Assembly: GCF_041248615.1 (NCBI RefSeq)
Contig: NZ_CP158426.1
Strand: one strand, 5' to 3'
From: Escherichia coli
Lineage (GTDB): Bacteria; Pseudomonadota; Gammaproteobacteria; Enterobacterales; Enterobacteriaceae
DNA length: 64,000 bases
In this document: positions 1-64,000 of the stretch, in pieces
Numbering within the stretch: position 1 is the first letter of the stretch
How the letters are laid out: every line of letters begins with the position of its first letter
Notes under the pieces: model-generated
Seen by the model: only the letters and a program-made list of their open reading frames with translations
Told to the model about the DNA's origin: nothing
Databases searched by the model: none
Program-made: the position numbers and the translations under genes

Positions 1-1117
1 TCGCCGCGAAACACTGGTAATCGGGCAGTATGGGCGTGACGGTATCAGCCTGGCAGAAGCGCGAGAAGAACTGATTGCTGCAAAGAAGCTGCTTAAAGCA
101 GGCCAGTCGCCGGCCGCGGCTAAACGTGACGGTATCAAAAAGATTCGTGGTGCCGAGACGTTTGCGGTACATACCGACAGTTATATGAAACACGTCATCC
201 TGGCTGAAAGTACCCGCGCAATGAAGCAGGCAGTGATCGACCGTGACATACTTCCGGTTCTTGGCAACAAAATGATGGCTGAAATTACCACATCGATGGT
301 TCGTGATTTGTGTGACCGGATTGTCGAACGCGGTGGTCGGGCAACAGCAGTACAGGCCAGGGAGATCATCAGCAGCGTATACCGTCACGCCAATGACCGT
401 GGTCATGGTTTGTTTAATCCTGCGGCTGACATTAAACCTTCGTCTATCGCCATATTTAAACCACGAGAGCGAACACTGACACCAGAAGAAATTGGTCTGT
501 TCTTCCGCACGCTGGATGCCATTGGTGCTATGGGCACTATGAAAATGGCTTTAAAGCTGGTGCTTATCACTATGGTCCGTAAAGGCGAATTCACCAATGC
601 AACGTGGGATGAAATAGATTTTAAAAAATGGACATGGACAATTCCTTCAGACCGCATGAAGGGAAGTCGGGCGCACGTTATTTACCTGCCTAAACAGGCA
701 CAGGATATATTAGTCGGGTTGCAGATGTGCGCTGGTGGAAGTGAATATCTGGTTCCTGGTCGTTACAATTTCCGGAAGCCATTATCTAATGCCGCGCTGA
801 ACTCTCTGATCGACAGAACGGTGAAAATAATAAATGAAGATGGTGAGCATATTCAGGACTTCACCGTACACGATATGCGCCGTACAGCCAGTACGTTGTT
901 GCATGAGGCTGGTTATCCTTCAGACTGGATTGAAAAGGCTCTGGCACATGAGCAGAAAGGTGTGCGCGCCGTATATAACAAAGCGGAATACGCCAGACAG
1001 CGCGCCTACATGTTGCAGCAGTGGGCCGATATGATTGATTCCTGGATTAACGGGGAGCATACGGATCTGATTCCGTTCTCCCCGTCGAAGTTTGAGAGGT
1101 GGATGGCGGGGGAATAA
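1..1117 (+). CDS. int: Tyrosine integrase (P4-like), 5'-partial
   Basis: Reading frame is open from window position 2 and continuous with ORF 185..1117; C-terminal catalytic region HDMRRT...VRAVYNKAEY...WAD typical of tyrosine recombinases. Confidence 0.88.
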   Translation, partial: RRETLVIGQYGRDGISLAEAREELIAAKKLLKAGQSPAAAKRDGIKKIRGAETFAVHTDSYMKHVILAESTRAMKQAVIDRDILPVLGNKMMAEITTSMVRDLCDRIVERGGRATAVQAREIISSVYRHANDRGHGLFNPAADIKPSSIAIFKPRERTLTPEEIGLFFRTLDAIGAMGTMKMALKLVLITMVRKGEFTNATWDEIDFKKWTWTIPSDRMKGSRAHVIYLPKQAQDILVGLQMCAGGSEYLVPGRYNFRKPLSNAALNSLIDRTVKIINEDGEHIQDFTVHDMRRTASTLLHEAGYPSDWIEKALAHEQKGVRAVYNKAEYARQRAYMLQQWADMIDSWINGEHTDLIPFSPSKFERWMAGE

Positions 1118-1120
1118 CGT

Positions 1121-1315
1121 TTAATTATTCTGCTGATTTTCTTCCATCTCGGCTTCTGCTGCCAGTGATTCAATTTTATCTGCGAATATTGCTGACAGTG
1201 TTGCAAATTCAGCATCAGTGACAGCGGGAATTGGAACAAACCTGATCCCGCTGTGTGCAAGCATGTTTGCAGTTTCAAGGCATTTCCTTAAATCTGCTGG
1301 TGATGCCCTGTTCAT
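1121..1315 (-). CDS. Hypothetical small protein (64 aa), start overlaps stop of methyltransferase gene (ATGA)
   Basis: In-frame ATG at 1315 overlapping MTase stop; the longer 104-aa ORF in the track is likely an overcall. Confidence 0.35.
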   Translation of the reverse strand: MNRASPADLRKCLETANMLAHSGIRFVPIPAVTDAEFATLSAIFADKIESLAAEAEMEENQQNN

Positions 1316-1962
1316 GCTGCACGCTCCCGCCCCTGGTTGTCTGTTGGTGACAGCGGAGCATTGCTGAATGCATTTGTTAATCTGGCAATATCCAACGCGT
1401 ATCCAGGGTGTAGTTGCACTGCCGGGTCTTCGCACTGATTACCCCAAACATCGAAACCATGAGACGACTGGCGGGCGAACAGTTCAATGCGAGAAACATC
1501 GCCTAACAATTGCACAAGTTTTTCACGAACGATATCTGGTTTTCTTGAATGCTCAAGCCGCGGTGCGGTAAATGACTGAACGATCCCTGCATTAATGCGC
1601 GTAGGTAGTTTTCCCTTTACCGCAAACAGGCAATCTTCACTATTGGCGCGAGTCATGTGCCCCATACCCATAACCAGTTTATCTGGTTGTCGACTACCAC
1701 ATTTTATCCACGTGAAGCCCTTCATCGTCATCAGACGAAATCCCCAGGCTTCAACAACTTTTAGTGCTTCGAGTGGTTGTGTTGGCACCCACCACATGGC
1801 CAACAGACAGTTTTCATCGGCCAAATCCCACACAGGAAGGCGGCAGATATCCATCACACTCATAACCGGATATTTAAAACCGGCACCGCGATTACCATCT
1901 GCGGCTTTGTCCCGGTATACCCAGGGTGGATCTGCATAGATTAGTGTGTATTTCTTAGTCAT
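1312..1962 (-). CDS. MT-A70 family DNA N6-adenine methyltransferase (orphan)
   Basis: Motif YADPPW near N-terminus (DPPW catalytic motif); no adjacent restriction endonuclease. Confidence 0.7.
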   Translation of the reverse strand: MTKKYTLIYADPPWVYRDKAADGNRGAGFKYPVMSVMDICRLPVWDLADENCLLAMWWVPTQPLEALKVVEAWGFRLMTMKGFTWIKCGSRQPDKLVMGMGHMTRANSEDCLFAVKGKLPTRINAGIVQSFTAPRLEHSRKPDIVREKLVQLLGDVSRIELFARQSSHGFDVWGNQCEDPAVQLHPGYALDIARLTNAFSNAPLSPTDNQGRERAA

Positions 1963-2254
1963 AAACCACCCCGCAACATCCTATACCGCTATAGTCGCCA
2001 CGGCGAAGGCCGTTACCTTTTGTGATACATTGGTCCCTGCGAACCGCGATCCTTGCACGCTCAACATCACCAGAAGCAACATCCATACACTGAAGCCAAA
2101 GGTGAGCGGCAATGCGGAACTGTCCTTTTTTCTCTCTTTCAATTGCGCGTTTTTCGATCTCTATCGCCGCAGGAGTAACGGCGACAATCTTTGACGGACT
2201 GCGCATTGAAACCTTGTTCATGTGATATTTTTCAAGTCGGCTTAACTTTCTCAC
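1955..2254 (-). CDS. Hypothetical early protein
   Basis: ORF in early leftward operon, 8-nt overlap with downstream MTase start; no recognised motif. Confidence 0.4.
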   Translation of the reverse strand: MRKLSRLEKYHMNKVSMRSPSKIVAVTPAAIEIEKRAIEREKKGQFRIAAHLWLQCMDVASGDVERARIAVRRDQCITKGNGLRRGDYSGIGCCGVVYD

Positions 2255-2363
2255 TTAATCCAACCCTCTCTGAAAATTAATGCCAGCAGATAAAGCCATG
2301 CTGAAACAGAGGCCAGGAATAAGTACCATCCTGACCATTTGCTCCAGTGCCTTAGCAGCACAC

Positions 2364-2612
2364 TCATGCAGCGTTGCTCACAGGACGATATACACGTTGC
2401 TGAACAGGAGGCTTTTTACCCTGGAACTCTGCCGGGCTTGCTGCCTGACGTTCATCAAGCCAACGCTCAACTTCGTCACGGTTCCATGCGCAGCGTTTGT
2501 CAGTGATATACCAGCGTTTAGGAAATTCACCTGCGCGCTCCATACGGTCGATAGTGCTCCATGACAGTGGCACCACCGCCAGGAGTTCCTTCTTACCTAA
2601 TGCACCTTTCAT
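2364..2612 (-). CDS. AlpA-family DNA-binding protein / putative excisionase
   Basis: 82 aa; LSWSTIDRMERAGEFPKRWYI...WNRDEVERWLDER matches AlpA/Xis-type winged HTH; located near int. Confidence 0.65.
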   Translation of the reverse strand: MKGALGKKELLAVVPLSWSTIDRMERAGEFPKRWYITDKRCAWNRDEVERWLDERQAASPAEFQGKKPPVQQRVYRPVSNAA

Positions 2613-2661
2613 AAATACCTCTCTTGGTTGCAGTGCGGCGCGCGTGGCGCCGCGGTGGTGG

Positions 2662-3543
2662 TTACATAGATGTTTCGTTTAATTCTTCCCGACGAACGCT
2701 GTAAACGTCGGTGGCTTTTGCCAGCAGTTCGTCATCATCTGAAAGTTTTTGTGCAATGTATTTGTAAGCCTTATCCAGTTCGGAGACAGTGCTGTAATTC
2801 ATCGCTGCGCTGGTAAAGGCCATCAGCATTTCTTCTGGATCACGGCTATCCGCTTTACGCGTTTGCTCATCATGCTTTTTCACTGGTTTAGCGTTGATCA
2901 GACTGTTCATTCCCGCAGCAGTAGTCGTTTGCGGAGTAATGTCTCGCTCAACGCGCGGTGCCGTTTCCTGTAATTCGTCAGGGGTGTAAACACCGAGAAG
3001 CACATCAGGAGCGTGCAGGCGAGCCCATCGTTTCGTGCAAAGATAGGCAAGCTGCTGGCGCGGATCCTGTTCCCACAATGGAGAGTTACGCACTCCGGCT
3101 TGCGCCATACTGATGGTAAGCTCACGGGGTTCTGCTTCTCCTTTAAGAACTGCTGACACAGTTACCGTCAGATTCGGTGATTTATCTGTTTTGCCGTTAA
3201 CATTCGACCAGTCACCGCTCCAGCGATAATTCAGGCGTGTCGCTAGCAGGCTGGAAGAGGATACGACCGCGTTTACCAACTGTGCTTCGTAGCCTAACGT
3301 TCCGTTTACCACATGCGTTTTCTGCGCCACGGCGAAAGGGTTCATTCCCCACTGTGCCGCCTGCATGGTCACCGCCAGACAATCGGCAGGTTTGCCTTCA
3401 AGATGTTTCGGTACAGTCGCTTTGCTTTGTGACATCAACTCCGCGAAACGCACCAGTTGATTCATGCCCTCGGGGCTGAAGATTGCCGCAGCAGTGCCTA
3501 CAGTTGCGCCTGGTTGTGATGTGATTGCGATATCATTGCTCAT
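2662..3543 (-). CDS. Single-strand annealing protein, Bet/RecT family
   Basis: 293 aa; GMNPF region and ERDITP motif shared with lambda Bet; immediately downstream of exonuclease gene with 4-nt overlap. Confidence 0.6.
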   Translation of the reverse strand: MSNDIAITSQPGATVGTAAAIFSPEGMNQLVRFAELMSQSKATVPKHLEGKPADCLAVTMQAAQWGMNPFAVAQKTHVVNGTLGYEAQLVNAVVSSSSLLATRLNYRWSGDWSNVNGKTDKSPNLTVTVSAVLKGEAEPRELTISMAQAGVRNSPLWEQDPRQQLAYLCTKRWARLHAPDVLLGVYTPDELQETAPRVERDITPQTTTAAGMNSLINAKPVKKHDEQTRKADSRDPEEMLMAFTSAAMNYSTVSELDKAYKYIAQKLSDDDELLAKATDVYSVRREELNETSM

Positions 3544-4361
3544 ACGTACATATCCTGTTTACGTGCCCAGTCAGGGCGTTTAATAATTTCCACGCCGCCC
3601 CATTCATCATTTATGCGGCATTCGTGATAGGTATTCAGATCCCGGCGGAACAGAGCGTGCCCGGCATCGACATCCGGCGCATCCAGCTCGAACACGCGTA
3701 CCGGATACCGACCACAATCAATGCTTTCGCTCACGGCAAGAAAGAAAAAACCATGCGGTTGACCAGTAACCCTCATTGCGCCTTCGCGGTACATTGCGTC
3801 CTGCACGTGGTAGCGGAATTCCTCGATGTGGCGTGCAAAACGGTCCATATCTGCAACCTTTTTCACGTCGACGATCACGTTGTGCTCGTTCAGCCATTTG
3901 TCTGGACGAATGCGGCACAACTCACCCGTCTCTTCATCGTTCCAGTACATTGATGCTTCGCAGTAACCAGGTGCTTCCAGCATCCAGCGTGCCGCCGGAT
4001 GAGCCATTGCGCTATCACGCATGAGCTCAAGTTTTCGCCACTGCTCGACATCAAGTACCGTAATACCCATATCCGCCACATCACGAAGAAATGCTTCTTC
4101 GTCAGCTTTACCTTGTTTTGTCCGACGATCGAATTTCGGTGAAACGATGAAGCGTTTGTCAAACTCTCCAGGTTCCAGAAGCAGACAGTGCAGAGCAGTA
4201 CCCATGTCCAGTGCAGACTTCTTCTCTTCGTCTTCCGGAGCAGCCTTCACCCATTTCAGAAGGGCAGGGTTCTTAGCCACCATATCTAGCTGCGACTTAC
4301 TCACGCCGTCACCGGCGTGGTAGTCCTCGTTGCTGATATCGAAATAAATTCCCGGATTCAT
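3540..4361 (-). CDS. PD-(D/E)XK exonuclease (RecE/YqaJ-like) partner of the annealase
   Basis: 273 aa; N-terminal ISNEDYHAG..SKSQL and RPDKW...VDVKK nuclease motif. Confidence 0.6.
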   Translation of the reverse strand: MNPGIYFDISNEDYHAGDGVSKSQLDMVAKNPALLKWVKAAPEDEEKKSALDMGTALHCLLLEPGEFDKRFIVSPKFDRRTKQGKADEEAFLRDVADMGITVLDVEQWRKLELMRDSAMAHPAARWMLEAPGYCEASMYWNDEETGELCRIRPDKWLNEHNVIVDVKKVADMDRFARHIEEFRYHVQDAMYREGAMRVTGQPHGFFFLAVSESIDCGRYPVRVFELDAPDVDAGHALFRRDLNTYHECRINDEWGGVEIIKRPDWARKQDMYV

Positions 4362-4672
4362 GCCGCGTCCCTCTGCCCATCAATCTGATCAGCCAGATCC
4401 CAGCGGGCGATAATTGCCATTGCCTCGCGCCGGTAGGCATCCATCAGTTCTTCGAACTCAGGGCTGTCTTTAGCAGCCTCCAGCACTTCCTGACGAACGC
4501 CTTTGCCTGTTACAACGTCGAAAGTTGAGGACAGTTGATGAAGTCGGATGCTCTCAATCAGTTCAACTTGTCGGTCATATAGCTGTTCTGACAGGCGGTA
4601 GTCCTTGTCGAATGCCAGCATGATTTTTTGAAGATTTTTCTGCTGATTAACGTTCATTATCAGCCCTCCCAT
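4358..4672 (-). CDS. Hypothetical early protein (104 aa)
   Basis: ORF in leftward early operon overlapping exonuclease start; no motif recognised. Confidence 0.45.
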   Translation of the reverse strand: MGGLIMNVNQQKNLQKIMLAFDKDYRLSEQLYDRQVELIESIRLHQLSSTFDVVTGKGVRQEVLEAAKDSPEFEELMDAYRREAMAIIARWDLADQIDGQRDAA

Positions 4673-4812
4673 ATCTCGTTATCGTTGGCTACATCGCGAG
4701 CTTCTTTGCTGACGAAAGCCCACTTAATGCCTTCCTGTAAGGTGCGGAACTTCCAGCTCATGAATCCGCATGCAGTAACGCAGTACCAACCGTTGATGAT
4801 TTTCCACTGCAT
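4660..4812 (-). CDS. Possible small protein (50 aa), first gene of leftward operon
   Basis: ATG at 4812 preceded by GAGG; below ORF-track threshold; speculative. Confidence 0.25.
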   Translation of the reverse strand: MQWKIINGWYCVTACGFMSWKFRTLQEGIKWAFVSKEARDVANDNEIWEG

Positions 4813-4818
4813 AACTTG

Positions 4819-4908
4819 TTACCTCGGTCTGTTACTGTTGAGGTAATGATTATGCGTATCTGGTTTGATGTCAATAGATATGAGTTAAAAAAATTACCCA
4901 TAAGGTAA
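4819..4908. promoter_or_regulatory. OL-like operator cluster: TTACC half-site at 4819, TTACTGTTGAGGTAA (4832-4846), TTACCCATAAGGTAA (4894-4908)
   Basis: TTACC-N5-GGTAA palindromes located between repressor gene 3' terminator and first leftward early gene. Confidence 0.55.
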
Positions 4909-4920
4909 TCTTGTTGGCAA

Positions 4921-4944
4921 TAAAAAAGCCGCCATAAGGCGGCT
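4921..4944 (-). terminator. Rho-independent terminator downstream of repressor gene
   Basis: Stem AGCCGCC/GGCGGCT, loop ATAA, A-run on plus strand = T-run on minus. Confidence 0.6.
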
Positions 4945-4965
4945 TACTTACTGAAAAATATGATT

Positions 4966-5550
4966 TTATTGTTTGTTTTTTTCGTTCTGGTTGATGACAA
5001 ATTCAATGTAACTTTCGATCTTTGCCTTCTCTGTTTCAGGTAACAATGCGTAGCGCGAGCGGTCATAGTTGATAGTTGCAGGGTCATGCGGATGAATCAG
5101 TAGTTCATATCCGTGACGCCCGAATGCAGATGCAACATTCTCCAGGGTGGAAATGGAAACGCTGACTTCATTGTTTAACAGGCGGCTTATTGTCACCTGG
5201 GCGACGCCGGATGCGCGGTGAAGTTTTCCCTGAGTTGAAAGGTCGCGGCTTTCACTCATCCAGCGTTCCAGGTTGTGAGCTGCCAGCTGACCAATGTCGC
5301 TTGGGCCGACAGGCTGAAAACCTTCCTGAGAAAGCGAGCGATCGATATCAAGCCAGTTACGGGGTTTATTGGCGGCAGCTTCAATTTTTCGCGCAACCTG
5401 GTCGCCGATAACCTTCTTGCCAAGAGCCCAGCGGTTTACCAGATTTGCCTGAGTTCCAAGTTTTTCTGCCATCCGCGTCTGAACACCATTGAATTCACGG
5501 TCGATCAAGTCGTTGAGATTTTGCCTGCGGACGTCCTGGATACTTTTCAT
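4966..5550 (-). CDS. CI-like prophage repressor with two HTH (XRE-type) domains, no S24 peptidase domain
   Basis: 194 aa; two HTH-like segments (res ~10-65 and ~100-150); divergent from Cro-like gene; operator clusters on both sides. Confidence 0.6.
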   Translation of the reverse strand: MKSIQDVRRQNLNDLIDREFNGVQTRMAEKLGTQANLVNRWALGKKVIGDQVARKIEAAANKPRNWLDIDRSLSQEGFQPVGPSDIGQLAAHNLERWMSESRDLSTQGKLHRASGVAQVTISRLLNNEVSVSISTLENVASAFGRHGYELLIHPHDPATINYDRSRYALLPETEKAKIESYIEFVINQNEKNKQ

Positions 5551-5605
5551 TTTCTGGAAAATCGCCTCATATATGAATCAGTAGATGATTCAATTTAAAG
5601 CAATA

Positions 5606-5668
5606 TTACCCAACAGGTAAATGCACCTCATAGGTAACTATCCTTGATTTTTGTTACCTTATGGGTGA
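5606..5668. promoter_or_regulatory. OR-like tripartite operator: TTACCCAACAGGTAA (5606-5620), GCACCTCATAGGTAA (5623-5637), TTACCTTATGGGTGA (5654-5668)
   Basis: Three 15-bp palindromic sites in the 154-bp gap between divergent repressor and Cro-like genes. Confidence 0.65.
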
Positions 5669-5679
5669 ATATTTATTAT
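5651..5679 (+). promoter_or_regulatory. Candidate pR: -35 TTGTTA (5651-5656), 17-bp spacer, -10 TATTAT (5674-5679)
   Basis: Sigma70-like hexamers with 17-bp spacing; third operator overlaps the spacer. Confidence 0.45.
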
Positions 5680-5704
5680 CTGAAATAAATATCAGGCAAT
5701 AGCT

Positions 5705-5935
5705 ATGAGCGATAACGGACATTTCGATTTCAAAAAGCACTGGCTTGCACTTACTCCGGATGAGCGTGAAGCCTTCGCACAGGAAGCCGGAACGACGAGT
5801 CACTATATCCAGACTCACTTAACAGGTAAGCGCAAAATGCCAGGTAAAGTATTGATGAATGGGCTTTTTAAAGCCTGTAAAACAAGACAATGGCTGCGCT
5901 CAAAAGCAGAACTGGCATACTTCTTCTACTCATGA
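5705..5935 (+). CDS. Cro-like small DNA-binding protein
   Basis: 76 aa, divergent from repressor, followed by terminator; HTH-like segment AFAQEAGTTSHYIQTHLTGKR. Confidence 0.5.
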   Translation: MSDNGHFDFKKHWLALTPDEREAFAQEAGTTSHYIQTHLTGKRKMPGKVLMNGLFKACKTRQWLRSKAELAYFFYS

Positions 5936-5956
5936 TATCCAGCCACAACCCTCTGT

Positions 5957-5980
5957 AGACCGCCACCCGGCGGTCTTTTC
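5957..5980 (+). terminator. Rho-independent terminator after cro-like gene
   Basis: Perfect 8-bp stem AGACCGCC/GGCGGTCT, loop ACCC, followed by TTTTC. Confidence 0.7.
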
Positions 5981-5990
5981 ATATCTATTC

Positions 5991-6005
5991 GTACCTCAAA
6001 GGTAA
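5991..6005. promoter_or_regulatory. Operator-like site GTACCTCAAAGGTAA downstream of cro terminator
   Basis: Imperfect TTACC-N5-GGTAA palindrome preceded by ATATCTATTCGTA, a 13-mer that recurs at 34241. Confidence 0.45.
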
Positions 6006-6085
6006 TAAAAAACCAAATCTGGTTGATCTTTTTTTTGTGTCAGCACAAAATGACCGTAATCCCAATACTAATAACAGGGCTTACC

Positions 6086-6286
6086 ATGGAAATCATTACA
6101 CGTATTGATGCCGCAAAGCGCGGACTTAAACGCTACTACACCGGAAAAACATGTAAGCACGGACATGACAGTGAACGCTGGGTTTACAACGGACACTGTG
6201 TTGAGTGCACCATGGAATCAAACCGTCGCATCAGGGCAGAGATTAAGCAGATCATGATTAATTCCTCCCCACAACATTCAAGCTGA
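6086..6286 (+). CDS. Small Cys/His-rich (zinc-ribbon-like) protein, possible regulator
   Basis: 66 aa from ATG 6086; CKHGH...CVEC motif; the longer track ORF from 6023 lacks an RBS. Confidence 0.4.
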   Translation: MEIITRIDAAKRGLKRYYTGKTCKHGHDSERWVYNGHCVECTMESNRRIRAEIKQIMINSSPQHSS

Positions 6287-6301
6287 TAGCGGAGATTAAT
6301 C

Positions 6302-7117
6302 ATGAGCAGACATGCAACAGATTGGGCCTGGGAGACAGATCCAGGTAGCTCGTCATTAAAGCTCATACTGCTCTCGATGGCTGACAGAGCCGATGAATAT
6401 AACCTCTGCTACCCCAGCATAGAACGCCTCGTTAAAGACACTTGCCTGAATAAAAAAACCGTGCAGGCCGGGCTTATATCGCTCATGAAAATGGGGCTTA
6501 TTTCAGATACCGGAGAGAGAAAGGGGGCGACGAAAAGAGTACGGGTTTTCTCTCTTAATATAACCAAAAACGGGAACATTAAAGGCAACCGGGAGGGGGG
6601 TAATGAACCCGAAAACGGTAATGTTACCGAAAACGGGAATATACCCAAAAACGGGATGTTGAATGATCCCAAAAACGGGATGTTGAATGATCCCAAAAAC
6701 GGGATCCAGAACCAGTCATATAACCAGTCATTTAACCAAGAGAGGGAGAGCAGGACAAAAAGCGGGGATTCTGTGCCTCATGACCCCGGCGCAAACAACG
6801 CCGTGATGAATAACTTTGTTCCTCCTGGTGGGCCAGGGCAATTAGGCAAATTTGTCATGCATGAACAATGGCAGCCATCAGATGACTTTCTTCGGAAAAG
6901 CTCATTGCAGGGGATCTACCTGGACAGTCTGCCAACGGCACAGGAACTTGCAGAGTTCAGAATTTACTGGATGGCTGAGGGTAAGGCATACCATCAGGCA
7001 CAGTGGGAGCAGAAGCTGGCAAGGCGGCTGCAGATTAGCAGACAGAAGCAATCAACATTACCTGATAACAACGTTCCGCACTGGAACAGCCCTGAAGCAT
7101 GGGAGGATTTCTTGTGA
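6302..7117 (+). CDS. Replication initiator (O-like) with N-terminal HTH and DnaT-like C-terminal domain; contains origin iterons
   Basis: C-terminus GKFVMHEQWQPSDDFL...EFRIYWMAEGKAYHQAQWEQKLARRLQI resembles E. coli DnaT C-terminus; iteron array inside gene. Confidence 0.7.
   Translation: MSRHATDWAWETDPGSSSLKLILLSMADRADEYNLCYPSIERLVKDTCLNKKTVQAGLISLMKMGLISDTGERKGATKRVRVFSLNITKNGNIKGNREGGNEPENGNVTENGNIPKNGMLNDPKNGMLNDPKNGIQNQSYNQSFNQERESRTKSGDSVPHDPGANNAVMNNFVPPGGPGQLGKFVMHEQWQPSDDFLRKSSLQGIYLDSLPTAQELAEFRIYWMAEGKAYHQAQWEQKLARRLQISRQKQSTLPDNNVPHWNSPEAWEDFL
6564..6707. repeat. Iteron array (6 direct repeats CC(A/G)AAAACGG(G/T)A..., including a perfect 24-bp tandem duplicate 6644-6667 / 6668-6691); probable phage origin of replication
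   Basis: Direct repeats read in sequence inside the O-like gene, analogous to lambda ori within O. Confidence 0.6.
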
Positions 7118-7899
7118 ACAACGTTTTTACCGCGATACAAAACCGTGACGGAGAAGCCCTTTCTCGCATGTCAGGTTATGAGCATCAGTACGTCAACAAT
7201 GACAATGTGGTGAACATGTCAGCAGAGAGGCTTGTTGATGCCCTTTTTAAACAGCTGAAACAACTGTTTCCGGCGGCAGTGGTAACCAACCTGAAGACGC
7301 CAGAGCAGGAAGTTGCTGCAAAACAGCAGTGGATTGCTGCGTTTGCCGAAGGGGGGATCCGAACCCGTGAACAGGTTTCTGCTGGTATGCGCCACGCCCG
7401 CGCCAGTGAATCTCCGTTCTGGCCGTCTCCAGGGCAATTTATCAAGTGGTGCAAAGACAGCAAGATGGTTCTTGGCGTCACCATTGACGATGTGATGGCG
7501 GAGTTTCACCGGTACAGCAAGGAAAAAAGTTTATATCCTGGTGGTCCCGAAAGATTCCCGTGGCGACATCCGGTTATGTACTGGGTCGTATGTGATACCC
7601 GCCGTGCAATGTATCAGCGCCAGCTTAGCGAGATTGAGGTTGAGAAACACGCGCGCAGGCTGCTCGATGATTGGGCGAAAAAGGTGGCTTCCGGACAGCA
7701 GATACCCGATCCGGTGATCAGCATACAGGCAAAGCCAGAACCCATGAGTACACCTCCGGACACAGGGAGAGACGTTTACCATCCACCAGGGCGAAGTTTC
7801 GGGTGCATGCCTAACGCCGCCACCCTTGGGGGAATAACACCGGCGCAGTGGCTGATGGAGGAATACAGGCGGGGAAAGGCGGCAGGATTTATCAAGTAA
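7099..7899 (+). CDS. Replication protein P-like helicase loader
   Basis: Segment QQWIAAFAEGGIRTREQVSAGMRHARASESPFWPSPGQFIKWC aligns with lambda P (RRQWVLAFRENGITTMEQVNAGMRVARRQNRPFLPSPGQFVAWC); true start may be slightly downstream of 7099. Confidence 0.75.
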   Translation: MGGFLVNNVFTAIQNRDGEALSRMSGYEHQYVNNDNVVNMSAERLVDALFKQLKQLFPAAVVTNLKTPEQEVAAKQQWIAAFAEGGIRTREQVSAGMRHARASESPFWPSPGQFIKWCKDSKMVLGVTIDDVMAEFHRYSKEKSLYPGGPERFPWRHPVMYWVVCDTRRAMYQRQLSEIEVEKHARRLLDDWAKKVASGQQIPDPVISIQAKPEPMSTPPDTGRDVYHPPGRSFGCMPNAATLGGITPAQWLMEEYRRGKAAGFIK

Positions 7900-7936
7900 T
7901 ACCAGCGCGATAGCGCATTTTTTTACGCCTCGACAA

Positions 7937-8013
7937 TTACCTGTTAGGTAATAAAATATTCTAAAATCTATTGATTTCGTGTCTTATGTGGTTTTTAATT
8001 ACCTCAGAGGTAA
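7937..8013. promoter_or_regulatory. Two operator-like palindromes TTACCTGTTAGGTAA (7937-7951) and TTACCTCAGAGGTAA (7999-8013) flanking TTATGTGGTT motif
   Basis: Perfect TTACC-N5-GGTAA sites in gap between P-like gene and next gene; second site ends 3 bp before ATG 8017. Confidence 0.5.
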
Positions 8014-8016
8014 ATC

Positions 8017-8370
8017 ATGAGAAAACAGATACAGGCTCTTGGTCGACTCAAAACAGGTCAGATGAACAAAACAGAATCTGCGTATTGCCAGCACCTTGAG
8101 CTGCGTAAACGTGCAGGAGAAATCGTCTGGTATCGATTTGAGGGTATCAAGCTGCGGTTAGCTGACAACTGCTTCCTGACTGTAGATTTTGCCGTGATGT
8201 TGGCTGACGGGCAGTTGGTGATGGTGGACGTTAAGGGAAGTAAGTCAGTCTTTACTGACGATGCGAGAGTCAAGATGAAGGTTGCGGCAGACAGCTATCC
8301 GTTTGTCTTTCAGGTTGCTTATCCAAAACCTAAAAAGCTCGGTGGTGGATGGGAGGTTGAGGAACTATGA
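8017..8370 (+). CDS. Hypothetical protein, DUF1064-like, possible PD-(D/E)XK nuclease fold
   Basis: 117 aa; D...VDVKG motif; family assignment from memory only. Confidence 0.45.
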   Translation: MRKQIQALGRLKTGQMNKTESAYCQHLELRKRAGEIVWYRFEGIKLRLADNCFLTVDFAVMLADGQLVMVDVKGSKSVFTDDARVKMKVAADSYPFVFQVAYPKPKKLGGGWEVEEL

Positions 8371-8975
8371 GCGAGAAGCCCAATGCTGCGGGATTGATTG
8401 TATCCGGTGATAAAAACCCGAATTGGAAGGGTGGGAAAATCGAAAAGGTTTGTTCCGTATGTGGCAGGCAATATCAGGTTAAGCGAGCCAACTCATCTTC
8501 AAGGTTCTGCTCACTTCAGTGTGTAGGAATTTCACAGCGAGGCAAGACGGTAAATCGGGAACTAAAGCGAGTATTAAAAATATGCTGCGTATGCGGATCT
8601 TCGTTCTCCGTTTTCTTGAGTCATGAGAAGCGTCATAAATGCTGCTCGAAACAGTGTTCCAACATAATGCGTTCTTCTCTGATGAAGGGGGAAGGAAATC
8701 CAAACTGGTCTGGTGGATTATCGAGATTGCCGTATCCGTGGGATTTCCGAGAAACGAGCAAGAGGGTTATTGAGCGAGATGGTTTTACTTGTCAGAACCC
8801 AGGTTGTGATGGAACAGACAAAAGGCTAACAACTCATCACATCAATTACGACAAGCAAGACTGTCGTCAGGAGAACCTTATTTGCCTTTGTTCGAGCTGT
8901 AACTCGAAGGCTAATTTCGGTCGGCATAAGTGGCAAAAGTTTTATGAATCACTGATGAAAAATAGATCGGCATGA
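8367..8975 (+). CDS. HNH endonuclease with two N-terminal zinc-ribbon-like modules
   Basis: 202 aa; C-terminal HHINYDKQDCRQENLICLCSSCNSKAN (HNH motif); two CxxC...C..C clusters. Confidence 0.7.
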   Translation: MSEKPNAAGLIVSGDKNPNWKGGKIEKVCSVCGRQYQVKRANSSSRFCSLQCVGISQRGKTVNRELKRVLKICCVCGSSFSVFLSHEKRHKCCSKQCSNIMRSSLMKGEGNPNWSGGLSRLPYPWDFRETSKRVIERDGFTCQNPGCDGTDKRLTTHHINYDKQDCRQENLICLCSSCNSKANFGRHKWQKFYESLMKNRSA

Positions 8976-9036
8976 ATCGACGATCTTTTTAGTTATCAAT
9001 GTAATCAATAAGTTATGCGGATAAGCGAGGGTAAAG

Positions 9037-9618
9037 ATGGAAAGTAATATCAAAGGGTTAGTTGCCGCCGGGCATGAGATGGCTTCGGAACTGAAAGCAG
9101 AATGTGGTGCCGTTGATATGCGTAGTGTGGCAAAGCTGATCAGCGATTTGGCAACGCAACTGGAAGTGCAACTGGTGCGTGCTAATGCGCTGGCCGAAGA
9201 CCAACAGAAAGCGATTGAGTCAATTAAGCAGGCTGATTCGGCTGTTAAGTTGGCACACGAGAAGTTTTCGGCGCTGGCAGCGGAGAATGCAAAGCTGAAG
9301 AAGTTCTGCAAAGACGCTGCATTCGATGCCGATTACGAAGCAGAGCTAGGTATGGAGAGAGGTGGATTCAGTGATGCGCTTAACGAAATCAAAACCCCAG
9401 CCACCGATGCTTTCCTGGCTGAAGTGCGGGCGCAGGGCGTGGATGCTGCTATAGAAGCTGCAAAAAATCTGGTGGCCCAAGAATATGAGTATAAGGATTT
9501 CAAAGCGGCGCAGAGTGATTGCTGTATGCACCCTGGTTCAGACCTGGTAGGGAAGGTTGAAATAACTGAGTGGTTAGTTGACTTTGCTGCCCAGCTTCGC
9601 AAAGGAGGCAACCAGTGA
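9037..9618 (+). CDS. Hypothetical coiled-coil protein
   Basis: 193 aa, alanine/glutamate-rich heptad-like stretch; no motif recognised. Confidence 0.45.
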   Translation: MESNIKGLVAAGHEMASELKAECGAVDMRSVAKLISDLATQLEVQLVRANALAEDQQKAIESIKQADSAVKLAHEKFSALAAENAKLKKFCKDAAFDADYEAELGMERGGFSDALNEIKTPATDAFLAEVRAQGVDAAIEAAKNLVAQEYEYKDFKAAQSDCCMHPGSDLVGKVEITEWLVDFAAQLRKGGNQ

Positions 9619-10100
9619 CTGGACATGCAGCAATCCTCGACATGTGCTGTGGCAGTCGCATGTTCTGGTTCGATAAGAATGACGACCGGGCGATATTTAG
9701 CGATATCAGAAAGGAAGAGCACACATTGTGTGATGGACGACGGCTGATAATTAGCCCTGACCTGATAGCAGATTTTCGTGCATTACCATTTGCAGACGCA
9801 TCGTTTCCGGTTGTTGTATTCGACCCTCCGCATCTTGAGCGTGTTGGTGATAACGCTTGGATGGGAAAGAAATATGGACGGCTGAATAAAGATACCTGGC
9901 GTGATGATTTGCAGCAGGGATTTAAAGAAGCCTTTCGTGTGTTGTGGCCATACGGCGTTCTGATTTTTAAATGGAATGAAACGCAAATACCTGTTCGCCA
10001 AATATTGGCACTGACCGACAGAAAGCCTGTTATCGGTCAACGAACAGGAAAGGGTGACAAGACCCACTGGATTATTTTTATGAAGGAGGGCAACCAGTGA
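9615..10100 (+). CDS. Small SAM-dependent DNA methyltransferase (DPPH motif; N6-A or N4-C)
   Basis: 161 aa; motif I-like ILDMCCGSRMF and motif IV VVVFDPPH; GTG start overlapping upstream stop. Confidence 0.55.
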   Translation: MTGHAAILDMCCGSRMFWFDKNDDRAIFSDIRKEEHTLCDGRRLIISPDLIADFRALPFADASFPVVVFDPPHLERVGDNAWMGKKYGRLNKDTWRDDLQQGFKEAFRVLWPYGVLIFKWNETQIPVRQILALTDRKPVIGQRTGKGDKTHWIIFMKEGNQ

Positions 10101-10864
10101 GCAAAATTGACTATCAGGCACTGCGTGAAAAGGCAGAGAAAGCAACGTGTGGTGTGTGGTCGCTCGAATATGGAGAGAGCCGATTTGATTGTGATGATGC
10201 GCTAATTCATCGTGACGTTGTTGGATATCTTCCCATTTGCAGAATTGAAGGAGCGCATCCTGAAAGCGGTTTCGATGAAGATTTCCAGATGGAACAGCAG
10301 GCCAATGCTGAATTTATTGCTGCCTTTAATCCAAAGGTTGCTTTGGCACTACTGGATGAACGGAAAAAAAACCAGCAATACATCAAATCCCGCGACCAGG
10401 AGAACGAGGATATTGCGCTAACGGTAGGGAAGCTGCGCGTTGAGCTGGAAGCAGCAAAAAAGCGCATAGCAGAACTGGAGAAAAGCGAAGAGCAACTCAT
10501 CAACGAGCGTGACCATGCTGAGTCTGCTTTAGCTGATATGTACTTTGCAGCAACCGGGGATAGGCCTGAGTGGAGTAACTGGTTCGGCTTTTCAGATGCC
10601 GTCGATGCCGTAGTTGACAGAATTGCTGATTTAGAAGCTAAACAATGCATTGAAGAGATGAGTAAACAAAGTTGCGAAGCTCGGGAGCGTGATTTGTTTG
10701 AATCATGGGTAATGCATTCAATTTGTATTTCCAAATCGACGCTTGAAGGATTGCGCACCGAAACTGGATACCGTAACGCGACCTTATCAGGAACAGACTT
10801 CAACCGCATGTGGGAACAATGGAAATCTATCCGCGCCGCTGGCATTCGCATCAAAGGAGAGTGA
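10097..10864 (+). CDS. Ead/Ea22-like early protein
   Basis: 255 aa; N-terminus MSKIDYQALREKAEKATCGVW resembles Ea22-like prophage proteins (memory-based); central coiled coil. Confidence 0.5.
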   Translation: MSKIDYQALREKAEKATCGVWSLEYGESRFDCDDALIHRDVVGYLPICRIEGAHPESGFDEDFQMEQQANAEFIAAFNPKVALALLDERKKNQQYIKSRDQENEDIALTVGKLRVELEAAKKRIAELEKSEEQLINERDHAESALADMYFAATGDRPEWSNWFGFSDAVDAVVDRIADLEAKQCIEEMSKQSCEARERDLFESWVMHSICISKSTLEGLRTETGYRNATLSGTDFNRMWEQWKSIRAAGIRIKGE

Positions 10865-10865
10865 T

Positions 10866-11414
10866 ATGACCACTATAACCGATAAGAAACAGTATCCCAG
10901 CGAGCAATATCTTAATGAGCTGATCACCAACATAGAGTTTGCTGCAAGGGCACCAGTTGAAGTCGTGAGAGCGATGGCAGCAGAGCTACAGAAGCGGCGC
11001 GAAGCTGATAGTGCAGAACCTGCAAGTAATCATGAAGAGTTGCCGCTTGATTATCTCCAAGGTCAAAAAGATGGTCTTGAATGGGCTGCGCAGCTTGCAG
11101 AAGCAAATCACCCACAAACTGGCGACTGGCTTTACGATGACCCGCTGGAGCTGGCTAAAGCTATCAGAAAAGGTCCTGACATGCCCGAATTCGATGGACC
11201 AACTCCGGTAACTCCGGATGGTTGGATAAGCTGTAGTGAGCGAATGCCCGCTCAAGATGATTGGATTTTAATTTATTCAAAGCACGGCGAGTATATGGCA
11301 GGACAGGTACAAGGGGAATACGTGGAGTTGAGCGACGGCACTTTATCGTGGTTAGGGAACGCCTTGTACTGGATGCCTCTACCGGAACCGCCGCAGGAGG
11401 TTAACCGTGGCTAA
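10866..11414 (+). CDS. DUF551-like protein
   Basis: C-terminal WISCSERMP...ALYWMPLPEPP resembles DUF551 signature; ATG 10866 immediately after upstream stop (track ORF start 10743 rejected). Confidence 0.5.
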   Translation: MTTITDKKQYPSEQYLNELITNIEFAARAPVEVVRAMAAELQKRREADSAEPASNHEELPLDYLQGQKDGLEWAAQLAEANHPQTGDWLYDDPLELAKAIRKGPDMPEFDGPTPVTPDGWISCSERMPAQDDWILIYSKHGEYMAGQVQGEYVELSDGTLSWLGNALYWMPLPEPPQEVNRG

Positions 11415-11688
11415 CCTGCAACTAGCCGTTAAAGGTGAATACTTCGATGCCATCATTCGCGGAGAGAAAACGGAAGAGTATCGCCTGTGTAATGACTACT
11501 GGAATAAGCGAATTATGTTCAGGGATTATGACCGACTGATTATCACAAAGGGATATCCGAAGCGCGACGACTCCAGTCGTAGAATTGACGTCCCGTATGA
11601 CGGATATGAAATCAAGACAATCACACATCCCCACTTCGGCGATAAACCGGTAAAGGTATACGCGATAAAGGTAAATATTGATGGCTAA
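11407..11688 (+). CDS. ASCH-domain-like protein
   Basis: 93 aa; GEKTEEYR resembles ASCH GxKTxExR motif. Confidence 0.45.
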   Translation: MANLQLAVKGEYFDAIIRGEKTEEYRLCNDYWNKRIMFRDYDRLIITKGYPKRDDSSRRIDVPYDGYEIKTITHPHFGDKPVKVYAIKVNIDG

Positions 11689-12019
11689 ATCAGCAGCAGA
11701 GCGCAAAGCCGCTCAGAGAGCCAGACAAGCTGCATCTGGTGTGCGTAAGCTGGAGATTGTGCTTGATGCTCAGGAAATTGAAATGCTGGAGCGTAACTGC
11801 GCCGCCCGGCGCCCTGGTCGAGATCCCTATGAAATGGCCGAGTACATCGCGCTGCTGATCCGCCAGGATGATGCCCGGGTGCGCGGGCGTATAAAATCGA
11901 TCAGCAGAAAACGTTGCGGTAAGTGCGGCGAGAGAGTTCCAGTTAATTCATGCCCGTGCAATGGTGACTCGCAATGCTGGGTGACTAAAGGCTGGCATGA
12001 AACGAAATTAATAGTGTGA
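11678..12019 (+). CDS. Hypothetical protein with C-terminal Cys cluster (CGKCG...CPCNGDSQC); candidate regulator
   Basis: 113 aa; stop codon TGA lies inside palindrome GTGACATGTCAC; last gene before packaging module. Confidence 0.45.
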   Translation: MMAKSAAERKAAQRARQAASGVRKLEIVLDAQEIEMLERNCAARRPGRDPYEMAEYIALLIRQDDARVRGRIKSISRKRCGKCGERVPVNSCPCNGDSQCWVTKGWHETKLIV

Positions 12020-12027
12020 CATGTCAC
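12016..12027. repeat. 12-bp perfect palindrome GTGACATGTCAC (copy 1 of 3)
   Basis: Exact palindrome read in sequence; overlaps stop of upstream gene; terminator 41 bp downstream. Confidence 0.9.
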
Positions 12028-12068
12028 GAGTAGATTATGCATGATGAATTTGATGTGTTTTGAATACT

Positions 12069-12094
12069 GCCGCCAACTATGGCGGCTTTATTTT
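12069..12094 (+). terminator. Rho-independent terminator between early/middle genes and packaging module
   Basis: Stem GCCGCCA/TGGCGGC, loop ACTA, followed by TTTATTTT. Confidence 0.7.
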
Positions 12095-12105
12095 GCATGG
12101 TACTA

Positions 12106-12120
12106 TTACCACAACGGTAA
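12106..12120. promoter_or_regulatory. Operator-like palindrome TTACCACAACGGTAA upstream of terS (weaker second site 12124-12138)
   Basis: Perfect half-sites, 18 bp upstream of terS ATG. Confidence 0.5.
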
Positions 12121-12137
12121 CTATTACCACGGTGGTT

Positions 12138-12734
12138 ATGATGCCTGCTGAACCTAAAACCTATAAACGCAAATCAACGCAATTTAAGCCACTAACAGCA
12201 ATGCAGGAGGCTTATTGCCAGTCATACATCAAAACGCCTGAAAACCAGACTCAGGCAGCGATTAACGCAGGATTCTCCCCAAATACAGCGGCAGTTAAAG
12301 CCAGTGTCATGATGCGCGATGAACGCATTCAAAAACGGATTGCCGAGTTGATGGAGGAGCGCAACAAACGAATGCGCGTCAGTGCTGATTACGTTCTCAT
12401 GCGCCTGGTGGAGATCGACCAGATGGACGTGATCGATATCCTCAACGACGATGGGAGCCTTAAACCAATCCGTGAGTGGCCGAAAATCTGGCGCACTACG
12501 CTTAGTGGCTTTGATCTGTCATCGACCATCATGAACATGAACGAGGATTCGATAGAGACAATCCTCAAAAAAATTAAATGGCCTGACAAGGTGAAGAACC
12601 TCGAACTGATTGGTAAGCACGTCGACGTCAACGCATTCAAAGAACGCCTGGATGTTAATGTGAATGTGACAATTGCTGATCGCATAGCGGCAGCCAGGAA
12701 GAGACTGAAAGAACGTCAGGATGGCAATCAGTGA
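12138..12734 (+). CDS. Terminase small subunit
   Basis: LTAMQEAYCQSY...QTQAAINAGFSPNTAAVKAS...RIQKRIAEL resembles small-terminase family signature; track start 12060 lies inside terminator hairpin and is rejected. Confidence 0.75.
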   Translation: MMPAEPKTYKRKSTQFKPLTAMQEAYCQSYIKTPENQTQAAINAGFSPNTAAVKASVMMRDERIQKRIAELMEERNKRMRVSADYVLMRLVEIDQMDVIDILNDDGSLKPIREWPKIWRTTLSGFDLSSTIMNMNEDSIETILKKIKWPDKVKNLELIGKHVDVNAFKERLDVNVNVTIADRIAAARKRLKERQDGNQ

Positions 12735-14206
12735 CAGATACAGCGTTATCTCCTGAAGAGCAGTTAATCGAGGATATTGCAGGGTTCACTCACGATCCGC
12801 TTGGCTATGCCCTCTATGCGTTCCCGTGGGGGGAAGAGGGTACTGAACTGGCACATGCCACCGGTCCACGTCAGTGGCAGGCCGATGCGTTCCGAGAGAT
12901 ACGTGATCACCTGCAGAATCCAGAGACGCGATATCAGCCGCTTATGCTGGCACGTGCTTCTGGTCACGGTATTGGTAAATCCGCATTCATCTCAATGCTG
13001 ATCAACTGGGGCATGTCCACTTGCGAGGATTGTAAGGTCGTGGTGACCGCCAACACCGACAACCAGCTACGAACGAAGACCTGGCCGGAAATTATCAAGT
13101 GGTCGAACCTTGCTATCACGAAAGACTGGTTTACCTGTACCGCTACCGCGATGTACAGCAATGACCCTGGGCACGACAAGCGGTGGCGAGCTGACGCAAT
13201 CCCCTGGTCTGAGCACAACACTGAGGCATTCGCCGGACTACACAACGAGCGCAAACGCATCATCGTGGTATTCGACGAAGCATCCAACATTGCCGATCTG
13301 GTGTGGGAGGTAGCAGAGGGTGCGCTGACGGACGAAGACACTGAGATTATCTGGGTGGCATTCGGAAACCCTACACGTAACACCGGGCGTTTCCGCGAAT
13401 GTTTCCGCAAATATAAACACCGCTGGAAAACTGCGCAGATTGACAGCCGGACGGTGGAAGGCACTAACAAACAGCAGTTGCAGAAATGGGTTGATGACTA
13501 CGGGGAAGACAGCGACTTCGTTAAAATCCGTGTGCGCGGCATATTCCCGGATGCATCTGAATTGCAGTTTATCCCTACCGGCCTTACTGACGAGGCAATG
13601 AAACGGGTGGTAACCGCTGCGCAGGTTGCACATGCTCCGGTGATAATCGGCGTTGACCCGGCATACTCCGGCGTTGATGACGCTGTGATATACCTGCGGC
13701 AGGGGCTGCACAGTAAGGTGCTATGGACTGGTAACAAGACCACCGACGATCTGATTATGGCGAAGCGTATCGCTGACTTTGAAGACCAGTACCAGGCTGA
13801 CGCAGTGTTCATCGACTTCGGTTACGGAACTGGTCTGAAGTCAATCGGTGATGGCTGGGGACGTACATGGCAACTTGTTCCGTTCAGCGGTGCGTCCACT
13901 GACCCGCAGATGCTTAACAAGCGTGGGGAGATGTTCAACTCATGCAAGACATGGCTGAGGCTGGGCGGCATGCTGGATGACCAGGAAACAGCAGACGACC
14001 TGTCGGCGGCAGAGTACAAAGTTCGAGTGGACGGTAAAATCGTTATCGAACCGAAGGAAGATATCAAGGAGCGGCTTGGGCGTTCTCCTGGTAAAGGCGA
14101 TGCGCTACTGCTGACGTTTGCGTTCCCTGTGTCGAAGCGTCTGCGAATTCCCGGGCAGCAGAACCAGCAAGGCAAGGCCATCACAGATTACGATCCATAT
14201 GCTTAA
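12731..14206 (+). CDS. Terminase large subunit
   Basis: 491 aa; Walker A-like ARASGHGIGKS; ATPase and nuclease-type layout; overlaps terS stop. Confidence 0.85.
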   Translation: MTDTALSPEEQLIEDIAGFTHDPLGYALYAFPWGEEGTELAHATGPRQWQADAFREIRDHLQNPETRYQPLMLARASGHGIGKSAFISMLINWGMSTCEDCKVVVTANTDNQLRTKTWPEIIKWSNLAITKDWFTCTATAMYSNDPGHDKRWRADAIPWSEHNTEAFAGLHNERKRIIVVFDEASNIADLVWEVAEGALTDEDTEIIWVAFGNPTRNTGRFRECFRKYKHRWKTAQIDSRTVEGTNKQQLQKWVDDYGEDSDFVKIRVRGIFPDASELQFIPTGLTDEAMKRVVTAAQVAHAPVIIGVDPAYSGVDDAVIYLRQGLHSKVLWTGNKTTDDLIMAKRIADFEDQYQADAVFIDFGYGTGLKSIGDGWGRTWQLVPFSGASTDPQMLNKRGEMFNSCKTWLRLGGMLDDQETADDLSAAEYKVRVDGKIVIEPKEDIKERLGRSPGKGDALLLTFAFPVSKRLRIPGQQNQQGKAITDYDPYA

Positions 14207-14280
14207 TCCGCTGGTGGGGATAATACTGCTGATATCCTCTGGTGAGGATAAAACAAAGCCAGCTCATCGGCTGGCTGTTT

Positions 14281-14292
14281 GTGACATGTCAC
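14281..14292. repeat. 12-bp palindrome GTGACATGTCAC (copy 2 of 3)
   Basis: Exact; 4 bp past stop of minus-strand gene 14297..14653 and directly followed (minus orientation) by hairpin AGCCAGC/GCTGGCT plus T-run. Confidence 0.9.
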
Positions 14293-14296
14293 GGTG

Positions 14297-14653
14297 TTAT
14301 TGCTCGCTTAACTTCTGCTTCAGCAAGTAACCTTCGAGCATCCAGATTTTGTTTACAGCATTCTGCCGGGCAATCTTCCGACCAATTTCTGCATCAAAAT
14401 TTTCCGGACTTGCACAGGCACTCTCTCCGGTGACGGTGAAGCCATTCTTCAGTACCAATACGCAGAAAGTCAGGAGGTCTGTAGATTTATGCGCTGTCCA
14501 TGAATCGCCAACACCCATATTGGCAGCACGAATGCCGTCATAAGCAGTAAAGAAATGCTCTTCAAGAATGATGCTTTCGATATATTGAGGCGTAACGCGC
14601 GGTGCCGTTTTGCCTTTCTCAACGATTTCTTTTTCGATTTGCTGGTCGTTCAT
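14297..14653 (-). CDS. Hypothetical moron protein, antisense to virion genes
   Basis: 118 aa ORF with SD AAGGTGAG upstream of ATG; lies between terL and portal on opposite strand with own terminator; family unknown. Confidence 0.5.
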   Translation of the reverse strand: MNDQQIEKEIVEKGKTAPRVTPQYIESIILEEHFFTAYDGIRAANMGVGDSWTAHKSTDLLTFCVLVLKNGFTVTGESACASPENFDAEIGRKIARQNAVNKIWMLEGYLLKQKLSEQ

Positions 14654-14766
14654 AATCTCACCTTAAAAAAATGCCCGGCGAACCTGGCGAACTGGAAGCA
14701 ATGAGTTATGCCTTCCGTGGCTGTACGGGTTTACAGCATGAAGTCATCGCAATGGCGTCCTGCTGT

Positions 14767-14809
14767 AAAAAAGGGCGGTGATAGTCCTTCAAGGGAAACT
14801 ATCACCGCC
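14767..14809 (-). terminator. Rho-independent terminator downstream of tRNA-Arg
   Basis: 12-bp perfect stem GGCGGTGATAGT/ACTATCACCGCC with A-run on plus strand (T-run on minus). Confidence 0.7.
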
Positions 14810-14852
14810 AAGCCCCTGGAACTTCTGGCATCACGGTCCTTAGGCGTGATTC

Positions 14853-14929
14853 TGGCGTGGCATGCAGGATTCGAACCTGCGACCAACCGCTTAGAAGGCG
14901 GTTGCTCTGTCCGACTGAGCTAATGCCAC
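14853..14929 (-). tRNA. tRNA-Arg (anticodon UCU), phage-encoded
   Basis: 77 nt; reverse complement GTGGCATTAGCTCAGTCGGACAGAGCAACCGCCTTCTAAGCGGTTGGTCGCAGGTTCGAATCCTGCATGCCACGCCA; 7-bp acceptor stem, T-loop GGTTCGAATCC, anticodon loop CTTCTAA, encoded CCA; close to E. coli argU in layout. Confidence 0.85.
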
Positions 14930-15251
14930 AACGCTGAGAGCACTTAGCCTGTTAAGGCGCCACACTTTGTCGCGGCTCCATAAATGCTCTCATCGTTGTA
15001 CCCTCGTCTCTTCCGAGGCGTCACACCGAATCGCCGGGATGGTGAATCCCCGTGCGCGGAATAAAACCGCTCGACTTGCACATTCCGGCTACCTGGTTCG
15101 TTTGCCCGAGCAAGGGAGGGTGCCCCTTAAACGTATCCAGACCGCTATCGGCGCATGTGCCATACACCGTACTGCTCAAAATAAAATCTCACTCCACCTG
15201 TTCAATTTAACGACAGGCCAGTCAGGTTAGTAACCGGAATGAACTCTTTGG

Positions 15252-15266
15252 TTACCTGAAAGGTAA
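15252..15266. promoter_or_regulatory. Operator-like palindrome TTACCTGAAAGGTAA upstream of head gene cluster, followed by ATATGTGGTT-N5-GGTAAT (15309-15329)
   Basis: Perfect TTACC-N5-GGTAA; downstream motif shared with tailspike upstream region. Confidence 0.5.
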
Positions 15267-15356
15267 TAATTTGTGCGTTAAATGTCAACTGTCTACGATA
15301 AATAAATCATATGTGGTTAAATTGGTAATAATTTAATTGCGTACGGAGTCATTGAT

Positions 15357-15563
15357 ATGTGCATGGGTAGCTCACCATCAGTGCCTGCAACACCAGAAGT
15401 TCAGGCAGCACCACAGGAGCAGGATGCCGCCGTTGTTGATGCCCGCGACGAAGAAACTCGTCGCCGTCGCGCTGCTGCTGGTCGTAGTTCTACGCTGCTT
15501 ACCGGTTCTCAGGGCGACACATCAACCGCTAATACCAGCGGTAAAACGCTGCTTGGTCAGTAA
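15357..15563 (+). CDS. Small Ala/Arg-rich head-module protein
   Basis: 68 aa; shares translation initiation context CGGAGTCATTGA(T/A)ATG with portal gene. Confidence 0.4.
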   Translation: MCMGSSPSVPATPEVQAAPQEQDAAVVDARDEETRRRRAAAGRSSTLLTGSQGDTSTANTSGKTLLGQ

Positions 15564-15577
15564 CCGGAGTCATTGAA

Positions 15578-17257
15578 ATGGCGGAAACAACTAAAGAGCG
15601 ATTGAACAAACAGTTCGCACAACTTGAAAGCGAGCGTCAGTCGTTCGAGCCGCACTGGCGCGAGTTGAGTGATTACATCAACCCACGTGGTTCCCGCTTT
15701 CTGACTTCTGAGGTCAACCGTAACGATCGACGCAATACACGCATTATTGATTCGACCGGGACTATGGCGGCGCGCACTCTCGCCAGCGGCATGATGTCAG
15801 GCATCACAAGCCCCGCGCGTCCGTGGTTTCGCCTGGCTACGCCAGATCCTGAAATGATGGATTATGGCCCTGTTAAGTTGTGGCTTGAGGCAGTTCAGAA
15901 CCGCATGAACGATATGTTCAATAAGTCGAATCTCTACCAGTCTCTTCCGCAGTTATACGGAAGCCTCGGCACATACAGCACTGGTGCAATGGCAGTGCTG
16001 GAGGATGACGAGGACATCATTCGCACAATGCCATTCCCGATAGGCAGTTACTACCTGGCTAACTCACCTCGTGGCAGTGTTGACACCTGTTTTCGCAAGT
16101 TCTCTATGACTGTTCGTCAGCTTGTTCAGGAGTTCGGGCTAAATAACGTCAGCGAATCCGTAAAAAGCATGTGGGAAAGCGGCACCTACGAGAAGTGGAT
16201 CGAAGTGATGCATTCGGTTTACCCGAACATTGACCGCGATACATCGAAGCTGGATAGCAAGAACAAGCCATTCAAATCGGTTTATTACGAGGTTGGTGGA
16301 GATAACGACAAGTTGTTGCGTGAGTCCGGATTCGATGAGTTTCCAATTATGGCTCCGCGCTGGGAAGTTAACGGCGAAGATGTTTATGGATCATCATGCC
16401 CGGGTATGCTGGCGCTTGGACCTGTTAAGGCATTGCAGCTTCTCCAGAAGCGCAAGTCGCAGTTGATTGATAAAGCCACCAATCCGCCGATGGTTGCTCC
16501 GACTTCCCTCAAGAATCAGCGCGCCTCCCTTCTTCCTGGCGACATCACGTATATCGATCAGATTACTGGTCAGGATGGCTTCAGGCCTGCTTATCTGGTT
16601 AACCCCAGTACAGCAGATTTGGTGGCAGACATTCAGGACACTCGTCAAATCATTAACAGCGCCTACTTTGTCGATCTGTTCATGATGTTGCAGAACATCA
16701 ATACCCGCTCGATGCCTGTTGAAGCGGTGATCGAAATGAAAGAAGAAAAACTTCTGATGTTGGGGCCGGTTCTGGAGCGTCTGAACGACGAATGTCTTAA
16801 TCCTCTCATTGACCGCGCTTTCTCGATGATGGTGCGCAAAAACATGCTGCCGCCACCGCCTGACGCGATGGAAGGCATGCCCCTGAAGGTCGAATACATT
16901 TCCGTCATGGCTCAGGCGCAGAAGTCTATCGGCCTGTCCAGTCTGGCGTCCACGGTTAACTTCATTGGTCAACTTGCGCAAGCGAAACCAGAAGCTCTCG
17001 ACAAACTCAACGTTGATCAGGCGATCGATGCATTCGCTGATATGTCCGGAGTGTCTCCAACCGTCATTGTTCCGCAGGAACAGGTTGAGCAGGCTCGCCA
17101 GCAACGGGCACAGCAACAACAGCAGCAACAAATGATGGCGATGGGGATGGCGGCGGCACAGGGGGCCAAGACGCTAAGCGAAGCTAAAACTTCGGATCCG
17201 AGTGTGTTGTCAGCTATGGCGAATGCAGTTAGTGGTCAGGGTGGGCAATCACAATGA
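15578..17257 (+). CDS. Portal (head-to-tail connector) protein, podovirus type
   Basis: 559 aa, position after terL, C-terminal Q-rich tail; resembles T7 gp8-type connector by recollection. Confidence 0.75.
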   Translation: MAETTKERLNKQFAQLESERQSFEPHWRELSDYINPRGSRFLTSEVNRNDRRNTRIIDSTGTMAARTLASGMMSGITSPARPWFRLATPDPEMMDYGPVKLWLEAVQNRMNDMFNKSNLYQSLPQLYGSLGTYSTGAMAVLEDDEDIIRTMPFPIGSYYLANSPRGSVDTCFRKFSMTVRQLVQEFGLNNVSESVKSMWESGTYEKWIEVMHSVYPNIDRDTSKLDSKNKPFKSVYYEVGGDNDKLLRESGFDEFPIMAPRWEVNGEDVYGSSCPGMLALGPVKALQLLQKRKSQLIDKATNPPMVAPTSLKNQRASLLPGDITYIDQITGQDGFRPAYLVNPSTADLVADIQDTRQIINSAYFVDLFMMLQNINTRSMPVEAVIEMKEEKLLMLGPVLERLNDECLNPLIDRAFSMMVRKNMLPPPPDAMEGMPLKVEYISVMAQAQKSIGLSSLASTVNFIGQLAQAKPEALDKLNVDQAIDAFADMSGVSPTVIVPQEQVEQARQQRAQQQQQQQMMAMGMAAAQGAKTLSEAKTSDPSVLSAMANAVSGQGGQSQ

Positions 17258-17550
17258 CAGATTACGAAGACGATCAACTGAAAGAAGAAAACGCCCGTAA
17301 GCAACGTGACATGGCGCAGCGTGAAATTGATGACATTCGCTTTGTCATGAGCAGTGAACAGGGGCGTCGCGTTGTCTGGTCGGTGCTGGAGAAAGGCCGT
17401 GTGTTTTCCGCTATCTCACCGATGGACGCTATGGCAATGGCATTTAATGAGGGGCAACGCAATCTGGCGCTGGAACTGTTTCAGCGCGTTATGGCGCATT
17501 GCCCTGAACAGTATTTGAAGATGGCCAAAGAGGCCAGTGAACAGGAGTGA
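17254..17550 (+). CDS. Hypothetical head-module protein
   Basis: 98 aa, overlaps portal stop. Confidence 0.45.
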   Translation: MTDYEDDQLKEENARKQRDMAQREIDDIRFVMSSEQGRRVVWSVLEKGRVFSAISPMDAMAMAFNEGQRNLALELFQRVMAHCPEQYLKMAKEASEQE

Positions 17551-18248
17551 TCATGAATTTATTTGAGCGTTTGCTGTATCGCCGTCTTTGCAATGAGCAA
17601 CCAGTCGATGGTGGAGCAGCTCCGGCTGCGTCAGAACCGTCAGCGCCTGCAGGTGATAACCATGCTCCAGTTGGTGATCCATCACAACCGGAAGGTGATA
17701 AGTCACAACCTGTTGCTGATGGCGATAAACCTGCTGATGACAAAAATCCTGAAAACGATAAGCAGGATGAAAAAAAGGACGGCGATAAACCAGAGGGTGC
17801 GCCTGAGAAGTACGAGTTTCAGGCTGCCGAAGGCGTAGAGCTGGATACAGAAGCGTTGAAGGAATTCGAGCCGGTGGCGCGAGAACTAAACCTGACCAAC
17901 GAGCAAGCGCAAAAGCTGGTTGATGCTTATCCGAAGATTCTGGCAGGTGTTCAGCAGCGCCAGGTAGAAGCCTGGCAGAAAACAACCGAGCAGTGGGCTG
18001 CGGATGTAAAAGCTGACAAAGAAATCGGTGGCGACAAGTTGATTTCTAACCTTAGCGCCGCACAGCGTGCGCTTGACCAGTTCGGGACACCTGAACTCAA
18101 AGAATATCTGAACACCACCGGGCTGGGTAATCACCCTGATCTGGTCAAAACGTTCGTGAAAATCGGAAAGGCGATGTCTGAAGATGGCATGGTCACCGGT
18201 GGTAATGAAGGCCAGCGTAGTGCGGCCGAAGTGCTCTATGGCAAATAA
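17547..18248 (+). CDS. Scaffolding protein (putative)
   Basis: 233 aa, acidic low-complexity N-terminus, helical C-terminus, located between portal and capsid genes. Confidence 0.55.
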   Translation: MIMNLFERLLYRRLCNEQPVDGGAAPAASEPSAPAGDNHAPVGDPSQPEGDKSQPVADGDKPADDKNPENDKQDEKKDGDKPEGAPEKYEFQAAEGVELDTEALKEFEPVARELNLTNEQAQKLVDAYPKILAGVQQRQVEAWQKTTEQWAADVKADKEIGGDKLISNLSAAQRALDQFGTPELKEYLNTTGLGNHPDLVKTFVKIGKAMSEDGMVTGGNEGQRSAAEVLYGK

Positions 18249-18256
18249 GAGAGGAA

Positions 18257-19249
18257 ATGACAATGGCTGTTAAAGGCTTAACTGCGCTAACGCTGGCTGA
18301 CTGGGGTAAGCGCGTCGATCCAAACGGGAAAGTCGATAAGATTATCGAGCTTCTCGGTCAAACTAACCCGATCCTTCAGGATATGCCTTTTGTCGAAGGG
18401 AACCTTCCTACCGGACACCGAACCACCATTCGTTCTGGTTTACCTTCAGCTACCTGGCGTTTGCTGAACTATGGCGTACAGCCAAGCAAATCAACCACAG
18501 TGCAGGTAACCGATTCCGTTGGCATGCTGGAAACCTATGCGGAAGTCGATAAGTCACTGGCTGATCTGAACGGCAATACCGCCGAATTCCGCCTGTCTGA
18601 AGACCGCGCATTTATTGAAGCGATGAATCAGCAGATGGCGCAGACGCTGTTTTATGGTGATTCCAGCGTTAACCCTCAGCAGTTTATGGGACTGTCCTCC
18701 CGCTATTCCAGCCTGTCTGCGGGTAATGCTCAGAATATCATTGATGCTGGTGGCACGGGTACAGATAACACCTCAATCTGGTTAGTGGTGTGGGGCGAAA
18801 ACACCGTGCATGGCATCTTCCCGAAAGGGCAGAAGGCTGGCATCCAGATGGAAGATAAAGGCCAGGTGACACTGGAAGATGCTAATGGCGGCAAGTACGA
18901 AGGCTATCGCACCCATTACAAATGGGATAACGGACTTGCTCTGCGTGACTGGCGTTATGTTGTTCGCATTGCAAACATCGATGTCAGCAATCTTTCAGAA
19001 CCATCCTCTGCCGCAAATATTGCGAAGTTGATGGTTAAAGCACTACATCGCATTCCAAACCGTGGCATGGGCCGCCCGGTGTTCTACATGAACCGCACTG
19101 TAGGCCAGGCTCTTGATCTGCAGTCTCTGGAGAAAACATCTCTGGCTATCAGCGTAAAAGAGACAGAAGGCGAGTGGTGGACTTCATTCCGTGGTGTACC
19201 AATCCGTGAAACTGATGCGCTTCTGGAAACAGAAGCCCGCGTGGTGTAA
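18257..19249 (+). CDS. Major capsid protein
   Basis: 330 aa; position after scaffold; followed by hairpin GTGGGTC/GACCCAC (19266-19285). Confidence 0.7.
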   Translation: MTMAVKGLTALTLADWGKRVDPNGKVDKIIELLGQTNPILQDMPFVEGNLPTGHRTTIRSGLPSATWRLLNYGVQPSKSTTVQVTDSVGMLETYAEVDKSLADLNGNTAEFRLSEDRAFIEAMNQQMAQTLFYGDSSVNPQQFMGLSSRYSSLSAGNAQNIIDAGGTGTDNTSIWLVVWGENTVHGIFPKGQKAGIQMEDKGQVTLEDANGGKYEGYRTHYKWDNGLALRDWRYVVRIANIDVSNLSEPSSAANIAKLMVKALHRIPNRGMGRPVFYMNRTVGQALDLQSLEKTSLAISVKETEGEWWTSFRGVPIRETDALLETEARVV

Positions 19250-19300
19250 CGCCTGTTATTAACCTGTGGGTCGTAACAGACCCACTAATGGAGAAAGAAG

Positions 19301-19738
19301 ATGATCACCGACAAACTGTTGATGTTCTCCGAAGCTCAGGCGGTTACGAATACCGCGGCTTCTACTGACGTAATCGATCTCGGTCCAATTGACGGAAAAC
19401 GTCGTGATATCGGCGTGGGTTACCCGCTTGAGTTTTGGGTGCTGGTTAACGCAGCCGCCGCAGCAAGCGGTGATGCAACTGTAAACATCCAGTTGCAGAC
19501 GAGTGAGAATAACACCTCATGGACCACTATTTATGATAGTGGCGCACTGGTAAAGACCGCCCTGACAGCAGGTAAACGAGTTGTTTCTGCAAAGGTGCCT
19601 GCCGGTGTTCAGCGATATCTGCGTGTTAACTACTCCGTCGCAACTGGCCCACTAACGGCCGGCAAATTCACTGCGGGTATCAGTCTGGATGCTGATGCCA
19701 ATACGCCGTACCCGATCCGCTCAAAAGTAACTGGTTAA
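19301..19738 (+). CDS. Putative capsid decoration / minor structural protein
   Basis: 145 aa, directly after major capsid gene. Confidence 0.4.
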   Translation: MITDKLLMFSEAQAVTNTAASTDVIDLGPIDGKRRDIGVGYPLEFWVLVNAAAAASGDATVNIQLQTSENNTSWTTIYDSGALVKTALTAGKRVVSAKVPAGVQRYLRVNYSVATGPLTAGKFTAGISLDADANTPYPIRSKVTG

Positions 19739-19739
19739 G

Positions 19740-20084
19740 GTGATATCGATGTCAGGTGAGAAACCAAGATACCGCGTTCTGCGCCTCTCTCATATCCATA
19801 ACACACTGTGGCCGGAGGGGGCAGAAATCGAATACGAAGGTGAGCCTGGTAGCGCACTGGAACCTGTTAACGATGCAGCCAGACAGGCAAAAGCAAAAGT
19901 TGCAGGAAAGGTGTCTATGGCAGCAACCAGCATCAAAATCATCAACGATGTGTCAGATGATGGTGAACTGGATAAGCTCCGTGAAGAGTACGAATTGCTC
20001 TTTAACGAGAAGCCACACCATAACGCCAAAGCAGAAACGCTCCGCGAGAAGATCGCAGATAAGCGTAAAGAACTGGGCGTGTAA
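19740..20084 (+). CDS. Hypothetical structural-module protein
   Basis: 114 aa ORF followed by terminator. Confidence 0.4.
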   Translation: MISMSGEKPRYRVLRLSHIHNTLWPEGAEIEYEGEPGSALEPVNDAARQAKAKVAGKVSMAATSIKIINDVSDDGELDKLREEYELLFNEKPHHNAKAETLREKIADKRKELGV

Positions 20085-20100
20085 GCCTCGCGAATCAGAC

Positions 20101-20122
20101 AAGGGGCTTCGGCCCCTTTATT
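20101..20122 (+). terminator. Rho-independent terminator inside structural module
   Basis: Stem AAGGGGC/GCCCCTT, loop TTCG, followed by TTTATT. Confidence 0.65.
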
Positions 20123-20134
20123 GCAGGAGTGTAT

Positions 20135-20458
20135 ATGGAACTCGTAAACCTCAAAACCGGCACTGACAGCTACCAGGATGAGAGCGGAGAAACCAGAACT
20201 CGCGATGAATACCCGTGGGGGCTGTGCATCACGCTGAATAACGACACATTGAATAAGCTGAAGGCGCAACCTAAGGGCGTCGGAACAGAAGTGATGATAA
20301 CTGCAAAGGCTGTTATTCGAGGCCTGTCTGCCAGAGAAACTGACGATGGTGTTAATCGCAGCGCCGATCTGCAGATCACTGATATGGCGATCGCTACTGT
20401 TTCCGGGGATGTAGAAAAATCAGCGGCTGAAACTCTGTACGGCAATGGGGGTGAGTAA
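20135..20458 (+). CDS. Hypothetical structural-module protein
   Basis: ATG 20135 with SD AGGAG 5 nt upstream (track start 20129 is GTG). Confidence 0.4.
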   Translation: MELVNLKTGTDSYQDESGETRTRDEYPWGLCITLNNDTLNKLKAQPKGVGTEVMITAKAVIRGLSARETDDGVNRSADLQITDMAIATVSGDVEKSAAETLYGNGGE

Positions 20459-21063
20459 TGGCCTCTGTAGTAGAGATCTGCAATCGTGCGCTGTCCAATA
20501 TTGGCAATAGCCGTAGCATTAACAGCCTGACGGAAGCCAGCAAGGAAGCGGGGGAATGTTCGCTGCACTTTGAGGCCTGCCGTGATGCTGTGCTTTCTGA
20601 TTTTGACTGGAACTTTGCTACCAAACGCGTGGCGCTTGCAGATACGAACAATCCGCCGCCAGACTGGGAATACGCATACCAGTACCCGTCCGATTGTCTG
20701 CGCATTACTGAAATTATGCTTCCTGGTGTACGCAATCCAACAGCAGCAATGCGCGTTCAGTACGAAGTTGGTGCAGACACCAACGGAACAGGAAAGTTGA
20801 TCTACACAGACCAGCCGCAGGCATGGCTCAAGTATGTATCTCGCGTTTCAGATGTGAACATGTTTGATGCCATTTTTATGGAGGCGTTGGCCTGGCGTCT
20901 TGCGGCAGCTATTAACATGGCGCTGACTGGGAATGCAGACCTCGGTACGTTTGCCCTCAATATGTACAATCGCGTGATTCTTAGTGCTGGCTCGCATAGC
21001 CAGAATGAATCACAGGAACCACAGCCACCGGTTGATGAGTTTACCATTGCGAGGTTGTCCTGA
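20458..21063 (+). CDS. Putative tail tubular protein A / adaptor
   Basis: 201 aa, position equivalent to T7 gp11 ahead of large tubular protein; weak sequence resemblance only. Confidence 0.4.
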   Translation: MASVVEICNRALSNIGNSRSINSLTEASKEAGECSLHFEACRDAVLSDFDWNFATKRVALADTNNPPPDWEYAYQYPSDCLRITEIMLPGVRNPTAAMRVQYEVGADTNGTGKLIYTDQPQAWLKYVSRVSDVNMFDAIFMEALAWRLAAAINMALTGNADLGTFALNMYNRVILSAGSHSQNESQEPQPPVDEFTIARLS

Positions 21064-23534
21064 TGGCTATCAGTTGGATCCAGCCCAGCTTTGCCGGTGG
21101 TGAGATTGGACCGTCTTTGTACGGTCGTATCGACATGGCGAAGTACCAGGTGGCATTGCGCAAGTGCGATAACTTTATCGTGCGGCAGTATGGCGGCGTT
21201 GAGAATCGACCTGGTACGCGTTTTGTCGGTGCCGCCAAATACCCAAATCGGAAATGCCGCCTGATCCCGTTCCAGTTCTCGACGGTTCAGACCTATGCTC
21301 TGGAGTTCGGACACCAGTACATGCGCGTTATCAAAGATGGTGCGTTGGTGCTGAACAGCAGCAATGTTATTTATGAAATTGCCACGCCATATACTGAAGC
21401 CGATCTGTTCCGAATTAAATTCACGCAAAGCGCCGACGTGCTTACGCTGGTTCACCCGGCATACCCGCCGAAAGAGTTGCGCCGATATGCTCATGACAAC
21501 TGGCAACTGGTTGATGTGGTAACGAAGAACGGGCCATTTGAAGATATCAATATTGACGAGTCAGTGACGGTTTATGCCAGCGCCAGCACCGGGACAATTA
21601 CGTTAACGGCAAGCGCCTCTATTTTTGGCGCGGAGCAGGTAGGCAAATTGTTCTATCTGGAACAGCCTGCAGTGGATTCAGTGCCGGTATGGGAAACCAG
21701 TAAGAGTACGTCGATTGGCGATATTCGCCGTGCAGACAGTAACTACTATCGCGCCGTTACAGCAGGCAAAACAGGTACTTTGCGCCCTTCGCATACAGAA
21801 GGCACATCATGGGATGGCTGGGGCGGATCCGGTGATGATGATACTGGCATTGAGTGGGAGTATCTGCACAGTGGTTTTGGCATTGCCCGTATAACTGCTG
21901 TAAATGGCACTACTGCAACTGCTGAGGTGATTTCCTATATCCCTTCGCAGGTCGTTGGCGAGGATAATGCCAGCTATAAATGGGCTAAATATGCCTGGAA
22001 CAGTGTTAACGGTTATCCTGGCACGGTTGTTTATTATCAACAACGTCTTTACTTCGCCGCATCGACAGCGTTCCCTCAGACTATCTGGGCCAGCCGTACT
22101 GGGGATTATAAGGATTTTGGCAAAAGCAATCCTACGCAGGATGACGACAGAATTATCTACACCTATGCCGGGCGTCAGGTTAATGAGATCCGCCACCTGA
22201 TTGATGTCGGTTCGCTGGTGGCACTGACTTCCGGAGGTGAGTACGTCATCACCGGCGACCAGAACAAAGTGTTAACCCCATCATCATTTGCATTCAGCTC
22301 TCAGGGATCAAATGGCTCAAGCAACGTCCCACCAATTGCCGTGGCGAATATTGCTCTGTTCGTCCAGGAGAAAGGCAGTGTTGTCCGTGATCTAGCCTAC
22401 TCATTCGATGTTGACGGCTATCAGGGGAACGACCTGACCATCCTTGCCAATCATCTTTTTCAGAAGCACAGCATTGTTGACTGGTGCTTCTCTATTGTCC
22501 CTTACTCCAGCGCCTTCTGCATTCGTGATGACGGTAAATTACTGGTGATGACCTATTTGCGTGATCAGCAGGTTTTTGCATGGGCACCACAATCCAGTAC
22601 CGGAAAATATGAAAGTACATGCAGTATCAGCGAAGGCAATGAAGATGCGGTGTATTTCGTCGTTAACCGAACCGTTAACGGGCAAAGAGTGAGATACATC
22701 GAGCGACTGTCCAGCCGTTTATTTACCAGCGATGAAGATGCTTTCTTTGTTGATTCTGGCCTTAGCTATGATGGAAGAAATACGTCTGACAGAACGATGA
22801 TCATCACTGGTGGTTCTGGCGAATGGGATTACCGCGCGGAATATACAATCAGTGTTTCTGGTGGTGCGTACTTCACCAGTAGTGATGTTGGTGCGCAACT
22901 ACAGTTCCCTTATACCGGAGCTGGTCCTGATACTGGCTATGAAGTGTCAAAAGAATTACGTTGCGACATTATTTCTGTAACCAGCAATACCGCAGTAGTG
23001 GTTCGTGCTAACAGGAACGTCCCGCCATCCCTCAGGAATGTGGCCACCACGAACTGGCAGATGGCGCGCCGGACATTTGGCGGCTTGTCTCATCTTGAAG
23101 GCCAGACCGTAAACATCCTCTCTGATGCGAACGTGGAACCACAAAAAGTGGTTTCCGGAGGTGCCGTCACGCTGGAATCACCGGGGGCTGTTGTGCACAT
23201 CGGCCTGCCAATAACTGCTGAATTCGAAACACTGGATATCAACATTAACGGACAGGAAACGCTGCTGGACAAAAAACAGGTGATCCCGTCCGTTACTCTG
23301 GTTGTGAATGCCAGTCGCGGCATCTGGGCGACTACGCCCGGCGGTAAATGGTACGAATATCCACAGCGTGAATTCGAGTTCTACGATGATCCTGTTGATG
23401 ATGCTACCGGAAAAGTAGAAGTGAAACTGGACAGTAACTGGGGCAAAAACGGGCGTGTAAAAATCCGTCAGCTTGACCCGTTGCCGCTGTCTGTTCTTGC
23501 CGTTATTCCTCGCCTTACTGTTGGGGGATTCTGA
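21063..23534 (+). CDS. Putative tail tubular protein B (nozzle)
   Basis: 823 aa, N-terminus ...SFAGGEIGPS... and gene order resemble T7 gp12-type proteins. Confidence 0.5.
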   Translation: MAISWIQPSFAGGEIGPSLYGRIDMAKYQVALRKCDNFIVRQYGGVENRPGTRFVGAAKYPNRKCRLIPFQFSTVQTYALEFGHQYMRVIKDGALVLNSSNVIYEIATPYTEADLFRIKFTQSADVLTLVHPAYPPKELRRYAHDNWQLVDVVTKNGPFEDINIDESVTVYASASTGTITLTASASIFGAEQVGKLFYLEQPAVDSVPVWETSKSTSIGDIRRADSNYYRAVTAGKTGTLRPSHTEGTSWDGWGGSGDDDTGIEWEYLHSGFGIARITAVNGTTATAEVISYIPSQVVGEDNASYKWAKYAWNSVNGYPGTVVYYQQRLYFAASTAFPQTIWASRTGDYKDFGKSNPTQDDDRIIYTYAGRQVNEIRHLIDVGSLVALTSGGEYVITGDQNKVLTPSSFAFSSQGSNGSSNVPPIAVANIALFVQEKGSVVRDLAYSFDVDGYQGNDLTILANHLFQKHSIVDWCFSIVPYSSAFCIRDDGKLLVMTYLRDQQVFAWAPQSSTGKYESTCSISEGNEDAVYFVVNRTVNGQRVRYIERLSSRLFTSDEDAFFVDSGLSYDGRNTSDRTMIITGGSGEWDYRAEYTISVSGGAYFTSSDVGAQLQFPYTGAGPDTGYEVSKELRCDIISVTSNTAVVVRANRNVPPSLRNVATTNWQMARRTFGGLSHLEGQTVNILSDANVEPQKVVSGGAVTLESPGAVVHIGLPITAEFETLDININGQETLLDKKQVIPSVTLVVNASRGIWATTPGGKWYEYPQREFEFYDDPVDDATGKVEVKLDSNWGKNGRVKIRQLDPLPLSVLAVIPRLTVGGF

Positions 23535-23998
23535 TGATCGATGTTCAAATTATTCCCGCTACCGAAGAGCATCTTCAGATGATTTTGCCGGATGTTCGTC
23601 AGGCTGATATTGACGAACTGTATGCGGTATCGCTGATGACTACCGAAGATGCGCTGCGCGTTGGTCTTCGCACTGCGACTATGGCCTGGTCAGGGTTCGC
23701 GAACGGAGAACTGGTAACCATGTTTGGTGTATCTCCGGCGTCAATGATCGGTGGCAATGGTACGCCCTGGCTGGTAGGAACCAGCCGTATTGAAAAATAT
23801 CAGAAGACATTTCTGCGCCACTGCCGCCCTGTATTGCAGCAGATGCTGGCAGTTTATCCGCGCCTGGAAAACTACGTCGACGAGCGAAACCATGTTGCCA
23901 AAGCATGGCTGCACTGGCTTGGATTCAGGCTTGAAGAAGCCGCGCCTTATGGTGCTCTTGGTCTTAATTTCCACAGATTTCACATGGAGAGAAAATAA
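23534..23998 (+). CDS. Hypothetical virion protein
   Basis: 154 aa, overlapping start/stop with neighbours. Confidence 0.4.
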   Translation: MIDVQIIPATEEHLQMILPDVRQADIDELYAVSLMTTEDALRVGLRTATMAWSGFANGELVTMFGVSPASMIGGNGTPWLVGTSRIEKYQKTFLRHCRPVLQQMLAVYPRLENYVDERNHVAKAWLHWLGFRLEEAAPYGALGLNFHRFHMERK

Positions 23999-24543
23999 TG
24001 TGCGATCCGGTTATTGCTGGTGGCGCAATGCTCGCCATGAGTGGCATTCAGGCATACACCCAGTACCAACAGGGAAAGTATGCCTCGAAGGTTGCAGAAG
24101 CGAACGCAGATATAGCCACAGCTCAGGCAAATGATGCAATAAACAGAGGTAACGCTGAAGCTGAGCAACGGCGCAGAGAGACCCGGCAGCGGCTTGGTAC
24201 TCAAGCGGCGACAATGGGGGCGACCGGCGCCGATTTATCTACCGGTAACGCGCTGGATATATTTGGCGACACTGCCCAGTTTGGCGCTCTTGATTCGCTG
24301 ACGACGGTGAATAACGCGCAACGCGAGGCTTACGGTTATCAGGTTCAGGCTGCCAACTATAAAGCAGAAGCCAGTTCAGCCCGTAAACAGGGGAATGTGG
24401 GAGCAGCAACAACATTGCTCACTGCGCCTCTGAAGGCATACGGTGCGTACCAGATGTTTGGTGGGACGTGGAGTCCGTTTACTCAAAGCACTCCTGCGCC
24501 AATCGGGGCAGCAGCAGGAACCAGATTACCCGGAGGATTATAA
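23998..24543 (+). CDS. Putative internal virion protein (small, Ala/Gln-rich)
   Basis: 181 aa, N-terminal hydrophobic segment; position like T7 gp14. Confidence 0.45.
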   Translation: MCDPVIAGGAMLAMSGIQAYTQYQQGKYASKVAEANADIATAQANDAINRGNAEAEQRRRETRQRLGTQAATMGATGADLSTGNALDIFGDTAQFGALDSLTTVNNAQREAYGYQVQAANYKAEASSARKQGNVGAATTLLTAPLKAYGAYQMFGGTWSPFTQSTPAPIGAAAGTRLPGGL

Positions 24544-27056
24544 TGCCAGTCGTACCAACAGTATCCGGACGTCAGGTTGAGAGCCGTGGAGTTCAGTCAG
24601 CAGGCTTGCAGACGTTTTCTCAGCCAGGTATTGGTGATGCTTTTGTTCGGGCAGGGGCAGAGGCTATTGATGTTTTTGGTCAGGCAAAACAGCGTGCCAA
24701 TATCGCTCTGGCTCAGGAGGCATCTCTTAACCTCAGTCAGATAAGCAGCGATCTGCTGAATAACCCTGAAACAGGTTTGCTTAACCTGAAAGGGAAAAAT
24801 GCTATTGGAAAAGGTCAGGAGTATACGCAGCAGTTTGATGCTCGGGCCGAACAACTGGCTATGTCGCTGCCGGATGAACAGGCTCGTAATGCTTTCATGC
24901 AGCAGGCGCAGCAGCAGCGCATTCAGTTCACTACGCAGGCAGGGCGGCACGAGATAGGGCAAATAAATGCCTACGAAGAAGGCCAGTTTCAGGCTACGCT
25001 GCTGAACAATGGTAAAAATGCCGCAGCATTGTATGGCGACAACGCCGCATACGTATTGGCTAATAAGCAAACTTTCCAGCAAATTGAGGATTACGGCATT
25101 GCACATGGCTGGAGTGACGAGCAAATCCAGGCCAAGAAAATCGAGTTTAAAGAGAAGGTTGCTGATGCCGCATTGTCCCAGTGGTCGGCAAACAATGCGA
25201 CCGCATTCATCCAAAGTAATGGCGAGTTAAGTGATACTGCTGCTGGAGCTCGCCGTGCTGTAGCAGATAGTGACTCTTCCGAGCGTGCCCGTGGCATACG
25301 CAACAATAACCCAGGAAATCTCGAATACAGCAAAACTAATCCGTGGGTAGGCCAGACCGGTGATGATGGTCGATTTGCTAAATTCGAAACACCTGAACAC
25401 GGGATTCGTGCATTAGGGCGGAACCTGATGTCGTATCAGAGGCAGGGTATTGATACCGTCAGCGAGATAATTAATCGCTGGGCACCGCCTACTGATAAAA
25501 ATGACACTATGTCGTATATCAAAGCAGTGTGCGAACAACTTGGCGTTTCTGCTGATGAGCCTCTCGATGCATCTAATCCTGATACCCTGAAGGCGCTTTG
25601 TGCAGCCATTATCCATCATGAGAACGGTAGCCAGCCATACAGTGATCAGCAGTTAACTGCTGGTGTCAGTGCAGCACTTGGTTTATCAACAATTCCAACC
25701 AACACCAAACGCTATACCGGTAATGCAGCATTCGATGCGGCATCTCCTGAGGCGCAGGCAAGTTTTATGCGACAGGCGGATCAACTGCGTCGGCAGCAGC
25801 AGGCTGAATATAAAACGATGATTGACAGCCAGGTTCGCGATGCGACAGCTGCGTATATGCGTGGCGTTGAATTTCCTAACCCACCTGGTGAGGCTGATTT
25901 TATTGCAGCTTATGGAGTAAGAGAAGGAAACCTGCGATATACCGAGTTCAGAAATACGCAAATCGCCGGACAGTATATAGGCTCTTTCCGCAACATGCCG
26001 ACAAGCAGCATTACAGCATATGTTGAGCAATTACGCCCGGATACTGGTGAGACAGGGGAGGGTTATGCGGCACGAGCCGCTCTTTATGACAACGTTGTGT
26101 CGGCTGCAAGTCAGGTGATAAAGCAGCGACAGGCTGATCCTGTACAGTTCTCTCTTGCCGCCGGACAGGCAAAGCCTATCGACATGAGCAATAAGGATAA
26201 CTTTGGACAGAGCGTTGCCTTGCGTGCTGCTCAGGTCAGTGACCTTGCTAAGTCATATGGCACTCCACTGACGTTCTTTTCCAAAGACGAGGCCAATCAG
26301 ATCGGTGTTTTCTTTCGTGATGCGCCCGTTTCCCAACAGGCAGCATATCTCGATACCATCAGGCAGAGCACTGGTGGTGGGCAGGTGTATATGTCAGCAC
26401 TACAGCAGATCAGTGCCAACGCTCCATCTGCTGCCGTTGCCGGGATACTGATGGATAAGCCAGGTGGTATTTTGGCAGAAAAAAACTGGTTTAATCCGGA
26501 TGTTTCCGTGTCTCCTGAAACCGCTGCGCAGACAATTCTTGCTGGCGCGGCGGCTCGTAAAGGTACTGATGATGCGAAAGGTATTCCGATGCCTAAAGAT
26601 GCTGATCTTCGCCTTGAGTTTTCTGACATGGTGAAGGATGCATTTGCTGGTGACGCTCAGGGGGCATCAATGGCATACGAGATCGCAAAGGATTATTACG
26701 CTGGTGTGATGGCGAAAAAAGGCGTGGTATCAGGCGAAATTGACAATGATGTCTGGAAACAGGCTGTTAACGTAGCTACAGGTGGCGTGCATGACTATAA
26801 CGGAATGGGGAATGTCCTTTTGCCGTGGGGAATGTCTGCAGAGCAATTCGATAAGCAGGTTAATCAGGTTTGGAATGAACAAGTTGTCGGCTCCGGGATA
26901 AAAACACCGCCTGGTCAGTATGGTTTGCAAAGTTACGGCGATAGTCAGTATCTGGTGAAACTTGGTACTGGTTATCTGCTGAAAGATGATGGTTCTCCCG
27001 TTGTTCTTAATCTGACACAGAAGCGTCAGAGATTCTCCGGAGATATTCCGCAATGA
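24543..27056 (+). CDS. Large internal virion / ejection protein, possible cell-wall hydrolase region
   Basis: ATG 24543 overlaps upstream stop (track start 24468 rejected); conserved GIRNNNPGNLEY segment. Confidence 0.5.
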   Translation: MPVVPTVSGRQVESRGVQSAGLQTFSQPGIGDAFVRAGAEAIDVFGQAKQRANIALAQEASLNLSQISSDLLNNPETGLLNLKGKNAIGKGQEYTQQFDARAEQLAMSLPDEQARNAFMQQAQQQRIQFTTQAGRHEIGQINAYEEGQFQATLLNNGKNAAALYGDNAAYVLANKQTFQQIEDYGIAHGWSDEQIQAKKIEFKEKVADAALSQWSANNATAFIQSNGELSDTAAGARRAVADSDSSERARGIRNNNPGNLEYSKTNPWVGQTGDDGRFAKFETPEHGIRALGRNLMSYQRQGIDTVSEIINRWAPPTDKNDTMSYIKAVCEQLGVSADEPLDASNPDTLKALCAAIIHHENGSQPYSDQQLTAGVSAALGLSTIPTNTKRYTGNAAFDAASPEAQASFMRQADQLRRQQQAEYKTMIDSQVRDATAAYMRGVEFPNPPGEADFIAAYGVREGNLRYTEFRNTQIAGQYIGSFRNMPTSSITAYVEQLRPDTGETGEGYAARAALYDNVVSAASQVIKQRQADPVQFSLAAGQAKPIDMSNKDNFGQSVALRAAQVSDLAKSYGTPLTFFSKDEANQIGVFFRDAPVSQQAAYLDTIRQSTGGGQVYMSALQQISANAPSAAVAGILMDKPGGILAEKNWFNPDVSVSPETAAQTILAGAAARKGTDDAKGIPMPKDADLRLEFSDMVKDAFAGDAQGASMAYEIAKDYYAGVMAKKGVVSGEIDNDVWKQAVNVATGGVHDYNGMGNVLLPWGMSAEQFDKQVNQVWNEQVVGSGIKTPPGQYGLQSYGDSQYLVKLGTGYLLKDDGSPVVLNLTQKRQRFSGDIPQ

Positions 27057-28855
27057 GTTACTTTGGCCTTAATCCAGTAAACCAGAATCAGCAGCTTGAC
27101 GAAGCAGCATCAAATCCAGCTGGCTTTAACAGCGATGTTGGTTTTTTCGACAATGCTGTAGGAGCGGCATTGTCTGGTTTGTACTCCGGGCTGGTGGCAA
27201 AGCCAGATCAGTTGCTATGGGCAGGGATGGATAAAATCGTATCCCCGATTGCTCAGTTTGTTAACGAAAACACCTCGCTCAATGACACTTCAGTTTCATA
27301 CATTGCTGAGCAGAGAAAACTAGCAGAGCAGCAGGTTAAGCGGCTGACGCCTGATGCCGCGACAACCGGAACCGCCGGGCAGGTTCTTTATGGGTTGTTC
27401 GATATGGGCGGGCAGGCTGTTGTCGGTACAACGCTCGGTGGTCCTGTCGGAGGTGCAGCGGCGGTAACTTCGCTACAGGGTTTTTCTGAGTTTGAACGGC
27501 TGACAGCACAGGGTGTTGATTTCAGGACGGCGAAGGAAGCGGGATTAGTGCAGGGCATTACTGCTGGTGCCGGAACACTGATCCCTATGAGCCTCGGGTT
27601 ACGTGCTGGTGGTGCGCTGGCGGAAGGTGTGGCGGCTCAGCTTGCGCGGACGGGTGAAAGTTCAGTGCGACGCGCCGCAGCAACAGCAGTACGTGCAACG
27701 CCAGATATTGCCTATGCCGCAGGTACAAATATTGCGTTCGGTATGGCACAGCGTGGGCTTACTGCAAAAACGCTTCGTGATGGTGGCTATAGCGAAATGG
27801 CTAACCAGTATGATGTGTTGGATCGACAGGCAATTGCTATTGATGCTGTTCTTGGGGTGGCGTTTGGTGGTGTCGGCAGATTTATTAACTCTCGCGGCGA
27901 GTCTACAAGCGCACCAAATTTTTCACCAGTTGATATTGATGCTGCACTGGCGGCGAATGCCGCTCATCATGCTGAAATTGATATTGCTCCCGGCGTTCCG
28001 ATCAACGTGCTTTCGCGTAATTCGCACATTCAGGCTCTGCGAAAAGCCATGTCTGATGTTAGCCAGGGGAGACCTGTAGACGTTGCCAGCATTGTTGAGT
28101 CTGCATCTTTCAGTGAAATTCCTGGGCCCAAGAGTCTGCTGTCTCAGGCAGTTAATGAGGCTCTGTCATCTGTAGATGATGGAGTAACGGCGCGCGCTAT
28201 AGAAAATCGGTTGCTTGAAGAACAGGCCGCGCAGCTTTTGTCGCGTGGCGATAGACAGGTTTACCAGTCTGAAATCGCTAATAGCCAACGAATTATTGAA
28301 AATCTCACTGAACAGCGCGCACAAATTCTTGCAGAAGAGCCAACCGGGAGCGGTAAGGCTTTATCTCGTGCTCGATCAGATAAACAGGCCAGACTTCGCG
28401 ATATTGATCAACGAATCCGGCAGGCACAAGAACGCCTGGAATTTTCCCGTAACGCGTTGGCACCGCACGAGCCTGGCGGTCAGTTTTTTGAAGCTCGAGC
28501 AGAACTGGCACGACGACAGCAGGCAGAAAGTGAACTTAATGCTCAGGCTGTTTCATTCTATAAAACAGCAGAGGTCAGGACGCCAGACGAAGTAGCTCCT
28601 TTTGAGCCCGGTAAGATATTGCAACAGACAGAACAAAAAATGATGGCAGATCCGGCAGGAGATATTGATCTGCGTATAGCTGAAGACTCGCTGCTTGAAT
28701 CTCCGGACATGATAATCACCGTGCTGGATGATGATGGTAATCCACAATCGCGCAGTGCGCGTGAAGTACTGGATGAAGCGAACAGGGAAAGTGAGCAGGC
28801 AATACAGGATTCCAGCCTGTTTGATGTCGCTGTGGCGTGTTTCTTGAGAGGTTAA
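27053..28855 (+). CDS. Internal virion / ejection protein
   Basis: 600 aa, Ala/Gly-rich, overlapping upstream stop. Confidence 0.5.
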   Translation: MSYFGLNPVNQNQQLDEAASNPAGFNSDVGFFDNAVGAALSGLYSGLVAKPDQLLWAGMDKIVSPIAQFVNENTSLNDTSVSYIAEQRKLAEQQVKRLTPDAATTGTAGQVLYGLFDMGGQAVVGTTLGGPVGGAAAVTSLQGFSEFERLTAQGVDFRTAKEAGLVQGITAGAGTLIPMSLGLRAGGALAEGVAAQLARTGESSVRRAAATAVRATPDIAYAAGTNIAFGMAQRGLTAKTLRDGGYSEMANQYDVLDRQAIAIDAVLGVAFGGVGRFINSRGESTSAPNFSPVDIDAALAANAAHHAEIDIAPGVPINVLSRNSHIQALRKAMSDVSQGRPVDVASIVESASFSEIPGPKSLLSQAVNEALSSVDDGVTARAIENRLLEEQAAQLLSRGDRQVYQSEIANSQRIIENLTEQRAQILAEEPTGSGKALSRARSDKQARLRDIDQRIRQAQERLEFSRNALAPHEPGGQFFEARAELARRQQAESELNAQAVSFYKTAEVRTPDEVAPFEPGKILQQTEQKMMADPAGDIDLRIAEDSLLESPDMIITVLDDDGNPQSRSAREVLDEANRESEQAIQDSSLFDVAVACFLRG

Positions 28856-28860
28856 ATTAA

Positions 28861-31335
28861 ATGAGACAGGAATGTATACAAGCGGTCCAGCAGGCGGCGC
28901 AGCGCACGTTAACGGCGCGAGAAATACAGAACATTGAAGACCGCATTTATCGAAATATGCGCTCCATTGCTCGTGATGACCCGATGTCGTGGAGACAACT
29001 TTCCGAATCAGAGCGGCTATATCGTGCAGCACAATTGGCATCTGAGGAATTACAGCGAGAAGCGGCATTAAAGAAACGTCGTGTGGCCCTCACTATAGCC
29101 GCACGTCAGAGATTGGATAAATTTATCAATAGCTATCAAGGGGCTGATGGGAAACTTGGCGCTCTTAACCGTACTATTGCTTTTAATGCAGACGGTAAAT
29201 CGAATTTCCTCTCTGTTGAGTCCAGAACAAAAGCCACTCGTGATTATGCATTGAGTCAATTGCAGGAGGCATTCGAAGCAGTTGATCCTCGCTTTTTTGG
29301 TCTGTTTGAAGATGAAGCGGGCGTACGTGACCTGGTATATGAAATGCGAGGGCAAAATACTGGCAATTCTAAAGCAAGAAAAGGTGCTAAGGCGTGGAGA
29401 GAAGTGACAGATCTACTGCGCCGCCGGTTTAATGATGCTGGTGGGGACATTGGCTATCTCGAAAACTGGGGGATCCCTCAGCATCATTCTATGGAAAAGG
29501 TTGGGGCGGTATCAAAGGATAAGTGGGTTAGCGATGTTATAGGTAAGCTGGATCGCAAATATTATATCCGAGCCGATGGACAACTGATGAACGATGCCGA
29601 GTTGTCTGCATTTCTTGGAGAGGCTTATAACACGATCGCTACTGGTGGGCTGAATAAGCTTACTGATACCGGAATGCGAATTTCCGGCGCACGTGCTAAC
29701 CGTGGTAATGCATCACGACAGATACATTTCAAAGATGCAGATTCCTATCTGCAATATCAGCAACTTTATGGCGATCGCTCTCTATGGGAAATCATGGTCG
29801 GTCACCTGGAAGGTATCAGTAAAGATATTGCACTGGTGGAAACATATGGCCCAAACCCCGATCATGTTTTCCGCTCTCTTCTTGATCAGGTGAAGGCAGA
29901 AACGGCAACAGCTAACCCGAGTAAAACCGGTAAAGTCGAGCGGCTGGCGAACAACACAGAGAATCTGTACAACTTTATTTCCGGAAAGACACAGCCTGTA
30001 GCGAATCCGCACATCGCGCGATGGTCTGACAATATCCGCAACTGGCTGGTTGCCAGCAGACTCGGATCTGCGTTGCTATCATCGTTCTCTGATCTTGGAA
30101 CCATGTATCTGTCTGCGAAGGTGACCAACCTTCCAATGAACCAGTTATTCCGCAACCAGCTTGAAGCTATGGACCCAACGAACCGTACAGAACTTGCGCG
30201 GGCGCGCCGCGCTGGTCTGGCGATGGAATCTCTACTTGGCAGCGTTAACCGCTGGGCGATGGATAATATGGGGCCGTCAGTGTCTCGTTGGGCGGCAACG
30301 GCGGTAATGCGTGCCAGTGGGCTTACAGCATGGTCAGATGCGCACAAGCGCGCCTATGGCGTAACCATGATGGGAAGCCTGGGAGAAGTAGTGTCACGGA
30401 CACCAGACCTTCGTAGCCTCGATGATTCTGATTTTCGTATCCTGAAAAGCAAAGGGATTACTGACACAGACTGGAGCGTATGGAAGCTGGCGCAACAGGA
30501 GGACTGGGGGAACGGTAATAATACGATGCTGACACCGGAAAGCATTATGCGTATCCCTGATTCAGCAGTTAAACATCTTGGTGAGCCTGAGCGCGTGAAA
30601 TTTGAGGCAATGCGTAAATTGCTAGGTGCCGTAACTGAAGAAGTTGATATGGCTGTTATTACACCGGGAGCTCGTGAGCAACTGATAACCGGTTCTGGTA
30701 TTCAGCGTGGAACATGGAAAGGTGAATTAACGAGAAGTGTTTTCCTGTTTAAATCTTTCCCTATCTCGGTTGTTATGCGTCACTGGTCACGCGCTATGGG
30801 TATGCCGTCTGCTGGTGGGCGTGCGGCATATATTGCGACGTTTATTGCCAGTACGACCATTCTTGGCGCTTTGTCGCAGCAACTTAACGACCTTGCGTCT
30901 GGTCGTAATCCTCGAGAGATGACAGGAGAAGATGCCGCAAAATTCTGGCTTGGTGCTCTACTGAAAGGTGGTGGTCTTGGCCTTTACGGTGACTTTTTAT
31001 TGTCAGATCACACCAGGTACGGAAGCGGCGCGCTGGCGTCGATGCTTGGCCCGGTAGCTGGTCTGGTTGATGACGTGGTGAAGATTGCTCAGGGCATACC
31101 GTTAAATGCTGTGGAAGGGAAGAGTGAGCAGACTGGTGGTGATCTGGTGAAGCTGGGGAAAGGTTTGATGCCTGGTGCGAATCTCTGGTATTTGAAGGCG
31201 GCTCTCGATCACATGATCTTTAACCAGATGCAGGAGTATTTTTCACCAGGCTATTTGCGTAAAATGGAGCAACGTTCGAAGAAAGAGTTTAACCAGACAT
31301 ACTGGTGGCGACCTCAGGATGTCACTCCGCAATAA
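28861..31335 (+). CDS. Large internal virion / ejection protein
   Basis: 824 aa, third of three consecutive large genes before tailspike. Confidence 0.5.
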   Translation: MRQECIQAVQQAAQRTLTAREIQNIEDRIYRNMRSIARDDPMSWRQLSESERLYRAAQLASEELQREAALKKRRVALTIAARQRLDKFINSYQGADGKLGALNRTIAFNADGKSNFLSVESRTKATRDYALSQLQEAFEAVDPRFFGLFEDEAGVRDLVYEMRGQNTGNSKARKGAKAWREVTDLLRRRFNDAGGDIGYLENWGIPQHHSMEKVGAVSKDKWVSDVIGKLDRKYYIRADGQLMNDAELSAFLGEAYNTIATGGLNKLTDTGMRISGARANRGNASRQIHFKDADSYLQYQQLYGDRSLWEIMVGHLEGISKDIALVETYGPNPDHVFRSLLDQVKAETATANPSKTGKVERLANNTENLYNFISGKTQPVANPHIARWSDNIRNWLVASRLGSALLSSFSDLGTMYLSAKVTNLPMNQLFRNQLEAMDPTNRTELARARRAGLAMESLLGSVNRWAMDNMGPSVSRWAATAVMRASGLTAWSDAHKRAYGVTMMGSLGEVVSRTPDLRSLDDSDFRILKSKGITDTDWSVWKLAQQEDWGNGNNTMLTPESIMRIPDSAVKHLGEPERVKFEAMRKLLGAVTEEVDMAVITPGAREQLITGSGIQRGTWKGELTRSVFLFKSFPISVVMRHWSRAMGMPSAGGRAAYIATFIASTTILGALSQQLNDLASGRNPREMTGEDAAKFWLGALLKGGGLGLYGDFLLSDHTRYGSGALASMLGPVAGLVDDVVKIAQGIPLNAVEGKSEQTGGDLVKLGKGLMPGANLWYLKAALDHMIFNQMQEYFSPGYLRKMEQRSKKEFNQTYWWRPQDVTPQ

Positions 31336-31344
31336 GGAAGTGTT

Positions 31345-31518
31345 GTGTTTTTAATTATTTTGAGTGTAATAATTTCTGGTGGATTGTTATTTATTGACCA
31401 CTACAAATATTTTCTTAACCCTCAGACTCAAGCTATTTGCTGGTTCATCTTTGTTGTGCAGGGAGTAGTTCTTGTTGCAAGCCTTATTGAGGGGAGGCCT
31501 CTTATTTTTACTGGGTAA
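31345..31518 (+). CDS. Possible small hydrophobic protein (57 aa)
   Basis: GTG 31345 with SD AAGGA 5 nt upstream; hydrophobic translation; below track threshold. Confidence 0.3.
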   Translation: MFLIILSVIISGGLLFIDHYKYFLNPQTQAICWFIFVVQGVVLVASLIEGRPLIFTG

Positions 31519-31530
31519 ATAGGTGACTAC

Positions 31531-31827
31531 ATGCAAGCTATAGGATTCATTGTTTATATCGTCGTTGGTCTTTTTCAGTTGGCAGCAATTATGGCTGGGC
31601 TTGAATCATGGTGGGGATTGCACTGGATAATTGCAGCCCCCATCGCTTTCATCGTGAGCTATATTCCATTTGTTGGAGCGATTGTTGGTATGGTTGGCGC
31701 TGTGGATGTATGGCGGTGGGAGTGGTGGCAGGCTGGCCTTCTATTCTTTGGTGGGATAATCTTTGCTATTGTCTGCGGTGGAATGTCATCATTTTTCGAA
31801 TGGCTATCATTCAGAAAAGAGACGTGA
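31531..31827 (+). CDS. Small integral membrane protein (3 predicted TM helices)
   Basis: 98 aa, highly hydrophobic; stop TGA lies inside GTGACATGTCAC. Confidence 0.5.
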   Translation: MQAIGFIVYIVVGLFQLAAIMAGLESWWGLHWIIAAPIAFIVSYIPFVGAIVGMVGAVDVWRWEWWQAGLLFFGGIIFAIVCGGMSSFFEWLSFRKET

Positions 31828-31835
31828 CATGTCAC
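31824..31835. repeat. 12-bp palindrome GTGACATGTCAC (copy 3 of 3)
   Basis: Exact; overlaps stop codon of membrane protein gene; terminator hairpin starts at next base. Confidence 0.9.
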
Positions 31836-31860
31836 AGGCCGCTTTCGCGGCCTTGTTTTT
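31836..31860 (+). terminator. Rho-independent terminator
   Basis: Stem AGGCCGC/GCGGCCT, loop TTTC, followed by TGTTTTT. Confidence 0.7.
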
Positions 31861-32020
31861 AACGAATGCCACCGCCGCCCGGGCGGGAATCCGCAGAACG
31901 CCCACCGCAGCGGGAGCCGTCAGCGGCAGTATCGCTGTCGTGCTGACAACGGCCGGCAAAGGCCTGAGTTGAAGCTACCAGAGACAACAAAACGAACAGT
32001 GCAGCAAATGCTTTTTTCAT
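31859..32020 (-). CDS. Possible small secreted protein (signal peptide), start at internal Met
   Basis: MKKAFAALFVLLSLVASTQAFA signal-like N-terminus; weak RBS. Confidence 0.3.
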   Translation of the reverse strand: MKKAFAALFVLLSLVASTQAFAGRCQHDSDTAADGSRCGGRSADSRPGGGGIR

Positions 32021-32094
32021 TGTGAAAAATTTCCATCTATAAGCCACCTCAATGTGGCGTCAATGAGTGTAGCACTGACTTTTGTTTCGTCCAC

Positions 32095-32117
32095 AAAAAA
32101 GCCCGCAGCGCGGGCTT
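32095..32117 (-). terminator. Rho-independent terminator of AT-rich moron gene
   Basis: Stem GCCCGC/GCGGGC with A6 on plus strand; overlaps stop codon. Confidence 0.65.
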
Positions 32118-32655
32118 ACCAAAACTTGTACCACGGGGATTTATCCTTCAATGGACAATCCTTCCATCGTGTGGCCAACCATTCATATTCTTTAAAATAT
32201 GTGTTTATGTTTTCTTTTTCTCTAATGGCTTGTATAAGAGGTAGCGCAATCTGATAGTTATTTACAACGGAGCTGTAAAATACTTCCTTAATCATGGTCT
32301 CATCATAAGTTTTCCGCTTCACGCTCACAGCCATGCGTTCGTAGAAACCTAGACAGTAAATTATTTCTCTCTTCTCTGTCTTTTCTTCATCCGTAAGATC
32401 AGCCTGCCCATTGCTTGGATACATATAAGAGCGGAATGATTTGTTCGATTCGTGAATGCGGCGCATAGTAGATAGGCCTTTCTTATAATCTACATCAAAC
32501 CTGCTTTCACCAAGGAATACTGAAGTGTGTACTTTTCTCGCTGTATTTACATTATAAATAATAGTAGCGATAGCTATGAACAAGCCAAGCGAAACCGCGA
32601 CTGCACTTACGATTTGAGCCACAGCCATGGCAAATTGCATTTCTTCACTTAACAC
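32116..32655 (-). CDS. AT-rich moron: membrane-anchored protein (N-terminal TM helix plus ~140-aa cytoplasmic domain); candidate superinfection-exclusion / abortive-infection factor
   Basis: 179 aa; GC visibly lower than flanking phage DNA; own GTG start with GGAGA SD, own terminator; lies in a position analogous to P22 sieA (between ejection genes and ant). Confidence 0.55.
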   Translation of the reverse strand: MLSEEMQFAMAVAQIVSAVAVSLGLFIAIATIIYNVNTARKVHTSVFLGESRFDVDYKKGLSTMRRIHESNKSFRSYMYPSNGQADLTDEEKTEKREIIYCLGFYERMAVSVKRKTYDETMIKEVFYSSVVNNYQIALPLIQAIREKENINTYFKEYEWLATRWKDCPLKDKSPWYKFW

Positions 32656-32784
32656 AAACTGTCTCCAGACATGAAAACGGGGCCTAATGGCCCCGTCATT
32701 AAACTATCCGAATGTTAAACGCCTTCGTACTCGTCAAATTTTCTCATGTGGGCTCCTCCTGTATCGGTGCCTAATCGCTATGGA

Positions 32785-32799
32785 TCACCCGTGAGGTAA
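32785..32799. promoter_or_regulatory. Operator-like palindrome TCACCCGTGAGGTAA
   Basis: TTACC-N5-GGTAA variant in gap between moron and ant genes. Confidence 0.4.
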
Positions 32800-32865
32800 T
32801 AGTAAGCTATTCACCTGCAATCTGTACAGAATTATTTAAAGGCACATCCCTGTGCCGCCGCCCCG

Positions 32866-33576
32866 TCAGAAGAACCCTGCCTTGTCGTTGATGTATTCCG
32901 CGTGAGTCTGGATATCACGCAGGCATTTGCTCACACCGACGATGTAGCAAAACATGGTGGTCAGCTCCGCCGCCGCGCCCGATACGTCGTGCCCGTCGTC
33001 CTGTAACTGGTTCAGCAGATTCATCAGCAGTGAGTTCTCCGTCAGGCCGAGAACACCAGACGGAGAATGAATCAGACTGCGGTAGCCGGGCTTCAGTGGG
33101 GCGCTGTAGGTTTTGTTCTCTATCTTCATTGCCTGCATCACTGCTGATGCTGTGGCGTTGGCTACCTGGTCGGCAACCATCTTTATGCGTTCTTCCTGCG
33201 GGAGCGAGTTTTTAATGTAACTTCCGGTGCGGCGGATCTGAGGAAGAACCTCACCTGTAACCCATTTACGAAAGCGGTAGGGGATAGTGCCTGGTGTCAC
33301 CGCATCGCGGCAGCGGAGGATCAGTGTGTAGAGGCCTGACTCGGAGATGATGTTGATCTCTTTTACTCGGCTGTCAAAAATCGCACGATGTTCATGCCCT
33401 ATGTTGAACATAGACCTTTCATCATCATCCAGTTTTTCAAGTGATTGGGTGACGTTTTGGATACGCAGCGCACTACAAACGTCTTGGGCTACAAACCATG
33501 GTTGGCCATCGATAATGATGGAACGGATAGGGTTAACAGATTCAAATTTGAAGATGGCAGTTTGAGCATTAGCCAT
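32866..33576 (-). CDS. Antirepressor (Bro-N domain plus C-terminal Ant-type domain)
   Basis: N-terminus FKFESVNPIRSIIIDGQPWFVAQDVCSAL...ISESGLYTLILR...VLPQIRRTGSY is a Bro-N signature; ATG 33576 has GGAG SD (track GTG start 33591 rejected). Confidence 0.7.
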   Translation of the reverse strand: MANAQTAIFKFESVNPIRSIIIDGQPWFVAQDVCSALRIQNVTQSLEKLDDDERSMFNIGHEHRAIFDSRVKEINIISESGLYTLILRCRDAVTPGTIPYRFRKWVTGEVLPQIRRTGSYIKNSLPQEERIKMVADQVANATASAVMQAMKIENKTYSAPLKPGYRSLIHSPSGVLGLTENSLLMNLLNQLQDDGHDVSGAAAELTTMFCYIVGVSKCLRDIQTHAEYINDKAGFF

Positions 33577-33594
33577 GGTGGTTATCTCCACTTA

Positions 33595-33608
33595 GTGATT
33601 TTAATCAC
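33595..33608. promoter_or_regulatory. Near-perfect 14-bp palindrome GTGATTTTAATCAC overlapping ant ribosome-binding region
   Basis: Read in sequence; 6/7 half-site symmetry; directly upstream of ant SD. Confidence 0.4.
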
Positions 33609-33731
33609 CACCGCAACGCCAATTACTGGTGGTGAACTGGACAAGGTTGGCGTACCGGCCTAAGTGGTACCGGCGTCCTTTCGGACCCCTGCCCAGCCCA
33701 CCATAATTCGGATATAGCTGTGCTTAACGCA

Positions 33732-33755
33732 TAAAAAAACCACGTCTGGCGTGGT
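33732..33755 (-). terminator. Rho-independent terminator downstream of small antirepressor-domain gene
   Basis: Stem ACCACG/CGTGGT with A7 run on plus strand. Confidence 0.6.
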
Positions 33756-33845
33756 ATGCGCCACTTAGTAACTCGGGACGCCAATCCCGGCACTGGATTT
33801 TGCCAGTGCCAGATTACTATGGCACAAGAGGAGTGCGATGTAAAT

Positions 33846-33860
33846 TTACCGCAAAGGTAA
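33846..33860. promoter_or_regulatory. Operator-like palindrome TTACCGCAAAGGTAA
   Basis: Perfect half-sites, 32 bp beyond the 3' end of gene 33892..34149. Confidence 0.45.
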
Positions 33861-33891
33861 ATATAAGCACTCCAGTTGGTAATTGCAAACC

Positions 33892-34149
33892 TTATCTGGT
33901 TTGTTTTCGTAATTGTTCGGCACAATAGTCGAGATGTGTTTGCAGATCCCGCATAGACATCTGTGAGCTGGTGACGTAGTTAATCAGTGCAGTCAGTTCG
34001 GCAAGTGGGCCATCGACATTAAATCCATCCTTATCGAGATCCCGGAGTAATTTCATCAAGTGCGATCCCTCCACCAGTGACCTGACGCCTCCCGGCGTGT
34101 GAATCCTTTCGGTAAATCCGTCTTCCAGTGGATAGTGATACTGCTGCAT
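33892..34149 (-). CDS. Small stand-alone antirepressor-domain protein (85 aa), LexA-box controlled
   Basis: ATG 34149 with SD GGAGAAG; sequence aligns with C-terminal ~65 aa of the Bro-N antirepressor (IH-P-GV...LM-LL..L..DG..V.G..AELT...YV...RD-QTH..Y); LexA box 22 bp upstream. Confidence 0.5.
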   Translation of the reverse strand: MQQYHYPLEDGFTERIHTPGGVRSLVEGSHLMKLLRDLDKDGFNVDGPLAELTALINYVTSSQMSMRDLQTHLDYCAEQLRKQTR

Positions 34150-34168
34150 CTTATCTTCTCCATGCAAT

Positions 34169-34188
34169 AACTGTATATTTATACAGTA
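34169..34188. promoter_or_regulatory. LexA (SOS) box AACTGTATATTTATACAGTA
   Basis: CTGT-N8-ACAG with AT-rich spacer, near consensus TACTGTATATATATACAGTA; immediately upstream of small antirepressor gene. Confidence 0.7.
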
Positions 34189-34225
34189 GCAAATAATTTG
34201 TTTGCTATCCAGCACGTTTTGCAAA

Positions 34226-34240
34226 TCACCTGAAAGGTAA
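34226..34240. promoter_or_regulatory. Operator-like palindrome TCACCTGAAAGGTAA in divergent region upstream of tailspike; followed by ATATGTGGTT-N5-GGTAAT (34271-34291)
   Basis: TTACC-N5-GGTAA variant; shares ATATCTATTCGTA 13-mer with site at 5981. Confidence 0.45.
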
Positions 34241-34344
34241 TATCTATTCGTATTTACAGTCTTTCTATCCATATGTGGTTTTTCAGGTAATAGAATAACC
34301 AGATATGCGGCGCAACGGGTGCTGCGACTATCTGGAGATTTAAC

Positions 34345-36927
34345 ATGACGGTCTCAACCGAAGTTGACCACAACGAATACACCGGTAACGGAGTTACGAC
34401 ATCGTTTCCGTATACTTTCCGCATTTTCAAAAAATCCGACCTGGTTGTTCAGGTGTCTGACCTGAACGGGAACGTAACAGAATTGGTTCTGGATACCGGT
34501 TATACAGTAACTGGAGCTGGCACTTATAGTGGCGGTTCTGTGGTTCTTCCGTCTCCGCTTGCTACTGGATGGAGAATTACGATAGATCGTGTGCTTGATG
34601 TAGTACAGGAGACAGATCTTCGCAATCAGGGAAAGTTTTTTCCCGAAGTGCATGAAGATGCCTTTGACTACCTGACGATGCTGATCCAGCAATGTTTTGG
34701 GTGGTTCAGACGTGCATTGATGAAACCATCTTTGCTTGCAAAATATTACGATGCAAAGCAAAACAGAATTTCTAACCTTGCAGATCCATCACTTGAGCAG
34801 GACGCTGTAAATAATCGCTCAATGCGTAATTATGTCGATGCTGCAATCGCCGGAGTTGTTGGTGGTTTTGGTTGGTTTATTCAGTATGGTTCTGGGGCAG
34901 TATACAGAACGTTCCAGGATAAGATGCGTGACGTTTATAATGTTAAAGATTATGGGGCGAAAGGTGACAATATTAACGATGATACGCTAGCATTTATTGC
35001 AGCAGCAAATGCTCTCGGAGAGGGCGGAAAGTTATATATTCCAACAGGAACATACAATTTAACTGGTCCAGTTAATATACCACCAGTGAATATGTGCGGC
35101 GATGGGCAGGGTGAAACAGTTATTGTGTTTGACAATACCACATCACCAAAAGACGGCTTTGTTTTCGCTGCGCCAACTAAATATGATATTGAATTTGGTT
35201 TAAGTCACCTTACAGTTAAAAGAAAAGGCGGGAATGGAGCTAATGCTATATATACCCCAAGAGGTGTCGGGCTTAACCATCTAAGACCAAAACCAACATT
35301 TAGATTTTTATCTTTCTGTTCTGAAACTGCAAATATTGATTCTGATGAATTCGCTCAGAAATACGGCTGGGAATGGTCTTTTAACTGTGGTGATAGTTGG
35401 CAGTTCACAATCGAACGCATTGATGCTGTTGGATGTTATCAGATAGCCAAAAGTTATAATGAACAGTTCCTTGATGGATTCATTCGCACCGCTCCAGAAG
35501 AGGGGATTTTATCAATGCGTGTGAGTGATATCACAACGCATAATGTTGCAAATTTTTTTGAAATTAAGCAGAAGACATATTTTACATTGCTTAATATTGA
35601 TGCCGCCAAGGCATTACGAGGCATTTACGACGCTGATGATCGTATATTTGAAACGAATCGTTATGCTTATGGTGAATGTATATGCACAAATGTTGGTATT
35701 AATGCCCAACTTGAACCAGTACGGCTGGATAACAGATTCCTGCTCATCATGAATGGTATGTTTATTCACCGCGCAGCAAAAGGTTACGATCATGGTCTGG
35801 AATGGGTTGGTCTTAAGCTTAGTCGTGCTCGCGTGTGTTCATTCCAGGGAATTGAGATCGGCACTGCCAGAGGGTATTCAGGGACTAAGAAAGGGATTGT
35901 TCTTGACGCCGGTGATGCAAATAACTTTACCAATGTAACTTTTGGTTTGCTTGATGTGTGCGCACAGATTGGCGATTCCAATTCACAGTATGGTGCCAAC
36001 TTTGCAACATGCTTTAATAATGTGAGCATTAATGCTGACACCGTATTGTTATTCGATTTGCAGCTATGCAGAAATTTCCATTGTGATGGATACGGAGCAT
36101 CTTCTGCCTACACTCTTCAGCAATTCCATAGGAACAGTGATGACACAAGCAATACTTATACATTTAGTAATGTAGGTAAACACAATCTCTACACTGACAA
36201 CTCGCTGTACCTACATAATTCTGCTTCGCTGGAGAACGGGAAGAATATACGTATTGATACACGAAACGGATTATCTGTTAGCACTCAAGCAGATACTGGT
36301 TCCGCAGGAAATAACTTCCTTATAATTCGTAGGACTGGTGTTGATATAGACAGTTTTGAGTTAAGGACTCGCAGTACAGCAGGTGCATATACATATATTA
36401 ATACACCTGAAACTCATTTTTCTGGCCTTATAAAACCAACTGTTGATAATGTTAACTCAAACGGAACATCAGCATTTCGATGGTCACAGGTATACGCTGG
36501 TACTGGCAGTATCAACACGTCGAATGAAGAGCTGAAATTGCGTATTGAGGCTGACGAGAAAACAACAGAATCAGAGCGTCTTGCTGCGCTTGAAATAAAG
36601 GAAAATATCTGGAGGTTTAAATTTAAAGATGCAGTAAAGATCAAGAGTGATGGCGCTCGGATTCATTTCGGTGTTGGTGCACAAACTGTAGGTAATATTC
36701 TCAGAAAATACGGTCTTGACCCTAATAACTATGCGTTCTGGTGTTATGATGAATGGGATGATATTTATGCTCCAGAAGTATTGATTAGGAGTGTTAAAAA
36801 CAATGAAACAGGAGAGTGGTACGACGAGGAATATTACACAGGAAGGCAGATTATTATTAAACCTGCTGGCTATCAGTATGGTATCAGATACGAGGAACTT
36901 CTGATGTTTATTCTTATGTTTATTTAA
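34345..36927 (+). CDS. Tailspike / tail fibre protein with conserved N-terminal attachment domain and AT-rich exchangeable distal part
   Basis: 860 aa; N-terminal ~190 aa at phage-typical GC, remainder AT-rich; Gly/Asn-rich beta-helix-like repeats; C-terminal segment possibly a chaperone-like domain. Confidence 0.7.
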   Translation: MTVSTEVDHNEYTGNGVTTSFPYTFRIFKKSDLVVQVSDLNGNVTELVLDTGYTVTGAGTYSGGSVVLPSPLATGWRITIDRVLDVVQETDLRNQGKFFPEVHEDAFDYLTMLIQQCFGWFRRALMKPSLLAKYYDAKQNRISNLADPSLEQDAVNNRSMRNYVDAAIAGVVGGFGWFIQYGSGAVYRTFQDKMRDVYNVKDYGAKGDNINDDTLAFIAAANALGEGGKLYIPTGTYNLTGPVNIPPVNMCGDGQGETVIVFDNTTSPKDGFVFAAPTKYDIEFGLSHLTVKRKGGNGANAIYTPRGVGLNHLRPKPTFRFLSFCSETANIDSDEFAQKYGWEWSFNCGDSWQFTIERIDAVGCYQIAKSYNEQFLDGFIRTAPEEGILSMRVSDITTHNVANFFEIKQKTYFTLLNIDAAKALRGIYDADDRIFETNRYAYGECICTNVGINAQLEPVRLDNRFLLIMNGMFIHRAAKGYDHGLEWVGLKLSRARVCSFQGIEIGTARGYSGTKKGIVLDAGDANNFTNVTFGLLDVCAQIGDSNSQYGANFATCFNNVSINADTVLLFDLQLCRNFHCDGYGASSAYTLQQFHRNSDDTSNTYTFSNVGKHNLYTDNSLYLHNSASLENGKNIRIDTRNGLSVSTQADTGSAGNNFLIIRRTGVDIDSFELRTRSTAGAYTYINTPETHFSGLIKPTVDNVNSNGTSAFRWSQVYAGTGSINTSNEELKLRIEADEKTTESERLAALEIKENIWRFKFKDAVKIKSDGARIHFGVGAQTVGNILRKYGLDPNNYAFWCYDEWDDIYAPEVLIRSVKNNETGEWYDEEYYTGRQIIIKPAGYQYGIRYEELLMFILMFI

Positions 36928-37343
36928 AATATAGCGCAGGGATGCGCTATTCAACTATTTTATAAAATTAATAACTATTCATGCGATATAATGTGGCCTC
37001 TTTTATCTTTGCAGAATTAAAAACTATAGAAAATATTTTGTATTATTATAAATGCTTCTGGATCATATTAATCAGTTTGCCATCTATTAGAACTTTGATT
37101 ATTGATGCATCAATTATTTAACATAGTGGTTGTGCGCAACTCCACTAACGATTGAATATAGATTGTTATTTTTGTTTACACTGTCACACAAGAACATCCT
37201 TACCTGTCAATCAACATTATTATTTTTTGATTCCATGATGTTGATTTGTGATGTAAAAAAATACATATTAAACCATATATGGATTGTAATTCGTGGTTAC
37301 AATTCTTGTTGTTTTTTTATGGTGAGATAAAAAAGGTGTTTTA

Positions 37344-37745
37344 ATGTCATTTCAATTAACAGGAGAGTCAATAAATCAATGGCTTAGCCTTGGTTCTCTA
37401 GCAGCGGTGATAGCAGGAGTGCCTCCAGAAGTAGCTCTTGGGTCTTTGTCAGGAGCGGTAATTTTTGTTACCTCTGCTGTAGAGTATCCTGTTCGTCGTC
37501 GTGTACTCTTGTCGATACTCAGCTTTCTTTGTGGTCTTCTCTTTTACAAACCAACTGCATCAATTCTTATAGGCATAGCCAGTCTAATTCCTACCATTAC
37601 TCAGGACTCTTTCGAGAAAGGGATTGTTTTCTCTGCTGGCGCATTTGTGTCAGCAATAGTCGCAGTGCGAATTGGCATCTGGCTCTATCACCATTCCGAT
37701 AATCCACGCGAGTTAATTCCTGGGAGAAAAGACGATGGTAACTAA
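37344..37745 (+). CDS. Putative holin (multi-TM membrane protein)
   Basis: 133 aa, several hydrophobic helices, first gene of lysis cassette. Confidence 0.5.
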   Translation: MSFQLTGESINQWLSLGSLAAVIAGVPPEVALGSLSGAVIFVTSAVEYPVRRRVLLSILSFLCGLLFYKPTASILIGIASLIPTITQDSFEKGIVFSAGAFVSAIVAVRIGIWLYHHSDNPRELIPGRKDDGN

Positions 37746-38043
37746 TGAGCTTGTTTTGCTTATCACCAATGCAGTTATTTGTACTGGCATAGCAATTCGC
37801 GTTGTCACATTCCGGCGTAACGGCTCTCAACACCGAAGGTTGGGAGGCTGGCTTGCTTATTTCCTGATTGTTGCTGCAGCTAGTATTCCTGTTCGTGTCG
37901 TCTATGCAATCTGGTTACGTACGCCAATGGCTGTGGATTTATCTGAGGTCATTATCAACGCTGTCATGCTTGCAGCGGTTATTAAAACGCGCGGTAACGT
38001 CGTGCAGATTTTTAAAATAACGAGGTCTAAACATGGAGATTAA
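37735..38043 (+). CDS. Putative second holin / antiholin
   Basis: 102 aa, three hydrophobic segments, charged C-terminus. Confidence 0.45.
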
Positions 38044-38662
38044 ACAATTCCAGCGAGCTGCTGGTATTAGCGAGGCGCTGGCCGCACGCTGGTTCTCGCA
38101 TATAACTTCTGCGATGAAAGAGTTTGGTATCAGCAAAACCGAAGATCAGGCAATGTTTATTGCTCAGGTCGGGCATGAGTCTGGTGGTTTCACCAGGTTG
38201 CAGGAGAATTTCAACTACAGTGTCAGCGGTCTAGCTAACTTCGTTCGGGCTGGGCGTCTCACTCAGGGGCAGGCTAATGCACTTGGTCGCCGTGCTGGTG
38301 AACCACCATTGCCACTTGAGCGCCAGCGCGCGATCGCAAATCTGGTATACAGCAAACGCATGGGTAACAATGCTCCCGGCGATGGCTGGAATTACCGTGG
38401 GCGCGGGCTTATCCAGATTACCGGTTTGAATAACTATCGTGACTGCGGAAACGGCCTAAAAGTGGACCTGCTGGAGAATCCTGAGCTGTTGACGCAGGGC
38501 GAATACGCGGCTCGTAGCGCGGCGTGGTTCTTCTCCAGCAAAGGCTGCATGAAGTATACCGGCGATATTGCACGTGTAACTTTGATTATCAATGGTGGCA
38601 GGAACGGCATCGACGACCGGAGAGCGCGGTACATCACTGCCAGTAAGGTGCTGGCGGTATGA
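38033..38662 (+). CDS. Endolysin, glycoside hydrolase family 19-like
   Basis: 209 aa; motifs GHESGGF and [15 protein letters not shown]. Confidence 0.75.
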
Positions 38663-39141
38663 TCTGGGCATTCGTAAAAGCATACTGGAAACAGTTGCTT
38701 ATCGTGGCGGTGCTTGCTGTTCTGGTCATATCAGGAGTTGTTGCCTGGAATGTACACGGTAGCCGTCAGTACGACGCCGGGTATGCACAGGCGAAGGAAG
38801 ACCGCAAAGCTGAAGATGAGAGAGTTCGTCAGCACTACGAACAGGAGAAAGCGACCAATGAACGTGAAGCTCAGCAGAGGATCGACCAGGCGCGCAATGA
38901 TGCTCTTGATGCTGCCGCTCGCGCTGGCCGGTTGCAGCAACAACTCTTTGCCATCCGTGAGCAGCTCAGGCAGTATAACGCCATTGTCGGCGCTGGGACA
39001 TCAGCCGCAGACACCGGAGTTTTGCTTGCCGACGTGCTCAGCAAATCTCTCGAGAGAAACAGACAACTGGCAGAGTATGCTGACCGGGCAGCCGAAGCCG
39101 GAAGAGTCTGCGAAAAACAGTACGACACTCTGACCAGATAG
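38659..39141 (+). CDS. Rz-like i-spanin
   Basis: 160 aa, N-terminal TM helix then coiled-coil; contains embedded +1-frame lipoprotein gene. Confidence 0.65.
38858..39133 (+). CDS. Rz1-like o-spanin lipoprotein embedded in Rz
   Basis: Alternate frame inside Rz; ATG 38858 with AGGAG upstream; signal peptide with lipobox LALAGC. Confidence 0.5.
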   Translation: MNVKLSRGSTRRAMMLLMLPLALAGCSNNSLPSVSSSGSITPLSALGHQPQTPEFCLPTCSANLSRETDNWQSMLTGQPKPEESAKNSTTL

Positions 39142-39292
39142 CATGGCATTTTTCATGGTACTGATTTCCGGTGACGGTATATAAAACGGTACTAGAAAAA
39201 TGAAGTTTTGGAAAAATGTTATCACTCAATTTGTTATGATTGTCGTAAATAATTGAGTGGGAATGATTTTGATCCCTGCACTATGAATGAAC

Positions 39293-39322
39293 AAAACCCT
39301 CTGTTACTACAGAGGGTTTTTT
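39293..39322. terminator. Bidirectional intrinsic terminator between prophage end and yfgI
   Basis: Stem AACCCTCTG/CAGAGGGTT, A-run before and T-run after. Confidence 0.65.
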
Positions 39323-39360
39323 ATCTTCAAGAATTATAGGCTTGAAGTTACTTACATCGA

Positions 39361-39900
39361 TTAATTAAACCAGCTGTCCGATTTGTTCTCTTCTGCTTTG
39401 CCCACGCTTTTCATCATATCTCGACCGCCCTCAGTCATATTCCTGTTTGCGTCAGCTTCAGATTGCACCACATCGGTTTGCGCAGCTTTGTGCTTCAGTT
39501 CCTGATCGATAAATTCGTTTTCTCGCTTAACGCGGGCTTCTTCTTTCGCCAGCGCCAGTTTTTGTTTCTGAATCTCTAAACTGCGCAGCTCATCTTCATA
39601 ACTTTGATCGCGTTTTTTGTCCGCAGTGGCTTCGGCGTCCAGTTTATCCTGACGAGCTTTCTTATTCGCCGCTGCCGTTGCCGCTCTTTTATTAGCCGCG
39701 GCCTGGGCGTTTGCGCGACGTTGCTTCTCTTGCTGGATTTCCCTGTTGCGCTCCGCGACCCATTCGTCATGCTGCCTTTGCTCTTCATTTTTACCTTGCT
39801 GTTCCGCTTCTGCGACAGCAGAGAGTTGATCCTGCAATGATGAGGCGATAGCCGGATAGCTTAAGGAGGCTAAGATGGCGCAAAGAAAAACTTTCTTCAT
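39361..39900 (-). CDS. yfgI: YfgI (nalidixic acid resistance-associated periplasmic protein)
   Basis: 179 aa, signal peptide, charged coiled region; matches recollection of E. coli YfgI and local synteny. Confidence 0.85.
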   Translation of the reverse strand: MKKVFLCAILASLSYPAIASSLQDQLSAVAEAEQQGKNEEQRQHDEWVAERNREIQQEKQRRANAQAAANKRAATAAANKKARQDKLDAEATADKKRDQSYEDELRSLEIQKQKLALAKEEARVKRENEFIDQELKHKAAQTDVVQSEADANRNMTEGGRDMMKSVGKAEENKSDSWFN

Positions 39901-39915
39901 GACTCCTCCTGATTA

Positions 39916-40434
39916 TTAGCTCTTTTCAGGACATTTGGTATTTGGCTGAATACGCGTTTCGTTATACGTCGTGGTAATAACAACGGCTAAACCTGTCGTA
40001 AACTGGCACTCTTTACCCACCTGGGTGGAGGTATACACTTTGGTGCCTTCCTTATACGTTAGAGAAACACCTTCCACTAAGGTTTTATCATTCACCATAG
40101 AACCCGCTGCCGCGCCAACAGCTCCGCCGCCAACTGCACCTGCCGTCGTTCCGGAATTGCTGCCAGACCCCACGTTGTGGCCGATTACACCGCCAGCGAC
40201 TGCACCAATAAGCGCGCCGAAGGCTTGTGCGTTTCGTTTATTTTGGGAGTTGTCTACGGCAACTTTTGCGGGAAGAATGGAAATAATATTAACGGTTTTA
40301 GTTTCTTGTTTGGTATTCAGTTGATCGGTTTGATAAACATCGGCGGCATGATCATCAGCATTTGACTGGCATCCTGCCAGAGTGAATGACGCCAACATTG
40401 CCACAGGCAGAAGACATTTTTTAAATTTCATCAC
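39916..40434 (-). CDS. yfgH: YfgH outer-membrane lipoprotein (glycine-zipper)
   Basis: 172 aa, lipobox LAGC, Gly-rich zipper segment. Confidence 0.85.
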   Translation of the reverse strand: MMKFKKCLLPVAMLASFTLAGCQSNADDHAADVYQTDQLNTKQETKTVNIISILPAKVAVDNSQNKRNAQAFGALIGAVAGGVIGHNVGSGSNSGTTAGAVGGGAVGAAAGSMVNDKTLVEGVSLTYKEGTKVYTSTQVGKECQFTTGLAVVITTTYNETRIQPNTKCPEKS

Positions 40435-40744
40435 TATTCCTTGTTATACACATTACGAAAAATAAGACATTTAAGATCATCAAAAGAGGAAAGTAAATGT
40501 ATTGCGTATAAAGGAATAGATTAAATTTATTAAAATTCATGTGGAAAATAATTTATAAAAATACATCATTAAAACATATGTATTAATTTTATATTTATTT
40601 CGCAGCCAAACAGGATAAACATCAGTCAGGACAAAGACGTAAAATTTAAGATGAAAGAATATCTGCCGCTTTGATAATCCCAAAGAGCAAAAGCATCCGA
40701 CAGCGAGGTGCCGTTATGTTCTGTGAAAGTGGAGAAGGTAACCG

Positions 40745-40936
40745 CTAACGTTGTACCGGTGATTCGACGGAGAGTGTGGATTGCTGAGCTTCTTTTTTGC
40801 TCTGATGGTGCTGCCATGCACCGACGGACGAGTAGATAAAACGGCCAAAGAAGAAGATAAAGCTGATGAGCAGTACGATACGGGTCATGCGACTGTTAAA
40901 TCGGTGTCGTTTTCGCATACTGGTTGCCTGACTCAC
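40745..40936 (-). CDS. yfgG: YfgG small membrane protein
   Basis: 63 aa, single TM, conserved position. Confidence 0.7.
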   Translation of the reverse strand: MSQATSMRKRHRFNSRMTRIVLLISFIFFFGRFIYSSVGAWQHHQSKKEAQQSTLSVESPVQR

Positions 40937-41287
40937 AAAAGGTTCCTTGAAGTATGTCCCACGCTGTGGACGGTACTTACATTAAGGCACAACAGGACAA
41001 AATGGTCAATTCTTCGTTATGTAAAAAAGCGTCAGTGGATACATATTTTAATGTTATGGAAGTTAATTTAATTATTTACAATGATGATGTAATAATGATG
41101 AATTAACATGATAAACGTAATAATTCATTAATCAGGGTTATTTTGTTTGATATATATCAATTGGAACTTTCATATGACACTTAGAATCAATGCTCTCTAT
41201 AGTGATGAATAATCATCATTCGAAGTCAGGTGGGATGCCTGTCTGAATACACCTCCTTCAGGATGTGGGGGATTCTGCTGAGCATCT

Positions 41288-43531
41288 ATGAAACTGAATG
41301 CAACTTATATAAAAATACGTGATAAATGGTGGGGGCTTCCGCTGTTCCTGCCTTCTTTAATCTTGCCCATTTTCGCCCACATTAATACTTTCGCGCATAT
41401 TTCTTCCGGTGAGGTTTTTCTCTTTTATCTGCCTCTGGCTCTGATGATCAGCATGATGATGTTTTTCAGCTGGGCGGCATTGCCAGGGATCGCCTTAGGG
41501 ATTTTTGTCCGCAAATATGCAGAGCTGGGTTTTTACGAAACGCTCTCATTAACGGCTAATTTTATTATCATTATCATTCTCTGTTGGGGCGGTTACAGGG
41601 TCTTTACTCCCCGGCGTAACAACGTTTCACATGGTGATACCCGTTTAATTTCCCAGCGTATATTCTGGCAGATTGTGTTTCCTGCAACGCTGTTTCTGAT
41701 ACTTTTCCAGTTTGCTGCGTTTGTAGGATTACTGGCGAGCAGAGAAAATCTGGTCGGCGTCATGCCTTTTAACCTCGGGACCTTAATCAATTATCAGGCC
41801 TTACTGGTGGGCAATCTGATTGGTGTCCCGCTGTGCTACTTCATCATTCGTGCAGTGCGAAATCCGTTTTATTTACGTAGTTATTATTCGCAATTAAAAC
41901 AGCAGGTTGATGTAAAAGTCACCAAAAAAGAGTTCGCACTCTGGCTACTGGCATTAGGTGCTTTACTGCTGCTGTTATGCATGCCGTTAAATGAAAAAAG
42001 CACAATTTTTAGCACCAACTATACCTTGTCATTATTGCTGCCCCTGATGATGTGGGGAGCGATGCGCTATGGTTATAAGCTAATTTCGCTGCTCTGGGCG
42101 GTCGTGTTGATGATCAGCATCCACAGCTATCAAAATTACATTCCCATTTATCCTGGCTATACCACGCAGCTGACCATAACCTCCTCCAGTTATCTGGTAT
42201 TCTCTTTTATTGTCAATTATATGGCTGTACTGGCAACCCGTCAGAGAGCGGTAGCCAGACGCATTCAGCGGCTTGCGTATGTGGACCCGGTGGTTCATCT
42301 GCCAAATGTTCGCGCCCTGAATCGCGCGTTGCGTGATGCCCCCTGGTCTGCGCTTTGTTATTTACGCATCCCCGGCATGGAAATGCTGGTTAAGAACTAT
42401 GGCATCATGCTACGGATTCAATACAAGCAAAAACTTTCTCACTGGCTGTCACCATTGCTGGAACCGGGTGAAGATGTTTATCAGCTATCGGGTAACGATC
42501 TCGCGCTGCGACTGAATACAGAATCGCACCAGGAGCGCATTACCGCACTGGATAGCCATCTCAAGCAATTTCGTTTCTTTTGGGATGGAATGCCGATGCA
42601 ACCGCAGATTGGCGTCAGTTACTGCTATGTGCGCTCGCCAGTGAATCATATCTACTTACTGCTGGGAGAGCTAAATACGGTCGCCGAACTTTCCATCGTG
42701 ACCAACGCCCCAGAAAATATGCAGCGTCGCGGGGCAATGTATTTGCAACGCGAATTGAAAGATAAAGTCGCGATGATGAATCGACTACAGCAGGCGCTGG
42801 AACACAACCATTTTTTCCTGATGGCCCAGCCGATTACCGGTATGCGTGGCGATGTCTACCATGAAATTCTTCTGCGCATGAAAGGTGAGAATGATGAACT
42901 GATCAGCCCCGACAGCTTCTTGCCGGTCGCGCACGAATTTGGTTTATCGTCGAGTATCGACATGTGGGTCATTGAGCATGCGCTGCAATTTATGGCTGAA
43001 AACAGAGCGAAGATGCCCGCTCACCGTTTTGCCATTAATCTGTCGCCAACCTCGGTATGTCAGGCTCGTTTTCCCGTTGAAGTCAGTCAGCTGCTGGCTA
43101 AATATCAAATTGAAGCGTGGCAACTTATTTTTGAAGTCACCGAAAGTAATGCTCTGACAAATGTTAAGCAGGCGCAAATCACCTTGCAGCATCTTCAGGA
43201 ATTAGGCTGCCAGATTGCGATTGATGATTTCGGCACCGGCTACGCCAGCTATGCGCGGCTTAAAAATGTGAATGCCGATCTGCTTAAAATTGACGGCAGT
43301 TTTATCCGCAATATTGTGTCAAATAGTCTGGATTATCAGATAGTGGCGTCGATTTGCCACCTGGCGCGAATGAAGAAAATGCGGGTAGTGGCAGAGTACG
43401 TTGAAAACGAAGAGATCCGCGAGGCGGTGCTCTCTTTGGGGATCGATTATATGCAGGGTTATCTTATTGGTAAGCCGCAACCGTTAATTGATACGCTGAA
43501 TGAAATCGAACCCATTCGCGAAAGTGCCTGA
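41288..43531 (+). CDS. pdeF: c-di-GMP phosphodiesterase PdeF (MASE1-GGDEF-EAL)
   Basis: 747 aa, N-terminal multi-TM sensor domain, C-terminal EAL domain; synteny with ppx/ppk. Confidence 0.9.
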   Translation: MKLNATYIKIRDKWWGLPLFLPSLILPIFAHINTFAHISSGEVFLFYLPLALMISMMMFFSWAALPGIALGIFVRKYAELGFYETLSLTANFIIIIILCWGGYRVFTPRRNNVSHGDTRLISQRIFWQIVFPATLFLILFQFAAFVGLLASRENLVGVMPFNLGTLINYQALLVGNLIGVPLCYFIIRAVRNPFYLRSYYSQLKQQVDVKVTKKEFALWLLALGALLLLLCMPLNEKSTIFSTNYTLSLLLPLMMWGAMRYGYKLISLLWAVVLMISIHSYQNYIPIYPGYTTQLTITSSSYLVFSFIVNYMAVLATRQRAVARRIQRLAYVDPVVHLPNVRALNRALRDAPWSALCYLRIPGMEMLVKNYGIMLRIQYKQKLSHWLSPLLEPGEDVYQLSGNDLALRLNTESHQERITALDSHLKQFRFFWDGMPMQPQIGVSYCYVRSPVNHIYLLLGELNTVAELSIVTNAPENMQRRGAMYLQRELKDKVAMMNRLQQALEHNHFFLMAQPITGMRGDVYHEILLRMKGENDELISPDSFLPVAHEFGLSSSIDMWVIEHALQFMAENRAKMPAHRFAINLSPTSVCQARFPVEVSQLLAKYQIEAWQLIFEVTESNALTNVKQAQITLQHLQELGCQIAIDDFGTGYASYARLKNVNADLLKIDGSFIRNIVSNSLDYQIVASICHLARMKKMRVVAEYVENEEIREAVLSLGIDYMQGYLIGKPQPLIDTLNEIEPIRESA

Positions 43532-43535
43532 ATAA

Positions 43536-43564
43536 TGCGGGCCGACATTTCTTGTCGGCCCGCA
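43536..43564. terminator. Bidirectional terminator between pdeF and ppx
   Basis: Stem TGCGGGCCGACA/TGTCGGCCCGCA. Confidence 0.7.
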
Positions 43565-43569
43565 AAGCA

Positions 43570-47182
<3,613 letters not shown>

Positions 47183-47311
47183 TACCACTTTTACTCCGTT
47201 TTATTCACGGGACACTGCCTGGATATTATGGCGAGCAATATTGGCAGATGTCCAACTATGCCAGAAAAGGGGGAAAAAAACTGCTGGAGCTTGCGATTTA
47301 CAGGTGAATTG

Positions 47312-47340
47312 AAAAACGCCAGCGGCAGAGCTGGCGCTTT
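47312..47340 (-). terminator. Terminator of purMN operon
   Basis: Stem CGCCAGC/GCTGGCG followed by T-run on minus strand. Confidence 0.65.
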
Positions 47341-47353
47341 AACTACGGGGGCA

Positions 47354-47991
47354 TTACTCGTCGGCAGCGTAGCCCTGCGGCGGCAGACGTTGACCATCCA
47401 GCCACGCGGCGTTTTCGTGCATTTTCAGACGACCATCGGCAAACCAGCTAATCACCAGTGGATAAATAGCGTGTTCCTGGGTTTGCACGCGGGCGGTGAT
47501 GTCATCCTCCGTATCACCAGCAAATACCGGGACTTTCGCCTGTAAAATAACCGGGCCACCGTCCAGTTCATCGGTGACGAAATGCACCGATGTACCGTGC
47601 TCTTCATCGCCATTTTCCAGCGCCTGACGATGGGTGTGTAATCCGGGATATTTCGGCAGCAGAGAAGGGTGAATGTTCAGCAAACGCCCGGCATAGTGGG
47701 AGACAAACGCCGGGCTGAGAATGCGCATAAAACCAGCCAGCACGACCACATCGGGTGCGTACATGTCGATTTCATGAATCAACTCCCGGTCATAGGCTTC
47801 ACGACTGTCAAACGCGCTGGCGATGAGCGTATGCGTTGCAATACCCGCCTGGCGGGCGCGTTCAAGGCCGAACGCGTCGGCCTTATTGCTGAAAACTGCC
47901 CGTACGGTGCCTTTAATTTTATTGGTTTTGCAGGCGTCAATAATTGCCTGCAAATTACTTCCGTTGCCGGAAATAAGCACCACAATATTCA

Positions 47992-47992
<1 letters not shown>
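47354..47992 (-). CDS. purN: Phosphoribosylglycinamide formyltransferase
   Basis: 212 aa, matches PurN. Confidence 0.95.
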
Positions 47993-49047
<1,055 letters not shown>

Positions 49048-49092
49048 TTACTTGCGGTAGAAAAATAAAATTCGGCGCAATTCTAACAGGGA

Positions 49093-49108
49093 AAGCAAAC
49101 GTTTGCGA
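49093..49108. promoter_or_regulatory. PurR operator (pur box) upstream of purMN
   Basis: AAGCAAACGTTTGCGA matches pur box consensus ACGCAAACGTTTGCGT. Confidence 0.8.
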
Positions 49109-49353
49109 GACTGCTTTACACAACCTTTTTGCACGTCTTTTCCCCAGGCGCGCGGCAAAACAATACTTGTACCAGGGCAAAGGATCGTTTTCGGATGGAA
49201 TAATCTTCTTCCATAACCATTTGAATACAAAATAACTTTATCTCAAACCGTTATCATTTTGACTAAAGTCAACGAAAATAATATTGCCGGCTTGAAGAAA
49301 GGAGGTATAATCCGTCGATTTTTTTTGTGGCTGCCCCTCAAAGGAGAAAGAGT

Positions 49354-49980
49354 ATGAAGATCGTGGAAGTCAAACACCCACTCGTCAAACACAAGCTGGG
49401 ACTGATGCGTGAGCAAGATATCAGCACCAAGCGCTTTCGCGAACTCGCTTCCGAAGTGGGTAGCCTGCTGACTTACGAAGCGACCGCCGACCTCGAAACG
49501 GAAAAAGTAACTATCGAAGGCTGGAACGGCCCGGTAGAAATCGACCAGATCAAAGGTAAGAAAATTACCGTTGTGCCAATTCTGCGTGCGGGTCTTGGGA
49601 TGATGGACGGTGTGCTGGAAAACGTTCCGAGCGCGCGCATCAGCGTTGTCGGTATGTACCGTAATGAAGAAACGCTGGAGCCGGTACCGTACTTCCAGAA
49701 ACTGGTTTCTAACATCGATGAGCGTATGGCGCTGATCGTTGACCCAATGCTGGCAACCGGTGGTTCCGTTATCGCGACCATCGACCTGCTGAAAAAAGCG
49801 GGCTGCAGCAGCATCAAAGTTCTGGTGCTGGTCGCTGCGCCAGAAGGTATCGCAGCGCTGGAAAAAGCGCACCCGGACGTCGAACTGTATACTGCATCGA
49901 TTGACCAGGGACTGAACGAGCACGGATACATTATTCCGGGCCTCGGCGATGCCGGTGACAAAATCTTTGGTACGAAATAA
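49354..49980 (+). CDS. upp: Uracil phosphoribosyltransferase
   Basis: 208 aa from ATG 49354 with AAGGAG SD. Confidence 0.95.
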
Positions 49981-49996
49981 AGAATAAAAATAATTA

Positions 49997-50025
49997 AAGC
50001 CGACTTTAAGAGTCGGCTTTTTTTT
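49997..50025 (+). terminator. Rho-independent terminator after upp
   Basis: Stem AAGCCGACT/AGTCGGCTT, loop TTAAG, T8 run. Confidence 0.8.
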
Positions 50026-50065
50026 GAGTAAAGCGCCTATAACACATAATACAGAGGATAATACT

Positions 50066-51355
50066 ATGACGCGCCGTGCTATCGGGGTGAGTGAAAGACC
50101 GCCACTTTTACAGACAATCCCGCTTAGTTTGCAACATTTGTTCGCCATGTTTGGTGCAACCGTCCTGGTGCCCGTCTTATTTCATATTAACCCGGCGACT
50201 GTACTGTTATTTAACGGTATAGGAACACTGCTGTATCTCTTCATCTGTAAAGGGAAAATTCCGGCTTATCTTGGTTCCAGCTTTGCCTTTATTTCACCGG
50301 TATTGTTACTGTTGCCGTTGGGGTATGAAGTCGCGCTGGGCGGCTTTATTATGTGCGGCGTGCTGTTCTGCCTGGTTTCTTTTATCGTGAAGAAAGCGGG
50401 GACCGGCTGGCTGGACGTGCTGTTTCCACCTGCGGCAATGGGCGCAATCGTTGCCGTCATCGGTCTGGAGCTGGCGGGCGTAGCTGCCGGTATGGCAGGT
50501 TTACTCCCGGCTGAAGGGCAAACTCCAGACTCCAAAACCATCATCATCTCCATTACCACGCTGGCGGTTACGGTTTTAGGTTCCGTGCTGTTTCGTGGTT
50601 TCCTGGCAATTATCCCGATTTTAATTGGCGTGCTGGTGGGCTACGCGCTCTCTTTCGCAATGGGAATTGTCGATACCACGCCGATTATTAATGCTCACTG
50701 GTTTGCGCTGCCAACTCTCTATACGCCGCGCTTCGAGTGGTTTGCCATTCTGACTATTCTGCCAGCGGCGTTAGTGGTTATTGCCGAACACGTAGGGCAC
50801 CTGGTGGTAACGGCTAATATCGTCAAAAAAGATCTGCTGCGCGATCCAGGTCTGCACCGTTCGATGTTTGCTAACGGCTTGTCGACCGTGATCTCCGGCT
50901 TCTTTGGCTCCACGCCAAATACCACCTACGGGGAAAACATTGGCGTGATGGCGATCACCCGTGTTTACAGTACCTGGGTTATCGGCGGGGCAGCGATTTT
51001 CGCTATCCTGCTTTCCTGCGTCGGTAAACTGGCTGCTGCTATCCAGATGATCCCATTGCCGGTGATGGGCGGCGTTTCGCTGCTGCTTTATGGTGTCATC
51101 GGTGCTTCCGGTATTCGTGTTTTGATCGAATCGAAAGTGGATTACAACAAAGCACAGAACCTGATCCTGACTTCCGTGATTTTGATCATCGGTGTCAGTG
51201 GCGCGAAGGTAAACATCGGCGCGGCGGAGCTGAAAGGTATGGCGCTGGCGACCATCGTCGGTATCGGCTTAAGTTTGATCTTCAAACTGATTAGTGTGCT
51301 GCGCCCTGAAGAAGTGGTGCTGGACGCAGAAGACGCGGATATAACAGACAAATAA
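50066..51355 (+). CDS. uraA: Uracil:proton symporter
   Basis: 429 aa from ATG 50066; NCS2-family transporter. Confidence 0.95.
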
Positions 51356-51449
51356 TGTACCGACCGGGCAGTGTTGCTGCCCGGTTCAAACATCATGGGA
51401 TTCTGTGGTAAACTTCTCGCGATTTTGTGAAATCCTGGTTGAGGTATCT

Positions 51450-52151
51450 CTGAACACACCGGCACAGCTCTCTTTGCCACTTTATCTTCCTGACGACGAA
51501 ACCTTTGCAAGTTTCTGGCCGGGGGATAACTCCTCTTTACTGGCCGCGCTGCAAAACGTGCTGCGTCAGGAACATAGCGGTTACATCTATCTCTGGGCAC
51601 GCGAAGGCGCGGGGCGCAGCCATCTGCTGCACGCGGCTTGCGCGGAATTGTCGCAGCGTGGCGATGCGGTGGGCTATGTCCCGCTGGATAAACGCACCTG
51701 GTTTGTTCCGGAAGTGCTCGACGGTATGGAGCATTTGTCGCTGGTCTGTATCGACAACATTGAGTGTATTGCAGGCGATGAGTTGTGGGAGATGGCGATT
51801 TTCGATCTCTACAATCGAATTCTGGAATCGGGCAAAACACGGTTGTTAATCACCGGCGATCGTCCACCGCGGCAGTTGAATCTGGGATTACCGGATCTCG
51901 CGTCGCGTCTCGACTGGGGGCAGATCTACAAATTGCAGCCACTTTCTGATGAAGATAAGTTGCAGGCGCTACAGTTACGCGCGCGTTTGCGTGGTTTTGA
52001 ACTGCCGGAAGATGTGGGGCGTTTCTTGTTGAAGCGGCTCGACAGAGAGATGCGCACGTTATTTATGACGTTGGATCAGTTGGATCGTGCGTCGATTACC
52101 GCGCAACGTAAGCTGACCATTCCGTTTGTGAAAGAAATTCTGAAACTGTAG
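51450..52151 (+). CDS. hda: DnaA regulatory inactivator Hda
   Basis: AAA+ DnaA-like; start taken at CTG 51450 by analogy with K-12 annotation (uncertain), stop 52151. Confidence 0.85.
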
Positions 52152-52165
52152 ACAAGACGTTTATT

Positions 52166-52228
52166 GTCGGATGCGCACCCATAGTATTCGTCGGCCGGAT
52201 AAGACGCGGCAAGCGTCGCATCCGGCAA
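52166..52228. repeat. REP (repetitive extragenic palindromic) element(s)
   Basis: CGGCCGGATAAGACGCGGCAAGCGTCGCATCCGGCA, typical REP consensus. Confidence 0.75.
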
Positions 52229-52256
52229 TGTGCTTCAACTAGCGATGGAGCACTTC

Positions 52257-52616
52257 TTAACCCACGATTTCCAGCACCTGCTCCGGTGGACGACCAATTC
52301 GCGCTTTGCCATTCGCGACCACAATCGGGCGCTCCATTAGCTTCGGATTATCCACCATTGCCTGAATCAGCGCCTCTTCGCTAAGCGAACTGTCAGCCAG
52401 GTTCAGTTCTTTATAAAGATCCTCTTTCTGGCGCATCAATTCACGAGCGCTATTCATCCCCAGCATTTTCAGCAAATCACGCAGCGTTGCCGCATCGGCG
52501 GGTGTCTCAAGGTAGAGCACCACTTCTGGCTCCACGCCGTTTTCTTTCAGCAGGTTTAGCGTTTCCCGGCTCTTTGAACAGCGTGGGTTATGGTAGATTT
52601 TTACCTGTTTGGTCAT
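52257..52616 (-). CDS. yfgD: ArsC-family reductase YfgD
   Basis: 119 aa, N-terminal CxxS/C motif region (NPRCSKS). Confidence 0.85.
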   Translation of the reverse strand: MTKQVKIYHNPRCSKSRETLNLLKENGVEPEVVLYLETPADAATLRDLLKMLGMNSARELMRQKEDLYKELNLADSSLSEEALIQAMVDNPKLMERPIVVANGKARIGRPPEQVLEIVG

Positions 52617-52636
52617 TGTTCTTCCTTTAATGCGAA

Positions 52637-54100
52637 TTACATCTTGGTATAAGGCTTAAAGCGTTCCTGCAGCTGGCGCAACTGGTCGATGCGCGCATCG
52701 TAACGCGCTTGTTGCAGGCTGCCTAATTTCACCTGAGAACTGGCGCTACTCAACAAGGAAATGGCCTGATCGAGTCGCCCGGCGAGCGCATAACCTTCTG
52801 CTCGCGCAGCCAGTTCCTGATCGCGGTTATTTAGCGCGGCTTCCGCCTGTGCCAGTAAATCCCAGCCGTTGCTGTCATCTTTATTGTTAAAAGTGTAGCG
52901 ATTCAGAATATTGGCCGCTTCTTGTGGTTGACCGCCTTGCAGATAAGCGTTCGCCAGGTTGAGCTGCAACACTGGATTGGTGCGCAAATCGCGGGCATTT
53001 TTCAGGCGATTGATAGCGTCATTGGCTTTGTTTTGCCCAAGATCGATATCGGTAGCCAGATCGAGATACCATGCGTTGCCAGGTTCTGCCGCCAGTAACG
53101 GTTGCAGCGTTTTACGCGCTTCGTCGTATTTATTGGCTTCCATCGCCTGTAAAGCACGACCATATTGCGCCGCTCGTTGCTGACGAACGTTTCCTTTCGC
53201 CCATTCATCCAGCAAATCACTGGTGAGCTGGTTACGTCCGGAATTATACATCCCCAGTGTGCGCGCTTTCGCCAGATAGAAATCTTCCGACGACTGCACC
53301 ACCATCGGACGCATCTGATTAGCACGGTTGCGGGCATCTGCCAGACGACTTTCCGGCAACGGGTGAGTCAATAAAATTTCCGGCGGACGCGAGGAGTAAC
53401 GCGCCTGATCGAGCAATTTTTCGAGGAAGGTCGGCATCGCCTGCGGATCGAATCCCGAGCGTTGCAGCACCTGAATACCAATGCGGTCCGCTTCCTGTTC
53501 ATTTTGCTGGGTGAAACTGATCATCCCCTGGCGCGTTCCCGCCAGTGTACCGGTCAGCGCAGCCATCCCCGCCTGCGGACTGGCCATCGCCAGTAAAATA
53601 GAACCTAATGCGCCGACCCAGGTCAGCGGCGCGCTGCGCTGCTGATCTTCCATCGCTCGCGCCAGGTGACGTTGGGTGACGTGGGAGATTTCGTGCGCCA
53701 TAACTGAAGCCAGTTGACTTTCGTTATCGGAATAACGGAACAGGGCAGAGTGCAGCACCACGTTGCCGCCAAAGAAAGCAAAGGCGTTAATTTCGTCGTT
53801 GTTGATCAGAAAGAAATGAAACGGTGTCTTAACCGAATTGGCATGCGAAACCAGACGCATACCCAGCGAATTAATATATTGCGTTAACAGCGGGTCATTA
53901 ATTAACGGCGCGCTGCCGCGTAGCTGGCGGACATAATAGTCGCCCATCTGCATTTCCTGGCCAATGGAAAGCGTGCTTCCTGCGGAGGTTCCCATATCCG
54001 GCAAGGTGTCTGCGCTGTCGGCAAACGCCGGGGCTACCTGACCAATGGTCATAGCAGCAATGAGGGTTGCAACCAGGTTTTTTTTCAACTGCCTGAACAT
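52637..54100 (-). CDS. bepA: Beta-barrel assembly-enhancing protease BepA (M48 peptidase with TPR)
   Basis: 487 aa, signal peptide, HEISH zinc motif, C-terminal TPR repeats. Confidence 0.9.
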
Positions 54101-54312
54101 AACCTCTATCCTGTATTTCTGAAGATAGTCATTTGACCGATACTGTGAAATATCGTTCCCACCGCGCCGCCTTTGAGTGTAACGGCGAAGATTAGCCCAC
54201 TCAAATGACTTTTCAGTTTCCTGAATCCGTCATAAAAAGCGAAGTCTTTTTTGTGACATTTCGATACAATTGCGGATCGCAATCCCGCTCTTGAGGTTCA
54301 GGGAAGGTCTTT

Positions 54313-55374
54313 ATGCTCGAAATGTTGATGCAATGGTATCGCCGCCGTTTTAGCGACCCGGAAGCGATTGCCTTGCTGGTTATTTTAGTTGCCGGATTTG
54401 GCATTATCTTTTTCTTTAGTGGCCTGCTTGCTCCGTTGCTGGTGGCTATTGTGCTGGCCTATTTGCTGGAATGGCCAACCGTGCGCCTGCAATCTATTGG
54501 CTGCTCCCGCCGCTGGGCGACGTCGATTGTATTGGTGGTTTTCGTCGGTATATTGCTACTGATGGCGTTCGTGGTACTGCCTATCGCCTGGCAACAGGGC
54601 ATCTACTTAATCCGCGATATGCCGGGGATGCTCAATAAGCTTTCTGACTTTGCCGCCACGTTGCCGCGCCGCTATCCGGCGTTGATGGATGCGGGCATTA
54701 TTGATGCAATGGCCGAAAATATGCGCAGTCGGATGCTTACCATGGGCGATTCGGTGGTGAAAATTTCCCTCGCCTCGCTGGTCGGTTTGCTCACCATAGC
54801 TGTCTATCTGGTGCTGGTGCCATTGATGGTCTTCTTCCTGTTGAAAGACAAAGAGCAGATGCTGAACGCCGTTCGTCGGGTGCTACCGCGTAACCGCGGA
54901 CTGGCAGGACAGGTGTGGAAGGAGATGAATCAACAAATCACCAACTATATCCGCGGCAAAGTGCTGGAGATGATCGTGGTGGGGATTGCCACCTGGCTGG
55001 GATTCTTACTCTTCGGGCTGAACTATTCGCTGCTGCTGGCGGTGCTGGTCGGCTTCTCGGTACTTATTCCGTACATTGGTGCATTTGTGGTGACCATTCC
55101 GGTGGTTGGCGTGGCGCTATTCCAGTTTGGTGCTGGCACGGAATTCTGGAGCTGCTTCGCGGTGTATCTGATTATTCAGGCGCTGGACGGTAACCTGTTA
55201 GTACCTGTGTTGTTCTCCGAAGCGGTTAACCTGCATCCGCTGGTCATTATTTTATCAGTAGTGATCTTCGGTGGTTTGTGGGGATTCTGGGGCGTATTCT
55301 TCGCCATTCCATTGGCGACGCTGATCAAAGCCGTGATTCACGCCTGGCCCGATGGGCAAATCGCGCAAGAATAA
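54313..55374 (+). CDS. perM: AI-2E family permease PerM
   Basis: 353 aa polytopic membrane protein. Confidence 0.85.
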   Translation: MLEMLMQWYRRRFSDPEAIALLVILVAGFGIIFFFSGLLAPLLVAIVLAYLLEWPTVRLQSIGCSRRWATSIVLVVFVGILLLMAFVVLPIAWQQGIYLIRDMPGMLNKLSDFAATLPRRYPALMDAGIIDAMAENMRSRMLTMGDSVVKISLASLVGLLTIAVYLVLVPLMVFFLLKDKEQMLNAVRRVLPRNRGLAGQVWKEMNQQITNYIRGKVLEMIVVGIATWLGFLLFGLNYSLLLAVLVGFSVLIPYIGAFVVTIPVVGVALFQFGAGTEFWSCFAVYLIIQALDGNLLVPVLFSEAVNLHPLVIILSVVIFGGLWGFWGVFFAIPLATLIKAVIHAWPDGQIAQE

Positions 55375-55410
55375 TCTTCAGCCCGACGAACTGTTTCGCC
55401 GGGCTGATTT

Positions 55411-56259
55411 TTAGGGTTCCTGACGTAAATAAATAGCCCGATAACAAATACTCACCAGCACTGCACCGCCGATAATATTACCCAGCATCACCGGGAGCAG
55501 ATTGGCGGTAATAAAATGGCTGACCGTCAGTGCCGGAAAATTGTCTGCGCTACTGTGCGCCAGTTGCCAGAAGGGGGGAGGGGCGAAATGGCGAATGGCA
55601 ATGGCGAACGGAATCACAAACAAATTGGCGATACAGTGCTCAAAGCCACTGGCGACAAACAGGGTGATGGGCAAAATCATGGCGACGATTTTGTCGCATA
55701 ATGAACGCCCGCAATAACTCATCCACAGCGCCAGGCAAACCATCAGATTGCACATAATGCCGAGGCTGACAGATTCAGTAAATGTATGATGCATTTTGCC
55801 CTCGGCGCATTGTAAAACCGCGACTCCCCACATCGCGTTTTCACTCATCACCAGCCCGGAAAACCAGATTAACAAACTGAAACAGGCAATACCTGCCAGA
55901 TTACCGCAGGCCACCAGAAGTGCATTAATCAGCCATGTTCGCCAGCTAATAACGCCCCGACTTTTTGCCATCACCGTCATTACCGACGAGGTGAACAGGC
56001 TGGTGCCGCAAACCGCCAGCAAAATAAAGCCGAGTGTAAAGCAAAGGCCACCCACCAGATGGGTTAATGCCTGTGAAGACGGGGCATCGGCGATAACGGA
56101 AAGGTAAAAAGTAAATCCGATCGCCATAAACACGCCAGCGGACATCGCCATTAAAAAGACCGACACTTTGCTGCGGGCAATTTTATGGGCGGCAATCCGT
56201 TCAGCGATTGCCGCTTTTCTGGCGCTCAACTGCAAGTCGAAAGAGAGTTTGTTTCTCAT
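55411..56259 (-). CDS. focB: Formate channel FocB
   Basis: 282 aa FNT-family channel, adjacent to hyf operon. Confidence 0.85.
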   Translation of the reverse strand: MRNKLSFDLQLSARKAAIAERIAAHKIARSKVSVFLMAMSAGVFMAIGFTFYLSVIADAPSSQALTHLVGGLCFTLGFILLAVCGTSLFTSSVMTVMAKSRGVISWRTWLINALLVACGNLAGIACFSLLIWFSGLVMSENAMWGVAVLQCAEGKMHHTFTESVSLGIMCNLMVCLALWMSYCGRSLCDKIVAMILPITLFVASGFEHCIANLFVIPFAIAIRHFAPPPFWQLAHSSADNFPALTVSHFITANLLPVMLGNIIGGAVLVSICYRAIYLRQEP

Positions 56260-56280
56260 GAATACTCCTGCAAAAGCAGA

Positions 56281-58296
56281 TTACAACACCTCGCGAACCG
56301 AGATCCCCAGACGCTGCATTCGTGACAGCAGCGTGGTGCGCTTCATCCCTAATCGTGTCGCCGCGCCACGGGGCCCGGCAACAATGCCATTGGTTTCTCG
56401 CAATACCTGAACAATGCGCTGACGTTCTTCTTCGTCATTCTCTGGCGTCGTCGGGTGCAGCAACTGTGCCATTGAACTGCGAAGCGCTGAATCTTCATTT
56501 AGCGTCGGCAGTAAACGGCTTTGTCGGACATTAAGATGTAAATTCAGACTGTTACCGCGAGTCAGTAGTACCGCCCGCTCAATCACGTTTTCCAGCTCGC
56601 GCACGTTGCCCGGCCAGTCCCACGACATCAACTGGCGTAGCGCCTCGGTCGGGATGGCGTCAATTGCGCGATTCATATGGCGCGCCATTTTTTGCGTGAA
56701 ATGTTTTGCTAAAAGAGGGATATCTTCCGGACGGTCGCGTAGCGGGGGCAATTCCAGTGGGAAGACATTCAGGCGATAAAAGAGATCGCTGCGAAACTGG
56801 CGATCTTCAACCATTTGCCACAAATCACGGTTGGTGGCGGCAATGACTCTGACATTTACCGGGATCGTTCTACTCCCGCCGAGACGCTCAATCTCCCGTT
56901 CCTGCAATACGCGCAGCAGTTTAGGCTGAAGTTCTAACGGCAGATCGCCAATTTCATCGAGAAACAACGTGCCGCCATCGGCAATTTCAAAACGACCACG
57001 ATGGGTATTAATCGCACCAGTAAATGCCCCTTTGTCATGACCGAATAACTCACTTTCCAGAAGACTGGCGGGGATGGCAGCGCAGTTGATTTTGACCAGT
57101 GGCTTGTCGCGTCGTGGGCTAAGTTGATGGATCGCTCTGGCGATCACCTCTTTGCCGGTTCCGGTTTCACCACAAATCAACACCGTACTGTCGCTCTTCG
57201 CCACAATATCTACCTGCTGGAGCAAATCTTCCATTGCCTGGCTTTGATAGATAATGTCACCGACGCCCAGATTCGAAAGGAGCTGCTCGCTAAGCTGGTG
57301 GTTTTCTTGCTGCAAGCTTTCCTGCAAATCGGTCATGCTGCGCCAGGCATCGGCATTGCCAACGGCAATAGCGATGCGATCGGCAATATGTTGTAGTAGC
57401 TGGCAGTTTTCCTCACTAAAGAGAGTGGAAGAGGTATGCGCCAGCAACAATGCGCCCGGTGTATGGTTGCCAAAGGTGAGCGGTATAAGGAGCGCAGATT
57501 CGCAGCCGTTAGATGCAAGTAAGTGTAATAACGGGTCGCGTTGCCAGAGAAACAGATCGTCTGCACGGTGCGTCAAGGTCGGTTGTCGGGTTTGTAGCGT
57601 TTGTGTCAGCAATACACTTTCGCCAGGCATACAGCGTGGCAGACACGCACAATGTGAGGCAGAAAGATCGCTGCACCACAGGCTGAACTTCTCGTTCTTT
57701 CGATGATCGCCCAGTACCATACTGACTGAAGCCAGACCGAAAAAATGATGGATCTCACGAGCGACGTCAGCGATCAGATCGTCGAGATCAAGATGTGACA
57801 ACACTGCATTAGTGATATCCACCAGTACCCGATGATGATCGCGATCTTTCTCCAGCAAACGCAGCGCCACCTGCTGTTCTTCATCATTGAGCCATGATTG
57901 CAGAACCGGAGTGATTATGTGTGCCAGCCAGTTAAACAGTGTGCAATCCTGGGGAGTAAAACGACTGCCGTGGGTGCGAATAAAGCGTAGCTCCGCCATT
58001 CCACTACTGCCGAGAAGGACGGCGTGGCGCGAATAATCGACCATCTCACCCTGATACTCTGTTGTTGCCGTCACATCGCTGCCATCATCATGGTAGCGGT
58101 AATAGAAGTTGCTTTTGAGAACATGCAGTTCAATAAGTTGTACCGGGCTGAACGGCGGCGGCAGCGGGATGAAGGCGCGTAATAAAGACGCCTTGCCGTG
58201 TTTCTGCGCTAACCGCTCCGCGAGCATTCCGTTTACCGCTTCAATTGTTATTCCTTGCGGCGGGGCAAACATCGCCTCGTCTGACATAGCCATCAA
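56281..58296 (-). CDS. hyfR: Sigma54-dependent transcriptional activator HyfR
   Basis: GAF plus AAA+ sigma54 activator domain ([14 protein letters not shown]) and C-terminal HTH. Confidence 0.9.
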
Positions 58297-58322
58297 CAGT
58301 CCTTATTAATGAGAAATCCTTC

Positions 58323-58736
58323 TCACGCAATTTTTCTGGCCATCAGATAGATGGCCGGTTCCTGCACAATTTCATCCAACAGATGAATGAATTGAATGCT
58401 ACGCGCCTGCCACACAGACGTCGCGTCATCCGCCAGTGGCGCGAATGCCCGGGTCAACAGGGCGGTGTGGCTGGTGTCAATAACAATCTCACCAAAAGTC
58501 ATCACCCCCAGCATCTTACGTCGGGCTTGCTCCTCTTCGACCAGTGCAAGCCAATCTTCGTATTCCGTCAGTGGGCAGCGGAAGGCGACATTCAGACAAT
58601 CAATCACGCCAACGTGATGGCCGATAGCCAACGAGTAATACATTACCTGGGAGCTGTGTTCCGGCATCTCGTCGCTACTGGCGATAAATTTTTTTCGCAG
58701 CGTCCAGAAAACAATTTCCCTGCACTCCTCAGCCAT
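58323..58736 (-). CDS. hyfJ: Hydrogenase-4 component J
   Basis: 137 aa, operon position. Confidence 0.85.
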
Positions 58737-59487
58737 GTAACCCCCGGAGAACGCGAAAGAGTTGCTGAACGATACTATTGAGACGCGGATCGTCGGCTTC
58801 GCGCAACCAGGTGTTAACCCGATTTCCTGTGGGATCGTCGCTTAAATGGCGCAGGAGTCGATCGCAAATTTCTCGCCCTTGACGATAGCCCGCCAGCCGC
58901 CTCGCTTCTCGCTCAATGGCGATACGCTGTGATGGCGGGATCTGCGGCCACAGCGGTTGCATGGTCACCCCGGTGGGATCGCGATAATCCACCGCGTGAA
59001 TCTTCTGTTGCAGCAAACCGAGCGCCACGGCGAAACCGTGAATGGTGGCGGCCGGTGTTGGCGGGCAGCCGGGGATCCAAACATCAATGGGGACAATGGT
59101 GTCGCTGCCGCCCCAGACGCTGTAGAGATCGTGGAAAATACCGCCGCCGACACCGCACGCGCCGTAGGAAACACAGATTTTATGATCGGGGGCAGACTCA
59201 TACGCCCGAAGTGCAGGCATACGCATCGCCCGGGTGACTGCGCCAGTAAATAACAAAATATCGGCGTGACGCGGTGATGAAACAACCTTAATGCCAAAAC
59301 GTTCTGCGTCGAATACTGGTGTGATGGCGGCAAAAATTTCGATTTCACAGGCGTTGCAGCCGCCGCAATCGACGCGATAAACGTAGGCTGAGCGACGGAT
59401 ATCCTGTAGCAAATGCCGCTTCATCTTTTGCGTTTGCTCGTCCAGCGTGATGGGCTGGCTGACATGTTGTGTAAGCACTGGACTCAT
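58729..59487 (-). CDS. hyfI: Hydrogenase-4 small subunit (NuoB-like)
   Basis: 252 aa, Cys motifs of NuoB-type Fe-S subunit. Confidence 0.9.
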
Positions 59488-60029
59488 AGCTGCTCCTTAG
59501 CCACCAGCGGTACATCTGTGTTGTCGTTAATCAGCGTCGCGTGTTGTTTGCATTCCGGGCAGACGCTCGCTTGCGCCCGCAACATTTCGCGGTTTTGTGG
59601 CGCATTTTGTTGCTGTGCCAACAGTTCTGCAGCCAGTGCGACGGTTTTTTGCGGGGCAAACGGGCGTTCGCAACGGCTGCAGCGTTGTAGATGGAACGTC
59701 GCGCGGGTATAGAGATCGGCTTTATTGGTGACGGTCAGTTCAAAGTTATTGGTAAGCTGGATGGCTCTGGTCGGGCACACTTCTTCACAACGTCCGCAGT
59801 AAATACAACGCCCCAGATAGAGCTGCCAGGTGCGCGAATTTTGCTGGTCGTTGGTCTGGATAGTCAGCGCATTTGCCGGACAAGCACAGGCGCAGGCACC
59901 GCAGGCAATACATTGGCTGGGCATCAGGTCCGGTTTCCCGCGAAAGCCTGGGCTGACCTCCAGTGGCGCGAAGGGATATTTCACCGTCGCGGTTCCGGCG
60001 CGCATAATAGTTTTAAGTAACTTCAGCAT
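59484..60029 (-). CDS. hyfH: Hydrogenase-4 ferredoxin-type subunit (2x 4Fe-4S)
   Basis: Two CxxCxxCxxxCP motifs. Confidence 0.9.
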
Positions 60030-60038
60030 TTTCTGTCC

Positions 60039-61754
60039 TTACTTCAGCGGCGAACGGTTACGATCAATGCCGTAGCGTTCGATCTCTTTATACGGCACGG
60101 TTTTTGACTGGCGCTTGCGCACATCAACCAGCGTCACACGGTCGGTACAGGAGTAGCAGGGATCAAGGCTACCGATAATTAGCGGTGCGTCAGAAACGGT
60201 ATTGCCGCGCAGCATGTAACGCAGCACTGGCCAGTTGGCGTAGGTGGCGGCACGACAGCGCCAGCGGAACAATTTTTGGTTATCACCGAGCATGCTCCAG
60301 TGCACGTCTTCACCACGTGGCGCTTCAACAAAGCCCAGCGCGAATGCGTGAGGTTTATAGCTAAAGCCTTCGGTCAGCAGTGGGGTATCTGGCATGTTGT
60401 CGAGGGCAAATTCCAGCATTGCCAGCGAATCAAACGTCTCTTTGACACGGACCATCACGCGGGAGAAGACATCGCCGCCGGTAAAGGTAAACAGCGTTTT
60501 GGGAATATTGCCGTAGTCGGCGTAGGGGTGATCAAAGCGCAAATCACGGGCAAAACCACTGCCGCGGATCAGCGGCCCGACAGGGCTATAATCACGGGCG
60601 ATTTGTCGGTCGAGAATGCCAATGCCCTGAGTGCGTTGTTCCATATTCGGCGTGGCAAGTAGCATCTCTACCAGCTCCGACACGTCGGCGCGCATCTCGC
60701 GCACCAGTTTCAGCGTTTGCAGACGTTGCTCTTTGAGAATATCGCGGCGCACACCACCAATCAGATTCAGACCGTAGGTTTTACGCGACCCGGTCAGCAA
60801 TTCCGCCATCGTCATCGACTTTTCCCGCACGCGGAAAAATTGCATAAAGCCGGTATCAAAACCAACAAAATGGCAGGAGAGGCCAAGGTTGAGCAAATGA
60901 CTATGCAGCCGTTCGACTTCCAGCAGAATCGAGCGAATAGTATGCGCTCGTTGCGGCACCTCAATCCCCAGTGCATTTTCAACCGAGTTGGTATAGGCCA
61001 CACTGTGGGCAAAACCGCAAATCCCACACACGCGGTCGGATAAGAAGGTCACTTCGTTGTAGCCCATCCGCGTTTCTGCCAGTTTCTCCATGCCGCGATG
61101 GACATAAAACAGGCGGTAATCAGCATCGACAATTTGCTCGCCATCCACAAACAAGCGGAAGTGACCTGGTTCATCGGAGGTGATATGCAGCGGGCCGACA
61201 GGGATCACCCGCGCATCGCTGTTGCCCTCGTTGATAAACGGATACGTTTCGGTATCAGTCGTCGGTTCTGGGCGCAGTCGATAATCCATCGCGTCTTTGC
61301 GCAGCGGATGCATATCTTCCGGCCAGTCATCGGGCAACACCAGCCGACGCTGATCCGGCAGGCCAACCGGAATCAGCCCGTACATATCGCGAATTTCTCG
61401 CTCGCCCCAGACCGCGGCAGGGACGCGCGGTGTGACTGACGGAAACTCCCGACTGTCGGCATCGACCAGTGCCTTCACCACGATCCAGCATTTTTCGGCC
61501 CCTTCCATAGAAAGGGCATAATAAACCGCGTAATGACCGTTAAGTGTCCGCTCGTCGTTGCCAAACAGGACTGGAAGCCAGCCATCATGTTGATAATAAA
61601 GATAATGCACAACGTCAGGCAGCAGATTGATTTTCACCGTAATGGTGACCTGTTCAGGCGTTTGTCGCTCTTCATCCAGCACCGCGCCGGGGAACTGCAT
61701 TTTCAGGGCGGCGAGAATCGCTTCGCCACGATTTGACGATGAATTAACGTTCAC
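60039..61754 (-). CDS. hyfG: Hydrogenase-4 large (NiFe) subunit
   Basis: NuoCD-like; start placed at GTG 61754 with GGAG SD (track start 61799 likely too long). Confidence 0.9.
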
Positions 61755-63324
61755 TGTGTTTCTCCGAAACAGATGCGGTGCCTGAAGGCAAAAAATCATG
61801 CCAGGTGCTACGTTGTGCAGGCAGGTCGTGCGTCCCTGAGAGGACTATAGTGGAAGCGCCCGCCAGGATCCTGATGACAGGTTGTGGAATATGCGTTCCC
61901 ATCGCCAGCATCATGACCAGCAGAATCACCATTGGCGAGGTGGTCAACCAGCCAAGTTCACCCCGGTTAACGGCCTGCGGCGGTTTCGCCATTAACACCC
62001 GCGCAGCCATCCGTACCAGGCCCGCCAGCACCAGCGTTAACAGCAATAACAGCAGGACGATAAGCAGCAGATGATTACGCGCCAGTCCGGCGGTAACGGT
62101 CATAAATTCGCTAAGAAAAATGTTGAAGGGCGGCATCCCTGCCAACGCCAGCGCACCGCCGCCAAACAGCACGGCGGTAAATGGCATGATTTTAAGCATT
62201 CCGCAGACGACGTTGAGATCGCGCGTGCCGTACTTGAGCAGTACATTGCCGGAACCGCAGAACAGCAGCGTTTTTGCCAGACTGTGGTTTAAGGTGTGCA
62301 GCAGCGCAGCAAAAATTCCCAGCGGCCCGCCAATGCCTAGCGCCACCGCGACCAGTCCCATGTTCTCCACGCTGGAGTACGCCAGCAGACGCTTAATGTC
62401 CCGCTGTACCAGAATGAAAAATGCCGCCACGGCAACCGACAACATGCCGAAGATGAGCAACAACCGGTTGGGGAAATCGCTGCCGATGGCCTGGCAGATA
62501 ATGATGTAATAGCGAATCAGCACCAACAGCGCGCAGTTCAGCAATACGGCGGAGAGCAGGGCGCTGACCGGACTCGGCGCTTCACTGTGAGCATCTGGCA
62601 GCCAGGCGTGCATGGGGAATAGCCCGGTTTTGGTGCCAAAGCCAATTAGCACAAACACAAAGGCCAACAGCATTAATGTTGGGTCAAGCAAGGACGATTG
62701 CTTAAGAACCTCGCTCCAGAATATCGCCATTTCTGCCTGCGGCATAACGCTGGCGGCGTTGGCGTATACCAGCACGGTACCGAACAGACCAAAAGCGACA
62801 CCAACAGTACAAATAATGATGTACTTCCATGCAGCTTCCAGCGATGAACGCTGACCGTAAATGCCTACCAGAAACGCCGAGCTTAAGGTGGTGGCTTCGA
62901 TTGCCGCCCACATCACAATCAGGTTATTGCTGGTAACAACCAGCAGCATGGTGAACAAAAACAGATGGAAGAAACCGTAGTAATCGCACAGCGTAACGGG
63001 TGAAAGCTCGCCGTGTGCCACTTCATGACGCATGTAGCCAATCGAGTAAACACCGGTGAGAAAGCCAATCACACCAAGAATGGCGAGGAACAAACCGCCC
63101 AGACCATCAATGTGAAGCCACAGTCCCGCAGCGAATATTTCTCCCGCATCAGCGGCAGTTTGGACCACCCACAGTGCCAGAATCAGCAGCAGTGTGATCC
63201 CTAAGCCATGTAGTACTGTCACCGTGCGAGTCGCAGAGTGCCCCCGTTTCCGGCAGGCAAAACAGAGCAGCGAAAAAAGCAGCGGCGTGAGCAGGAGTAA
63301 AGCGAACATCACAGAATAACTCAT
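61744..63324 (-). CDS. hyfF: Hydrogenase-4 membrane subunit F (NuoN/L-like antiporter subunit)
   Basis: 526 aa polytopic. Confidence 0.9.
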
Positions 63325-63328
63325 CTCA

Positions 63329-63979
63329 TTATCCCTTCAGCGCGGTCAAGTTATTCACGTCCAGCGTGCCGTGGGTACGCCATATTTTTCTTGCCAGTAA
63401 CACCATCACAATGACGGCGAAGATGGCGTCGGTAGCGATACCAATTTCCACCAGTTCCGGTGCACGCCAGGCAAGAAGCGCCAGTACCAGATGGGAGCCG
63501 TTTTCCATCAGGCAGTAACCAAAAATTTGCCGCAGGATATTGCGCTGGCTGACAATGCACAGCAGGCCAAGCAGAAAATGACCTAACGCCACCGCCAGCG
63601 CTGGTTTCAGCCCGGTAGCCATCGGTAGCTTCACGGGCTGAACGACAAATGCGCAAAGCAGGACAATTAACGCCGCGAGCAGTGTCATCATTGCCGGACC
63701 GAGTAACGCTTTTTCCGGGATGTTCTGGGGAATATTTCGTGCAGCGTAAGTCATGACTAACGGTACCAGCAGCACTTTGGTGATAAAGGCGCTGGCGGAC
63801 CAGATCAGCAGTTGCTCTGCGACGAACAGGCACGAGAGGGTGGCGAAAATAGACACCAGCACCAGCGACTGGCAGGCGTAAAATCCGCATGACAGGCGAT
63901 AGCTTTTGACGCTAATCACAAACAGCGATGTCAGCATCATCAGTCCCGCCAGATTATTTACGATCATAGAACCGGTCAT
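63329..63979 (-). CDS. hyfE: Hydrogenase-4 membrane subunit E
   Basis: 216 aa polytopic; next upstream gene (hyfD) stop lies at window end. Confidence 0.9.
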
Positions 63980-64000
63980 TCATCATCTCCTTACTGCAAC

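Follow-up and report, generated by a model that had tools for sequence, protein, structure and literature searches.

The gene and its protein

The gene considered here is located on the plus strand at positions 11681-12019 of the window (the whole stretch of 64,000 nt of Escherichia coli DNA that was analysed) and encodes a homologue of phiV10 gp55 and epsilon15 gp49. It is the last early gene ahead of terS, in line with the preliminary description, which had placed it directly before the packaging module; the next gene, starting at 12141, encodes a Terminase_2 small subunit (E 1e-29). A protein of 113 aa had been described earlier, which corresponds to the alternative start TTG at 11678 with translation through 12019. 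The ORF is real, but due to the overlap of the ATG at 11681 with the stop codon of the upstream ASCH gene (ATGGCTAA) and the fact that nearly all homologues comprise 112 aa, sequence comparison makes this ATG (112 aa, MAKSAAERK...) the likelier start. The other structural statements of the description were recovered as well, i.e., a basic N-terminus, of which residues 5-20 are predicted to be helical, a C-terminal CxxC...CxC cluster, and a stop codon that lies within a palindrome (TGA 12017-12019 inside GTGACATGTCAC, 12016-12027).

For the 112-aa protein no Pfam family was matched at E ≤ 1, and the match to PHROG 536 covers the full length (E 1.1e-54, residues 1-111 on profile positions 2-114 of 115). 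The label of PHROG 536, 'transcriptional regulator', is an annotation rather than a tested function. From modelling, this uncharacterised family without a Pfam entry is predicted to form an RHH dimer similar to YbfE and CopB that is fused to a TraR-like zinc knuckle. The protein would thus be a dimeric RHH DNA-binding protein built of three parts, namely a basic N-terminal arm with the conserved residues R8, K9, R13, and R15, an RHH core with a strand at residues 22-28 and helices at 30-42 and 52-74, and a predicted C-terminal Cys4 zinc knuckle with a TraR/DksA-like pattern. Within the protein, conservation is strongest in the basic arm; the outward positions of the strand vary, and so does the middle of the palindrome.

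The AlphaFold model of the monomer is of moderate quality (pLDDT 68.8). In the model of two tandem copies the RHH part reaches pLDDT 82-92 and the two strands are paired, i.e., the strand-helix-helix order with strands pairing in a dimer that defines the RHH superfamily is found in this model. Foldseek returned weak, RHH-flavoured matches for the monomer and was uninformative for the tandem model; the dimer model superposes on TraY, single-chain Arc, AvtR, PutA, and CopG. On the level of sequence, the YbfE model was matched by 22 out of 58 diverse family members, in all cases sub-threshold (best E 1.5e-5, curated cut-off not reached), the RepA/CopB model by two, likewise sub-threshold, and RHH_5, RepB-RCR_reg, and RHH_1 by one or two members each. 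Among the RHH repressors of the CopG/Arc/MetJ type, YbfE ('LexA regulated protein') and CopB/RepA2 of IncFII are closest, with which the family has in common a basic N-terminal arm followed by strand-helix-helix. In contrast to these repressors, the phage family adds a long helix and the C-terminal Cys4 zinc knuckle and gives no match at a curated cut-off, and its site is situated at the 3' end of a gene, not in a promoter.

The protein contains five cysteines, arranged as C79-x2-C82, C91-x-C93, and C99. C79 and C82 are invariant across the 58 diverse relatives, C99 is present in 57 of them, and at least one further Cys occurs between C82 and C99 in every sequence, thus the Cys4 site is conserved in the family. 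In the comparison of the family profile with the PDB, the best sequence matches were TraR (E 0.045) and YbiI (E 0.06), both below threshold; the hhalign probability to TraR is 69%, and the NCBIfam models of TraR/YbiI were matched by 2-3 of the 58 members (best E 3.2e-4). With the DksA/TraR proteins (TraR of the F plasmid, YbiI of E. coli) the family shares a helix, a subsequent CxxCGxx(I/L)P...C motif, and a short helix. P2-like phages often carry a TraR-like gene after gene A, and in a P2-like phage the family gene occupies this slot. On the other hand, the second CxxC of the DksA/TraR finger is absent, with a mid-loop Cys and C99 as a single Cys in its place, and the N-terminal channel-inserting helix with acidic tip is lacking, the corresponding helix being part of the RHH core.

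The palindrome and its surroundings

Three exact copies of the palindrome occur in the window (starting at 12016, 14281, and 31824), compared to 0.13 copies expected from shuffles, an expectation that counts copies with up to one mismatch. Site 1 (GTGACATGTCAC, 12016-12027, not assigned to a strand, like sites 2 and 3) is the presumed operator of the protein. The palindrome is located at the gene end in 80 out of 83 close and Uetakevirus-type loci examined. A locus search with close alignment returned only relatives of at least 90% identity. In 13 out of 22 diverged lineages (down to about 28% identity, including Uetakevirus, P2-like, N15-like, and Vibrio phages), GTGAC-N2-GTCAC starts exactly 1 nt before the TGA. 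These 13 lineages show seven central dinucleotides and often lack a downstream start codon. In others the palindrome is situated at most 230 nt from the stop or contains one mismatch.

In six family-bearing genomes (240 kb), 17 copies of GTGAC-N2-GTCAC were found. The mean over all 1024 palindromes of the 5-N2-5 type in the same genomes is 0.27, with 6 copies for the runner-up, so that the motif is enriched about 60-fold against the average palindrome of this type. The half-sites are invariant, without covariation, and the spacing is strictly 2; no copy was found with N0, N1, or N4-6 and a single one with N3. As an RNA hairpin the palindrome reaches -1.2 kcal/mol, no better than shuffles, and it gave no match in Rfam, where a tRNA was the sole finding. 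An RNA element was therefore rejected in favour of a site in DNA. We found no paper containing the 12-mer GTGACATGTCAC.

Like family and fold, the site statistics, the site positions, and the gene-site linkage were computed. Because even very diverged phages keep gene and site together in one register, we infer that the protein binds the palindrome: GTGAC-N2-GTCAC is very probably the binding site of the RHH-zinc-knuckle protein. This small, cysteine-rich protein would very probably act as a regulator that binds DNA, with the 12-base palindrome as its target. As judged from sequence, gene and site are a recurring pair in many unrelated temperate phages, and the gene and the first copy of the site would travel together as one cassette.

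In most relatives, SD and ATG of the next gene directly follow the palindrome, and a gene of 70 aa is situated between palindrome and terminator. In the window a remnant of this gene (ATG CAT GAT GAA TTT GAT GTG TTT TGA, plus strand, 12037-12063) is left. The L013 type of locus has SD and ATG directly after the palindrome and the same 3' end ...GATGAATTTGATGGACTTTGA. A candidate promoter GTGACA-18-CATGAT (12016-12045) was rejected as a conserved element, its -10 being located inside the remnant of the deleted gene and not kept in relatives. Between the regulator gene and terS lies an intrinsic terminator-like hairpin on the plus strand (12069-12094; stem 12069-12086, GCCGCCA/TGGCGGC) followed by TTTATTTT. 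It is kept in Salmonella 66FD and Klebsiella phi13.3; Citrobacter Omnitron has a different terminator at this position, and BUCT554 has none between site and terS. Just 5' of the terS start at 12141, the repeats GGTACTATTACC / GGTAACTATTACC (plus strand, 12099-12128, a TATTACC-N5-GGTAA inverted repeat) are kept in 66FD, Klebsiella phi13.3, and BUCT554 and are part of the context, outside of the protein-site pair.

Site 2 (14281-14292) is located at the convergent junction of terL (plus strand) and a minus-strand moron of the N4-gp49/Sf6-gp66 family (14297-14653). At a distance of 4 nt follows the intrinsic terminator of the moron (minus strand, 14249-14276; stem 14276-14257, then TTTGTTTT). 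The position of site 2 is kept in 66FD, with AG in the centre, and in BUCT554, the hairpins of which differ in sequence and have equal spacing. Site 3 (31824-31835) includes the stop codon (TGA, 31825-31827) of an ORF for a membrane protein of 98 aa (31531-31827) and marks the end of the structural operon, opposite a convergent gene for a small secreted protein. It is directly abutted by an intrinsic terminator (plus strand, 31836-31860; AGGCCGC-UUUC-GCGGCCU, then TTGTTTTT). Site 3 is kept in PAS61, 66FD, and BUCT554, and in case of the latter two the terminator has GGCCGC-loop-GCGGCC with other loops and equal spacing. Thus Salmonella 66FD and Enterobacter BUCT554 keep both sites, 0-4 nt from terminators that differ in sequence. 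Locus L110 contains two tandem sites within a convergent junction. Among the sites examined, none was situated in a divergent promoter region.

Possible roles at the early/late junction

Tentatively, we prefer a reading in which the protein, as an RHH dimer on GTGAC-N2-GTCAC, acts where early and late genes meet, either as a boundary factor or in the control of termination. It would be produced from the early rightward operon and would occupy site 1 at the end of this operon as well as sites 2 and 3 at the convergent junctions beside intrinsic terminators, and the traffic of RNA polymerase at these boundaries would be controlled by it. As to its sign, we infer a block rather than a bypass. Such a block, being symmetric, would act jointly with the one-directional terminators, would limit how often transcripts of the early operon extend into terS and the late genes, would feed back on the protein's own operon, and would insulate converging transcription units in lytic growth.

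Several observations do not agree well with a boundary factor. A block by an early protein ahead of terS runs counter to the requirements of late expression, and in case of Vibrio K308 and L004 a site precedes the start of terS by about 20 nt, a position at which a strong block would be harmful to the phage. Site-adjacent terminators are a feature of the Uetakeviruses, and none were seen in P2-like phages, N15-like phages, and ZF40. ZF40 and BUCT554 carry intragenic sites, a Mu-like member has no site nearby, and the palindrome is also present in some phages without the gene, in a sample that was chosen for the motif. Furthermore, the succession of site 1, terminator, and late genes fits antitermination too.

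Antitermination is the alternative that survives best, although we regard it as unlikely. Like lambda Q, the protein would load at the palindrome of its own gene and modify passing RNA polymerase, perhaps via the TraR-like zinc module, which leads to read-through at 12069-12094 and after site 3, and late genes would be on once the protein accumulates. As in the lambda Q/QBE/PR'/tR' arrangement, the regulator is encoded last in the early operon and is followed by a DNA site and by a terminator ahead of the late genes, i.e., the order gene, site, strong terminator, terS resembles Q-QBE-tR'. A terminator after site 1 is found in most Uetakeviruses, and the order is kept in 66FD, in Klebsiella phi13.3, and, with an unrelated terminator, in Omnitron; in distant relatives the gene directly precedes lysis and packaging genes. 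In the 54 nt that separate the terminator from terS, no sigma-70-like promoter was detected, and the early region of the Uetakeviruses yielded no gene resembling Q, N, or Ogr. Zinc would be a property of both proteins, as predicted for the RHH-zinc-knuckle protein, the weak similarity of which to the TraR/DksA type also suits an antiterminator. However, no homology to any Q family was detected (for the lambda, 82, and 21 types there is no Pfam match, and the label of PHROG 536 is not that of an antiterminator). Unlike in lambda, no conserved promoter or pause element adjoins the palindrome, the apparent -10 being part of the deletion remnant, and extra sites occur at convergent junctions. The palindrome of site 2 precedes the terminator of the minus-strand moron, and a bypass at site 3 would lead polymerase into converging genes. 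In BUCT554 there is no terminator to be overcome between site and terS. Finally, in other phages the family coexists with an annotated Q (an N15-like phage), with an Ogr homologue, and with Mor.

A second alternative is suggested by the site itself: removing one central base from the E. coli matS consensus GTGACATTGTCAC yields this palindrome (matS = GTGAC[AG]N[TC]GTCAC; PMC3603311, PMC8669397). Transcription would then not be the target. In a manner related to MatP-matS, protein and site would have an architectural role, organising or bridging the phage DNA or shielding it from MatP or MukBEF, or the protein would be directed at the host and interfere with host matS; we consider this a rather poor candidate. 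GTGAC/GTCAC half-sites are identical in both systems, both proteins would be RHH-containing dimers (by prediction in case of the phage protein), and the sites are few per genome and avoid promoters, with a gene-site linkage as in parB-parS. True matS is avoided by prophages (PMC3603311), which would suit such a role. The bacterial hosts of the family belong to the Enterobacterales, Vibrio, and Aeromonas, which we take to be the MatP/MukBEF clade. Against this stands the spacing, which is strictly 2 nt instead of the 3 nt of the 13-bp matS form (17 copies with N2 versus one with N3 in the six genomes). MatP homology was rejected with an hhalign probability of 0.2%, MatP is absent from the PDB profile matches, and the four-helix bundle and coiled coil that accompany the RHH part of MatP are lacking in the phage protein. 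The close and conserved association of sites and terminators that is seen in Uetakeviruses would be left unexplained, and the common half-site could be a coincidence.

Going beyond the preferred boundary role, one may speculate, with little confidence, that the pair represents a new mode of site-specific control over transcription elongation, in which an RHH dimer parked on the matS-like palindrome engages oncoming RNA polymerase with its zinc module (TraR/DksA-like). Termination would then be forced, or the polymerase would become resistant to it. The cassette, with the site in the gene's own stop codon, would have spread over podo-, myo-, and siphoviruses of MatP-bearing bacteria; a shared ancestry with matS is conceivable, in which case the spacing would avoid cross-talk with MatP.

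We regard it as improbable that the palindrome is not the site of the protein, but serves as a module junction or in translational coupling (GAGGTG TGA C ATG), or is bound by some other factor of host or phage, with the protein acting elsewhere. This would fit mosaic breakpoints directly after GTGACATGTCACGA and three complete phages with exact copies and without the gene, in two of which the copy lies at a cro stop/start junction, overlapping the cro stop and the next ATG. A reverse search for the 14-mer TGTGACATGTCACA in viral contigs gave 120 pieces, 70 of which show no family gene and extend for at least 450 nt to either side of the motif. This search, however, was selected for the motif and returned contig pieces only, and is thus biased and cannot measure conservation; the gene was still present in 35 of the 120 pieces. 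The forward, unbiased comparison (same register in 13 out of 22 lineages with seven central dinucleotides) and the roughly 60-fold enrichment in family-bearing genomes argue for the palindrome as the protein's site.

The target of Ogr is TGT-N12-ACA near -55. That the protein is a classical activator of late promoters, recruiting RNA polymerase like Ogr/Delta/B after binding to the palindrome and/or ATATGTGGTT, is very improbable, although it is a small putative zinc protein encoded last in the early operon (as Ogr/Delta/B of P2, P4, and 186 are small phage zinc proteins with genes outside the late operons), carries the family label 'transcriptional regulator', and has a site whose left half GTGACA resembles a -35 hexamer, since its fold is unrelated, an Ogr_Delta match is absent, the sites are situated at 3' ends rather than upstream of late clusters, no -10 is conserved at a fixed distance, SD and ATG of the next gene directly follow the site in most relatives, and the portal and tailspike units are preceded by different motifs.

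Ogr/Delta homology (PF04606, CxxC-x22-CxxxxC) was rejected with no Pfam match at E ≤ 1 and nothing better than E 1.7 in a tblastn of P2 Ogr against the window; the same query finds the homologue of a Yersinia phage at E 3e-27. This P2-like Yersinia phage carries a family member together with the Ogr homologue and canonical TGT-N12-ACA late promoters, and the site linked to the family is not TGT-N12-ACA but GTGAC-N2-GTCAC at 3' ends. Due to the coexistence of the family with this Ogr homologue, with the annotated Q of the N15-like phage, and with Mor in a Mu-like prophage, a general role as late activator is not supported. ATATGTGGTT and the Uetakevirus-only palindrome TTACCT-N3-AGGTAA are located upstream of late gene clusters and show no link to the family. 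In the Uetakevirus early region, the sole regulators found were CI, Cro, an AlpA-like, and a PerC-like protein, which leaves no other late regulator among the early genes found, a point in favour of late activation; the PerC-like and AlpA-like genes were judged unlikely late regulators from what these families are known to do. Of the earlier proposal of a candidate late regulator, the gene-site linkage retains a DNA-binding regulator with the palindrome as its predicted site, and the Ogr-like late activator is dropped together with the Ogr/Delta analogy, given the missing homology, the different fold, and the sites at 3' ends.

Distribution and significance

The region is present in 639 out of 5,426 complete E. 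coli genomes, with the gene annotated as 'hypothetical protein', and the family also occurs in phages of Salmonella, Klebsiella, Yersinia, Vibrio, and Aeromonas. No study of the family was found in the searchable literature, the ZX5 paper dealing with other genes, and no description was found there of how early and late transcription are separated in epsilon15/phiV10-like phages. New are the predicted fold of the family, its tie to GTGAC-N2-GTCAC, and the near-identity of this site to matS. Since phiV10 is in use for O157 reporter assays (PMC11854483), the limits of its transcription units are of practical value. The near-identity to matS raises the question whether phages copy, avoid, or interfere with the Ter-organising system of their host. 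The protein and its precise 12-bp site represent a directly testable hypothesis for a regulator that has so far escaped annotation.

The gene, its family and its predicted fold

Within the phiV10/epsilon15-like (Uetakevirus) prophage of the window, the open reading frame 11678-12019 (+) is real. Its likely start is the ATG at 11681, giving 112 aa with the N-terminus MAKSAAERK; this start is preferred since it overlaps the stop codon of the preceding ASCH-domain gene and since nearly all homologues have 112 aa. The observations of the preliminary description were confirmed as a whole: the gene is the last before the packaging module (the next gene, starting at 12141, encodes a Terminase_2 small subunit, terS), the N-terminus of the protein is basic with a predicted helix, the cysteines C79xxC82, C91xC93 and C99 are situated at the C-terminus, and the stop codon (TGA, 12017-12019) is included in the palindrome GTGACATGTCAC at 12016-12027. 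The gene is a homologue of phiV10 gp55 and epsilon15 gp49, and its region was found in 639 of 5,426 complete E. coli genomes, labelled "hypothetical protein".

The protein matches PHROG 536 (E 1e-54), and a Pfam search gave no family. At E <= 0.001 the family comprises 776 cluster representatives at 90% identity, the best 120 of which are at least 77% identical, and 184 clusters at 50% identity. Among 58 diverse members scored for conservation, the basic arm is the most conserved region (R8 in 56, R13 in 57, also K9 and R15), and the outward-facing strand positions are variable. The strand pattern G-x4-E-x2-L and the motif EPYxxxEY are conserved as well. Since C79 and C82 occur in all 58 members, C99 in 57, and at least one further cysteine lies between C82 and C99 in every sequence, the Cys4 site is conserved.

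The AlphaFold model of the monomer is moderate (pLDDT 68.8). In a tandem model of two copies joined by a flexible linker, built on an alignment of 32 tandem homologues, the core reaches pLDDT 82-92, and strands 22-28 and 164-170 are paired, followed by helices 30-42 and 52-74. Below threshold, the model of YbfE, a "LexA regulated protein", was matched by 22 of the 58 members (best E 1.5e-5) and that of RepA/CopB by two, and the C-terminal half gave weak sub-threshold matches to TraR and YbiI (DksA/TraR zinc fingers). Based on these matches and the tandem model, the protein is predicted to consist of a basic arm, an RHH dimer and a TraR-like Cys4 knuckle. No kinship to Ogr/Delta or Q was found.

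A palindrome linked to the gene end

The 12-mer GTGACATGTCAC occurs three times in the window, at 12016, 14281 and 31824 (sites 1, 2 and 3), where 0.13 copies are expected from shuffles with one mismatch allowed. Linkage to the RHH-zinc gene was assessed in 22 lineages whose members were picked by protein similarity alone and whose DNA was then inspected. In 13 lineages the TGA lies within an exact GTGAC-N2-GTCAC whose start precedes it by exactly 1 nt. Besides Uetakeviruses of Enterobacter, Salmonella, Klebsiella and Citrobacter and Pantoea AH07, these lineages include a P2-like phage of Yersinia (42% identity), N15-like phages (about 35%), and a number of metagenomic or Vibrio-type relatives with identities down to about 28%. 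In case of phage ZF40 the palindrome is located 3 nt past the stop; two lineages carry a copy with one mismatch just past the stop, and a third has such a copy over the stop in the register of the exact sites. Two lineages have the palindrome farther downstream, at 140-230 nt, and carry another copy that precedes terS by about 20 nt; one lineage has it at the start of the gene, one has two tandem copies 2.1 kb off, and one Mu-like member lacks it. Among 83 close and Uetakevirus-type loci, the palindrome is situated at the gene end in 80, and mosaicism begins directly past GTGACATGTCACGA.

The half-sites are constant, and the two central bases vary (AT, AG, CT, CG, TG, AC, GC). Six family-bearing genomes (240 kb) contain 17 copies of GTGAC-N2-GTCAC, distributed over all six, compared to a mean of 0.27 and a runner-up of 6 for all 1024 palindromes of the 5-N2-5 type; the same arms spaced by 0, 1, 4, 5 or 6 nt were absent, and a spacing of 3 nt occurred once. 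As an RNA hairpin the palindrome (-1.2 kcal/mol) is not better than shuffles, and no Rfam match was obtained at this position. Constant half-sites, a free centre and a fixed spacing would be expected from selection by a symmetric DNA-binding dimer. The protein is very probably a site-specific DNA-binding dimer with the palindrome as its site, and the earlier proposal of a regulator binding the palindrome is supported as a reading. The arms would read GTGAC and the ribbon would lie over the variable centre, which fits the conserved arm and the variable outward strand positions.

A reverse search of viral contigs for TGTGACATGTCACA returned 120 pieces, a sample selected for the motif that cannot measure linkage, and 35 of them contain the RHH-zinc gene. 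Three complete phages taken from the other pieces lack it. In two of these, both lambdoid, the 12-mer includes the stop codon (TGA) of a Cro/YdaS-like gene together with the start codon (ATG) of the gene that follows (GAGGTG TGA C ATG TCA C), namely in Klebsiella phage ST16-OXA48phi5.3 (locus L231, 7537-7548) and E. coli phage SaltyDalty (locus L232, 18870-18881). The palindrome sequence can therefore arise or serve in other settings.

Surroundings of the sites and further motifs

At site 1 (12016-12027) the rightward early operon ends. Downstream lie, in this order, an 8-codon fusion remnant (12037-12063) left by a deleted 70-aa gene, a strong terminator-like hairpin with T-tract (12069-12094) and, directly upstream of terS, a TATTACC-N5-GGTAA inverted repeat (GGTACTATTACC and GGTAACTATTACC, 12099-12128). 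This repeat is kept in Salmonella phage 66FD, Klebsiella phi13.3 and Enterobacter phage BUCT554; it may be related to pac, act in translation or serve as an operator. In most E. coli relatives the 70-aa gene (MPKIRYDLEDMRDN...; 4357-4569 in locus L013), whose product has no Pfam match, is present between palindrome and terminator. In some relatives the palindrome is directly followed by a strong sigma-70-like promoter, with which a LexA-box-like CTGT-N8-ACAG overlaps: in BUCT554 (L093, about 1795-2189), phi13.3 (L095, about 1795-2114) and a Yersinia locus (L087, about 4375-4440). The small gene that this promoter drives in BUCT554 has a product beginning GFPSPAKDY, which by eye looks UmuD-like.

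Site 2 (14281) is located where terL and a moron gene converge, at a distance of 4 nt from the moron gene's terminator. The moron island (14297-14929, minus strand), between terL and the portal gene, contains an N4-gp49/Sf6-gp66-family gene (14297-14653, minus; PF13876, E 1.7e-34) and a tRNA-Arg(TCT) (14853-14929). Site 3 (31824) includes the stop codon (TGA) of the small ORF with which the structural operon ends, abuts its terminator and faces a converging small gene. Both sites are retained in 66FD and BUCT554 with the same spacing and different hairpin sequences, the centre of site 2 differing in 66FD. One relative has two tandem sites at a convergent junction, others have sites between co-directional genes or within genes, and among the sites examined there is none in a divergent promoter region. 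ZF40 (L099) carries two more exact TGTGACATGTCACA copies within early genes, at 5125 and 7622, in gp08 and in the cII-like gp12, there encoding CDMSQ; they flank the cI/cro region, and their positions recall nutL and nutR of lambda.

A second palindrome, TTACCT-N3-AGGTAA(T), occurs in 5' intergenic regions at 5992, 7938, 8000 and 15253 and, with one mismatch, at 34228, i.e., after cro, before a DUF1064/resolvase-like gene, and ahead of both the portal unit and the tailspike gene. It often continues into a -10-like TAATAAT. Four copies each were counted in PAS61, 66FD and BUCT554, and none in ZF40 or the Yersinia and Vibrio phages. For control at the promoter level in Uetakeviruses, this palindrome is a stronger candidate than the GTGAC one. 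The portal unit and the tailspike gene are also both preceded by ATATGTGGTT-N5-GGTAATA (15309-15333 and 34271-34297), possibly as part of late promoters whose -35 region is non-canonical. In the leftward early operon, a homologue of PerC-family transcriptional activators (1955-2254, minus; PF06069, E 6e-7; PHROG 868) adjoins an AlpA-like gene (2364-2612).

Candidate roles of the protein

In several relatives the RHH-zinc gene is situated shortly upstream of lysis genes, in two of them with packaging genes next, and no other late regulator was found among the Uetakevirus early genes; both observations speak for a function at the boundary between early and late genes. The site positions, at the end of the own gene, at convergent junctions and beside one-directional terminators, are fitted best by a boundary factor, whose effect on transcription we infer. 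A symmetric protein block at the palindrome would complement the one-directional terminators, would limit read-through into terS at site 1 and, at the end of its own gene, would feed back negatively on the operon that encodes it.

The chief alternative is an antiterminator that, like Q, is loaded at its site, here the palindrome. Support for it comes from the order of site, terminator and late genes and from the TraR-like module of the protein; the way in which sites 2 and 3 are oriented argues against it, as does BUCT554, where no terminator lies between the GFPSPAKDY gene and terS.

An architectural or host-directed role is a lead by analogy, as the palindrome equals the E. coli matS consensus GTGACATTGTCAC less one central base. 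MatP also has an RHH, and the phage family has its hosts in the MatP-bearing clade. The matS site is GTGAC[AG]N[TC]GTCAC (PMC3603311, PMC8669397), and true matS is avoided by prophages (PMC3603311). Due to the lack of detectable sequence similarity to MatP and the strictly different spacing (2 nt versus 3 nt in matS), we regard this as a lead and not as MatP membership.

The Ogr-like late activator of the preliminary description is not supported, as family members coexist with an Ogr homologue, an annotated Q (N15-like phage) and Mor (Mu-like prophage), the promoter-like sequence at site 1 is not retained in relatives, and the motifs that precede the portal unit and the tailspike gene are different ones (ATATGTGGTT-N5-GGTAATA and the Uetakevirus-only TTACCT-N3-AGGTAA), both absent from the other family-bearing phages. 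The Ogr homologue, 56% identical to P2 Ogr (tblastn E 3e-27), is encoded unannotated at 32431-32643 (+) in the P2-like Yersinia phage vB_YenM_31.17 (L089, NC_070918.1), whose late promoter regions contain TGT-N12-ACA motifs; the record instead shows a minus-strand hypothetical gene there (gp44, 32350-32628). With its putative operator built in, the RHH-zinc family represents a previously undescribed variant among the RHH regulators.

Follow-up and report, generated by a model that had tools for sequence, protein, structure and literature searches.

A short palindrome and the phage gene it accompanies point to an undescribed regulator-and-site pair in unrelated phages

The window, a 64-kb stretch of DNA from the host E. 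coli NRZ14408, carries an epsilon15/phiV10-like prophage (Uetakevirus). The palindrome GTGACATGTCAC occurs in it three times as an exact match, at 12016-12027, 14281-14292 and 31824-31835 (sites 1 to 3), in agreement with a preliminary description of the sequence; the mean of shuffled sequences was 0.01 copies, and none of 100 shuffles reached three. A search of the 64-kb window for GTGAC-N(0-8)-GTCAC found none beyond these sites. Site 1 covers the TGA stop codon (12017-12019) of a plus-strand gene at 11681-12019, at the end of the early-right gene block and about 110 nt ahead of the probable start of the small terminase gene (terS). Site 2 lies between the convergent genes terL (plus strand) and a minus-strand gene at 14297-14653, which ends 4 nt from the site; RefSeq names the latter 'Gp49 family protein', although it is no kin of epsilon15 gp49. 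Site 3 covers the TGA stop codon (31825-31827) of the gene at 31531-31827, where it closes the portal-to-injection gene block and faces the end of the leftward antirepressor operon. In Uetakeviruses, the sites flank the terminase genes on both sides and mark the end of the structural operon.

Each site is accompanied by an intrinsic terminator made of a hairpin and a T-run. On the plus strand, GCCGCCAACTATGGCGGC + TTTATTTT (12069-12094) starts 41 nt after site 1, and AGGCCGCTTTCGCGGCCT + TGTTTTTAAC (31836-31863) follows site 3 directly (0 nt). The terminator of site 2, AGCCAGCCGATGAGCTGGCT + TTGTTTTATC (14247-14276), acts on the minus strand; it begins 4 nt after the site in that direction, or is contiguous with it if A-T pairs are counted. 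The order first reported, gene end, palindrome and terminator, is therefore seen at all three sites, with the TGA inside sites 1 and 3. A terminator scan placed hairpin and T-run at 12069-12086, 14276-14257 (minus strand) and 31836-31853, and showed that the terminators at sites 2 and 3 are one-directional, the T-run being inadequate for plus-strand transcripts at site 2 and absent for minus-strand transcripts at site 3. The TTG at 12060, given as the start of terS in RefSeq and in phiV10, would place the site 1 terminator within coding sequence; judging by the translation and by how epsilon15 is annotated, the true start is probably the ATG at 12138-12143.

Such an arrangement could reflect an RNA-level element, in which GUGACAUGUCAC, located 5' of each terminator, is bound by a termination or antitermination factor or cut by an RNase. 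All three prophage copies precede a hairpin and U-run in the direction of transcription, and terminator-like hairpins within 70 nt were found at 25% of 131 sites, compared to 8% of random positions, an enrichment of about 3-fold. The product of gene 11681-12019 also has an arginine-rich N-terminal helix. However, GTGACATGTCAC lies outside the terminator stems, which fold independently of it, and its own RNA hairpin is marginal (-1.2 kcal/mol) and not better than that of shuffles, so we rejected the palindrome as part of an intrinsic terminator. At the sites, the palindrome was not found to pair as RNA with the stems of the terminators, and a search of positions 1-40000 against Rfam at the gathering score matched only tRNA-Arg, isrK and C4, none of them at the sites. 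With 75% of the 131 sites having no terminator-like hairpin within 70 nt, terminator adjacency is enriched, yet it is no defining feature of the motif, and the coupling to termination proposed at the outset does not hold in that sense. The half-sites are invariant and show no compensatory changes among homologues down to 32-38% identity, which is typical of protein-DNA recognition and not of RNA stems. Transcription runs through the asymmetric centre of the N15 sites in either orientation, and the modelled fold of the 11681-12019 product appears to match ribbon-helix-helix proteins that bind double-stranded DNA. An RNA-level element is thus improbable, and the RNA processing site that had also been suggested is unlikely given the weak hairpin and half-sites that never covary.

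We then compared the sites with those of related phages. Relatives from E. coli, Salmonella and Klebsiella, including phiV10, epsilon15, SPN1S and Klebsiella phages, carry this 12-mer at the corresponding three junctions, while the flanks have diverged or been replaced. Site 1 is conserved in epsilon15, SPN1S and two Klebsiella phages, matches at 11 of 12 positions in phiV10, and is exact in 75 of the 79 complete close Uetakevirus loci; single-base site variants are present in prophages as well as in phiV10. All 12 columns of site 2 are invariant across five genomes, against 7/40 and 6/40 columns in its flanks. Site 3 is likewise invariant (12/12, against 3/40 and 4/40); in phiV10/SPN1S and in epsilon15, unrelated genes have taken the place of its left flank. 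The flanks of the three sites share no similarity with one another, and in each of six Uetakevirus genomes no 12-bp palindrome other than GTGACATGTCAC is repeated. The palindrome is thus present in relatives and kept at homologous positions while its surroundings diverge, which upholds the earlier proposal of a dedicated cis element: judged from these alignments, GTGACATGTCAC is such an element, under purifying selection acting on DNA. YeP5 and MPK9, two distant structural relatives, lack an analogous repeated palindrome, and the element is therefore not part of the capsid/injection module. The phiV10 record begins inside site 1; we rejected this as a physical end, since its authors set coordinate 1 after the last stop codon.

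Gene 11681-12019 encodes a protein of 112 aa belonging to the epsilon15 gp49 / N15 gp46 family (phrog_536). At 90% identity this family falls into 776 clusters, and its members come from Enterobacterales, Vibrio and one Alteromonadales genome. A 'gp46' from a 2025 telomere-phage proteome paper is not a member, as it designates the CB repressor in that numbering. The protein has a basic helix at its N-terminus, then a ribbon-helix-helix-like core, and at its C-terminus a Cys4 motif that we read as a zinc ribbon. Its modelled fold appears to match ribbon-helix-helix proteins, and it is predicted to be a ribbon-helix-helix DNA binder. Searches of Pfam, PDB sequences, NCBIfam and PADLOC gave no match for this product, and Foldseek gave no significant match against the PDB.

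The preliminary description had named the product of 11678-12019 as the candidate binding protein, and it is precisely this gene that accompanies the motif from one unrelated phage to another. Our survey was anchored on protein homologues, hence on loci bearing the phrog_536 gene, and the profile search of genome contigs used an alignment of 10 closer sequences. The general form of the motif is GTGAC-NN-GTCAC, and it is found together with the gene in N15-like telomere phages, ZF40, P2-like Yersinia phages, Vibrio siphoviruses and prophages from about 25 genera. Across 1.24 Mb of gene-bearing sequence, made up of 72 loci of different species, we counted 95 sites where 1.18 were expected, and 66 of these loci have at least one. 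A site lies within -20 to +40 nt of the phrog_536 stop codon in 54 of 85 loci of a wider set. Lambda, YeP5, MPK9 and the host flank, together 152 kb, contain neither the gene nor any site. A chance repeat or a functionless duplication relic, for which the short length of the motif alone speaks, is already refuted by these comparative data, together with the shuffles, the dissimilar flanks and the uniqueness of the palindrome in six genomes.

The association extends to phages that share little else. N15 has three copies of the motif: one inside repA, one preceding a promoter-like sequence, possibly that of the anti-immunity operon, and one on the stop codon of gene 46, a position occupied in all 49 N15-like loci. 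Within the repA copy of N15-like phages, none of four codons shows a third-position change, against 23 of 30 flanking codons. The N15-like phage L096, whose only gene in common with the window prophage is the phrog_536 gene, carries three exact copies of GTGACATGTCAC. It encodes an AT-type protein allele, and the centre of each of its three homologous sites is AT instead of the TG/CA of N15, in one case at the cost of a Ser-to-Cys substitution in RepA; AT centres nonetheless accompany several recognition-strand types, and the link from residue to centre is loose. Three motif copies are also present in each of Pectobacterium myovirus ZF40, Vibrio phage K308 and the Vibrio-type locus L152, and a P2-like Yersinia phage has a single one, on the stop codon. 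L152 had no megablast match in the phage collection, and its kinship to K308 is seen in gene order and site positions only. Sites are placed elsewhere than at the gene end in L148 and in some Providencia and Xenorhabdus loci, and no site is found near the distant homologues L090 and L150 or in six of the 72 species loci. A literature search for the 12-mers gave no relevant match.

These contexts bear on whether the palindrome could be a recombination or module-exchange junction, that is, a preferred crossover or cleavage site, or else a packaging signal targeted by terminase. Homology breaks exactly at the palindrome to the left of site 3, to the right of site 1 and on both flanks of site 2, and Klebsiella phages have an extra LexA-controlled gene inserted directly after site 1. 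The small terminase gene of Uetakeviruses, L152 and K308 is closely preceded by one copy. On the other hand, any conserved island in a mosaic genome resembles a breakpoint, and intragenic copies with conserved flanks (N15 repA, 20 contexts) are no junctions. No recombinase or nuclease co-occurs with the motif, and no copy lies near cos or terS in N15, ZF40 and lambdoid prophages. We consider both versions of this explanation quite unlikely. In N15-like phages, ZF40, Vibrio phages and others, the motif is found inside genes, upstream of a promoter or just before a Shine-Dalgarno sequence, some sites ending 0-3 nt ahead of the ribosome-binding site of the next gene.

A site for a host protein such as MatP (matS, GTGACRNYGTCAC), SlmA (GTGAGTACTCAC) or an uncharacterised host factor is less probable still. 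The window sites have a 2-bp centre whereas that of matS is 3 bp, and searches for such a 13-mer in the window and in other genomes of Uetakeviruses and N15-like phages found none. Positions 5 and 8, which are G and C in the SlmA consensus, are C and G in the window sites. Phages that share these hosts but not the gene have no copy of the motif, and neither does the host flank (25 kb). In Vibrio, Pectobacterium, Xenorhabdus and Paraglaciecola, the motif is again found along with the phage gene, and its centre dinucleotide shifts in concert with the phage protein allele.

The prophage has no annotated Q or N, in line with the initial remark that no Q-like antiterminator is recognisable. We rejected the motif as a substitute for Q because N15, ZF40 and L096 carry Q in addition to the phrog_536 gene and sites; a Q- or N-type antitermination site was rejected as well, the motif not being beside the late promoters of these three phages.

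Altogether, the comparisons show that the motif is selected and co-occurs with the phrog_536 gene across unrelated phages, and, although this association is correlational, they point to an undescribed regulator-and-site pair rather than to a terminator signal as such. We give a probability of about 0.6 to GTGACATGTCAC being the operator of the 11681-12019 protein, acting as a dimeric ribbon-helix-helix protein, likely with a roadblock or boundary role. The dimer would bind the palindrome as double-stranded DNA, with one site built into the 3' end of its own gene, so that gene and site would be inherited as a unit, and more sites scattered over the same genome. The three prophage copies would mark 3' boundaries of transcription units, where bound protein could act as a transcriptional roadblock, a mechanism that we purely infer. 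At sites 2 and 3, the palindrome would occupy the position of the T-run needed for the other direction, and hairpin and bound protein could together insulate both directions. Occupancy of site 1 might reduce the transcription that enters the terminase genes from the early operon; RNA polymerase would stall there ahead of the stop codon, which makes feedback of the protein on its own synthesis via non-stop mRNA possible. A roadblock directly upstream of a working terminator looks redundant for plus-strand transcripts at sites 1 and 3, and the intragenic copies (N15 repA, a Klebsiella gp13-like gene) misfit a simple boundary role. A fuller version, which we regard as doubtful, would be a portable boundary module exchanged horizontally by temperate phages, with an operator on its own stop codon, roadblock copies at operon ends, two-directional insulation and autoregulation through non-stop mRNA and tmRNA.

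If the operator reading holds, it would provide a function and a recognition sequence for a widespread family having none, and reveal an unannotated regulatory layer in the well-studied phages epsilon15, phiV10, SPN1S, N15 and ZF40. It would bear on how Q-less podoviruses delimit transcription units, on phage use of DNA-bound roadblocks as insulators and on why the operator of a regulator would sit on its own stop codon. The 12-bp site and the 112-aa protein could then serve as a compact synthetic-biology part, and the boundary module, if true, would be a trans-acting, sequence-programmed system of termination and insulation.

Among the closest known systems are ribbon-helix-helix repressor/operator pairs (P22 Arc and Mnt, CopG, MetJ, AmrZ, and antitoxins like ParD and TacA), and here too a short inverted-repeat site is specifically associated with a candidate ribbon-helix-helix protein. 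Compared to these proteins, the one encoded at 11681-12019 is extended by a basic helix at the N-terminus and a zinc-ribbon-like Cys4 domain at the C-terminus, and it falls into no Pfam family; its putative operators are two to four dispersed single sites rather than tandem arrays, and lie not at its own promoter but on its stop codon, at the 3' ends of other operons and within genes. MatP/matS, which organises the Ter macrodomain of E. coli, resembles the pair in its half-site (GTGAC/GTCAC), its ribbon-helix-helix-containing binder and its dispersed single palindromes that could be bridged, but matS is 13 bp with a 3-bp centre against 12 bp here, and the proposed binder is phage-encoded and unrelated in sequence, with sites on phage genomes instead of Ter. 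Vibrio phage K308 does have one 13-mer in addition to its three 12-mers. LacI bound at the 3' end of lacI (O3) reportedly acts as a roadblock, with tmRNA tagging of truncated LacI (Abo et al. 2000). The parallel is no more than an analogy: the putative binding site here is likewise at the 3' end of the regulator's own gene, where bound protein would cut the mRNA short of its stop codon and keep transcription out of the next unit. The two proteins belong to different families, and here the site covers the stop codon itself in most lineages.

The phage-plasmid N15 has dispersed SopB centromere palindromes, and we found repeated GGACC/CGACC palindromes in its genome. As with our motif, several copies of one short palindrome, some near promoters, are served by one phage protein (putatively so here), but that sequence is another one, SopB is of the ParB family, and the present motif is also found in integrated prophages, which need no partition. 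The lambda Q/qut, N/nut and RfaH/ops systems share a cis element upstream of phage-operon terminators and a small zinc-containing factor, a putative one here. Their factors are loaded once, at or near the promoter or on RNA, and are then processive, whereas here there is one palindrome per junction, independent of orientation. The epsilon15/SPC32H Rep operators, annotated in epsilon15, are also multi-copy palindromes spread over the same phage genome, but they read ATTACC-N5-GGTAAT and are promoter-proximal, and we rejected GTGACATGTCAC as a prophage repressor operator on this basis. Two such Rep operators are present in the window, at 12105-12139, downstream of site 1.

The palindrome GTGACATGTCAC has exactly three copies in the 64 kb, starting at 12016, 14281 and 31824 as the preliminary description had counted, against a mean of 0.01 copies in shuffled sequence and 0 of 100 shuffles with three. 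A chance repeat is excluded. Permitting two mismatches returned only chance-level extra matches in the window, which holds no GTGAC-N(0-8)-GTCAC beyond these three. The prophage that carries the three sites, of the epsilon15/phiV10 type (genus Uetakevirus), spans bases 1 to ~39200 of the window, which is 1440001-1504000 of the E. coli NRZ14408 chromosome (NZ_LT599825.1). Site 1 (12016-12027) holds the TGA of gene 11681-12019 (+), site 2 (14281-14292) is 4 nt beyond the end of gene 14297-14653 (-), and site 3 (31824-31835) holds the TGA of gene 31531-31827. The reported layout of gene stop, palindrome, then hairpin with T-run is borne out at all three sites, with hairpins at 12069-12086 (+), 14276-14257 (-) and 31836-31853 (+), each downstream of its site in the direction of the gene ending there.

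We further investigated whether the palindrome is kept in related phages. Their DNA is at most about 80% identical to the window, yet the 12-mer persists at the same junctions: it is found at three homologous junctions in epsilon15 (39612, 2142 and 19517) and in SPN1S (38653, 2174 and 19662), and phiV10 has sites at all three (across the record ends, 2262 and 19493). The absence from relatives by which the preliminary description proposed to discard the element is therefore not observed. Klebsiella phages Kp4865-1 and BUCT711 each keep two of the three junctions and have extra copies, and in each of six Uetakevirus genomes this 12-mer is the sole repeated 12-bp palindrome. In site-anchored alignments, 12/12 columns are invariant at site 2 (left flank 7/40, right flank 6/40) and at site 3 (3/40 and 4/40), and 11/12 at site 1 (4/40 in the non-coding right flank; the left flank, coding sequence 11681-12019, was not counted). 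Site 3 is retained even though the genes upstream of it in phiV10/SPN1S and in epsilon15 are unrelated.

We compared 80 close relatives from IMG/VR, 79 of them complete at site 1 because the phiV10 record is cut inside it. Of these 79 loci, 75 have an exact site 1. An exact site 2 is present in about 50 of the 80, the remainder having single-base variants or a different cassette; the single-base variants GTGATATGTCAC, GTGACATGTCAA and GTGACATGCCAC account for about a dozen loci. Site 1 of phiV10, split over the record ends (L002 39101-39104 plus 1-8), reads GTGACATGTTAC, an 11/12 match, and this sequence or GTGAAATGTCAC also occurs in a few prophages (L043, L044, L062, L072). The Klebsiella Uetakeviruses carry an extra exact copy within a gp13-like gene as well as intragenic variants of the 2-bp centre (L004 24674, 36317; L005 26462, 23066), and a LexA-box promoter (TACTGT-N8-ACAGTA) and an extra gene are inserted directly after site 1 (L004 ~12710-12770). 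A divergent relative, L148, keeps the regulator gene at about 50% identity and has two exact 12-mers (2952, 10994) away from that gene's own stop, one overlapping an unrelated ORF's stop and the other in the interval from the cement-protein gene to the gene that follows. Yersinia phage YeP5 and Pseudomonas phage MPK9, related by the capsid/injection module and not by the early genes, lack a comparable repeat.

Homologs of the regulator protein encoded at 11681-12019 are found in quite different phages, and in the loci read the motif GTGAC-NN-GTCAC accompanies the gene. The N15 gene 46 protein is about 32-35% identical to that of the window; N15 carries GTGACTGGTCAC on the gene 46 stop codon, a second copy within repA and the reverse complement after gene 33. 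The stop-codon copy is present in 49/49 N15-like IMG/VR loci (48 with a TG centre, one with GG), and the repA copy in every such locus whose sequence extends far enough upstream. In a second N15-like lineage (L096/L097) the homolog is 54% identical to the window protein, and tblastx reveals no other gene in common with the window prophage; this lineage carries GTGACATGTCAC unchanged at three positions, each homologous to an N15 site. Three exact copies also occur in Pectobacterium myovirus ZF40, one of them 3 nt past the homolog gp22; the homolog's stop codon carries a copy in the P2-like Yersinia phage vB_YenM_56.17 (GTGACGCGTCAC) and in lambdoid prophages L094 and L095 (GTGACCTGTCAC and GTGACCGGTCAC); and GTGAC-[GC/AC]-GTCAC occurs three times each in Vibrio siphovirus K308 and in its relative L152, once just ahead of the small terminase gene. 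Some copies lie ahead of terS, and mosaic breakpoints coincide with sites, as would suit a packaging signal or a recombination junction. However, intragenic copies and the positions in N15, ZF40 and the lambdoid prophages do not suit these explanations, and any conserved island resembles a breakpoint.

A scan of one genome per species gave 72 loci from about 25 genera, among them Citrobacter, Pantoea, Erwinia, Xenorhabdus, Providencia, Pectobacterium, Yersinia, Serratia, Morganella, Proteus and Rahnella, and one Paraglaciecola. Their 1.24 Mb contain 95 GTGAC-NN-GTCAC where 1.18 are expected, with at least one site in 66/72 loci. When the earlier loci are added, 54/85 have a site between -20 and +40 nt from the gene's stop codon. 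Controls lacking the gene (lambda, YeP5, MPK9 and a 25-kb host flank, 152 kb in total) contain zero sites. We conclude with high confidence that the 12-mer is a functional element tied to the regulator gene. The only tandem pair seen, GTGACATGGCAC and GTGACATGTCAC about 21 bp apart, is intergenic in a P2-like prophage (L151 ~14416-14467).

The 112-aa window protein matches phrog_536, 'transcriptional regulator' (E=1e-54); searches of Pfam, PDB sequences, NCBIfam and PADLOC gave no match for it. Across a 56-sequence alignment, a basic N-terminal segment (AERKAAQRARQ) precedes a conserved core; the CxxC (C79, C82) is invariant and C99 is conserved in at least 90% of sequences, while in 10 closer sequences C79, C82, C91 and C99 are all invariant. 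A confident AlphaFold2 model (pLDDT 91.5) begins its fold with an extended segment at 22-29, continues with helices at 30-42 and 52-75, and closes with a small hairpin rich in Cys and a final helix. We predict that this is probably a DNA-binding protein of the ribbon-helix-helix type, dimeric and extended by a zinc-ribbon-like domain. That this protein binds the palindrome is put forward with moderate confidence. The predicted fold also speaks against an RNA element, which is disfavoured: as RNA the 12-mer folds at -1.2 kcal/mol, no better than shuffles, the half-sites show no covariation, and the N15 copies are orientation-independent. When the flanking sequence is included, the terminator stems form without the palindrome, and an Rfam search gave no match at the sites.

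Selection acts on the DNA itself. In N15-like phages the repA copy is read as codons Val-Thr-Ser-His, and over 20 distinct repA contexts third positions vary in 0/4 site codons versus 23/30 flanking codons (P about 0.003 given the flank rate). In the L096 lineage, which has an 'AT'-type protein allele, all three sites have shifted from a TG/CA to an AT centre, at the cost of a Ser-to-Cys substitution in repA. Dispersed sites changing in concert with a protein allele are what a cognate protein-operator pair would predict. Putative recognition-strand residues partly track the centre dinucleotide in 85 loci, K-[LIVM]-E-L occurring mostly with AT, RRD with CA/TG, NE[IV]RARL with GC and the Vibrio strand types with AC/GC; since AT centres occur with several strand types, this link is suggestive only.

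The palindrome resembles the matS (GTGACRNYGTCAC) and SlmA (GTGAGTACTCAC) sites, but its half-sites are invariably 2 bp apart, and it has different bases at positions 5 and 8. Recognition by a host factor, MatP or SlmA, is disfavoured by these differences, by the concerted change of centre and by the absence of the motif where the regulator gene is absent. It is also not the prophage repressor site: 'repressor' sites in the epsilon15 record have another sequence, ATTACC-N5-GGTAAT, and two such Rep-type sites lie downstream of site 1 (12105-12139). The epsilon15, phiV10 and N15 records do not annotate the palindrome. K308 (L156) has, beside its three 12-mers, one 13-mer that fits the matS consensus (GTGACACCGTCAC, 19491). 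N15 (L098) and L096 carry 4-7 copies of a second palindrome family, CGACC/GGACC-N2-GGTCC, which we take to be, probably, the dispersed SopB centromere sites known for N15.

The suggested coupling to termination held only in part. Across 131 sites a terminator-like hairpin lies within 70 nt in 25%, versus 7.8% of random positions (per direction, 12.6% of sites versus 6.6% of mechanical ORF ends), so terminator adjacency is enriched but not defining. In epsilon15, terS, gp3 and the tailspike gene have annotated Rep operators upstream of them, which implies separate transcription units. Site 1 would then end the early-right unit, site 2 would separate terS-terL from a leftward cassette that also bears a tRNA-Arg gene, and site 3 would end the portal-to-injection unit, facing the leftward antirepressor operon. 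Sites 2 and 3 have a hairpin with T-run in one direction only, with the palindrome where the opposite direction would need its T-run; a dimer bound there would halt transcription from the unprotected side. At site 1 it would stall polymerase ahead of its own gene's stop codon, a situation with a precedent in lacI/O3, and would thereby limit read-through toward the terminase genes and could feed back on the protein's own synthesis. Elsewhere the site ends 0-3 nt ahead of the next gene's ribosome-binding site (N15 gene 47, L096, L148, terS of L152 and K308), and after gene 33 of N15 a promoter, TTGACG-17-TAGAGT, has its -35 box about 25 nt downstream of the copy there. These positions fit a DNA-bound regulator that may either restrict or favour passage across a boundary, and we infer with low-to-moderate confidence that it acts as a roadblock or boundary element.

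Ribbon-helix-helix regulators that act on palindromic operators are a known kind of system. Judged against the searchable literature and GenBank annotations, the regulator family and its motif appear to be new, as do the placing of the operator on the stop codon of the regulator gene itself and dispersed copies at operon ends or within genes in at least seven unrelated phage backbones.

Several other features of the window were noted. A Chi site (GCTGGTGG, 14210-14217) lies directly past the terL stop, ~40 nt ahead of the site-2 terminator. RefSeq and phiV10 start the small terminase at TTG 12060, which would make the terminator at 12069-12086 coding, along with the Rep-type operators ATTACC-N5-GGTAAC (12105-12121) and ATTACC-N5-GGTTAT (12123-12139); in the light of the epsilon15 annotation and the translated sequence (…VVMMPAEPK), ATG 12138 or 12141 seems the true start. 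A fourth site may have decayed where the lysis cassette ends: at the Rz-like gene's stop (~39136-39147) the window reads ATAGCATGGCAT, SPN1S GTGACATGTCAT (L006 26722; 11/12) and epsilon15 GTGACATGGCAT (L003 ~26616). Rfam models of isrK (33733-33809) and C4 antisense RNA (33625-33708) match the minus strand immediately upstream of the BRO-N/antirepressor gene (32866-33576), which is anti-immunity RNA control of the P1/N15 type in a Uetakevirus.

Follow-up and report, generated by a model that had tools for sequence, protein, structure and literature searches.

In an epsilon15/phiV10-like (Uetakevirus) prophage, the region between terL and the portal gene contains a structured RNA of a family that is apparently undescribed, being absent from Rfam 15 and from the literature that we searched. 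The window analyzed is a 64,000-nt stretch of the Escherichia coli contig NZ_CP158426.1. That the core of this leader RNA is structured and functional is nearly certain, and by analogy with known phage RNAs it may act as a processive antiterminator, a reading that we hold to be close to evenly balanced. We give about even odds to the overall explanation, in which the locus forms one leftward accessory operon of the prophage and not two independent morons. In minus-strand order, the operon would consist of a repressor-controlled promoter (about 15260-15295), a leader of about 320 nt with its core at 15178-14992, a tRNA-Arg(UCU), the terminators T1 and T2, an acb4-family gene, and the terminator T3.

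The interval from the terL stop to the gp3 start (14207-15356) is 1150 bp long and carries a 118-aa ORF and the tRNA-Arg(UCU), both antisense. The first-pass annotation, made from the sequence alone, had described an antisense insert of about 1.1 kb with these two genes between terL and the portal gene, and every feature that it listed is present where it was placed. Its description of accessory cargo opposite in strand to the structural module is upheld. The interval is real, but it is not a private insertion between normally contiguous genes: phiV10, the O157 typing phages 9 and 10, ZX5, and others have the same arrangement, and the layout is conserved genus-wide. Of 120 related loci, 49 have this terL/portal-type placement. 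Both the tRNA and the ORF, the latter as a "Gp49 family protein", are already in the RefSeq annotation. The palindrome and terminator reported downstream of the ORF correspond to GTGACATGTCAC at 14281-14292 (no strand assigned) and to the hairpin T3 at 14276-14257. Found by terminator scan (14257-14276, no strand assigned), T3 is the terminator of the cassette and probably of terL; the phiV10 record annotates it as a plus-strand terminator after terL. As a separate observation, the perfect palindrome GTGACATGTCAC occurs in three copies in the window, compared with 0.13 expected, and every copy lies at a module junction.

The ORF (14297-14653, minus strand) starts with an ATG and encodes the 118-aa protein WP_000999689.1. 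The strong Shine-Dalgarno sequence attributed to it is present as AGGTGA at 14658-14663, 4 nt ahead of the ATG. Its product, formerly listed as unknown, matches PF13876 (N4 Gp49 / Sf6 gene 66 family) over the full length of the model (i-Evalue 2.6e-34, model positions 1-82 of 82, residues 20-115), a family defined as Acb4, the anti-CBASS cyclic-dinucleotide sponges (PMC11722364). The published family table includes homologs from phiV10, epsilon15, Sf6, and N4 and contains the entry A0A2S8DH85, to which the ORF product is identical at 116 of 118 residues. PDB 9E4W (Acb4 of Bacillus phage SPO1) was also matched by sequence (E = 0.006). The structure prediction proposed as a check gave an AlphaFold2 model (pLDDT 84.3, pTM 0.71) with the fold of the Acb4 protomer, that is, a three-stranded sheet, flanking N-terminal helices, and a long C-terminal helix. 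In a Foldseek search of this model against PDB, ranks 1-13 were all 9E4W chains (probability 1.00, E of about 4e-4), and the next match had an E value of 0.17. Sequence and predicted fold together leave very little doubt that the protein is a member of the Acb4 family.

The ORF product and SPO1 Acb4 share the Pfam family, the predicted fold (target-normalised TM 0.6-0.7), and the core motif GESAC...ENF(D/N)xEIGR. They differ in sequence, with about 24% identity, and the ORF product has an extra N-terminal helix and a variable central insert. Contacts were compared on an alignment to the 9E4W sequence (chain numbering +1), in which K36 and K81 fall outside the aligned stretch. Three SPO1 Acb4 contacts are kept (F48=F72, F62=F86, and I66=I90), N63 corresponds to D87 at a backbone contact, and four are altered (E49 to T73, Y57 to A81, T70 to I94, and V56 to C80). 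The ligand range may therefore differ, as the guanine-reading E49 is T73 in the ORF product and Y57 and T70 are replaced as well. All eight Acb4 homologs tested bound 3'3'-cGAMP, and those from phages of Gram-negative hosts also bound cAA (PMC11722364). We predict, with reasonable confidence, that the 118-aa protein is a functional sponge. As a tetramer it would sequester CBASS cyclic dinucleotides (3'3'-cGAMP, cUA, probably cAA), and the host effector would not be triggered. Because PF13876 is the Acb4 sponge family, the ORF belongs to phage counter-defence. Of the defence or lysogenic-conversion role initially assigned to the cargo, the link to immunity remains, while the direction is reversed and lysogenic conversion falls away.

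The tRNA-Arg gene (14853-14929, minus strand, anticodon UCU, CCA encoded) is annotated in RefSeq, and the tRNA scan recommended in the first-pass annotation was positive with both ARAGORN and the Rfam tRNA model (73.3 bits, E = 1.2e-15). The ArgRS identity elements of E. coli tRNA-Arg are A20 and C35. By sequence, both are present: the D-loop AGUCGGACA puts an A at position 20 after G18 G19, and the anticodon is U34 C35 U36. AGA and AGG account for 18.6% of Arg codons in the prophage genes, compared with 5.8% in the window's host genes (Fisher p = 1.4e-5), a codon bias observed directly that fits the earlier suggestion of a tRNA supporting AGA/AGG-rich phage genes, for which it would supply decoding capacity. 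Among the AGA-rich late genes, that of the tailspike (34345-36927) contains 19 AGR codons. Among the 120 loci with the RNA element, 31 have a same-strand tRNA after it, every time tRNA-Arg(UCU), and about 85 have no adjacent tRNA; in P1-like loci the linked tRNA is Ile CAU.

Two terminators separate the tRNA from the ORF. T1 (14764-14809, minus strand) was found by terminator scan (14809-14774) and has a 14-bp stem, a U6 run, and, in our own scan, a hairpin of -22.3 kcal/mol; it is the tRNA's own terminator as first described. T2 (14665-14688, minus strand), which reads GCCAGGTTCGCCGGGC followed by U7 and has one stem mismatch in the window, was recognized by comparing spacers: its perfect form GCCCGGTTCGCCGGGC-T(5-8), at -11.2 kcal/mol, is present in the tRNA-to-ORF spacers of 18 of 22 distinct relatives. 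The Shine-Dalgarno sequence lies within 14 nt of the T2 U-run, and the cargo junction of the relatives falls exactly there. The cargo position is a true swap site, since what the relatives have behind T2 is either one of nine variants of Acb4 or another, unrelated small gene, of which there are at least six. One related locus has a Tad2-like sponge in this slot (PF11195, E = 4e-24). With Acb4 in the slot of most relatives and Tad2 in that of one, the five or six other occupants are good anti-defence candidates.

The predicted cassette promoter (15260-15295, minus strand) was found by promoter scan and consists of TTGACA (15288-15283), a 17-nt spacer, and TACCTT (15265-15260); the alternative call of the tool is TAGACA-18-AATTAT (15295-15266). 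It lies about 300 nt upstream of the tRNA and is the sole promoter-like site on either strand within 14100-15700. The architecture TTGAC(A/C/T)-17-TACC(T/C)T is kept in all epsilon15-type loci. Its -10 hexamer is inside an operator-like palindrome, TTACCTGAAAGGTAA (15252-15266, no strand assigned), that motif enrichment points to as a putative site of the prophage repressor. The motif TTACC-N5-GGTAA, with at most one mismatch, has 16 sites in the window versus 1.09 expected, a number reached by none of 100 shuffles; paired sites (4832/4894 and 5606/5654) flank the repressor gene at 4966-5550, and the epsilon15 record annotates a repressor site at the homologous position. Since the promoter overlaps a repressor operator, repression in the lysogen is predicted rather than moron-type expression, and we lean toward repressor-controlled early expression of the cassette. 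TACCTT makes a weak -10 hexamer, and the operator might serve, in place of this promoter or in addition to it, a plus-strand promoter of the gp3-portal operon.

These observations bear on the model first proposed for the locus, in which two independent morons are expressed from the prophage, the ORF under weak LexA control, for lysogenic conversion or defence. The antisense orientation, the flanking terminators, and the swappable cargo are as this model would have them, and the CTGT-N8-ACAG element on which it drew is indeed present (CTGTACGGGTTTACAG at 14721-14736) and kept in most close relatives. Independent transcription of the two units is not supported by the promoter scan, which gave no promoter between the tRNA, or T1, and the ORF ATG; the Shine-Dalgarno sequence and ATG follow directly on the terminator U-run, and the promoter upstream overlaps the repressor operator. 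The proposed weak LexA box agrees with the consensus at 12 of 20 positions (TACTGTATATATATACAGTA), has a G+C-rich spacer (ACGGGTTT), overlaps no promoter, and has its left half in a hairpin arm, that of the inverted repeat I2 (14721-14769, minus strand, 18-nt arms), whose 3' arm overlaps the site. The window contains three matches to the bare CTGT-N8-ACAG pattern versus 0.72 expected, and as five of 100 shuffles reach three, the pattern is only weakly non-random. Conservation of the box is uninformative because the whole tRNA-ORF spacer is about 98% conserved in the relatives. A better, near-consensus LexA box, CTGTATATTTATACAG, is found at 34171-34186 ahead of the antirepressor operon. We rejected LexA control of the ORF as unsupported, given the poor box, the hairpin arm, and the lack of a promoter nearby. 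The locus does resemble Hendrix-type morons and anti-defence islands, with a small swappable gene between structural genes, a terminator behind it (T3), and Acb4 and Tad2 as occupants. It differs from them in that the cassette has no private promoter: at the sequence level we see none that would be active in a lysogen, and expression appears to need both the operator-controlled promoter and passage of the terminators, which makes expression in a lysogen unlikely. The ORF family, moreover, is one of phage counter-defence sponges and is expressed early by SPO1. We consider two independently expressed morons quite improbable.

The first-pass annotation overlooked a structured RNA in the seemingly "empty" 14930-15356. 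A protein-coding role for this stretch was rejected, as its ORFs are short and non-ATG and its substitutions reflect compensatory pairing. The 5' leader, from the predicted start site to the RNA core, covers 15179-15253 (minus strand) and lies within folded structure (z = -3.8); the distance from the -10 hexamer to helix P1 varies from 8 to 125 nt among relatives. The core (14992-15178, minus strand, about 187 nt) folds into five helices plus a pseudoknot; helices P1, P2, P4, and P5 and the pseudoknot, formed between the P4 loop and a downstream strand, are established directly by covariation. In an alignment of 41 sequences, pairing holds in 98.2% of cells, and compensatory changes are seen at 13 of the 27 pairs. 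These values were not attained in any of 500 shuffles; in slid controls, pairing dropped to 26-51%. A covariance model of the core, R1, scores 148.9 bits on the window and finds a single copy there. Between core and tRNA, an inverted repeat forms a long 3' hairpin of the leader (14928-14999, minus strand) with 19-nt arms (14928-14946 and 14981-14999) that are 89% complementary; its 3' arm ends at the tRNA 5' end. This hairpin is conserved in mEp460 and in Stx2c phages that have no tRNA. Rfam cmscan of 13800-15800 at E <= 1 returned only the tRNA and its antisense artefact. At E <= 0.1 there was no match at the element in five other loci (L004, L006, L008, L009, and L010) or in the HK022 pL region. 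In the full-text literature searched, no strings of the element turned up, and searches on put-like or antiterminator RNAs yielded no description of it.

Invariant G-U pairs identify the minus strand as the sense strand. The same pairs, which would be G-T in DNA and occur on one strand only, argue against an element that acts as DNA (a single-strand initiation signal, a recombination site, or a binding array) and not as a functional RNA. Such a role could be suspected from P1, where the element adjoins the replicative helicase gene ban, and the hairpins could form in single-stranded DNA too. The constant place just after promoters, in the sense orientation of the operon, speaks for RNA as well, and the other 114 contexts show no association with replication genes; a DNA element is left with only a very slim chance.

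The element is present, without annotation, in 1063 of 5426 complete E. coli genomes (about 20%), in P1, in Stx-converting phages, and in many lambdoid phages. An exact 19-mer of it was found in at least 120 IMG/VR contigs. As loci were gathered with this 19-mer, their diversity is under-sampled and the invariance of that segment is by construction. A scan of species-representative genomes with a 28-base composite pattern gave seven loci (Citrobacter, Kosakonia, Escherichia, and one doubtful metagenome-assembled-genome contig) and says little about host range. Most of 101 distinct contexts have a promoter overlapping operator palindromes, of at least nine types, 8-125 nt upstream of the element, and 22 loci have the end of a cI-type repressor gene about 100-170 nt upstream. 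In the loci with HK022-type operators (L080 and L117), the element lies at the position of putL.

Downstream, terminator-like hairpins, scored with a home-made heuristic, average 0.79 per locus over the first 250 nt and 0.55 over the 250 nt that follow. More distant bins mostly have 0.01-0.1; two outliers reach 0.23 and 0.38, neither with strong hairpins downstream. The enrichment within 500 nt is thus roughly ten-fold or more. A terminator and, within 400 nt after it, a same-strand ORF are present in 76 of 95 contexts. For the 53 non-Uetakevirus contexts, downstream coding sequence amounts to 113.5 kb on the same strand versus 8.9 kb on the opposite one, counting ORFs of at least 100 aa; a count of next genes is confounded by spurious antisense ORFs. 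This promoter-RNA-terminator-operon architecture is conserved in more than 100 phage contexts.

HK022 putL and putR and HK639 putL are protein-independent processive antiterminator RNAs of about 70 nt with two stem-loops. They confer factor-independent read-through, which is blocked by mutations in the zinc-binding domain of rpoC (e.g., Y75N). The element resembles them as a non-coding element located just after an early promoter under repressor control, in phages that lack an N gene, ahead of terminators and long operons; in the window, T1 and T2 are the terminators to be passed. As in HK639, there is one copy per genome, and the short strings CAUGCGUCG and GGAAGAG are shared. Unlike the put RNAs, the element has about 187 nt, more than twice their length, and folds into five helices with a pseudoknot. 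It also occurs outside immunity regions, at the Uetakevirus terL-portal junction and in the P1 ban operon. Contact with the zinc-binding domain of beta' and read-through are traits of HK022 put that we extend to the element by analogy only. Model R1 scores at best 1.7 bits (E = 1.2) in the HK022 pL region and has no match at E <= 1 in HK639, where putL is annotated. Homology to the put RNAs, in sequence or in structure, was rejected: a MAFFT alignment with HK639 putL was unconvincing, with only short strings in common.

The order of promoter, RNA signal, terminator, and early-left genes is also that of lambda N/nutL/tL1, and in four of 116 contexts an rrn-type boxA (TGCTCTTTAACAA), of the rrn/nut kind, follows 34-39 nt after the core; with so few carriers, this is a hint and not a rule. 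In contrast to lambda, no N or Nun homolog was found at any element locus, and the model requires no small boxB-like hairpin. For the first early-left gene of mEp460-type phages, considered for an N-like function, PHROGs gave only families of unknown function.

On these grounds the antiterminator is our best explanation, and it would work as follows. In a lysogen, the prophage repressor would keep the cassette promoter off. Upon infection or induction, the operon would be transcribed early. The leader RNA would fold as it emerges, stay bound in cis to its own RNA polymerase in the manner of HK022 put, and make the polymerase resistant to T1 and T2, so that only transcripts from the operator-controlled promoter would reach the cargo gene. 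Cleavage by RNase P at the tRNA 5' end would release the leader. We more tentatively propose that the RNA represents a class of its own among protein-independent processive antiterminators, the second after HK022 put and unrelated to it in structure, and that it gates swappable anti-defence genes in phiV10-like phages. Several observations count against antitermination. The true early-left operon of the window prophage (4812-1121) has no copy of the element, and at the locus itself the RNA would serve an operon of one gene, where transcription past T3 would enter terL in antisense. P1 has its copy 16 nt after a tRNA and 91 nt before ban, and between copy and ban there is no terminator. In epsilon15, the core, the tRNA, and half of T1 have been lost, yet T2 and acb4 are kept.

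The promoter-RNA-terminator layout is also that of a stand-alone small RNA gene, the usual anatomy of which fits in 350-500 nt as it does here. The leader might thus be a stable ncRNA acting in trans, by binding a host partner or as an anti-defence decoy, with ends set by the promoter and by T1 or RNase P, and acb4 expressed through leaky read-through. The P1 element between tRNA and ban looks as if tRNA processing provided the punctuation, the 3' hairpin in the window stops precisely where RNase P would cut at the tRNA 5' end, and long invariant single-stranded segments would suit a trans partner. T4 rnaC and rnaD offer a precedent beside tRNA-Arg: there, a phage tRNA-Arg(UCU) is co-transcribed with stable structured RNAs of unknown function whose ends come from tRNA processing. 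The T4 RNAs differ in following the tRNA and in belonging to a lytic phage, and as relatives of the element they were rejected, showing no likeness in sequence or structure and covariance-model scores of at most 0.4 bits. The Pas sRNA, described in a preprint, was likewise found to be unrelated. A trans-acting RNA is harder to reconcile with the operons behind it. Every non-Uetakevirus copy heads a multi-gene same-strand operon without another recognisable repressor-controlled promoter, so that in those phages efficient termination after the element would shut off early-left expression. Cargo genes begin at most 14 nt after the terminator U-run, and the element always has the same orientation to the genes behind it, something that a free-standing sRNA gene would not need. 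We regard a trans-acting ncRNA as unlikely, though as the most probable of the alternatives to antitermination.

The highly conserved unpaired nucleotides and the pseudoknot are also typical of RNAs that bind a ligand or a protein. Together with the recurrent link to rare-codon tRNAs and an RNase III site predicted nearby by the epsilon15 annotators, they could indicate a sensor or processing platform acting in cis (riboswitch-like or protein-binding, and affecting tRNA maturation, stability, or Rho access), with the terminators passed at a basal rate. The terminators lie 130-500 nt from the core, too distant for a conventional expression platform, we saw no alternative pairing between core and terminator, and the majority of carriers have no tRNA beside them to process. 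Such a cis-acting platform appears improbable.

The ORF and the tRNA are themselves ordinary, a published sponge family and a rare-codon tRNA; what matters is their setting, in which an unrecorded, widespread, strongly covarying pseudoknotted RNA heads the early operons of many temperate phages, P1 and Stx-converting phages included. How N-less lambdoid phages pass their early terminators is a gap pointed out in recent phage genomics (PMC12315714). If the RNA is an antiterminator, it would explain this passage in N-less lambdoid and Uetakevirus phages, and early-terminator read-through in the former becomes directly testable. The swappable genes of phiV10-like phages (Acb4, Tad2, and uncharacterised small proteins) would then be made only from the repressor-controlled early promoter. 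Finally, several deposited ORFs, phiV10 p04 and mEp460 gp37 among them, are opposite in strand to the tRNA or the RNA element that they overlap, and they are probably not genuine genes.

The prophage that fills the window from position 1 to about 39150 is of the epsilon15/phiV10 type (genus Uetakevirus). From the integrase at the left edge of the window, it runs through the repressor gene (4966–5550, minus strand), the small terminase gene terS (12060–12734), the large terminase gene terL (12731–14206), a small gp3 homolog (15357–15563), the portal gene (15578–17257), and the capsid and tail genes followed by the lysis genes as far as 39141. Host genes, yfgI first, extend from 39361 onward. 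All the features that the first-pass annotation had listed between terL and the portal gene are present: a 118-aa ORF (14297–14653, minus strand) with an AGGTGA Shine-Dalgarno (SD) sequence 4 nt 5′ of its ATG; a tRNA-Arg(UCU) (14853–14929, minus strand) called by ARAGORN and scoring 73.3 bits in Rfam; a terminator after the tRNA (T1, 14809–14774, a 14-bp hairpin and a U-run); a palindrome (14281–14292) and a terminator (T3, 14276–14257) after the ORF; and the CTGT-N8-ACAG element CTGTACGGGTTTACAG at 14721–14736. RefSeq already annotates the ORF ("Gp49 family protein") and the tRNA; the tRNA is unannotated in the phiV10 and TL-2011b records. The cassette layout is common to phiV10, O157 typing phages 9 and 10, ZX5, HEMP4, and others (90–97% identity) and is not a private insertion. 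The palindrome, a perfect 12-bp GTGACATGTCAC, is found three times in the window (12016–12027, 14281–14292, and 31824–31835) against 0.13 expected, and 0 of 100 shuffles reach three. All copies lie at module junctions (before terS, in the terL/acb4 gap, and where the structural operon ends), and two of the three overlap a TGA stop codon.

The 118-aa protein, previously described as unknown, could be assigned to a family. It matches PF13876 end to end (E = 2.6e-34), and its sole match by sequence among solved structures is 9E4W, the anti-CBASS 4 protein (Acb4) of phage SPO1. The best 13 PDB matches of its AlphaFold2 model (pLDDT 84) are likewise all 9E4W chains, with a probability of 1.0, and nothing else falls below E = 0.17. 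Acb4 is a tetrameric sponge for 3′3′-cGAMP and related CBASS signals, and PF13876, with 1,331 members, is the Acb4 family; all eight homologs tested bind 3′3′-cGAMP, those of Gram-negative phages also bind cAA, and the family table includes proteins of phiV10, epsilon15, Sf6, and N4 (Chang et al., PMC11722364). A Shigella protein in the same table is identical to the window ORF at 116 of 118 positions. Family membership is secure. Among the residues through which SPO1 Acb4 contacts its ligand, F48, F62, and I66 are kept and E49, Y57, and T70 are substituted, so that the exact ligand range may differ from that of SPO1 Acb4. As a member of an anti-CBASS sponge family, the protein is predicted counter-defence cargo, neither defence nor lysogenic conversion as earlier suggested, although the broader idea of an accessory, immunity-related cargo stands.

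The ORF and the tRNA had been viewed as independently transcribed units. A sequence scan found no promoter-like site from T1 to the ATG of the ORF. This interval contains a second hairpin (I2, 14769–14730) and a second terminator (T2, 14688–14665), and the SD-ATG lies within 14 nt of the T2 U-run. T2 is a perfect hairpin GCCCGGTTCGCCGGGC followed by 5–8 T in the spacers of 18 of 22 distinct relatives, with one stem mismatch in the window, and the junction of alternative cargo genes in relatives falls exactly at the T2 U-run/SD point. The sole promoter-like site in 14100–15700, both strands searched, lies at 15260–15295 on the minus strand, and we read it as a predicted TTGACA-17-TACCTT promoter. 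Its −10 hexamer (TACCTT) falls within the operator-like TTACCTGAAAGGTAA (15252–15266). The window contains 16 instances of the motif TTACC-N5-GGTAA versus 1.09 expected; pairs flank the repressor gene on both sides, further sites mark other operon starts, and a repressor site is annotated at the homologous spot in the epsilon15 genome. We infer that the cassette is a single operon, controlled by the prophage repressor so that it is silent in the lysogen and switched on early, rather than a set of independent units active in the lysogen. Sites at 4832, 4894, 5606, 5654, 5991, 7937, 7999, 12106, 12124, 15252, 32785, 33846, and 34226 place the motif at many prophage operon starts beyond the immunity region, which suggests that most prophage transcription units are under direct repressor control.

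Weak LexA control of the ORF through CTGTACGGGTTTACAG was rejected as unsupported: the box agrees with the consensus at 12 of 20 positions, has a G+C-rich spacer, and contributes one half to an arm of I2. With about 98% conservation across the whole surrounding spacer, retention of the box is uninformative. At 34171–34186 there is a near-consensus LexA box, CTGTATATTTATACAG, before a minus-strand operon comprising 33892–34149 and a BRO-N antirepressor gene (32866–33576). It sits between this operon and the tailspike gene at 34345 (plus strand), with operator-like sites nearby at 33846 and 34226. This second box is the likelier SOS input to the prophage and suggests that SOS induction proceeds through an antirepressor under LexA control.

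In the Uetakevirus type, the gene slot after T1/T2 is occupied by nine Acb4 variants. In a phiV10-like IMG/VR contig (L124), Acb4 is replaced by a 98-aa Tad2-like sponge (PF11195, E = 4e-24; PDB relatives Tad2 and AcrIIA7) whose ORF starts 347 nt downstream of the RNA core described below. TL-2011b carries a 115-aa repeat protein, and four further families without assigned function are found. The occupants without assigned function in other relatives, proteins of 80, 99, 115, 125, and 139 aa, are candidate anti-defence genes.

Upstream of the tRNA, in the unannotated interval 14930–15356, the minus strand carries a structured leader RNA (15178–14992). By sensitive BLAST, 14930–15170 shares about 80% identity with non-coding DNA of other phages: P1 and P7, between trnI and ban; the lambdoid mEp460, cdtI, 2H10, Stx2c, and Stx2a phages, beside cI; and Klebsiella, Enterobacter, Salmonella, and Stenotrophomonas phages. 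Close variants are present in 1063 of 5426 complete E. coli genomes, annotated in none. The exact 19-mer GGTAGCCGGAATGTGCAAG from the element occurs in at least 120 IMG/VR contigs; it was used to gather the loci, so that the invariance of this segment is by construction. An alignment of 41 representatives (<93% identity) supports five helices: P1, P2, P4, P5, and a pseudoknot joining the P4 loop UCACC to GGUGU downstream. In this alignment, 98.2% of cells pair and compensatory changes affect 13 of 27 pairs; none of 500 shuffles reaches any of five measures, and sliding the partners drops pairing to 26–51%. Invariant G-U pairs exist on the minus strand of the window only, which fixes the sense of the RNA. 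The covariance model finds exactly one copy per locus, and no Rfam 15 family matches the element in the window or five other carriers. The ORF and the tRNA are of known kinds; the leader RNA appears to represent a family not described before. In Stenotrophomonas phage BUCT708 (L008, 1855–1974, minus strand), a sub-threshold match to the RprA sRNA family (50.2 bits versus a gathering score of 70, E = 0.001) is located 32 nt downstream of the element; its end is the terminator seen in this group of loci.

Of 120 loci, the Uetakevirus terL/portal type accounts for 49, a cI-type repressor lies upstream in 30 (six of them also Uetakevirus-type), ban lies downstream in six, and 41 are other. In most of 101 distinct upstream contexts, the core lies 8–125 nt downstream of a promoter overlapping operator-like palindromes of at least nine kinds; often a cI-type repressor gene and its terminator directly precede it. 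In two loci with HK022-type operators (L080 and L117), it occupies the HK022 putL position. Terminator-like hairpins average 0.79 per locus over the first 250 nt downstream, 0.55 over the next 250 nt, and 0.01–0.1 in most bins beyond 500 nt. A same-strand ORF begins within 400 nt past the terminator in 76 of 95 contexts, and 93% of the downstream coding sequence of the 53 non-Uetakevirus contexts is on the strand of the element. In mEp460, the stretch from the terminator to the first early-left gene contains no promoter-like site. Neither lambda N nor HK022 Nun has a homolog in any locus examined. Four contexts (L029, L069, L081, and L118) carry a perfect or near-perfect rrn-type boxA, TGCTCTTTAACAA or one change from it, 34–39 nt after the core; these loci mostly have no strong terminator nearby.

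Because this promoter-RNA-terminator-operon layout is shared with the HK022 put and lambda nut/N systems, we favor the view that the element is a cis-acting, processive antiterminator. Acting in cis, it would let polymerase pass the terminators, and we propose that it forms a put-like gate for the anti-defence gene slot, a new variant of a known mechanism. Several observations argue against an antiterminator. Alignment and covariance-model comparison of the element with put RNAs revealed nothing significant. A promoter-RNA-terminator unit is also what a free-standing small RNA gene would look like. The true early-left operon of the window prophage is without the element, and in P1 no terminator intervenes before ban. 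In epsilon15 (L005, 2560–2760), a deletion that fuses helix P2 to the 3′ half of T1 took out the RNA core and the tRNA together with the left arm of T1, but the promoter/operator, P1, I2, T2, and acb4 were retained.

A tRNA follows the element on the same strand, 73–378 nt away, in 31 of the 120 loci, and is tRNA-Arg(UCU) in all 31, diverged variants included; P1-like loci have a tRNA-Ile(CAU) 16 nt upstream. In the window, the leader's 3′ hairpin extends as far as the RNase P site of the tRNA. Such a downstream tRNA is compatible with the antiterminator model, since HK022 put activity is independent of a tether to the nascent transcript (PMC9378689). The suggestion that the tRNA supports AGA/AGG-rich phage genes is backed by codon counts: AGA and AGG make up 18.6% of Arg codons in 48 prophage genes versus 5.8% in eight host genes of the window (odds ratio 3.7, p = 1.4e-5), with 19 such codons in the tailspike gene alone. 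The tRNA sequence contains an encoded CCA and A20 and C35, which are ArgRS identity elements of E. coli tRNA-Arg.

Fragments resembling tRNA (T-arm and acceptor strings such as CTGGTTCAATTCCAGACAGTCCCA) are present in the leader 3′ region of Stx2a_WGPS2 (L010, about 2250–2500, minus strand), L084, and L100; ARAGORN called no tRNA at these fragments, which may be remnants of the tRNA-Arg module. Three kinds of element already in Rfam, a C4 antisense RNA with its a1/b1 targets and an isrK-like RNA, precede the antirepressor gene on the plus strand of mEp460 (L006, 4834–5035) and Stx2a_WGPS2 (L010, 4779–4980), both of which also carry the new element. Finally, several deposited or possible ORFs run antisense to the tRNA or the RNA element, namely phiV10 p04 (L001, 2672–2923), L003 2507–2758, mEp460 gp37 (L006, 2430–2798), and a possible ORF of the window (14708–14923, plus strand); these are probably annotation artefacts.

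Follow-up and report, generated by a model that had tools for sequence, protein, structure and literature searches.

A conserved structured RNA gene next to tRNA-Arg in an epsilon15-like Escherichia coli prophage

What kind of gene, if any, fills positions 14930-15251 of an Escherichia coli contig, between a tRNA gene and an operator-like region? We addressed this question in a window of 64,000 nucleotides, i.e. the whole stretch of DNA analysed (NCBI RefSeq assembly GCF_041248615.1, contig NZ_CP158426.1), in which BLAST against phage records places a phiV10/epsilon15-like (Uetakevirus) prophage over the region. A first-pass annotation had described a GC-rich, non-coding spacer with several short hairpins that might hold the promoter and leader of the tRNA or a small RNA. 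Here we show that a conserved gene for a structured RNA, encoded on the minus strand, has its body at 14930-15251, and we weigh what this RNA may do for the phages that carry it. The neighbourhood is as follows.

12731-14206, plus strand: terminase large subunit gene (terL)
14297-14653, minus strand: Gp49/Sf6 gp66-family gene, 118 aa (Pfam PF13876, E = 1.7e-34), on the strand of the RNA and downstream of it
14853-14929, minus strand: tRNA-Arg(tct), anticodon UCU (ARAGORN; Rfam tRNA, 73.3 bits), directly abutting helix P6 of the RNA
14930-15251, minus strand: structured-RNA region, the former "spacer"
15357-15563, plus strand: 68-aa ORF
15578-17257, plus strand: portal gene

Coding potential, fold and covariation

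The first-pass annotation had seen no credible ORF here, and this view stands. The reading frames within 14930-15251 are short and mostly begin with TTG or GTG (87 aa on the plus strand, 52 and 45 aa on the minus strand). All of the 26 homologues carry, within the conserved stretch, between one and six insertions or deletions relative to the window whose length is not divisible by three, and in four of them (the P1 group and locus L064) an open frame is absent on both strands. Since these frame-shifting changes occur in every homologue, a conserved protein-coding gene can be ruled out. The position assigned to the stretch was likewise correct, with tRNA-Arg at 14929-14853 on one side and a promoter/operator region at 15252-15295 on the other. 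The enrichment in GC is real and moderate, amounting to 0.555-0.565 at 14800-15199 versus 0.385-0.46 upstream, at 15100-15399, and about 0.46-0.48 at 14200-14799.

Folding of the minus strand yields a minimum free energy of -122 kcal/mol (z = -3.29), a stability reached by none of 100 shuffled sequences; the plus strand gives z = -2.62. This single-sequence evidence is weak beside the comparative evidence from relatives. An alignment of 27 diverse cores was used to test a hand-built model comprising H1, PK1, P2, P4a, PK2 and P5 (31 pairs), whose elements map onto the window as listed here.

14995-15176, minus strand: conserved RNA core (5' domain), from covariance model R1, covariation and constrained folding
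15169-15149, minus strand: hairpin H1
15160-15155 with 15083-15078, minus strand: PK1, the GCACAU loop paired with AUGUGC
15146-15088, minus strand: P2, with a variable apical part
15093-15075, minus strand: near-invariant GGUAGCCGGAAUGUGCAAG
15074-15052, minus strand: P3, variable
15051-15020, minus strand: P4a and PK2, the latter joining CACC (15044-15041) in the P4a loop to GGUG (15027-15024) downstream
15018-15002, minus strand: P5, with a conserved GAAGAGA loop

Standard pairs occupy 96.0% of the cells spanned by the 31 pairs and 27 sequences, compared to 87.6% after column shuffling, and none of 500 shuffles reaches the observed value. When the 3' partner is slid by one to three columns, only 28-45% of the cells pair. 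Double-sided, i.e. compensatory, changes are found in 13 of the 31 pairs, for example an exchange of A-U and G-C in H1 (16:11) or of C-G and U-A in P2 (18:9); H1 and P4a each contain three covarying pairs and P5 contains five. Two conserved G-U pairs (columns 10/26 and 36/92) would become A-C if read on the opposite strand, which is why we assign the RNA to the minus strand of the window.

The two putative pseudoknots differ in the kind of evidence behind them. PK2 shows compensatory change, with C-G replaced by A-U in two sequences and a GGUC/GACC version in L098. PK1 is invariant across the alignment, so that its support is a perfect 6-bp complementarity and not covariation. RNAalifold, which cannot draw pseudoknots, instead pairs GCACAU with AUGUGC in a nested long-range helix at the expense of H1; we passed over this solution and prefer H1 together with PK1 because H1 has three covarying pairs. 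About 60 nucleotides are invariant, and long unpaired stretches are among the parts that are nearly invariant across lambdoid, P1-like and epsilon15-like phages.

With the covariance model R1 the window scores 153.7 bits (E = 3.4e-50) at 15176-14995, the sole match in 64 kb. Full-length relatives reach 100-172 bits and contain one copy per locus, while the truncated copies in epsilon15 and L075 and the cut copy in L029 score 25-45 bits. Core length across the family is 160-190 nt, within an RNA that spans about 250-330 nt in total. The element in the window is a structured RNA of 250-330 nt whose 182-nt core (15176-14995) probably contains two pseudoknots. The first-pass annotation had been right about structure, as the z-score and the covariation attest, and its several short hairpins are better described as a single long multi-domain RNA.

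Hypothetical CDSs are drawn over the RNA in some GenBank records (mEp460_037, mEp390_036, Tyrion gp54), in strands and frames that change from record to record. Together with the 87-aa plus-strand ORF, such CDSs are what could be cited for the alternative that the conserved element is not an RNA at all and is instead a small protein gene, a DNA-level site or a decaying remnant. Against it stand the frame-shifting indels in every homologue, the homologues that lack an open frame, the compensatory changes, the strand-specific G-U pairs and the disagreement of the records among themselves; we give this alternative next to no credence.

Distribution of the family

By BLAST, 14930-15170 shares about 82% identity with a non-coding stretch found in lambdoid phages (cdtI, mEp460, 2H10, Ayreon and Stx2c, Stx2a and Stx2k phages), and 15008-15170 is about 80% identical to P1, P7, D6, SJ46 and RCS47; shorter matches occur in SPN1S, Tyrion, Klebsiella phages and two 'Stenotrophomonas' phages. 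A pattern derived from the most conserved part matched at least 120 IMG/VR contigs with 91 distinct cores. Independently, an 18-mer from another conserved block was searched in a genome collection with one genome per species and found 27 contigs, 24 of which carry the full motif. Of these 24, 22 are named Enterobacterales (Citrobacter, Kosakonia, Phytobacter, Klebsiella, Escherichia, Pseudescherichia, Pseudocitrobacter, Buttiauxella, Superficieibacter and Ca. Erwinia dacicola); the last two, which come from Bacillota or Lachnospiraceae MAGs, are short contigs and look mis-binned. The remaining 18-mer matches (Azonexus, a Dysgonamonadaceae MAG and a Bacteroides MAG) are not recognised by R1 and were discarded as chance.

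Among complete E. coli genomes the RNA is present in 1839 of 5426, about one third (blastn). The matching places on plasmids number 554, in keeping with P1-like phage-plasmids. None of the matches listed has an annotated feature beneath the RNA. E. coli NZ_LT599825.1 matches the query with 100% identity at 1454930-1455260, which would put the first letter of the window at 1,440,001 of that record. We also looked for a remnant in the K-12 prophage CPS-53, whose yfdP-yfdR genes resemble early-left genes of cdtI, and found it absent, with no R1 match.

The Rfam covariance scan proposed in the first-pass annotation returned nothing over 14930-15251, because the family is not in Rfam. Hereby, Rfam 15 run on 14000-16000 of the window with E up to 10 recovered the tRNA alone, chance matches over the RNA reaching about 13 bits, and at gathering thresholds 17 diverse loci likewise gave nothing over the RNA. 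A literature search found the core sequences in no paper and no description in work on put-like prophage RNAs, the P1 trnI-ban interval or tRNA-like prophage RNAs; most subscription journals lay outside this search, so that an earlier description is possible. In conclusion, the element is a widespread, covariation-supported family of structured RNAs that is unannotated and has no Rfam entry. Compared to the small RNA first suggested, an RNA element is indeed present, and the label is too modest for a 250-330-nt RNA with a 182-nt core that is widespread and also occurs without a tRNA.

The transcription unit and its settings

The elements around the core, read on the RNA strand from the promoter to the next gene, are given below.

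15288-15283 and 15265-15260, minus strand: promoter of the RNA-tRNA unit, TTGACA, 17 nt, TACCTT (comparison of relatives)
15295-15290 and 15271-15266, minus strand: overlapping alternative promoter, TAGACA, 18 nt, AATTAT (consensus scan)
15252-15266: inverted repeat TTACCTTTCAGGTAA, overlapping the -10 element and the start site (read from the sequence)
15171-15251, minus strand: 5' leader, a decayed 'clamp' hairpin module with hairpin CCUGUCGUUAAAUUGAACAGG (15217-15197) and remnant 3' strand GGAGUGAGAUUUUAUUUUGAGCAGU (15195-15171)
14928-14999, minus strand: P6 closing helix, about 19 bp with one mismatch, ACAACGAUGAGAGCAUUUA (14999-14981) paired with UAAGUGCUCUCAGCGUUGU (14946-14928)
14830-14851, minus strand: post-tRNA conserved hairpin AAUCACGCCUAAGGACCGUGAU
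14767-14809, minus strand: intrinsic terminator 1, 14-bp stem and UUUUUU (-23.1 kcal/mol)
14733-14766, minus strand: hairpin ACAGCA...UGCUGU right after terminator 1, where lambdoid relatives have a full clamp module
14665-14688, minus strand: second terminator-like hairpin with U-run (-14.3 kcal/mol; offset 491), immediately preceding the ribosome-binding site of the next gene

The TTGACA-17-TACCYT arrangement appears better conserved than the alternative from the consensus scan, its spacing being kept and its spacer sequence varied in the diverged Uetakeviruses L094, L117, L101, L007, L017 and L040. A start site near 15253 would follow from the promoter position. The inverted repeat TTACCTTTCAGGTAA is probably a repressor operator; ATTATTACC, a related half-site motif, recurs upstream, and at the corresponding position of epsilon15 the record marks sites for a repressor and for IHF. 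From the promoter overlapping TTACCTTTCAGGTAA and this annotation, we infer that the RNA is probably under repression in lysogens and expressed early once the prophage is induced. The tRNA promoter suggested for the stretch is conserved and sits at the border of 14930-15251 or closely beyond it. The suggestion of a tRNA leader proved literally correct, as the RNA lies on the strand of the tRNA, between promoter and tRNA, with P6 abutting tRNA nucleotide 1.

The unit comprises, in order, promoter, in most Uetakeviruses a P6-like clamp hairpin, core, P6, tRNA or tRNA-like domain, hairpin and strong terminator, followed by another clamp hairpin and the ribosome-binding site of the next gene. Other Uetakeviruses hold an intact clamp module (CACAACAUGAAAGCGCAC ... 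GUCGUUAAAUC hairpin ... GUGCGCUUCCAGGUGUG) at the place of the leader; the 5' strand of the module in the window is no longer complementary to its 3' strand. P6 encloses a small insert of two hairpins (14980-14947), and its final two bases are nucleotides 1 and 2 of the tRNA. A duplex search gives it -26.9 kcal/mol in the window, and in relatives the pairing is kept by at least ten different helix sequences. RNAalifold applied to the P6 strand pairs, with strands chosen by energy search, finds double-sided changes in 12 of 13 predicted pairs.

A tRNA gene on the same strand abuts the RNA in 33 of 111 distinct contexts and is co-oriented with it wherever tRNAs occur; in the other 78 there is no tRNA within 1.5 kb. 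The RNA is therefore not specific to a tRNA. The partner is tRNA-Arg(UCU) 3' of the RNA in several subfamilies, a tRNA with CAT anticodon 3' of it in L098, and trnI on its 5' side in P1-like phages. Many units without a true tRNA contain a tRNA-like domain in its place, built from a 6-bp acceptor-like helix (GUGGUG...CACCAC), a D-arm-like hairpin and a T-arm-like hairpin stacked directly on the 3' strand of the acceptor. In L026 this domain has a 5-bp stem with the 7-nt loop CUUUUAA, and under a strict test 51 of 130 regions contain a closed tRNA-like domain. RNase P matures the 5' ends of tRNAs and also cleaves tRNA-like substrates at their 5' end. A cut at tRNA nucleotide 1, or at the tRNA-like domain, would make the 3' end of the upstream RNA, and P6 may double as a site for RNase III.

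These features raise the possibility that the RNA is a leader or processing scaffold with no function of its own, which aids expression, folding, processing or protection of the tRNA or mRNA by keeping Rho off a long untranslated transcript or by offering entry sites for RNase III or RNase P. The contact with tRNA-Arg in the window and the constant co-orientation with tRNAs are in its favour, as are the P6-like clamp helices that flank modules and terminators in the manner of rRNA-operon processing stems or T7 RNase III sites; the epsilon15 record, moreover, predicts an 'RNaseIII mRNA processing' site in the region, on the opposite strand. This explanation nevertheless appears improbable when set against the 78 of 111 contexts that lack a tRNA and against epsilon15, which manages without the RNA. 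Furthermore, neither a mere spacer nor a processing stem would preserve about 60 invariant nucleotides along with two pseudoknot complementarities across lambdoid, P1-like and epsilon15-like phages.

Downstream of the tRNA or tRNA-like domain, the post-tRNA hairpin recurs in L017, L117, L007, L101 and L011, with a variant in L025, L026 and L108. Terminator-like sites (hairpin and U-run) follow in nearly all loci 300-700 nt after the start of the motif, the strongest having -19 to -23 kcal/mol. In the window three terminators lie within 600 nt after the RNA, followed by one small gene, and the epsilon15 record annotates a terminator at the place equivalent to 14665-14688. A promoter scan detected no promoter-like site between the terminators and the gp49-family gene (14297-14653), and the same was seen between terminator and first downstream gene in all of 11 loci examined, L064 with its xis and int included. 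Because no promoter-like site follows the terminator, expression of the downstream genes, among them xis and int in L064, needs read-through. In epsilon15 the core, the tRNA and terminator 1 are gone together in a single 395-bp deletion.

In some phages the terminator downstream of the RNA controls xis and int, and the core combines many invariant unpaired junction nucleotides with two pseudoknots, much as an aptamer does; both features could also belong to a riboswitch-like sensor. Hereby, the core would bind a metabolite, an ion or a host protein and set passage through the terminator, so that early-left expression and excision are tuned to the state of the host. We rate this as more improbable still than a scaffold. 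The terminator lies 200-500 nt downstream, with P6 and the tRNA or tRNA-like domain in between, no Rfam riboswitch matches, and we found no alternative pairing between core and terminator. A sequence shared by the P2 apical loop and the terminator loop was considered as loop mimicry and rejected, as it is limited to one subgroup (a 10-13-nt repeat); the longest common substring of the two loops averages 6.0 nt, compared to 5.0 nt for shuffled sequences and 5.3 nt across loci.

We found this core in four unrelated phage settings, which have no neighbouring protein gene in common. The commonest is that of a leader of the early-left (PL) operon in lambdoid phages, in the order repressor gene, PL, RNA, strong terminator and early-left genes, the latter being YfdP-, YfdQ- or YfdR-like, ParB-like, or xis and int. 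Carriers are cdtI, mEp460, 2H10, Stx2a_1447, mEp390, BUCT708, L037, L052, L064, L066, L100, L108 and L121, and the order of repressor, PL and RNA is found in more than ten phage types. The Uetakevirus setting, that of the window, consists of operator/promoter, RNA, tRNA-Arg, two terminators and the gp49-family gene. In P1-like phages trnI precedes the core, which stands by itself and is followed by a small ORF and ban (ban operon); the P1 copy lies 2 kb from the promoter and has neither P6 nor tRNA-like domain nor a strong terminator nearby. The fourth setting, L098, is a stand-alone unit of RNA and tRNA with its own promoter and terminator, antisense to all of the neighbouring tail genes.

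The lambdoid placement coincides with the slot of the put RNA in phage HK022. PL of cdtI (TTGACA-16-CATAAT) ends 49 nt before H1, and the HK022-like PL of L100 ends 26 nt before it. L100 has a cI protein 56% identical to that of HK022, and its OL/PL region matches HK022 nearly base for base up to the -10 element, beyond which L100 continues with the RNA and HK022 with putL. In these lambdoid early-left operons an N gene is neither annotated nor recognisable (records of 2H10, Stx2a_1447, mEp460 and mEp390 included). The first downstream proteins gave no N-like Pfam match, one having no family and the others being DUF2303 and HD-domain proteins. A second copy of the RNA, downstream of PR or elsewhere, was not detected by R1 in loci spanning cro/cII or in the whole 2H10 genome.

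Candidate functions and known systems

The published view is that lambdoid phages without N may use put-like RNAs (PMC12315714), and put RNA itself needs the host polymerase alone, with no phage protein, and is active even when cut from its transcript (PMC9378689). Given these reports, the put slot and the terminator without a later promoter, we tentatively propose a put-like antiterminator acting on host RNA polymerase as the leading mechanism. Since no phage protein travels with the RNA, it would work through a conserved host component, and the invariance of its long unpaired stretches is in line with such a partner. The nascent folded core would bind the transcribing polymerase, which would then read through the strong terminator or terminators downstream, so that genes behind them are expressed only from transcripts begun at the repressor-controlled early promoter. 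The gene controlled in the window would be the gp49-family gene and, in lambdoid phages, the whole early-left operon including xis and int.

Placement as PL leader, the lack of N, terminators without a downstream promoter and the joint 395-bp loss in epsilon15 argue for antitermination. On the other side, the L098 unit has nothing to antiterminate, P1 has no strong terminator nearby and the window has one gene downstream, beyond which a polymerase that stays modified would transcribe terL in antisense. Core, P6, tRNA or tRNA-like domain, hairpin and terminator move together, more like a self-contained RNA gene; in addition, each phage has a single copy, and neither sequence nor fold resembles putL or putR.

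The last group of observations bears on a different reading, in which the element is a stand-alone early RNA acting in trans. Hereby, RNase P, and possibly RNase III in P6, would free a stable RNA of about 250 nt with ends protected by P6, which binds or titrates a host component, for example polymerase, the ribosome, an RNase or a nuclease of a defence system; the terminator would merely end the gene, and downstream genes would be served by leak-through. Transfer of the whole cassette, terminator included, between unrelated phages fits this reading, as do the antisense stand-alone unit L098, the three terminators before one small gene in the window, the adjoining same-strand tRNA in 33 of 111 contexts and, elsewhere, a tRNA-like domain of the kind expected of an RNase P processing signal (51 of 130 regions, strict test). 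Precedents exist among tRNA-linked phage RNAs (T4 C and D, ROOL and GOLLD). The reading leaves unexplained the PL/early-left placement with a terminator and no later promoter, even before xis and int; we found no candidate target, and the P1 copy is without P6, tRNA-like domain and terminator. Thus, a trans-acting RNA fits the cassette, L098, window and single-copy observations better than an antiterminator does, and fits the arrangement of PL, terminator and xis/int worse. We rank it as the main rival, somewhat less likely than the put-like antiterminator.

Returning to put-like antitermination, its full form would make the family a further class of processive antiterminators that consist of RNA alone, second to put and unrelated to it in structure. 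A double-pseudoknot core equipped with a tRNA or tRNA-like RNase P signal would gate early-left transcription including xis and int, and the family would be carried across Enterobacterales by many N-less lambdoid phages (some Shiga-toxin and cdt phages included), P1-like phage-plasmids and epsilon15-like podoviruses, with about one complete E. coli genome in three containing it. We advance this wider claim with somewhat more reserve than the mechanism as such. If the RNA controls passage of the terminator behind PL, it would be the missing early antitermination device of a large N-less lambdoid group that includes cdt-, Stx2a- and Stx2c-converting phages. As an antiterminator, it would be a second and larger RNA reprogramming E. 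coli RNA polymerase, and HK022 put would no longer be a one-family curiosity. If it is a stable RNA acting in trans, models such as P1 would contain an abundant phage RNA that is expressed early and moves horizontally. In both cases, an RNA family supported by covariation sits without annotation in 1839 of 5426 complete E. coli genomes, several GenBank records cover it with spurious 'hypothetical protein' CDSs, and it merits an entry in RNA family databases.

Compared to HK022 put, the RNA shares the position at the head of the early-left transcript, just past PL, in lambdoid phages without N, and in L100, with its HK022-type cI and PL, exactly that of putL. In both systems no phage protein partner is apparent and strong terminators follow. 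They differ in that put measures about 70 nt and has two stems, whereas the core described here measures 160-190 nt, combines four helices with two probable pseudoknots and is closed by a long helix. HK022 has two copies (putL and putR), compared to one per phage for this RNA, which also occurs outside lambdoid phages and beside tRNAs and for which antitermination is putative. Homology to putL and putR was considered and rejected: the core motifs are absent from HK022 PL and PR with three mismatches allowed, R1 finds nothing there, and the sequences are unrelated.

The nut site of lambda (boxA and boxB with N) occupies the same slot in the PL leader, and the P6 3' strand often has the boxA-like sequence GUGCUCUUU, in many cases with a hairpin after it. 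Unlike in nut, these letters are base-paired and not free, and there is no N gene. A boxA/nut reading of this strand was therefore dropped, as the letters covary with their partner and are unconserved, L073 and L031 keeping the helix with other sequences.

The stable RNAs C and D of T4, encoded in its tRNA cluster, and ROOL and GOLLD, found near phage tRNAs, are tRNA-linked RNAs of unknown function. In common with them, the present RNA is encoded by phages or prophages, highly structured and non-coding, and often adjoins tRNA genes with which it is co-transcribed. It differs from ROOL and GOLLD in matching nothing in Rfam and in being much smaller than these RNAs of more than 500 nt, and from the tRNA-linked group at large in its confinement to Enterobacterales and in its commonest setting, a promoter-proximal operon leader and not a tRNA cluster.

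A parallel for its predicted processing comes from C4 of P1 and CI of P4, phage regulatory RNAs processed by RNase P, and from MALAT1/mascRNA, in which RNase P generates the 3' end by cutting at a tRNA-like element. C4 and CI differ from the RNA in that no Rfam C4 match and no repeated complementary target sites were seen for the latter. They share with it the source in temperate enterobacterial phages, P1 included, and, as in MALAT1, a tRNA or tRNA-like structure directly 3' would let RNase P set the end of the RNA.

The RNA core in P1 and epsilon15

In phage P1 (L004, NC_005856, 2390-2500), the conserved RNA core gives way directly to a Shine-Dalgarno sequence and an ORF of 14 codons, and the stop codon of this ORF overlaps the start of the ban gene (UAAUG). 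Thus, ban, which is translationally coupled, has the core as its immediate 5' leader. Most of the RNA is missing from epsilon15 (L005, NC_004775, 2380-2700). Comparison with the related locus L017 reveals that the core, its closing helix P6, tRNA-Arg and terminator 1 were lost together through a single deletion. It took out about 395 bp between a copy of CCTTGATGCT in the apical loop of helix P2 and a second copy in the loop of the terminator. The epsilon15 record carries an "RNaseIII mRNA processing" annotation over the RNA remnant.

Hairpin modules and tRNA-like domains

Hairpin modules resembling P6 recur at two places, namely 5' of the core and directly 3' of the terminator, where they extend to the ribosome-binding site of the next gene:

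Window: 15171-15251 and 14733-14766
Upstream of the core in related loci: L094, L117, L101, L007, L040
After the terminator in related loci: L025, L037, L066, L100

Each module consists of CACAACnuGAAAGCGCAC, an insert that often contains a GUCGUUAAAUC hairpin, and GUGCGCUUCCAGUUGUG, with covariation found within each module independently. They may represent RNase III processing stems which separate modules.

Related loci without a true tRNA at this position possess a tRNA-like domain immediately 3' of P6 (L026, L007, L040, L101, L117, L121 and mEp460, L002), in which a variable middle is flanked by GUGGUGAAUGCGCAGGCUGAUGCGC and GCCGGAGAUCAGCACCGGCCACCACAAC. In L026 the middle folds as an anticodon-like stem-loop with the loop CUUUUAA. 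Neither ARAGORN nor the Rfam tRNA model calls these domains. Two other RNAs, both distant from the RNA element, were observed: the Rfam STnc100 sRNA adjoining a four-tRNA cluster in L064 (686-887 (-) and 1218-1522 (-)), and int-alpA RNA in L040 (916-980 (-)).

Neighbouring terminators and annotated reading frames

In the window, a tandem pair of terminator-like hairpins (14665-14809) separates the tRNA from the gp49-family gene, and a third (14276-14257) is located past that gene, immediately ahead of the convergent terminase gene. A 68-aa ORF (15357-15563, +) starting with MCMGSSPSVPATPEV, with Cys at position 2-3, precedes the portal gene; it has no Pfam match, is conserved as gp3 in epsilon15-like phages and may encode a small lipoprotein.

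GenBank records of four phages place a "hypothetical protein" CDS on or beside the RNA:

L002, 2434-2802: mEp460_037
L161, 2842-3084: mEp390_036
L130, 2850-3011: Tyrion gp54
L128, 2765-2959: 2H10 gp36

Their strand and frame differ among the records, and these CDSs are probably spurious.

Long PL leaders

L052 and L108, as well as BUCT708 and L162, show a very long non-coding leader of the early-left promoter PL, the first ORF being more than 600 nt away. These leaders, examined in L052 and L108 at 300-700 nt past the start of the motif, contain small repeated hairpins of the form GnCCUGACCAGnC, which are similar to boxB, and P5-like repeats with loops GGAAAGACC.
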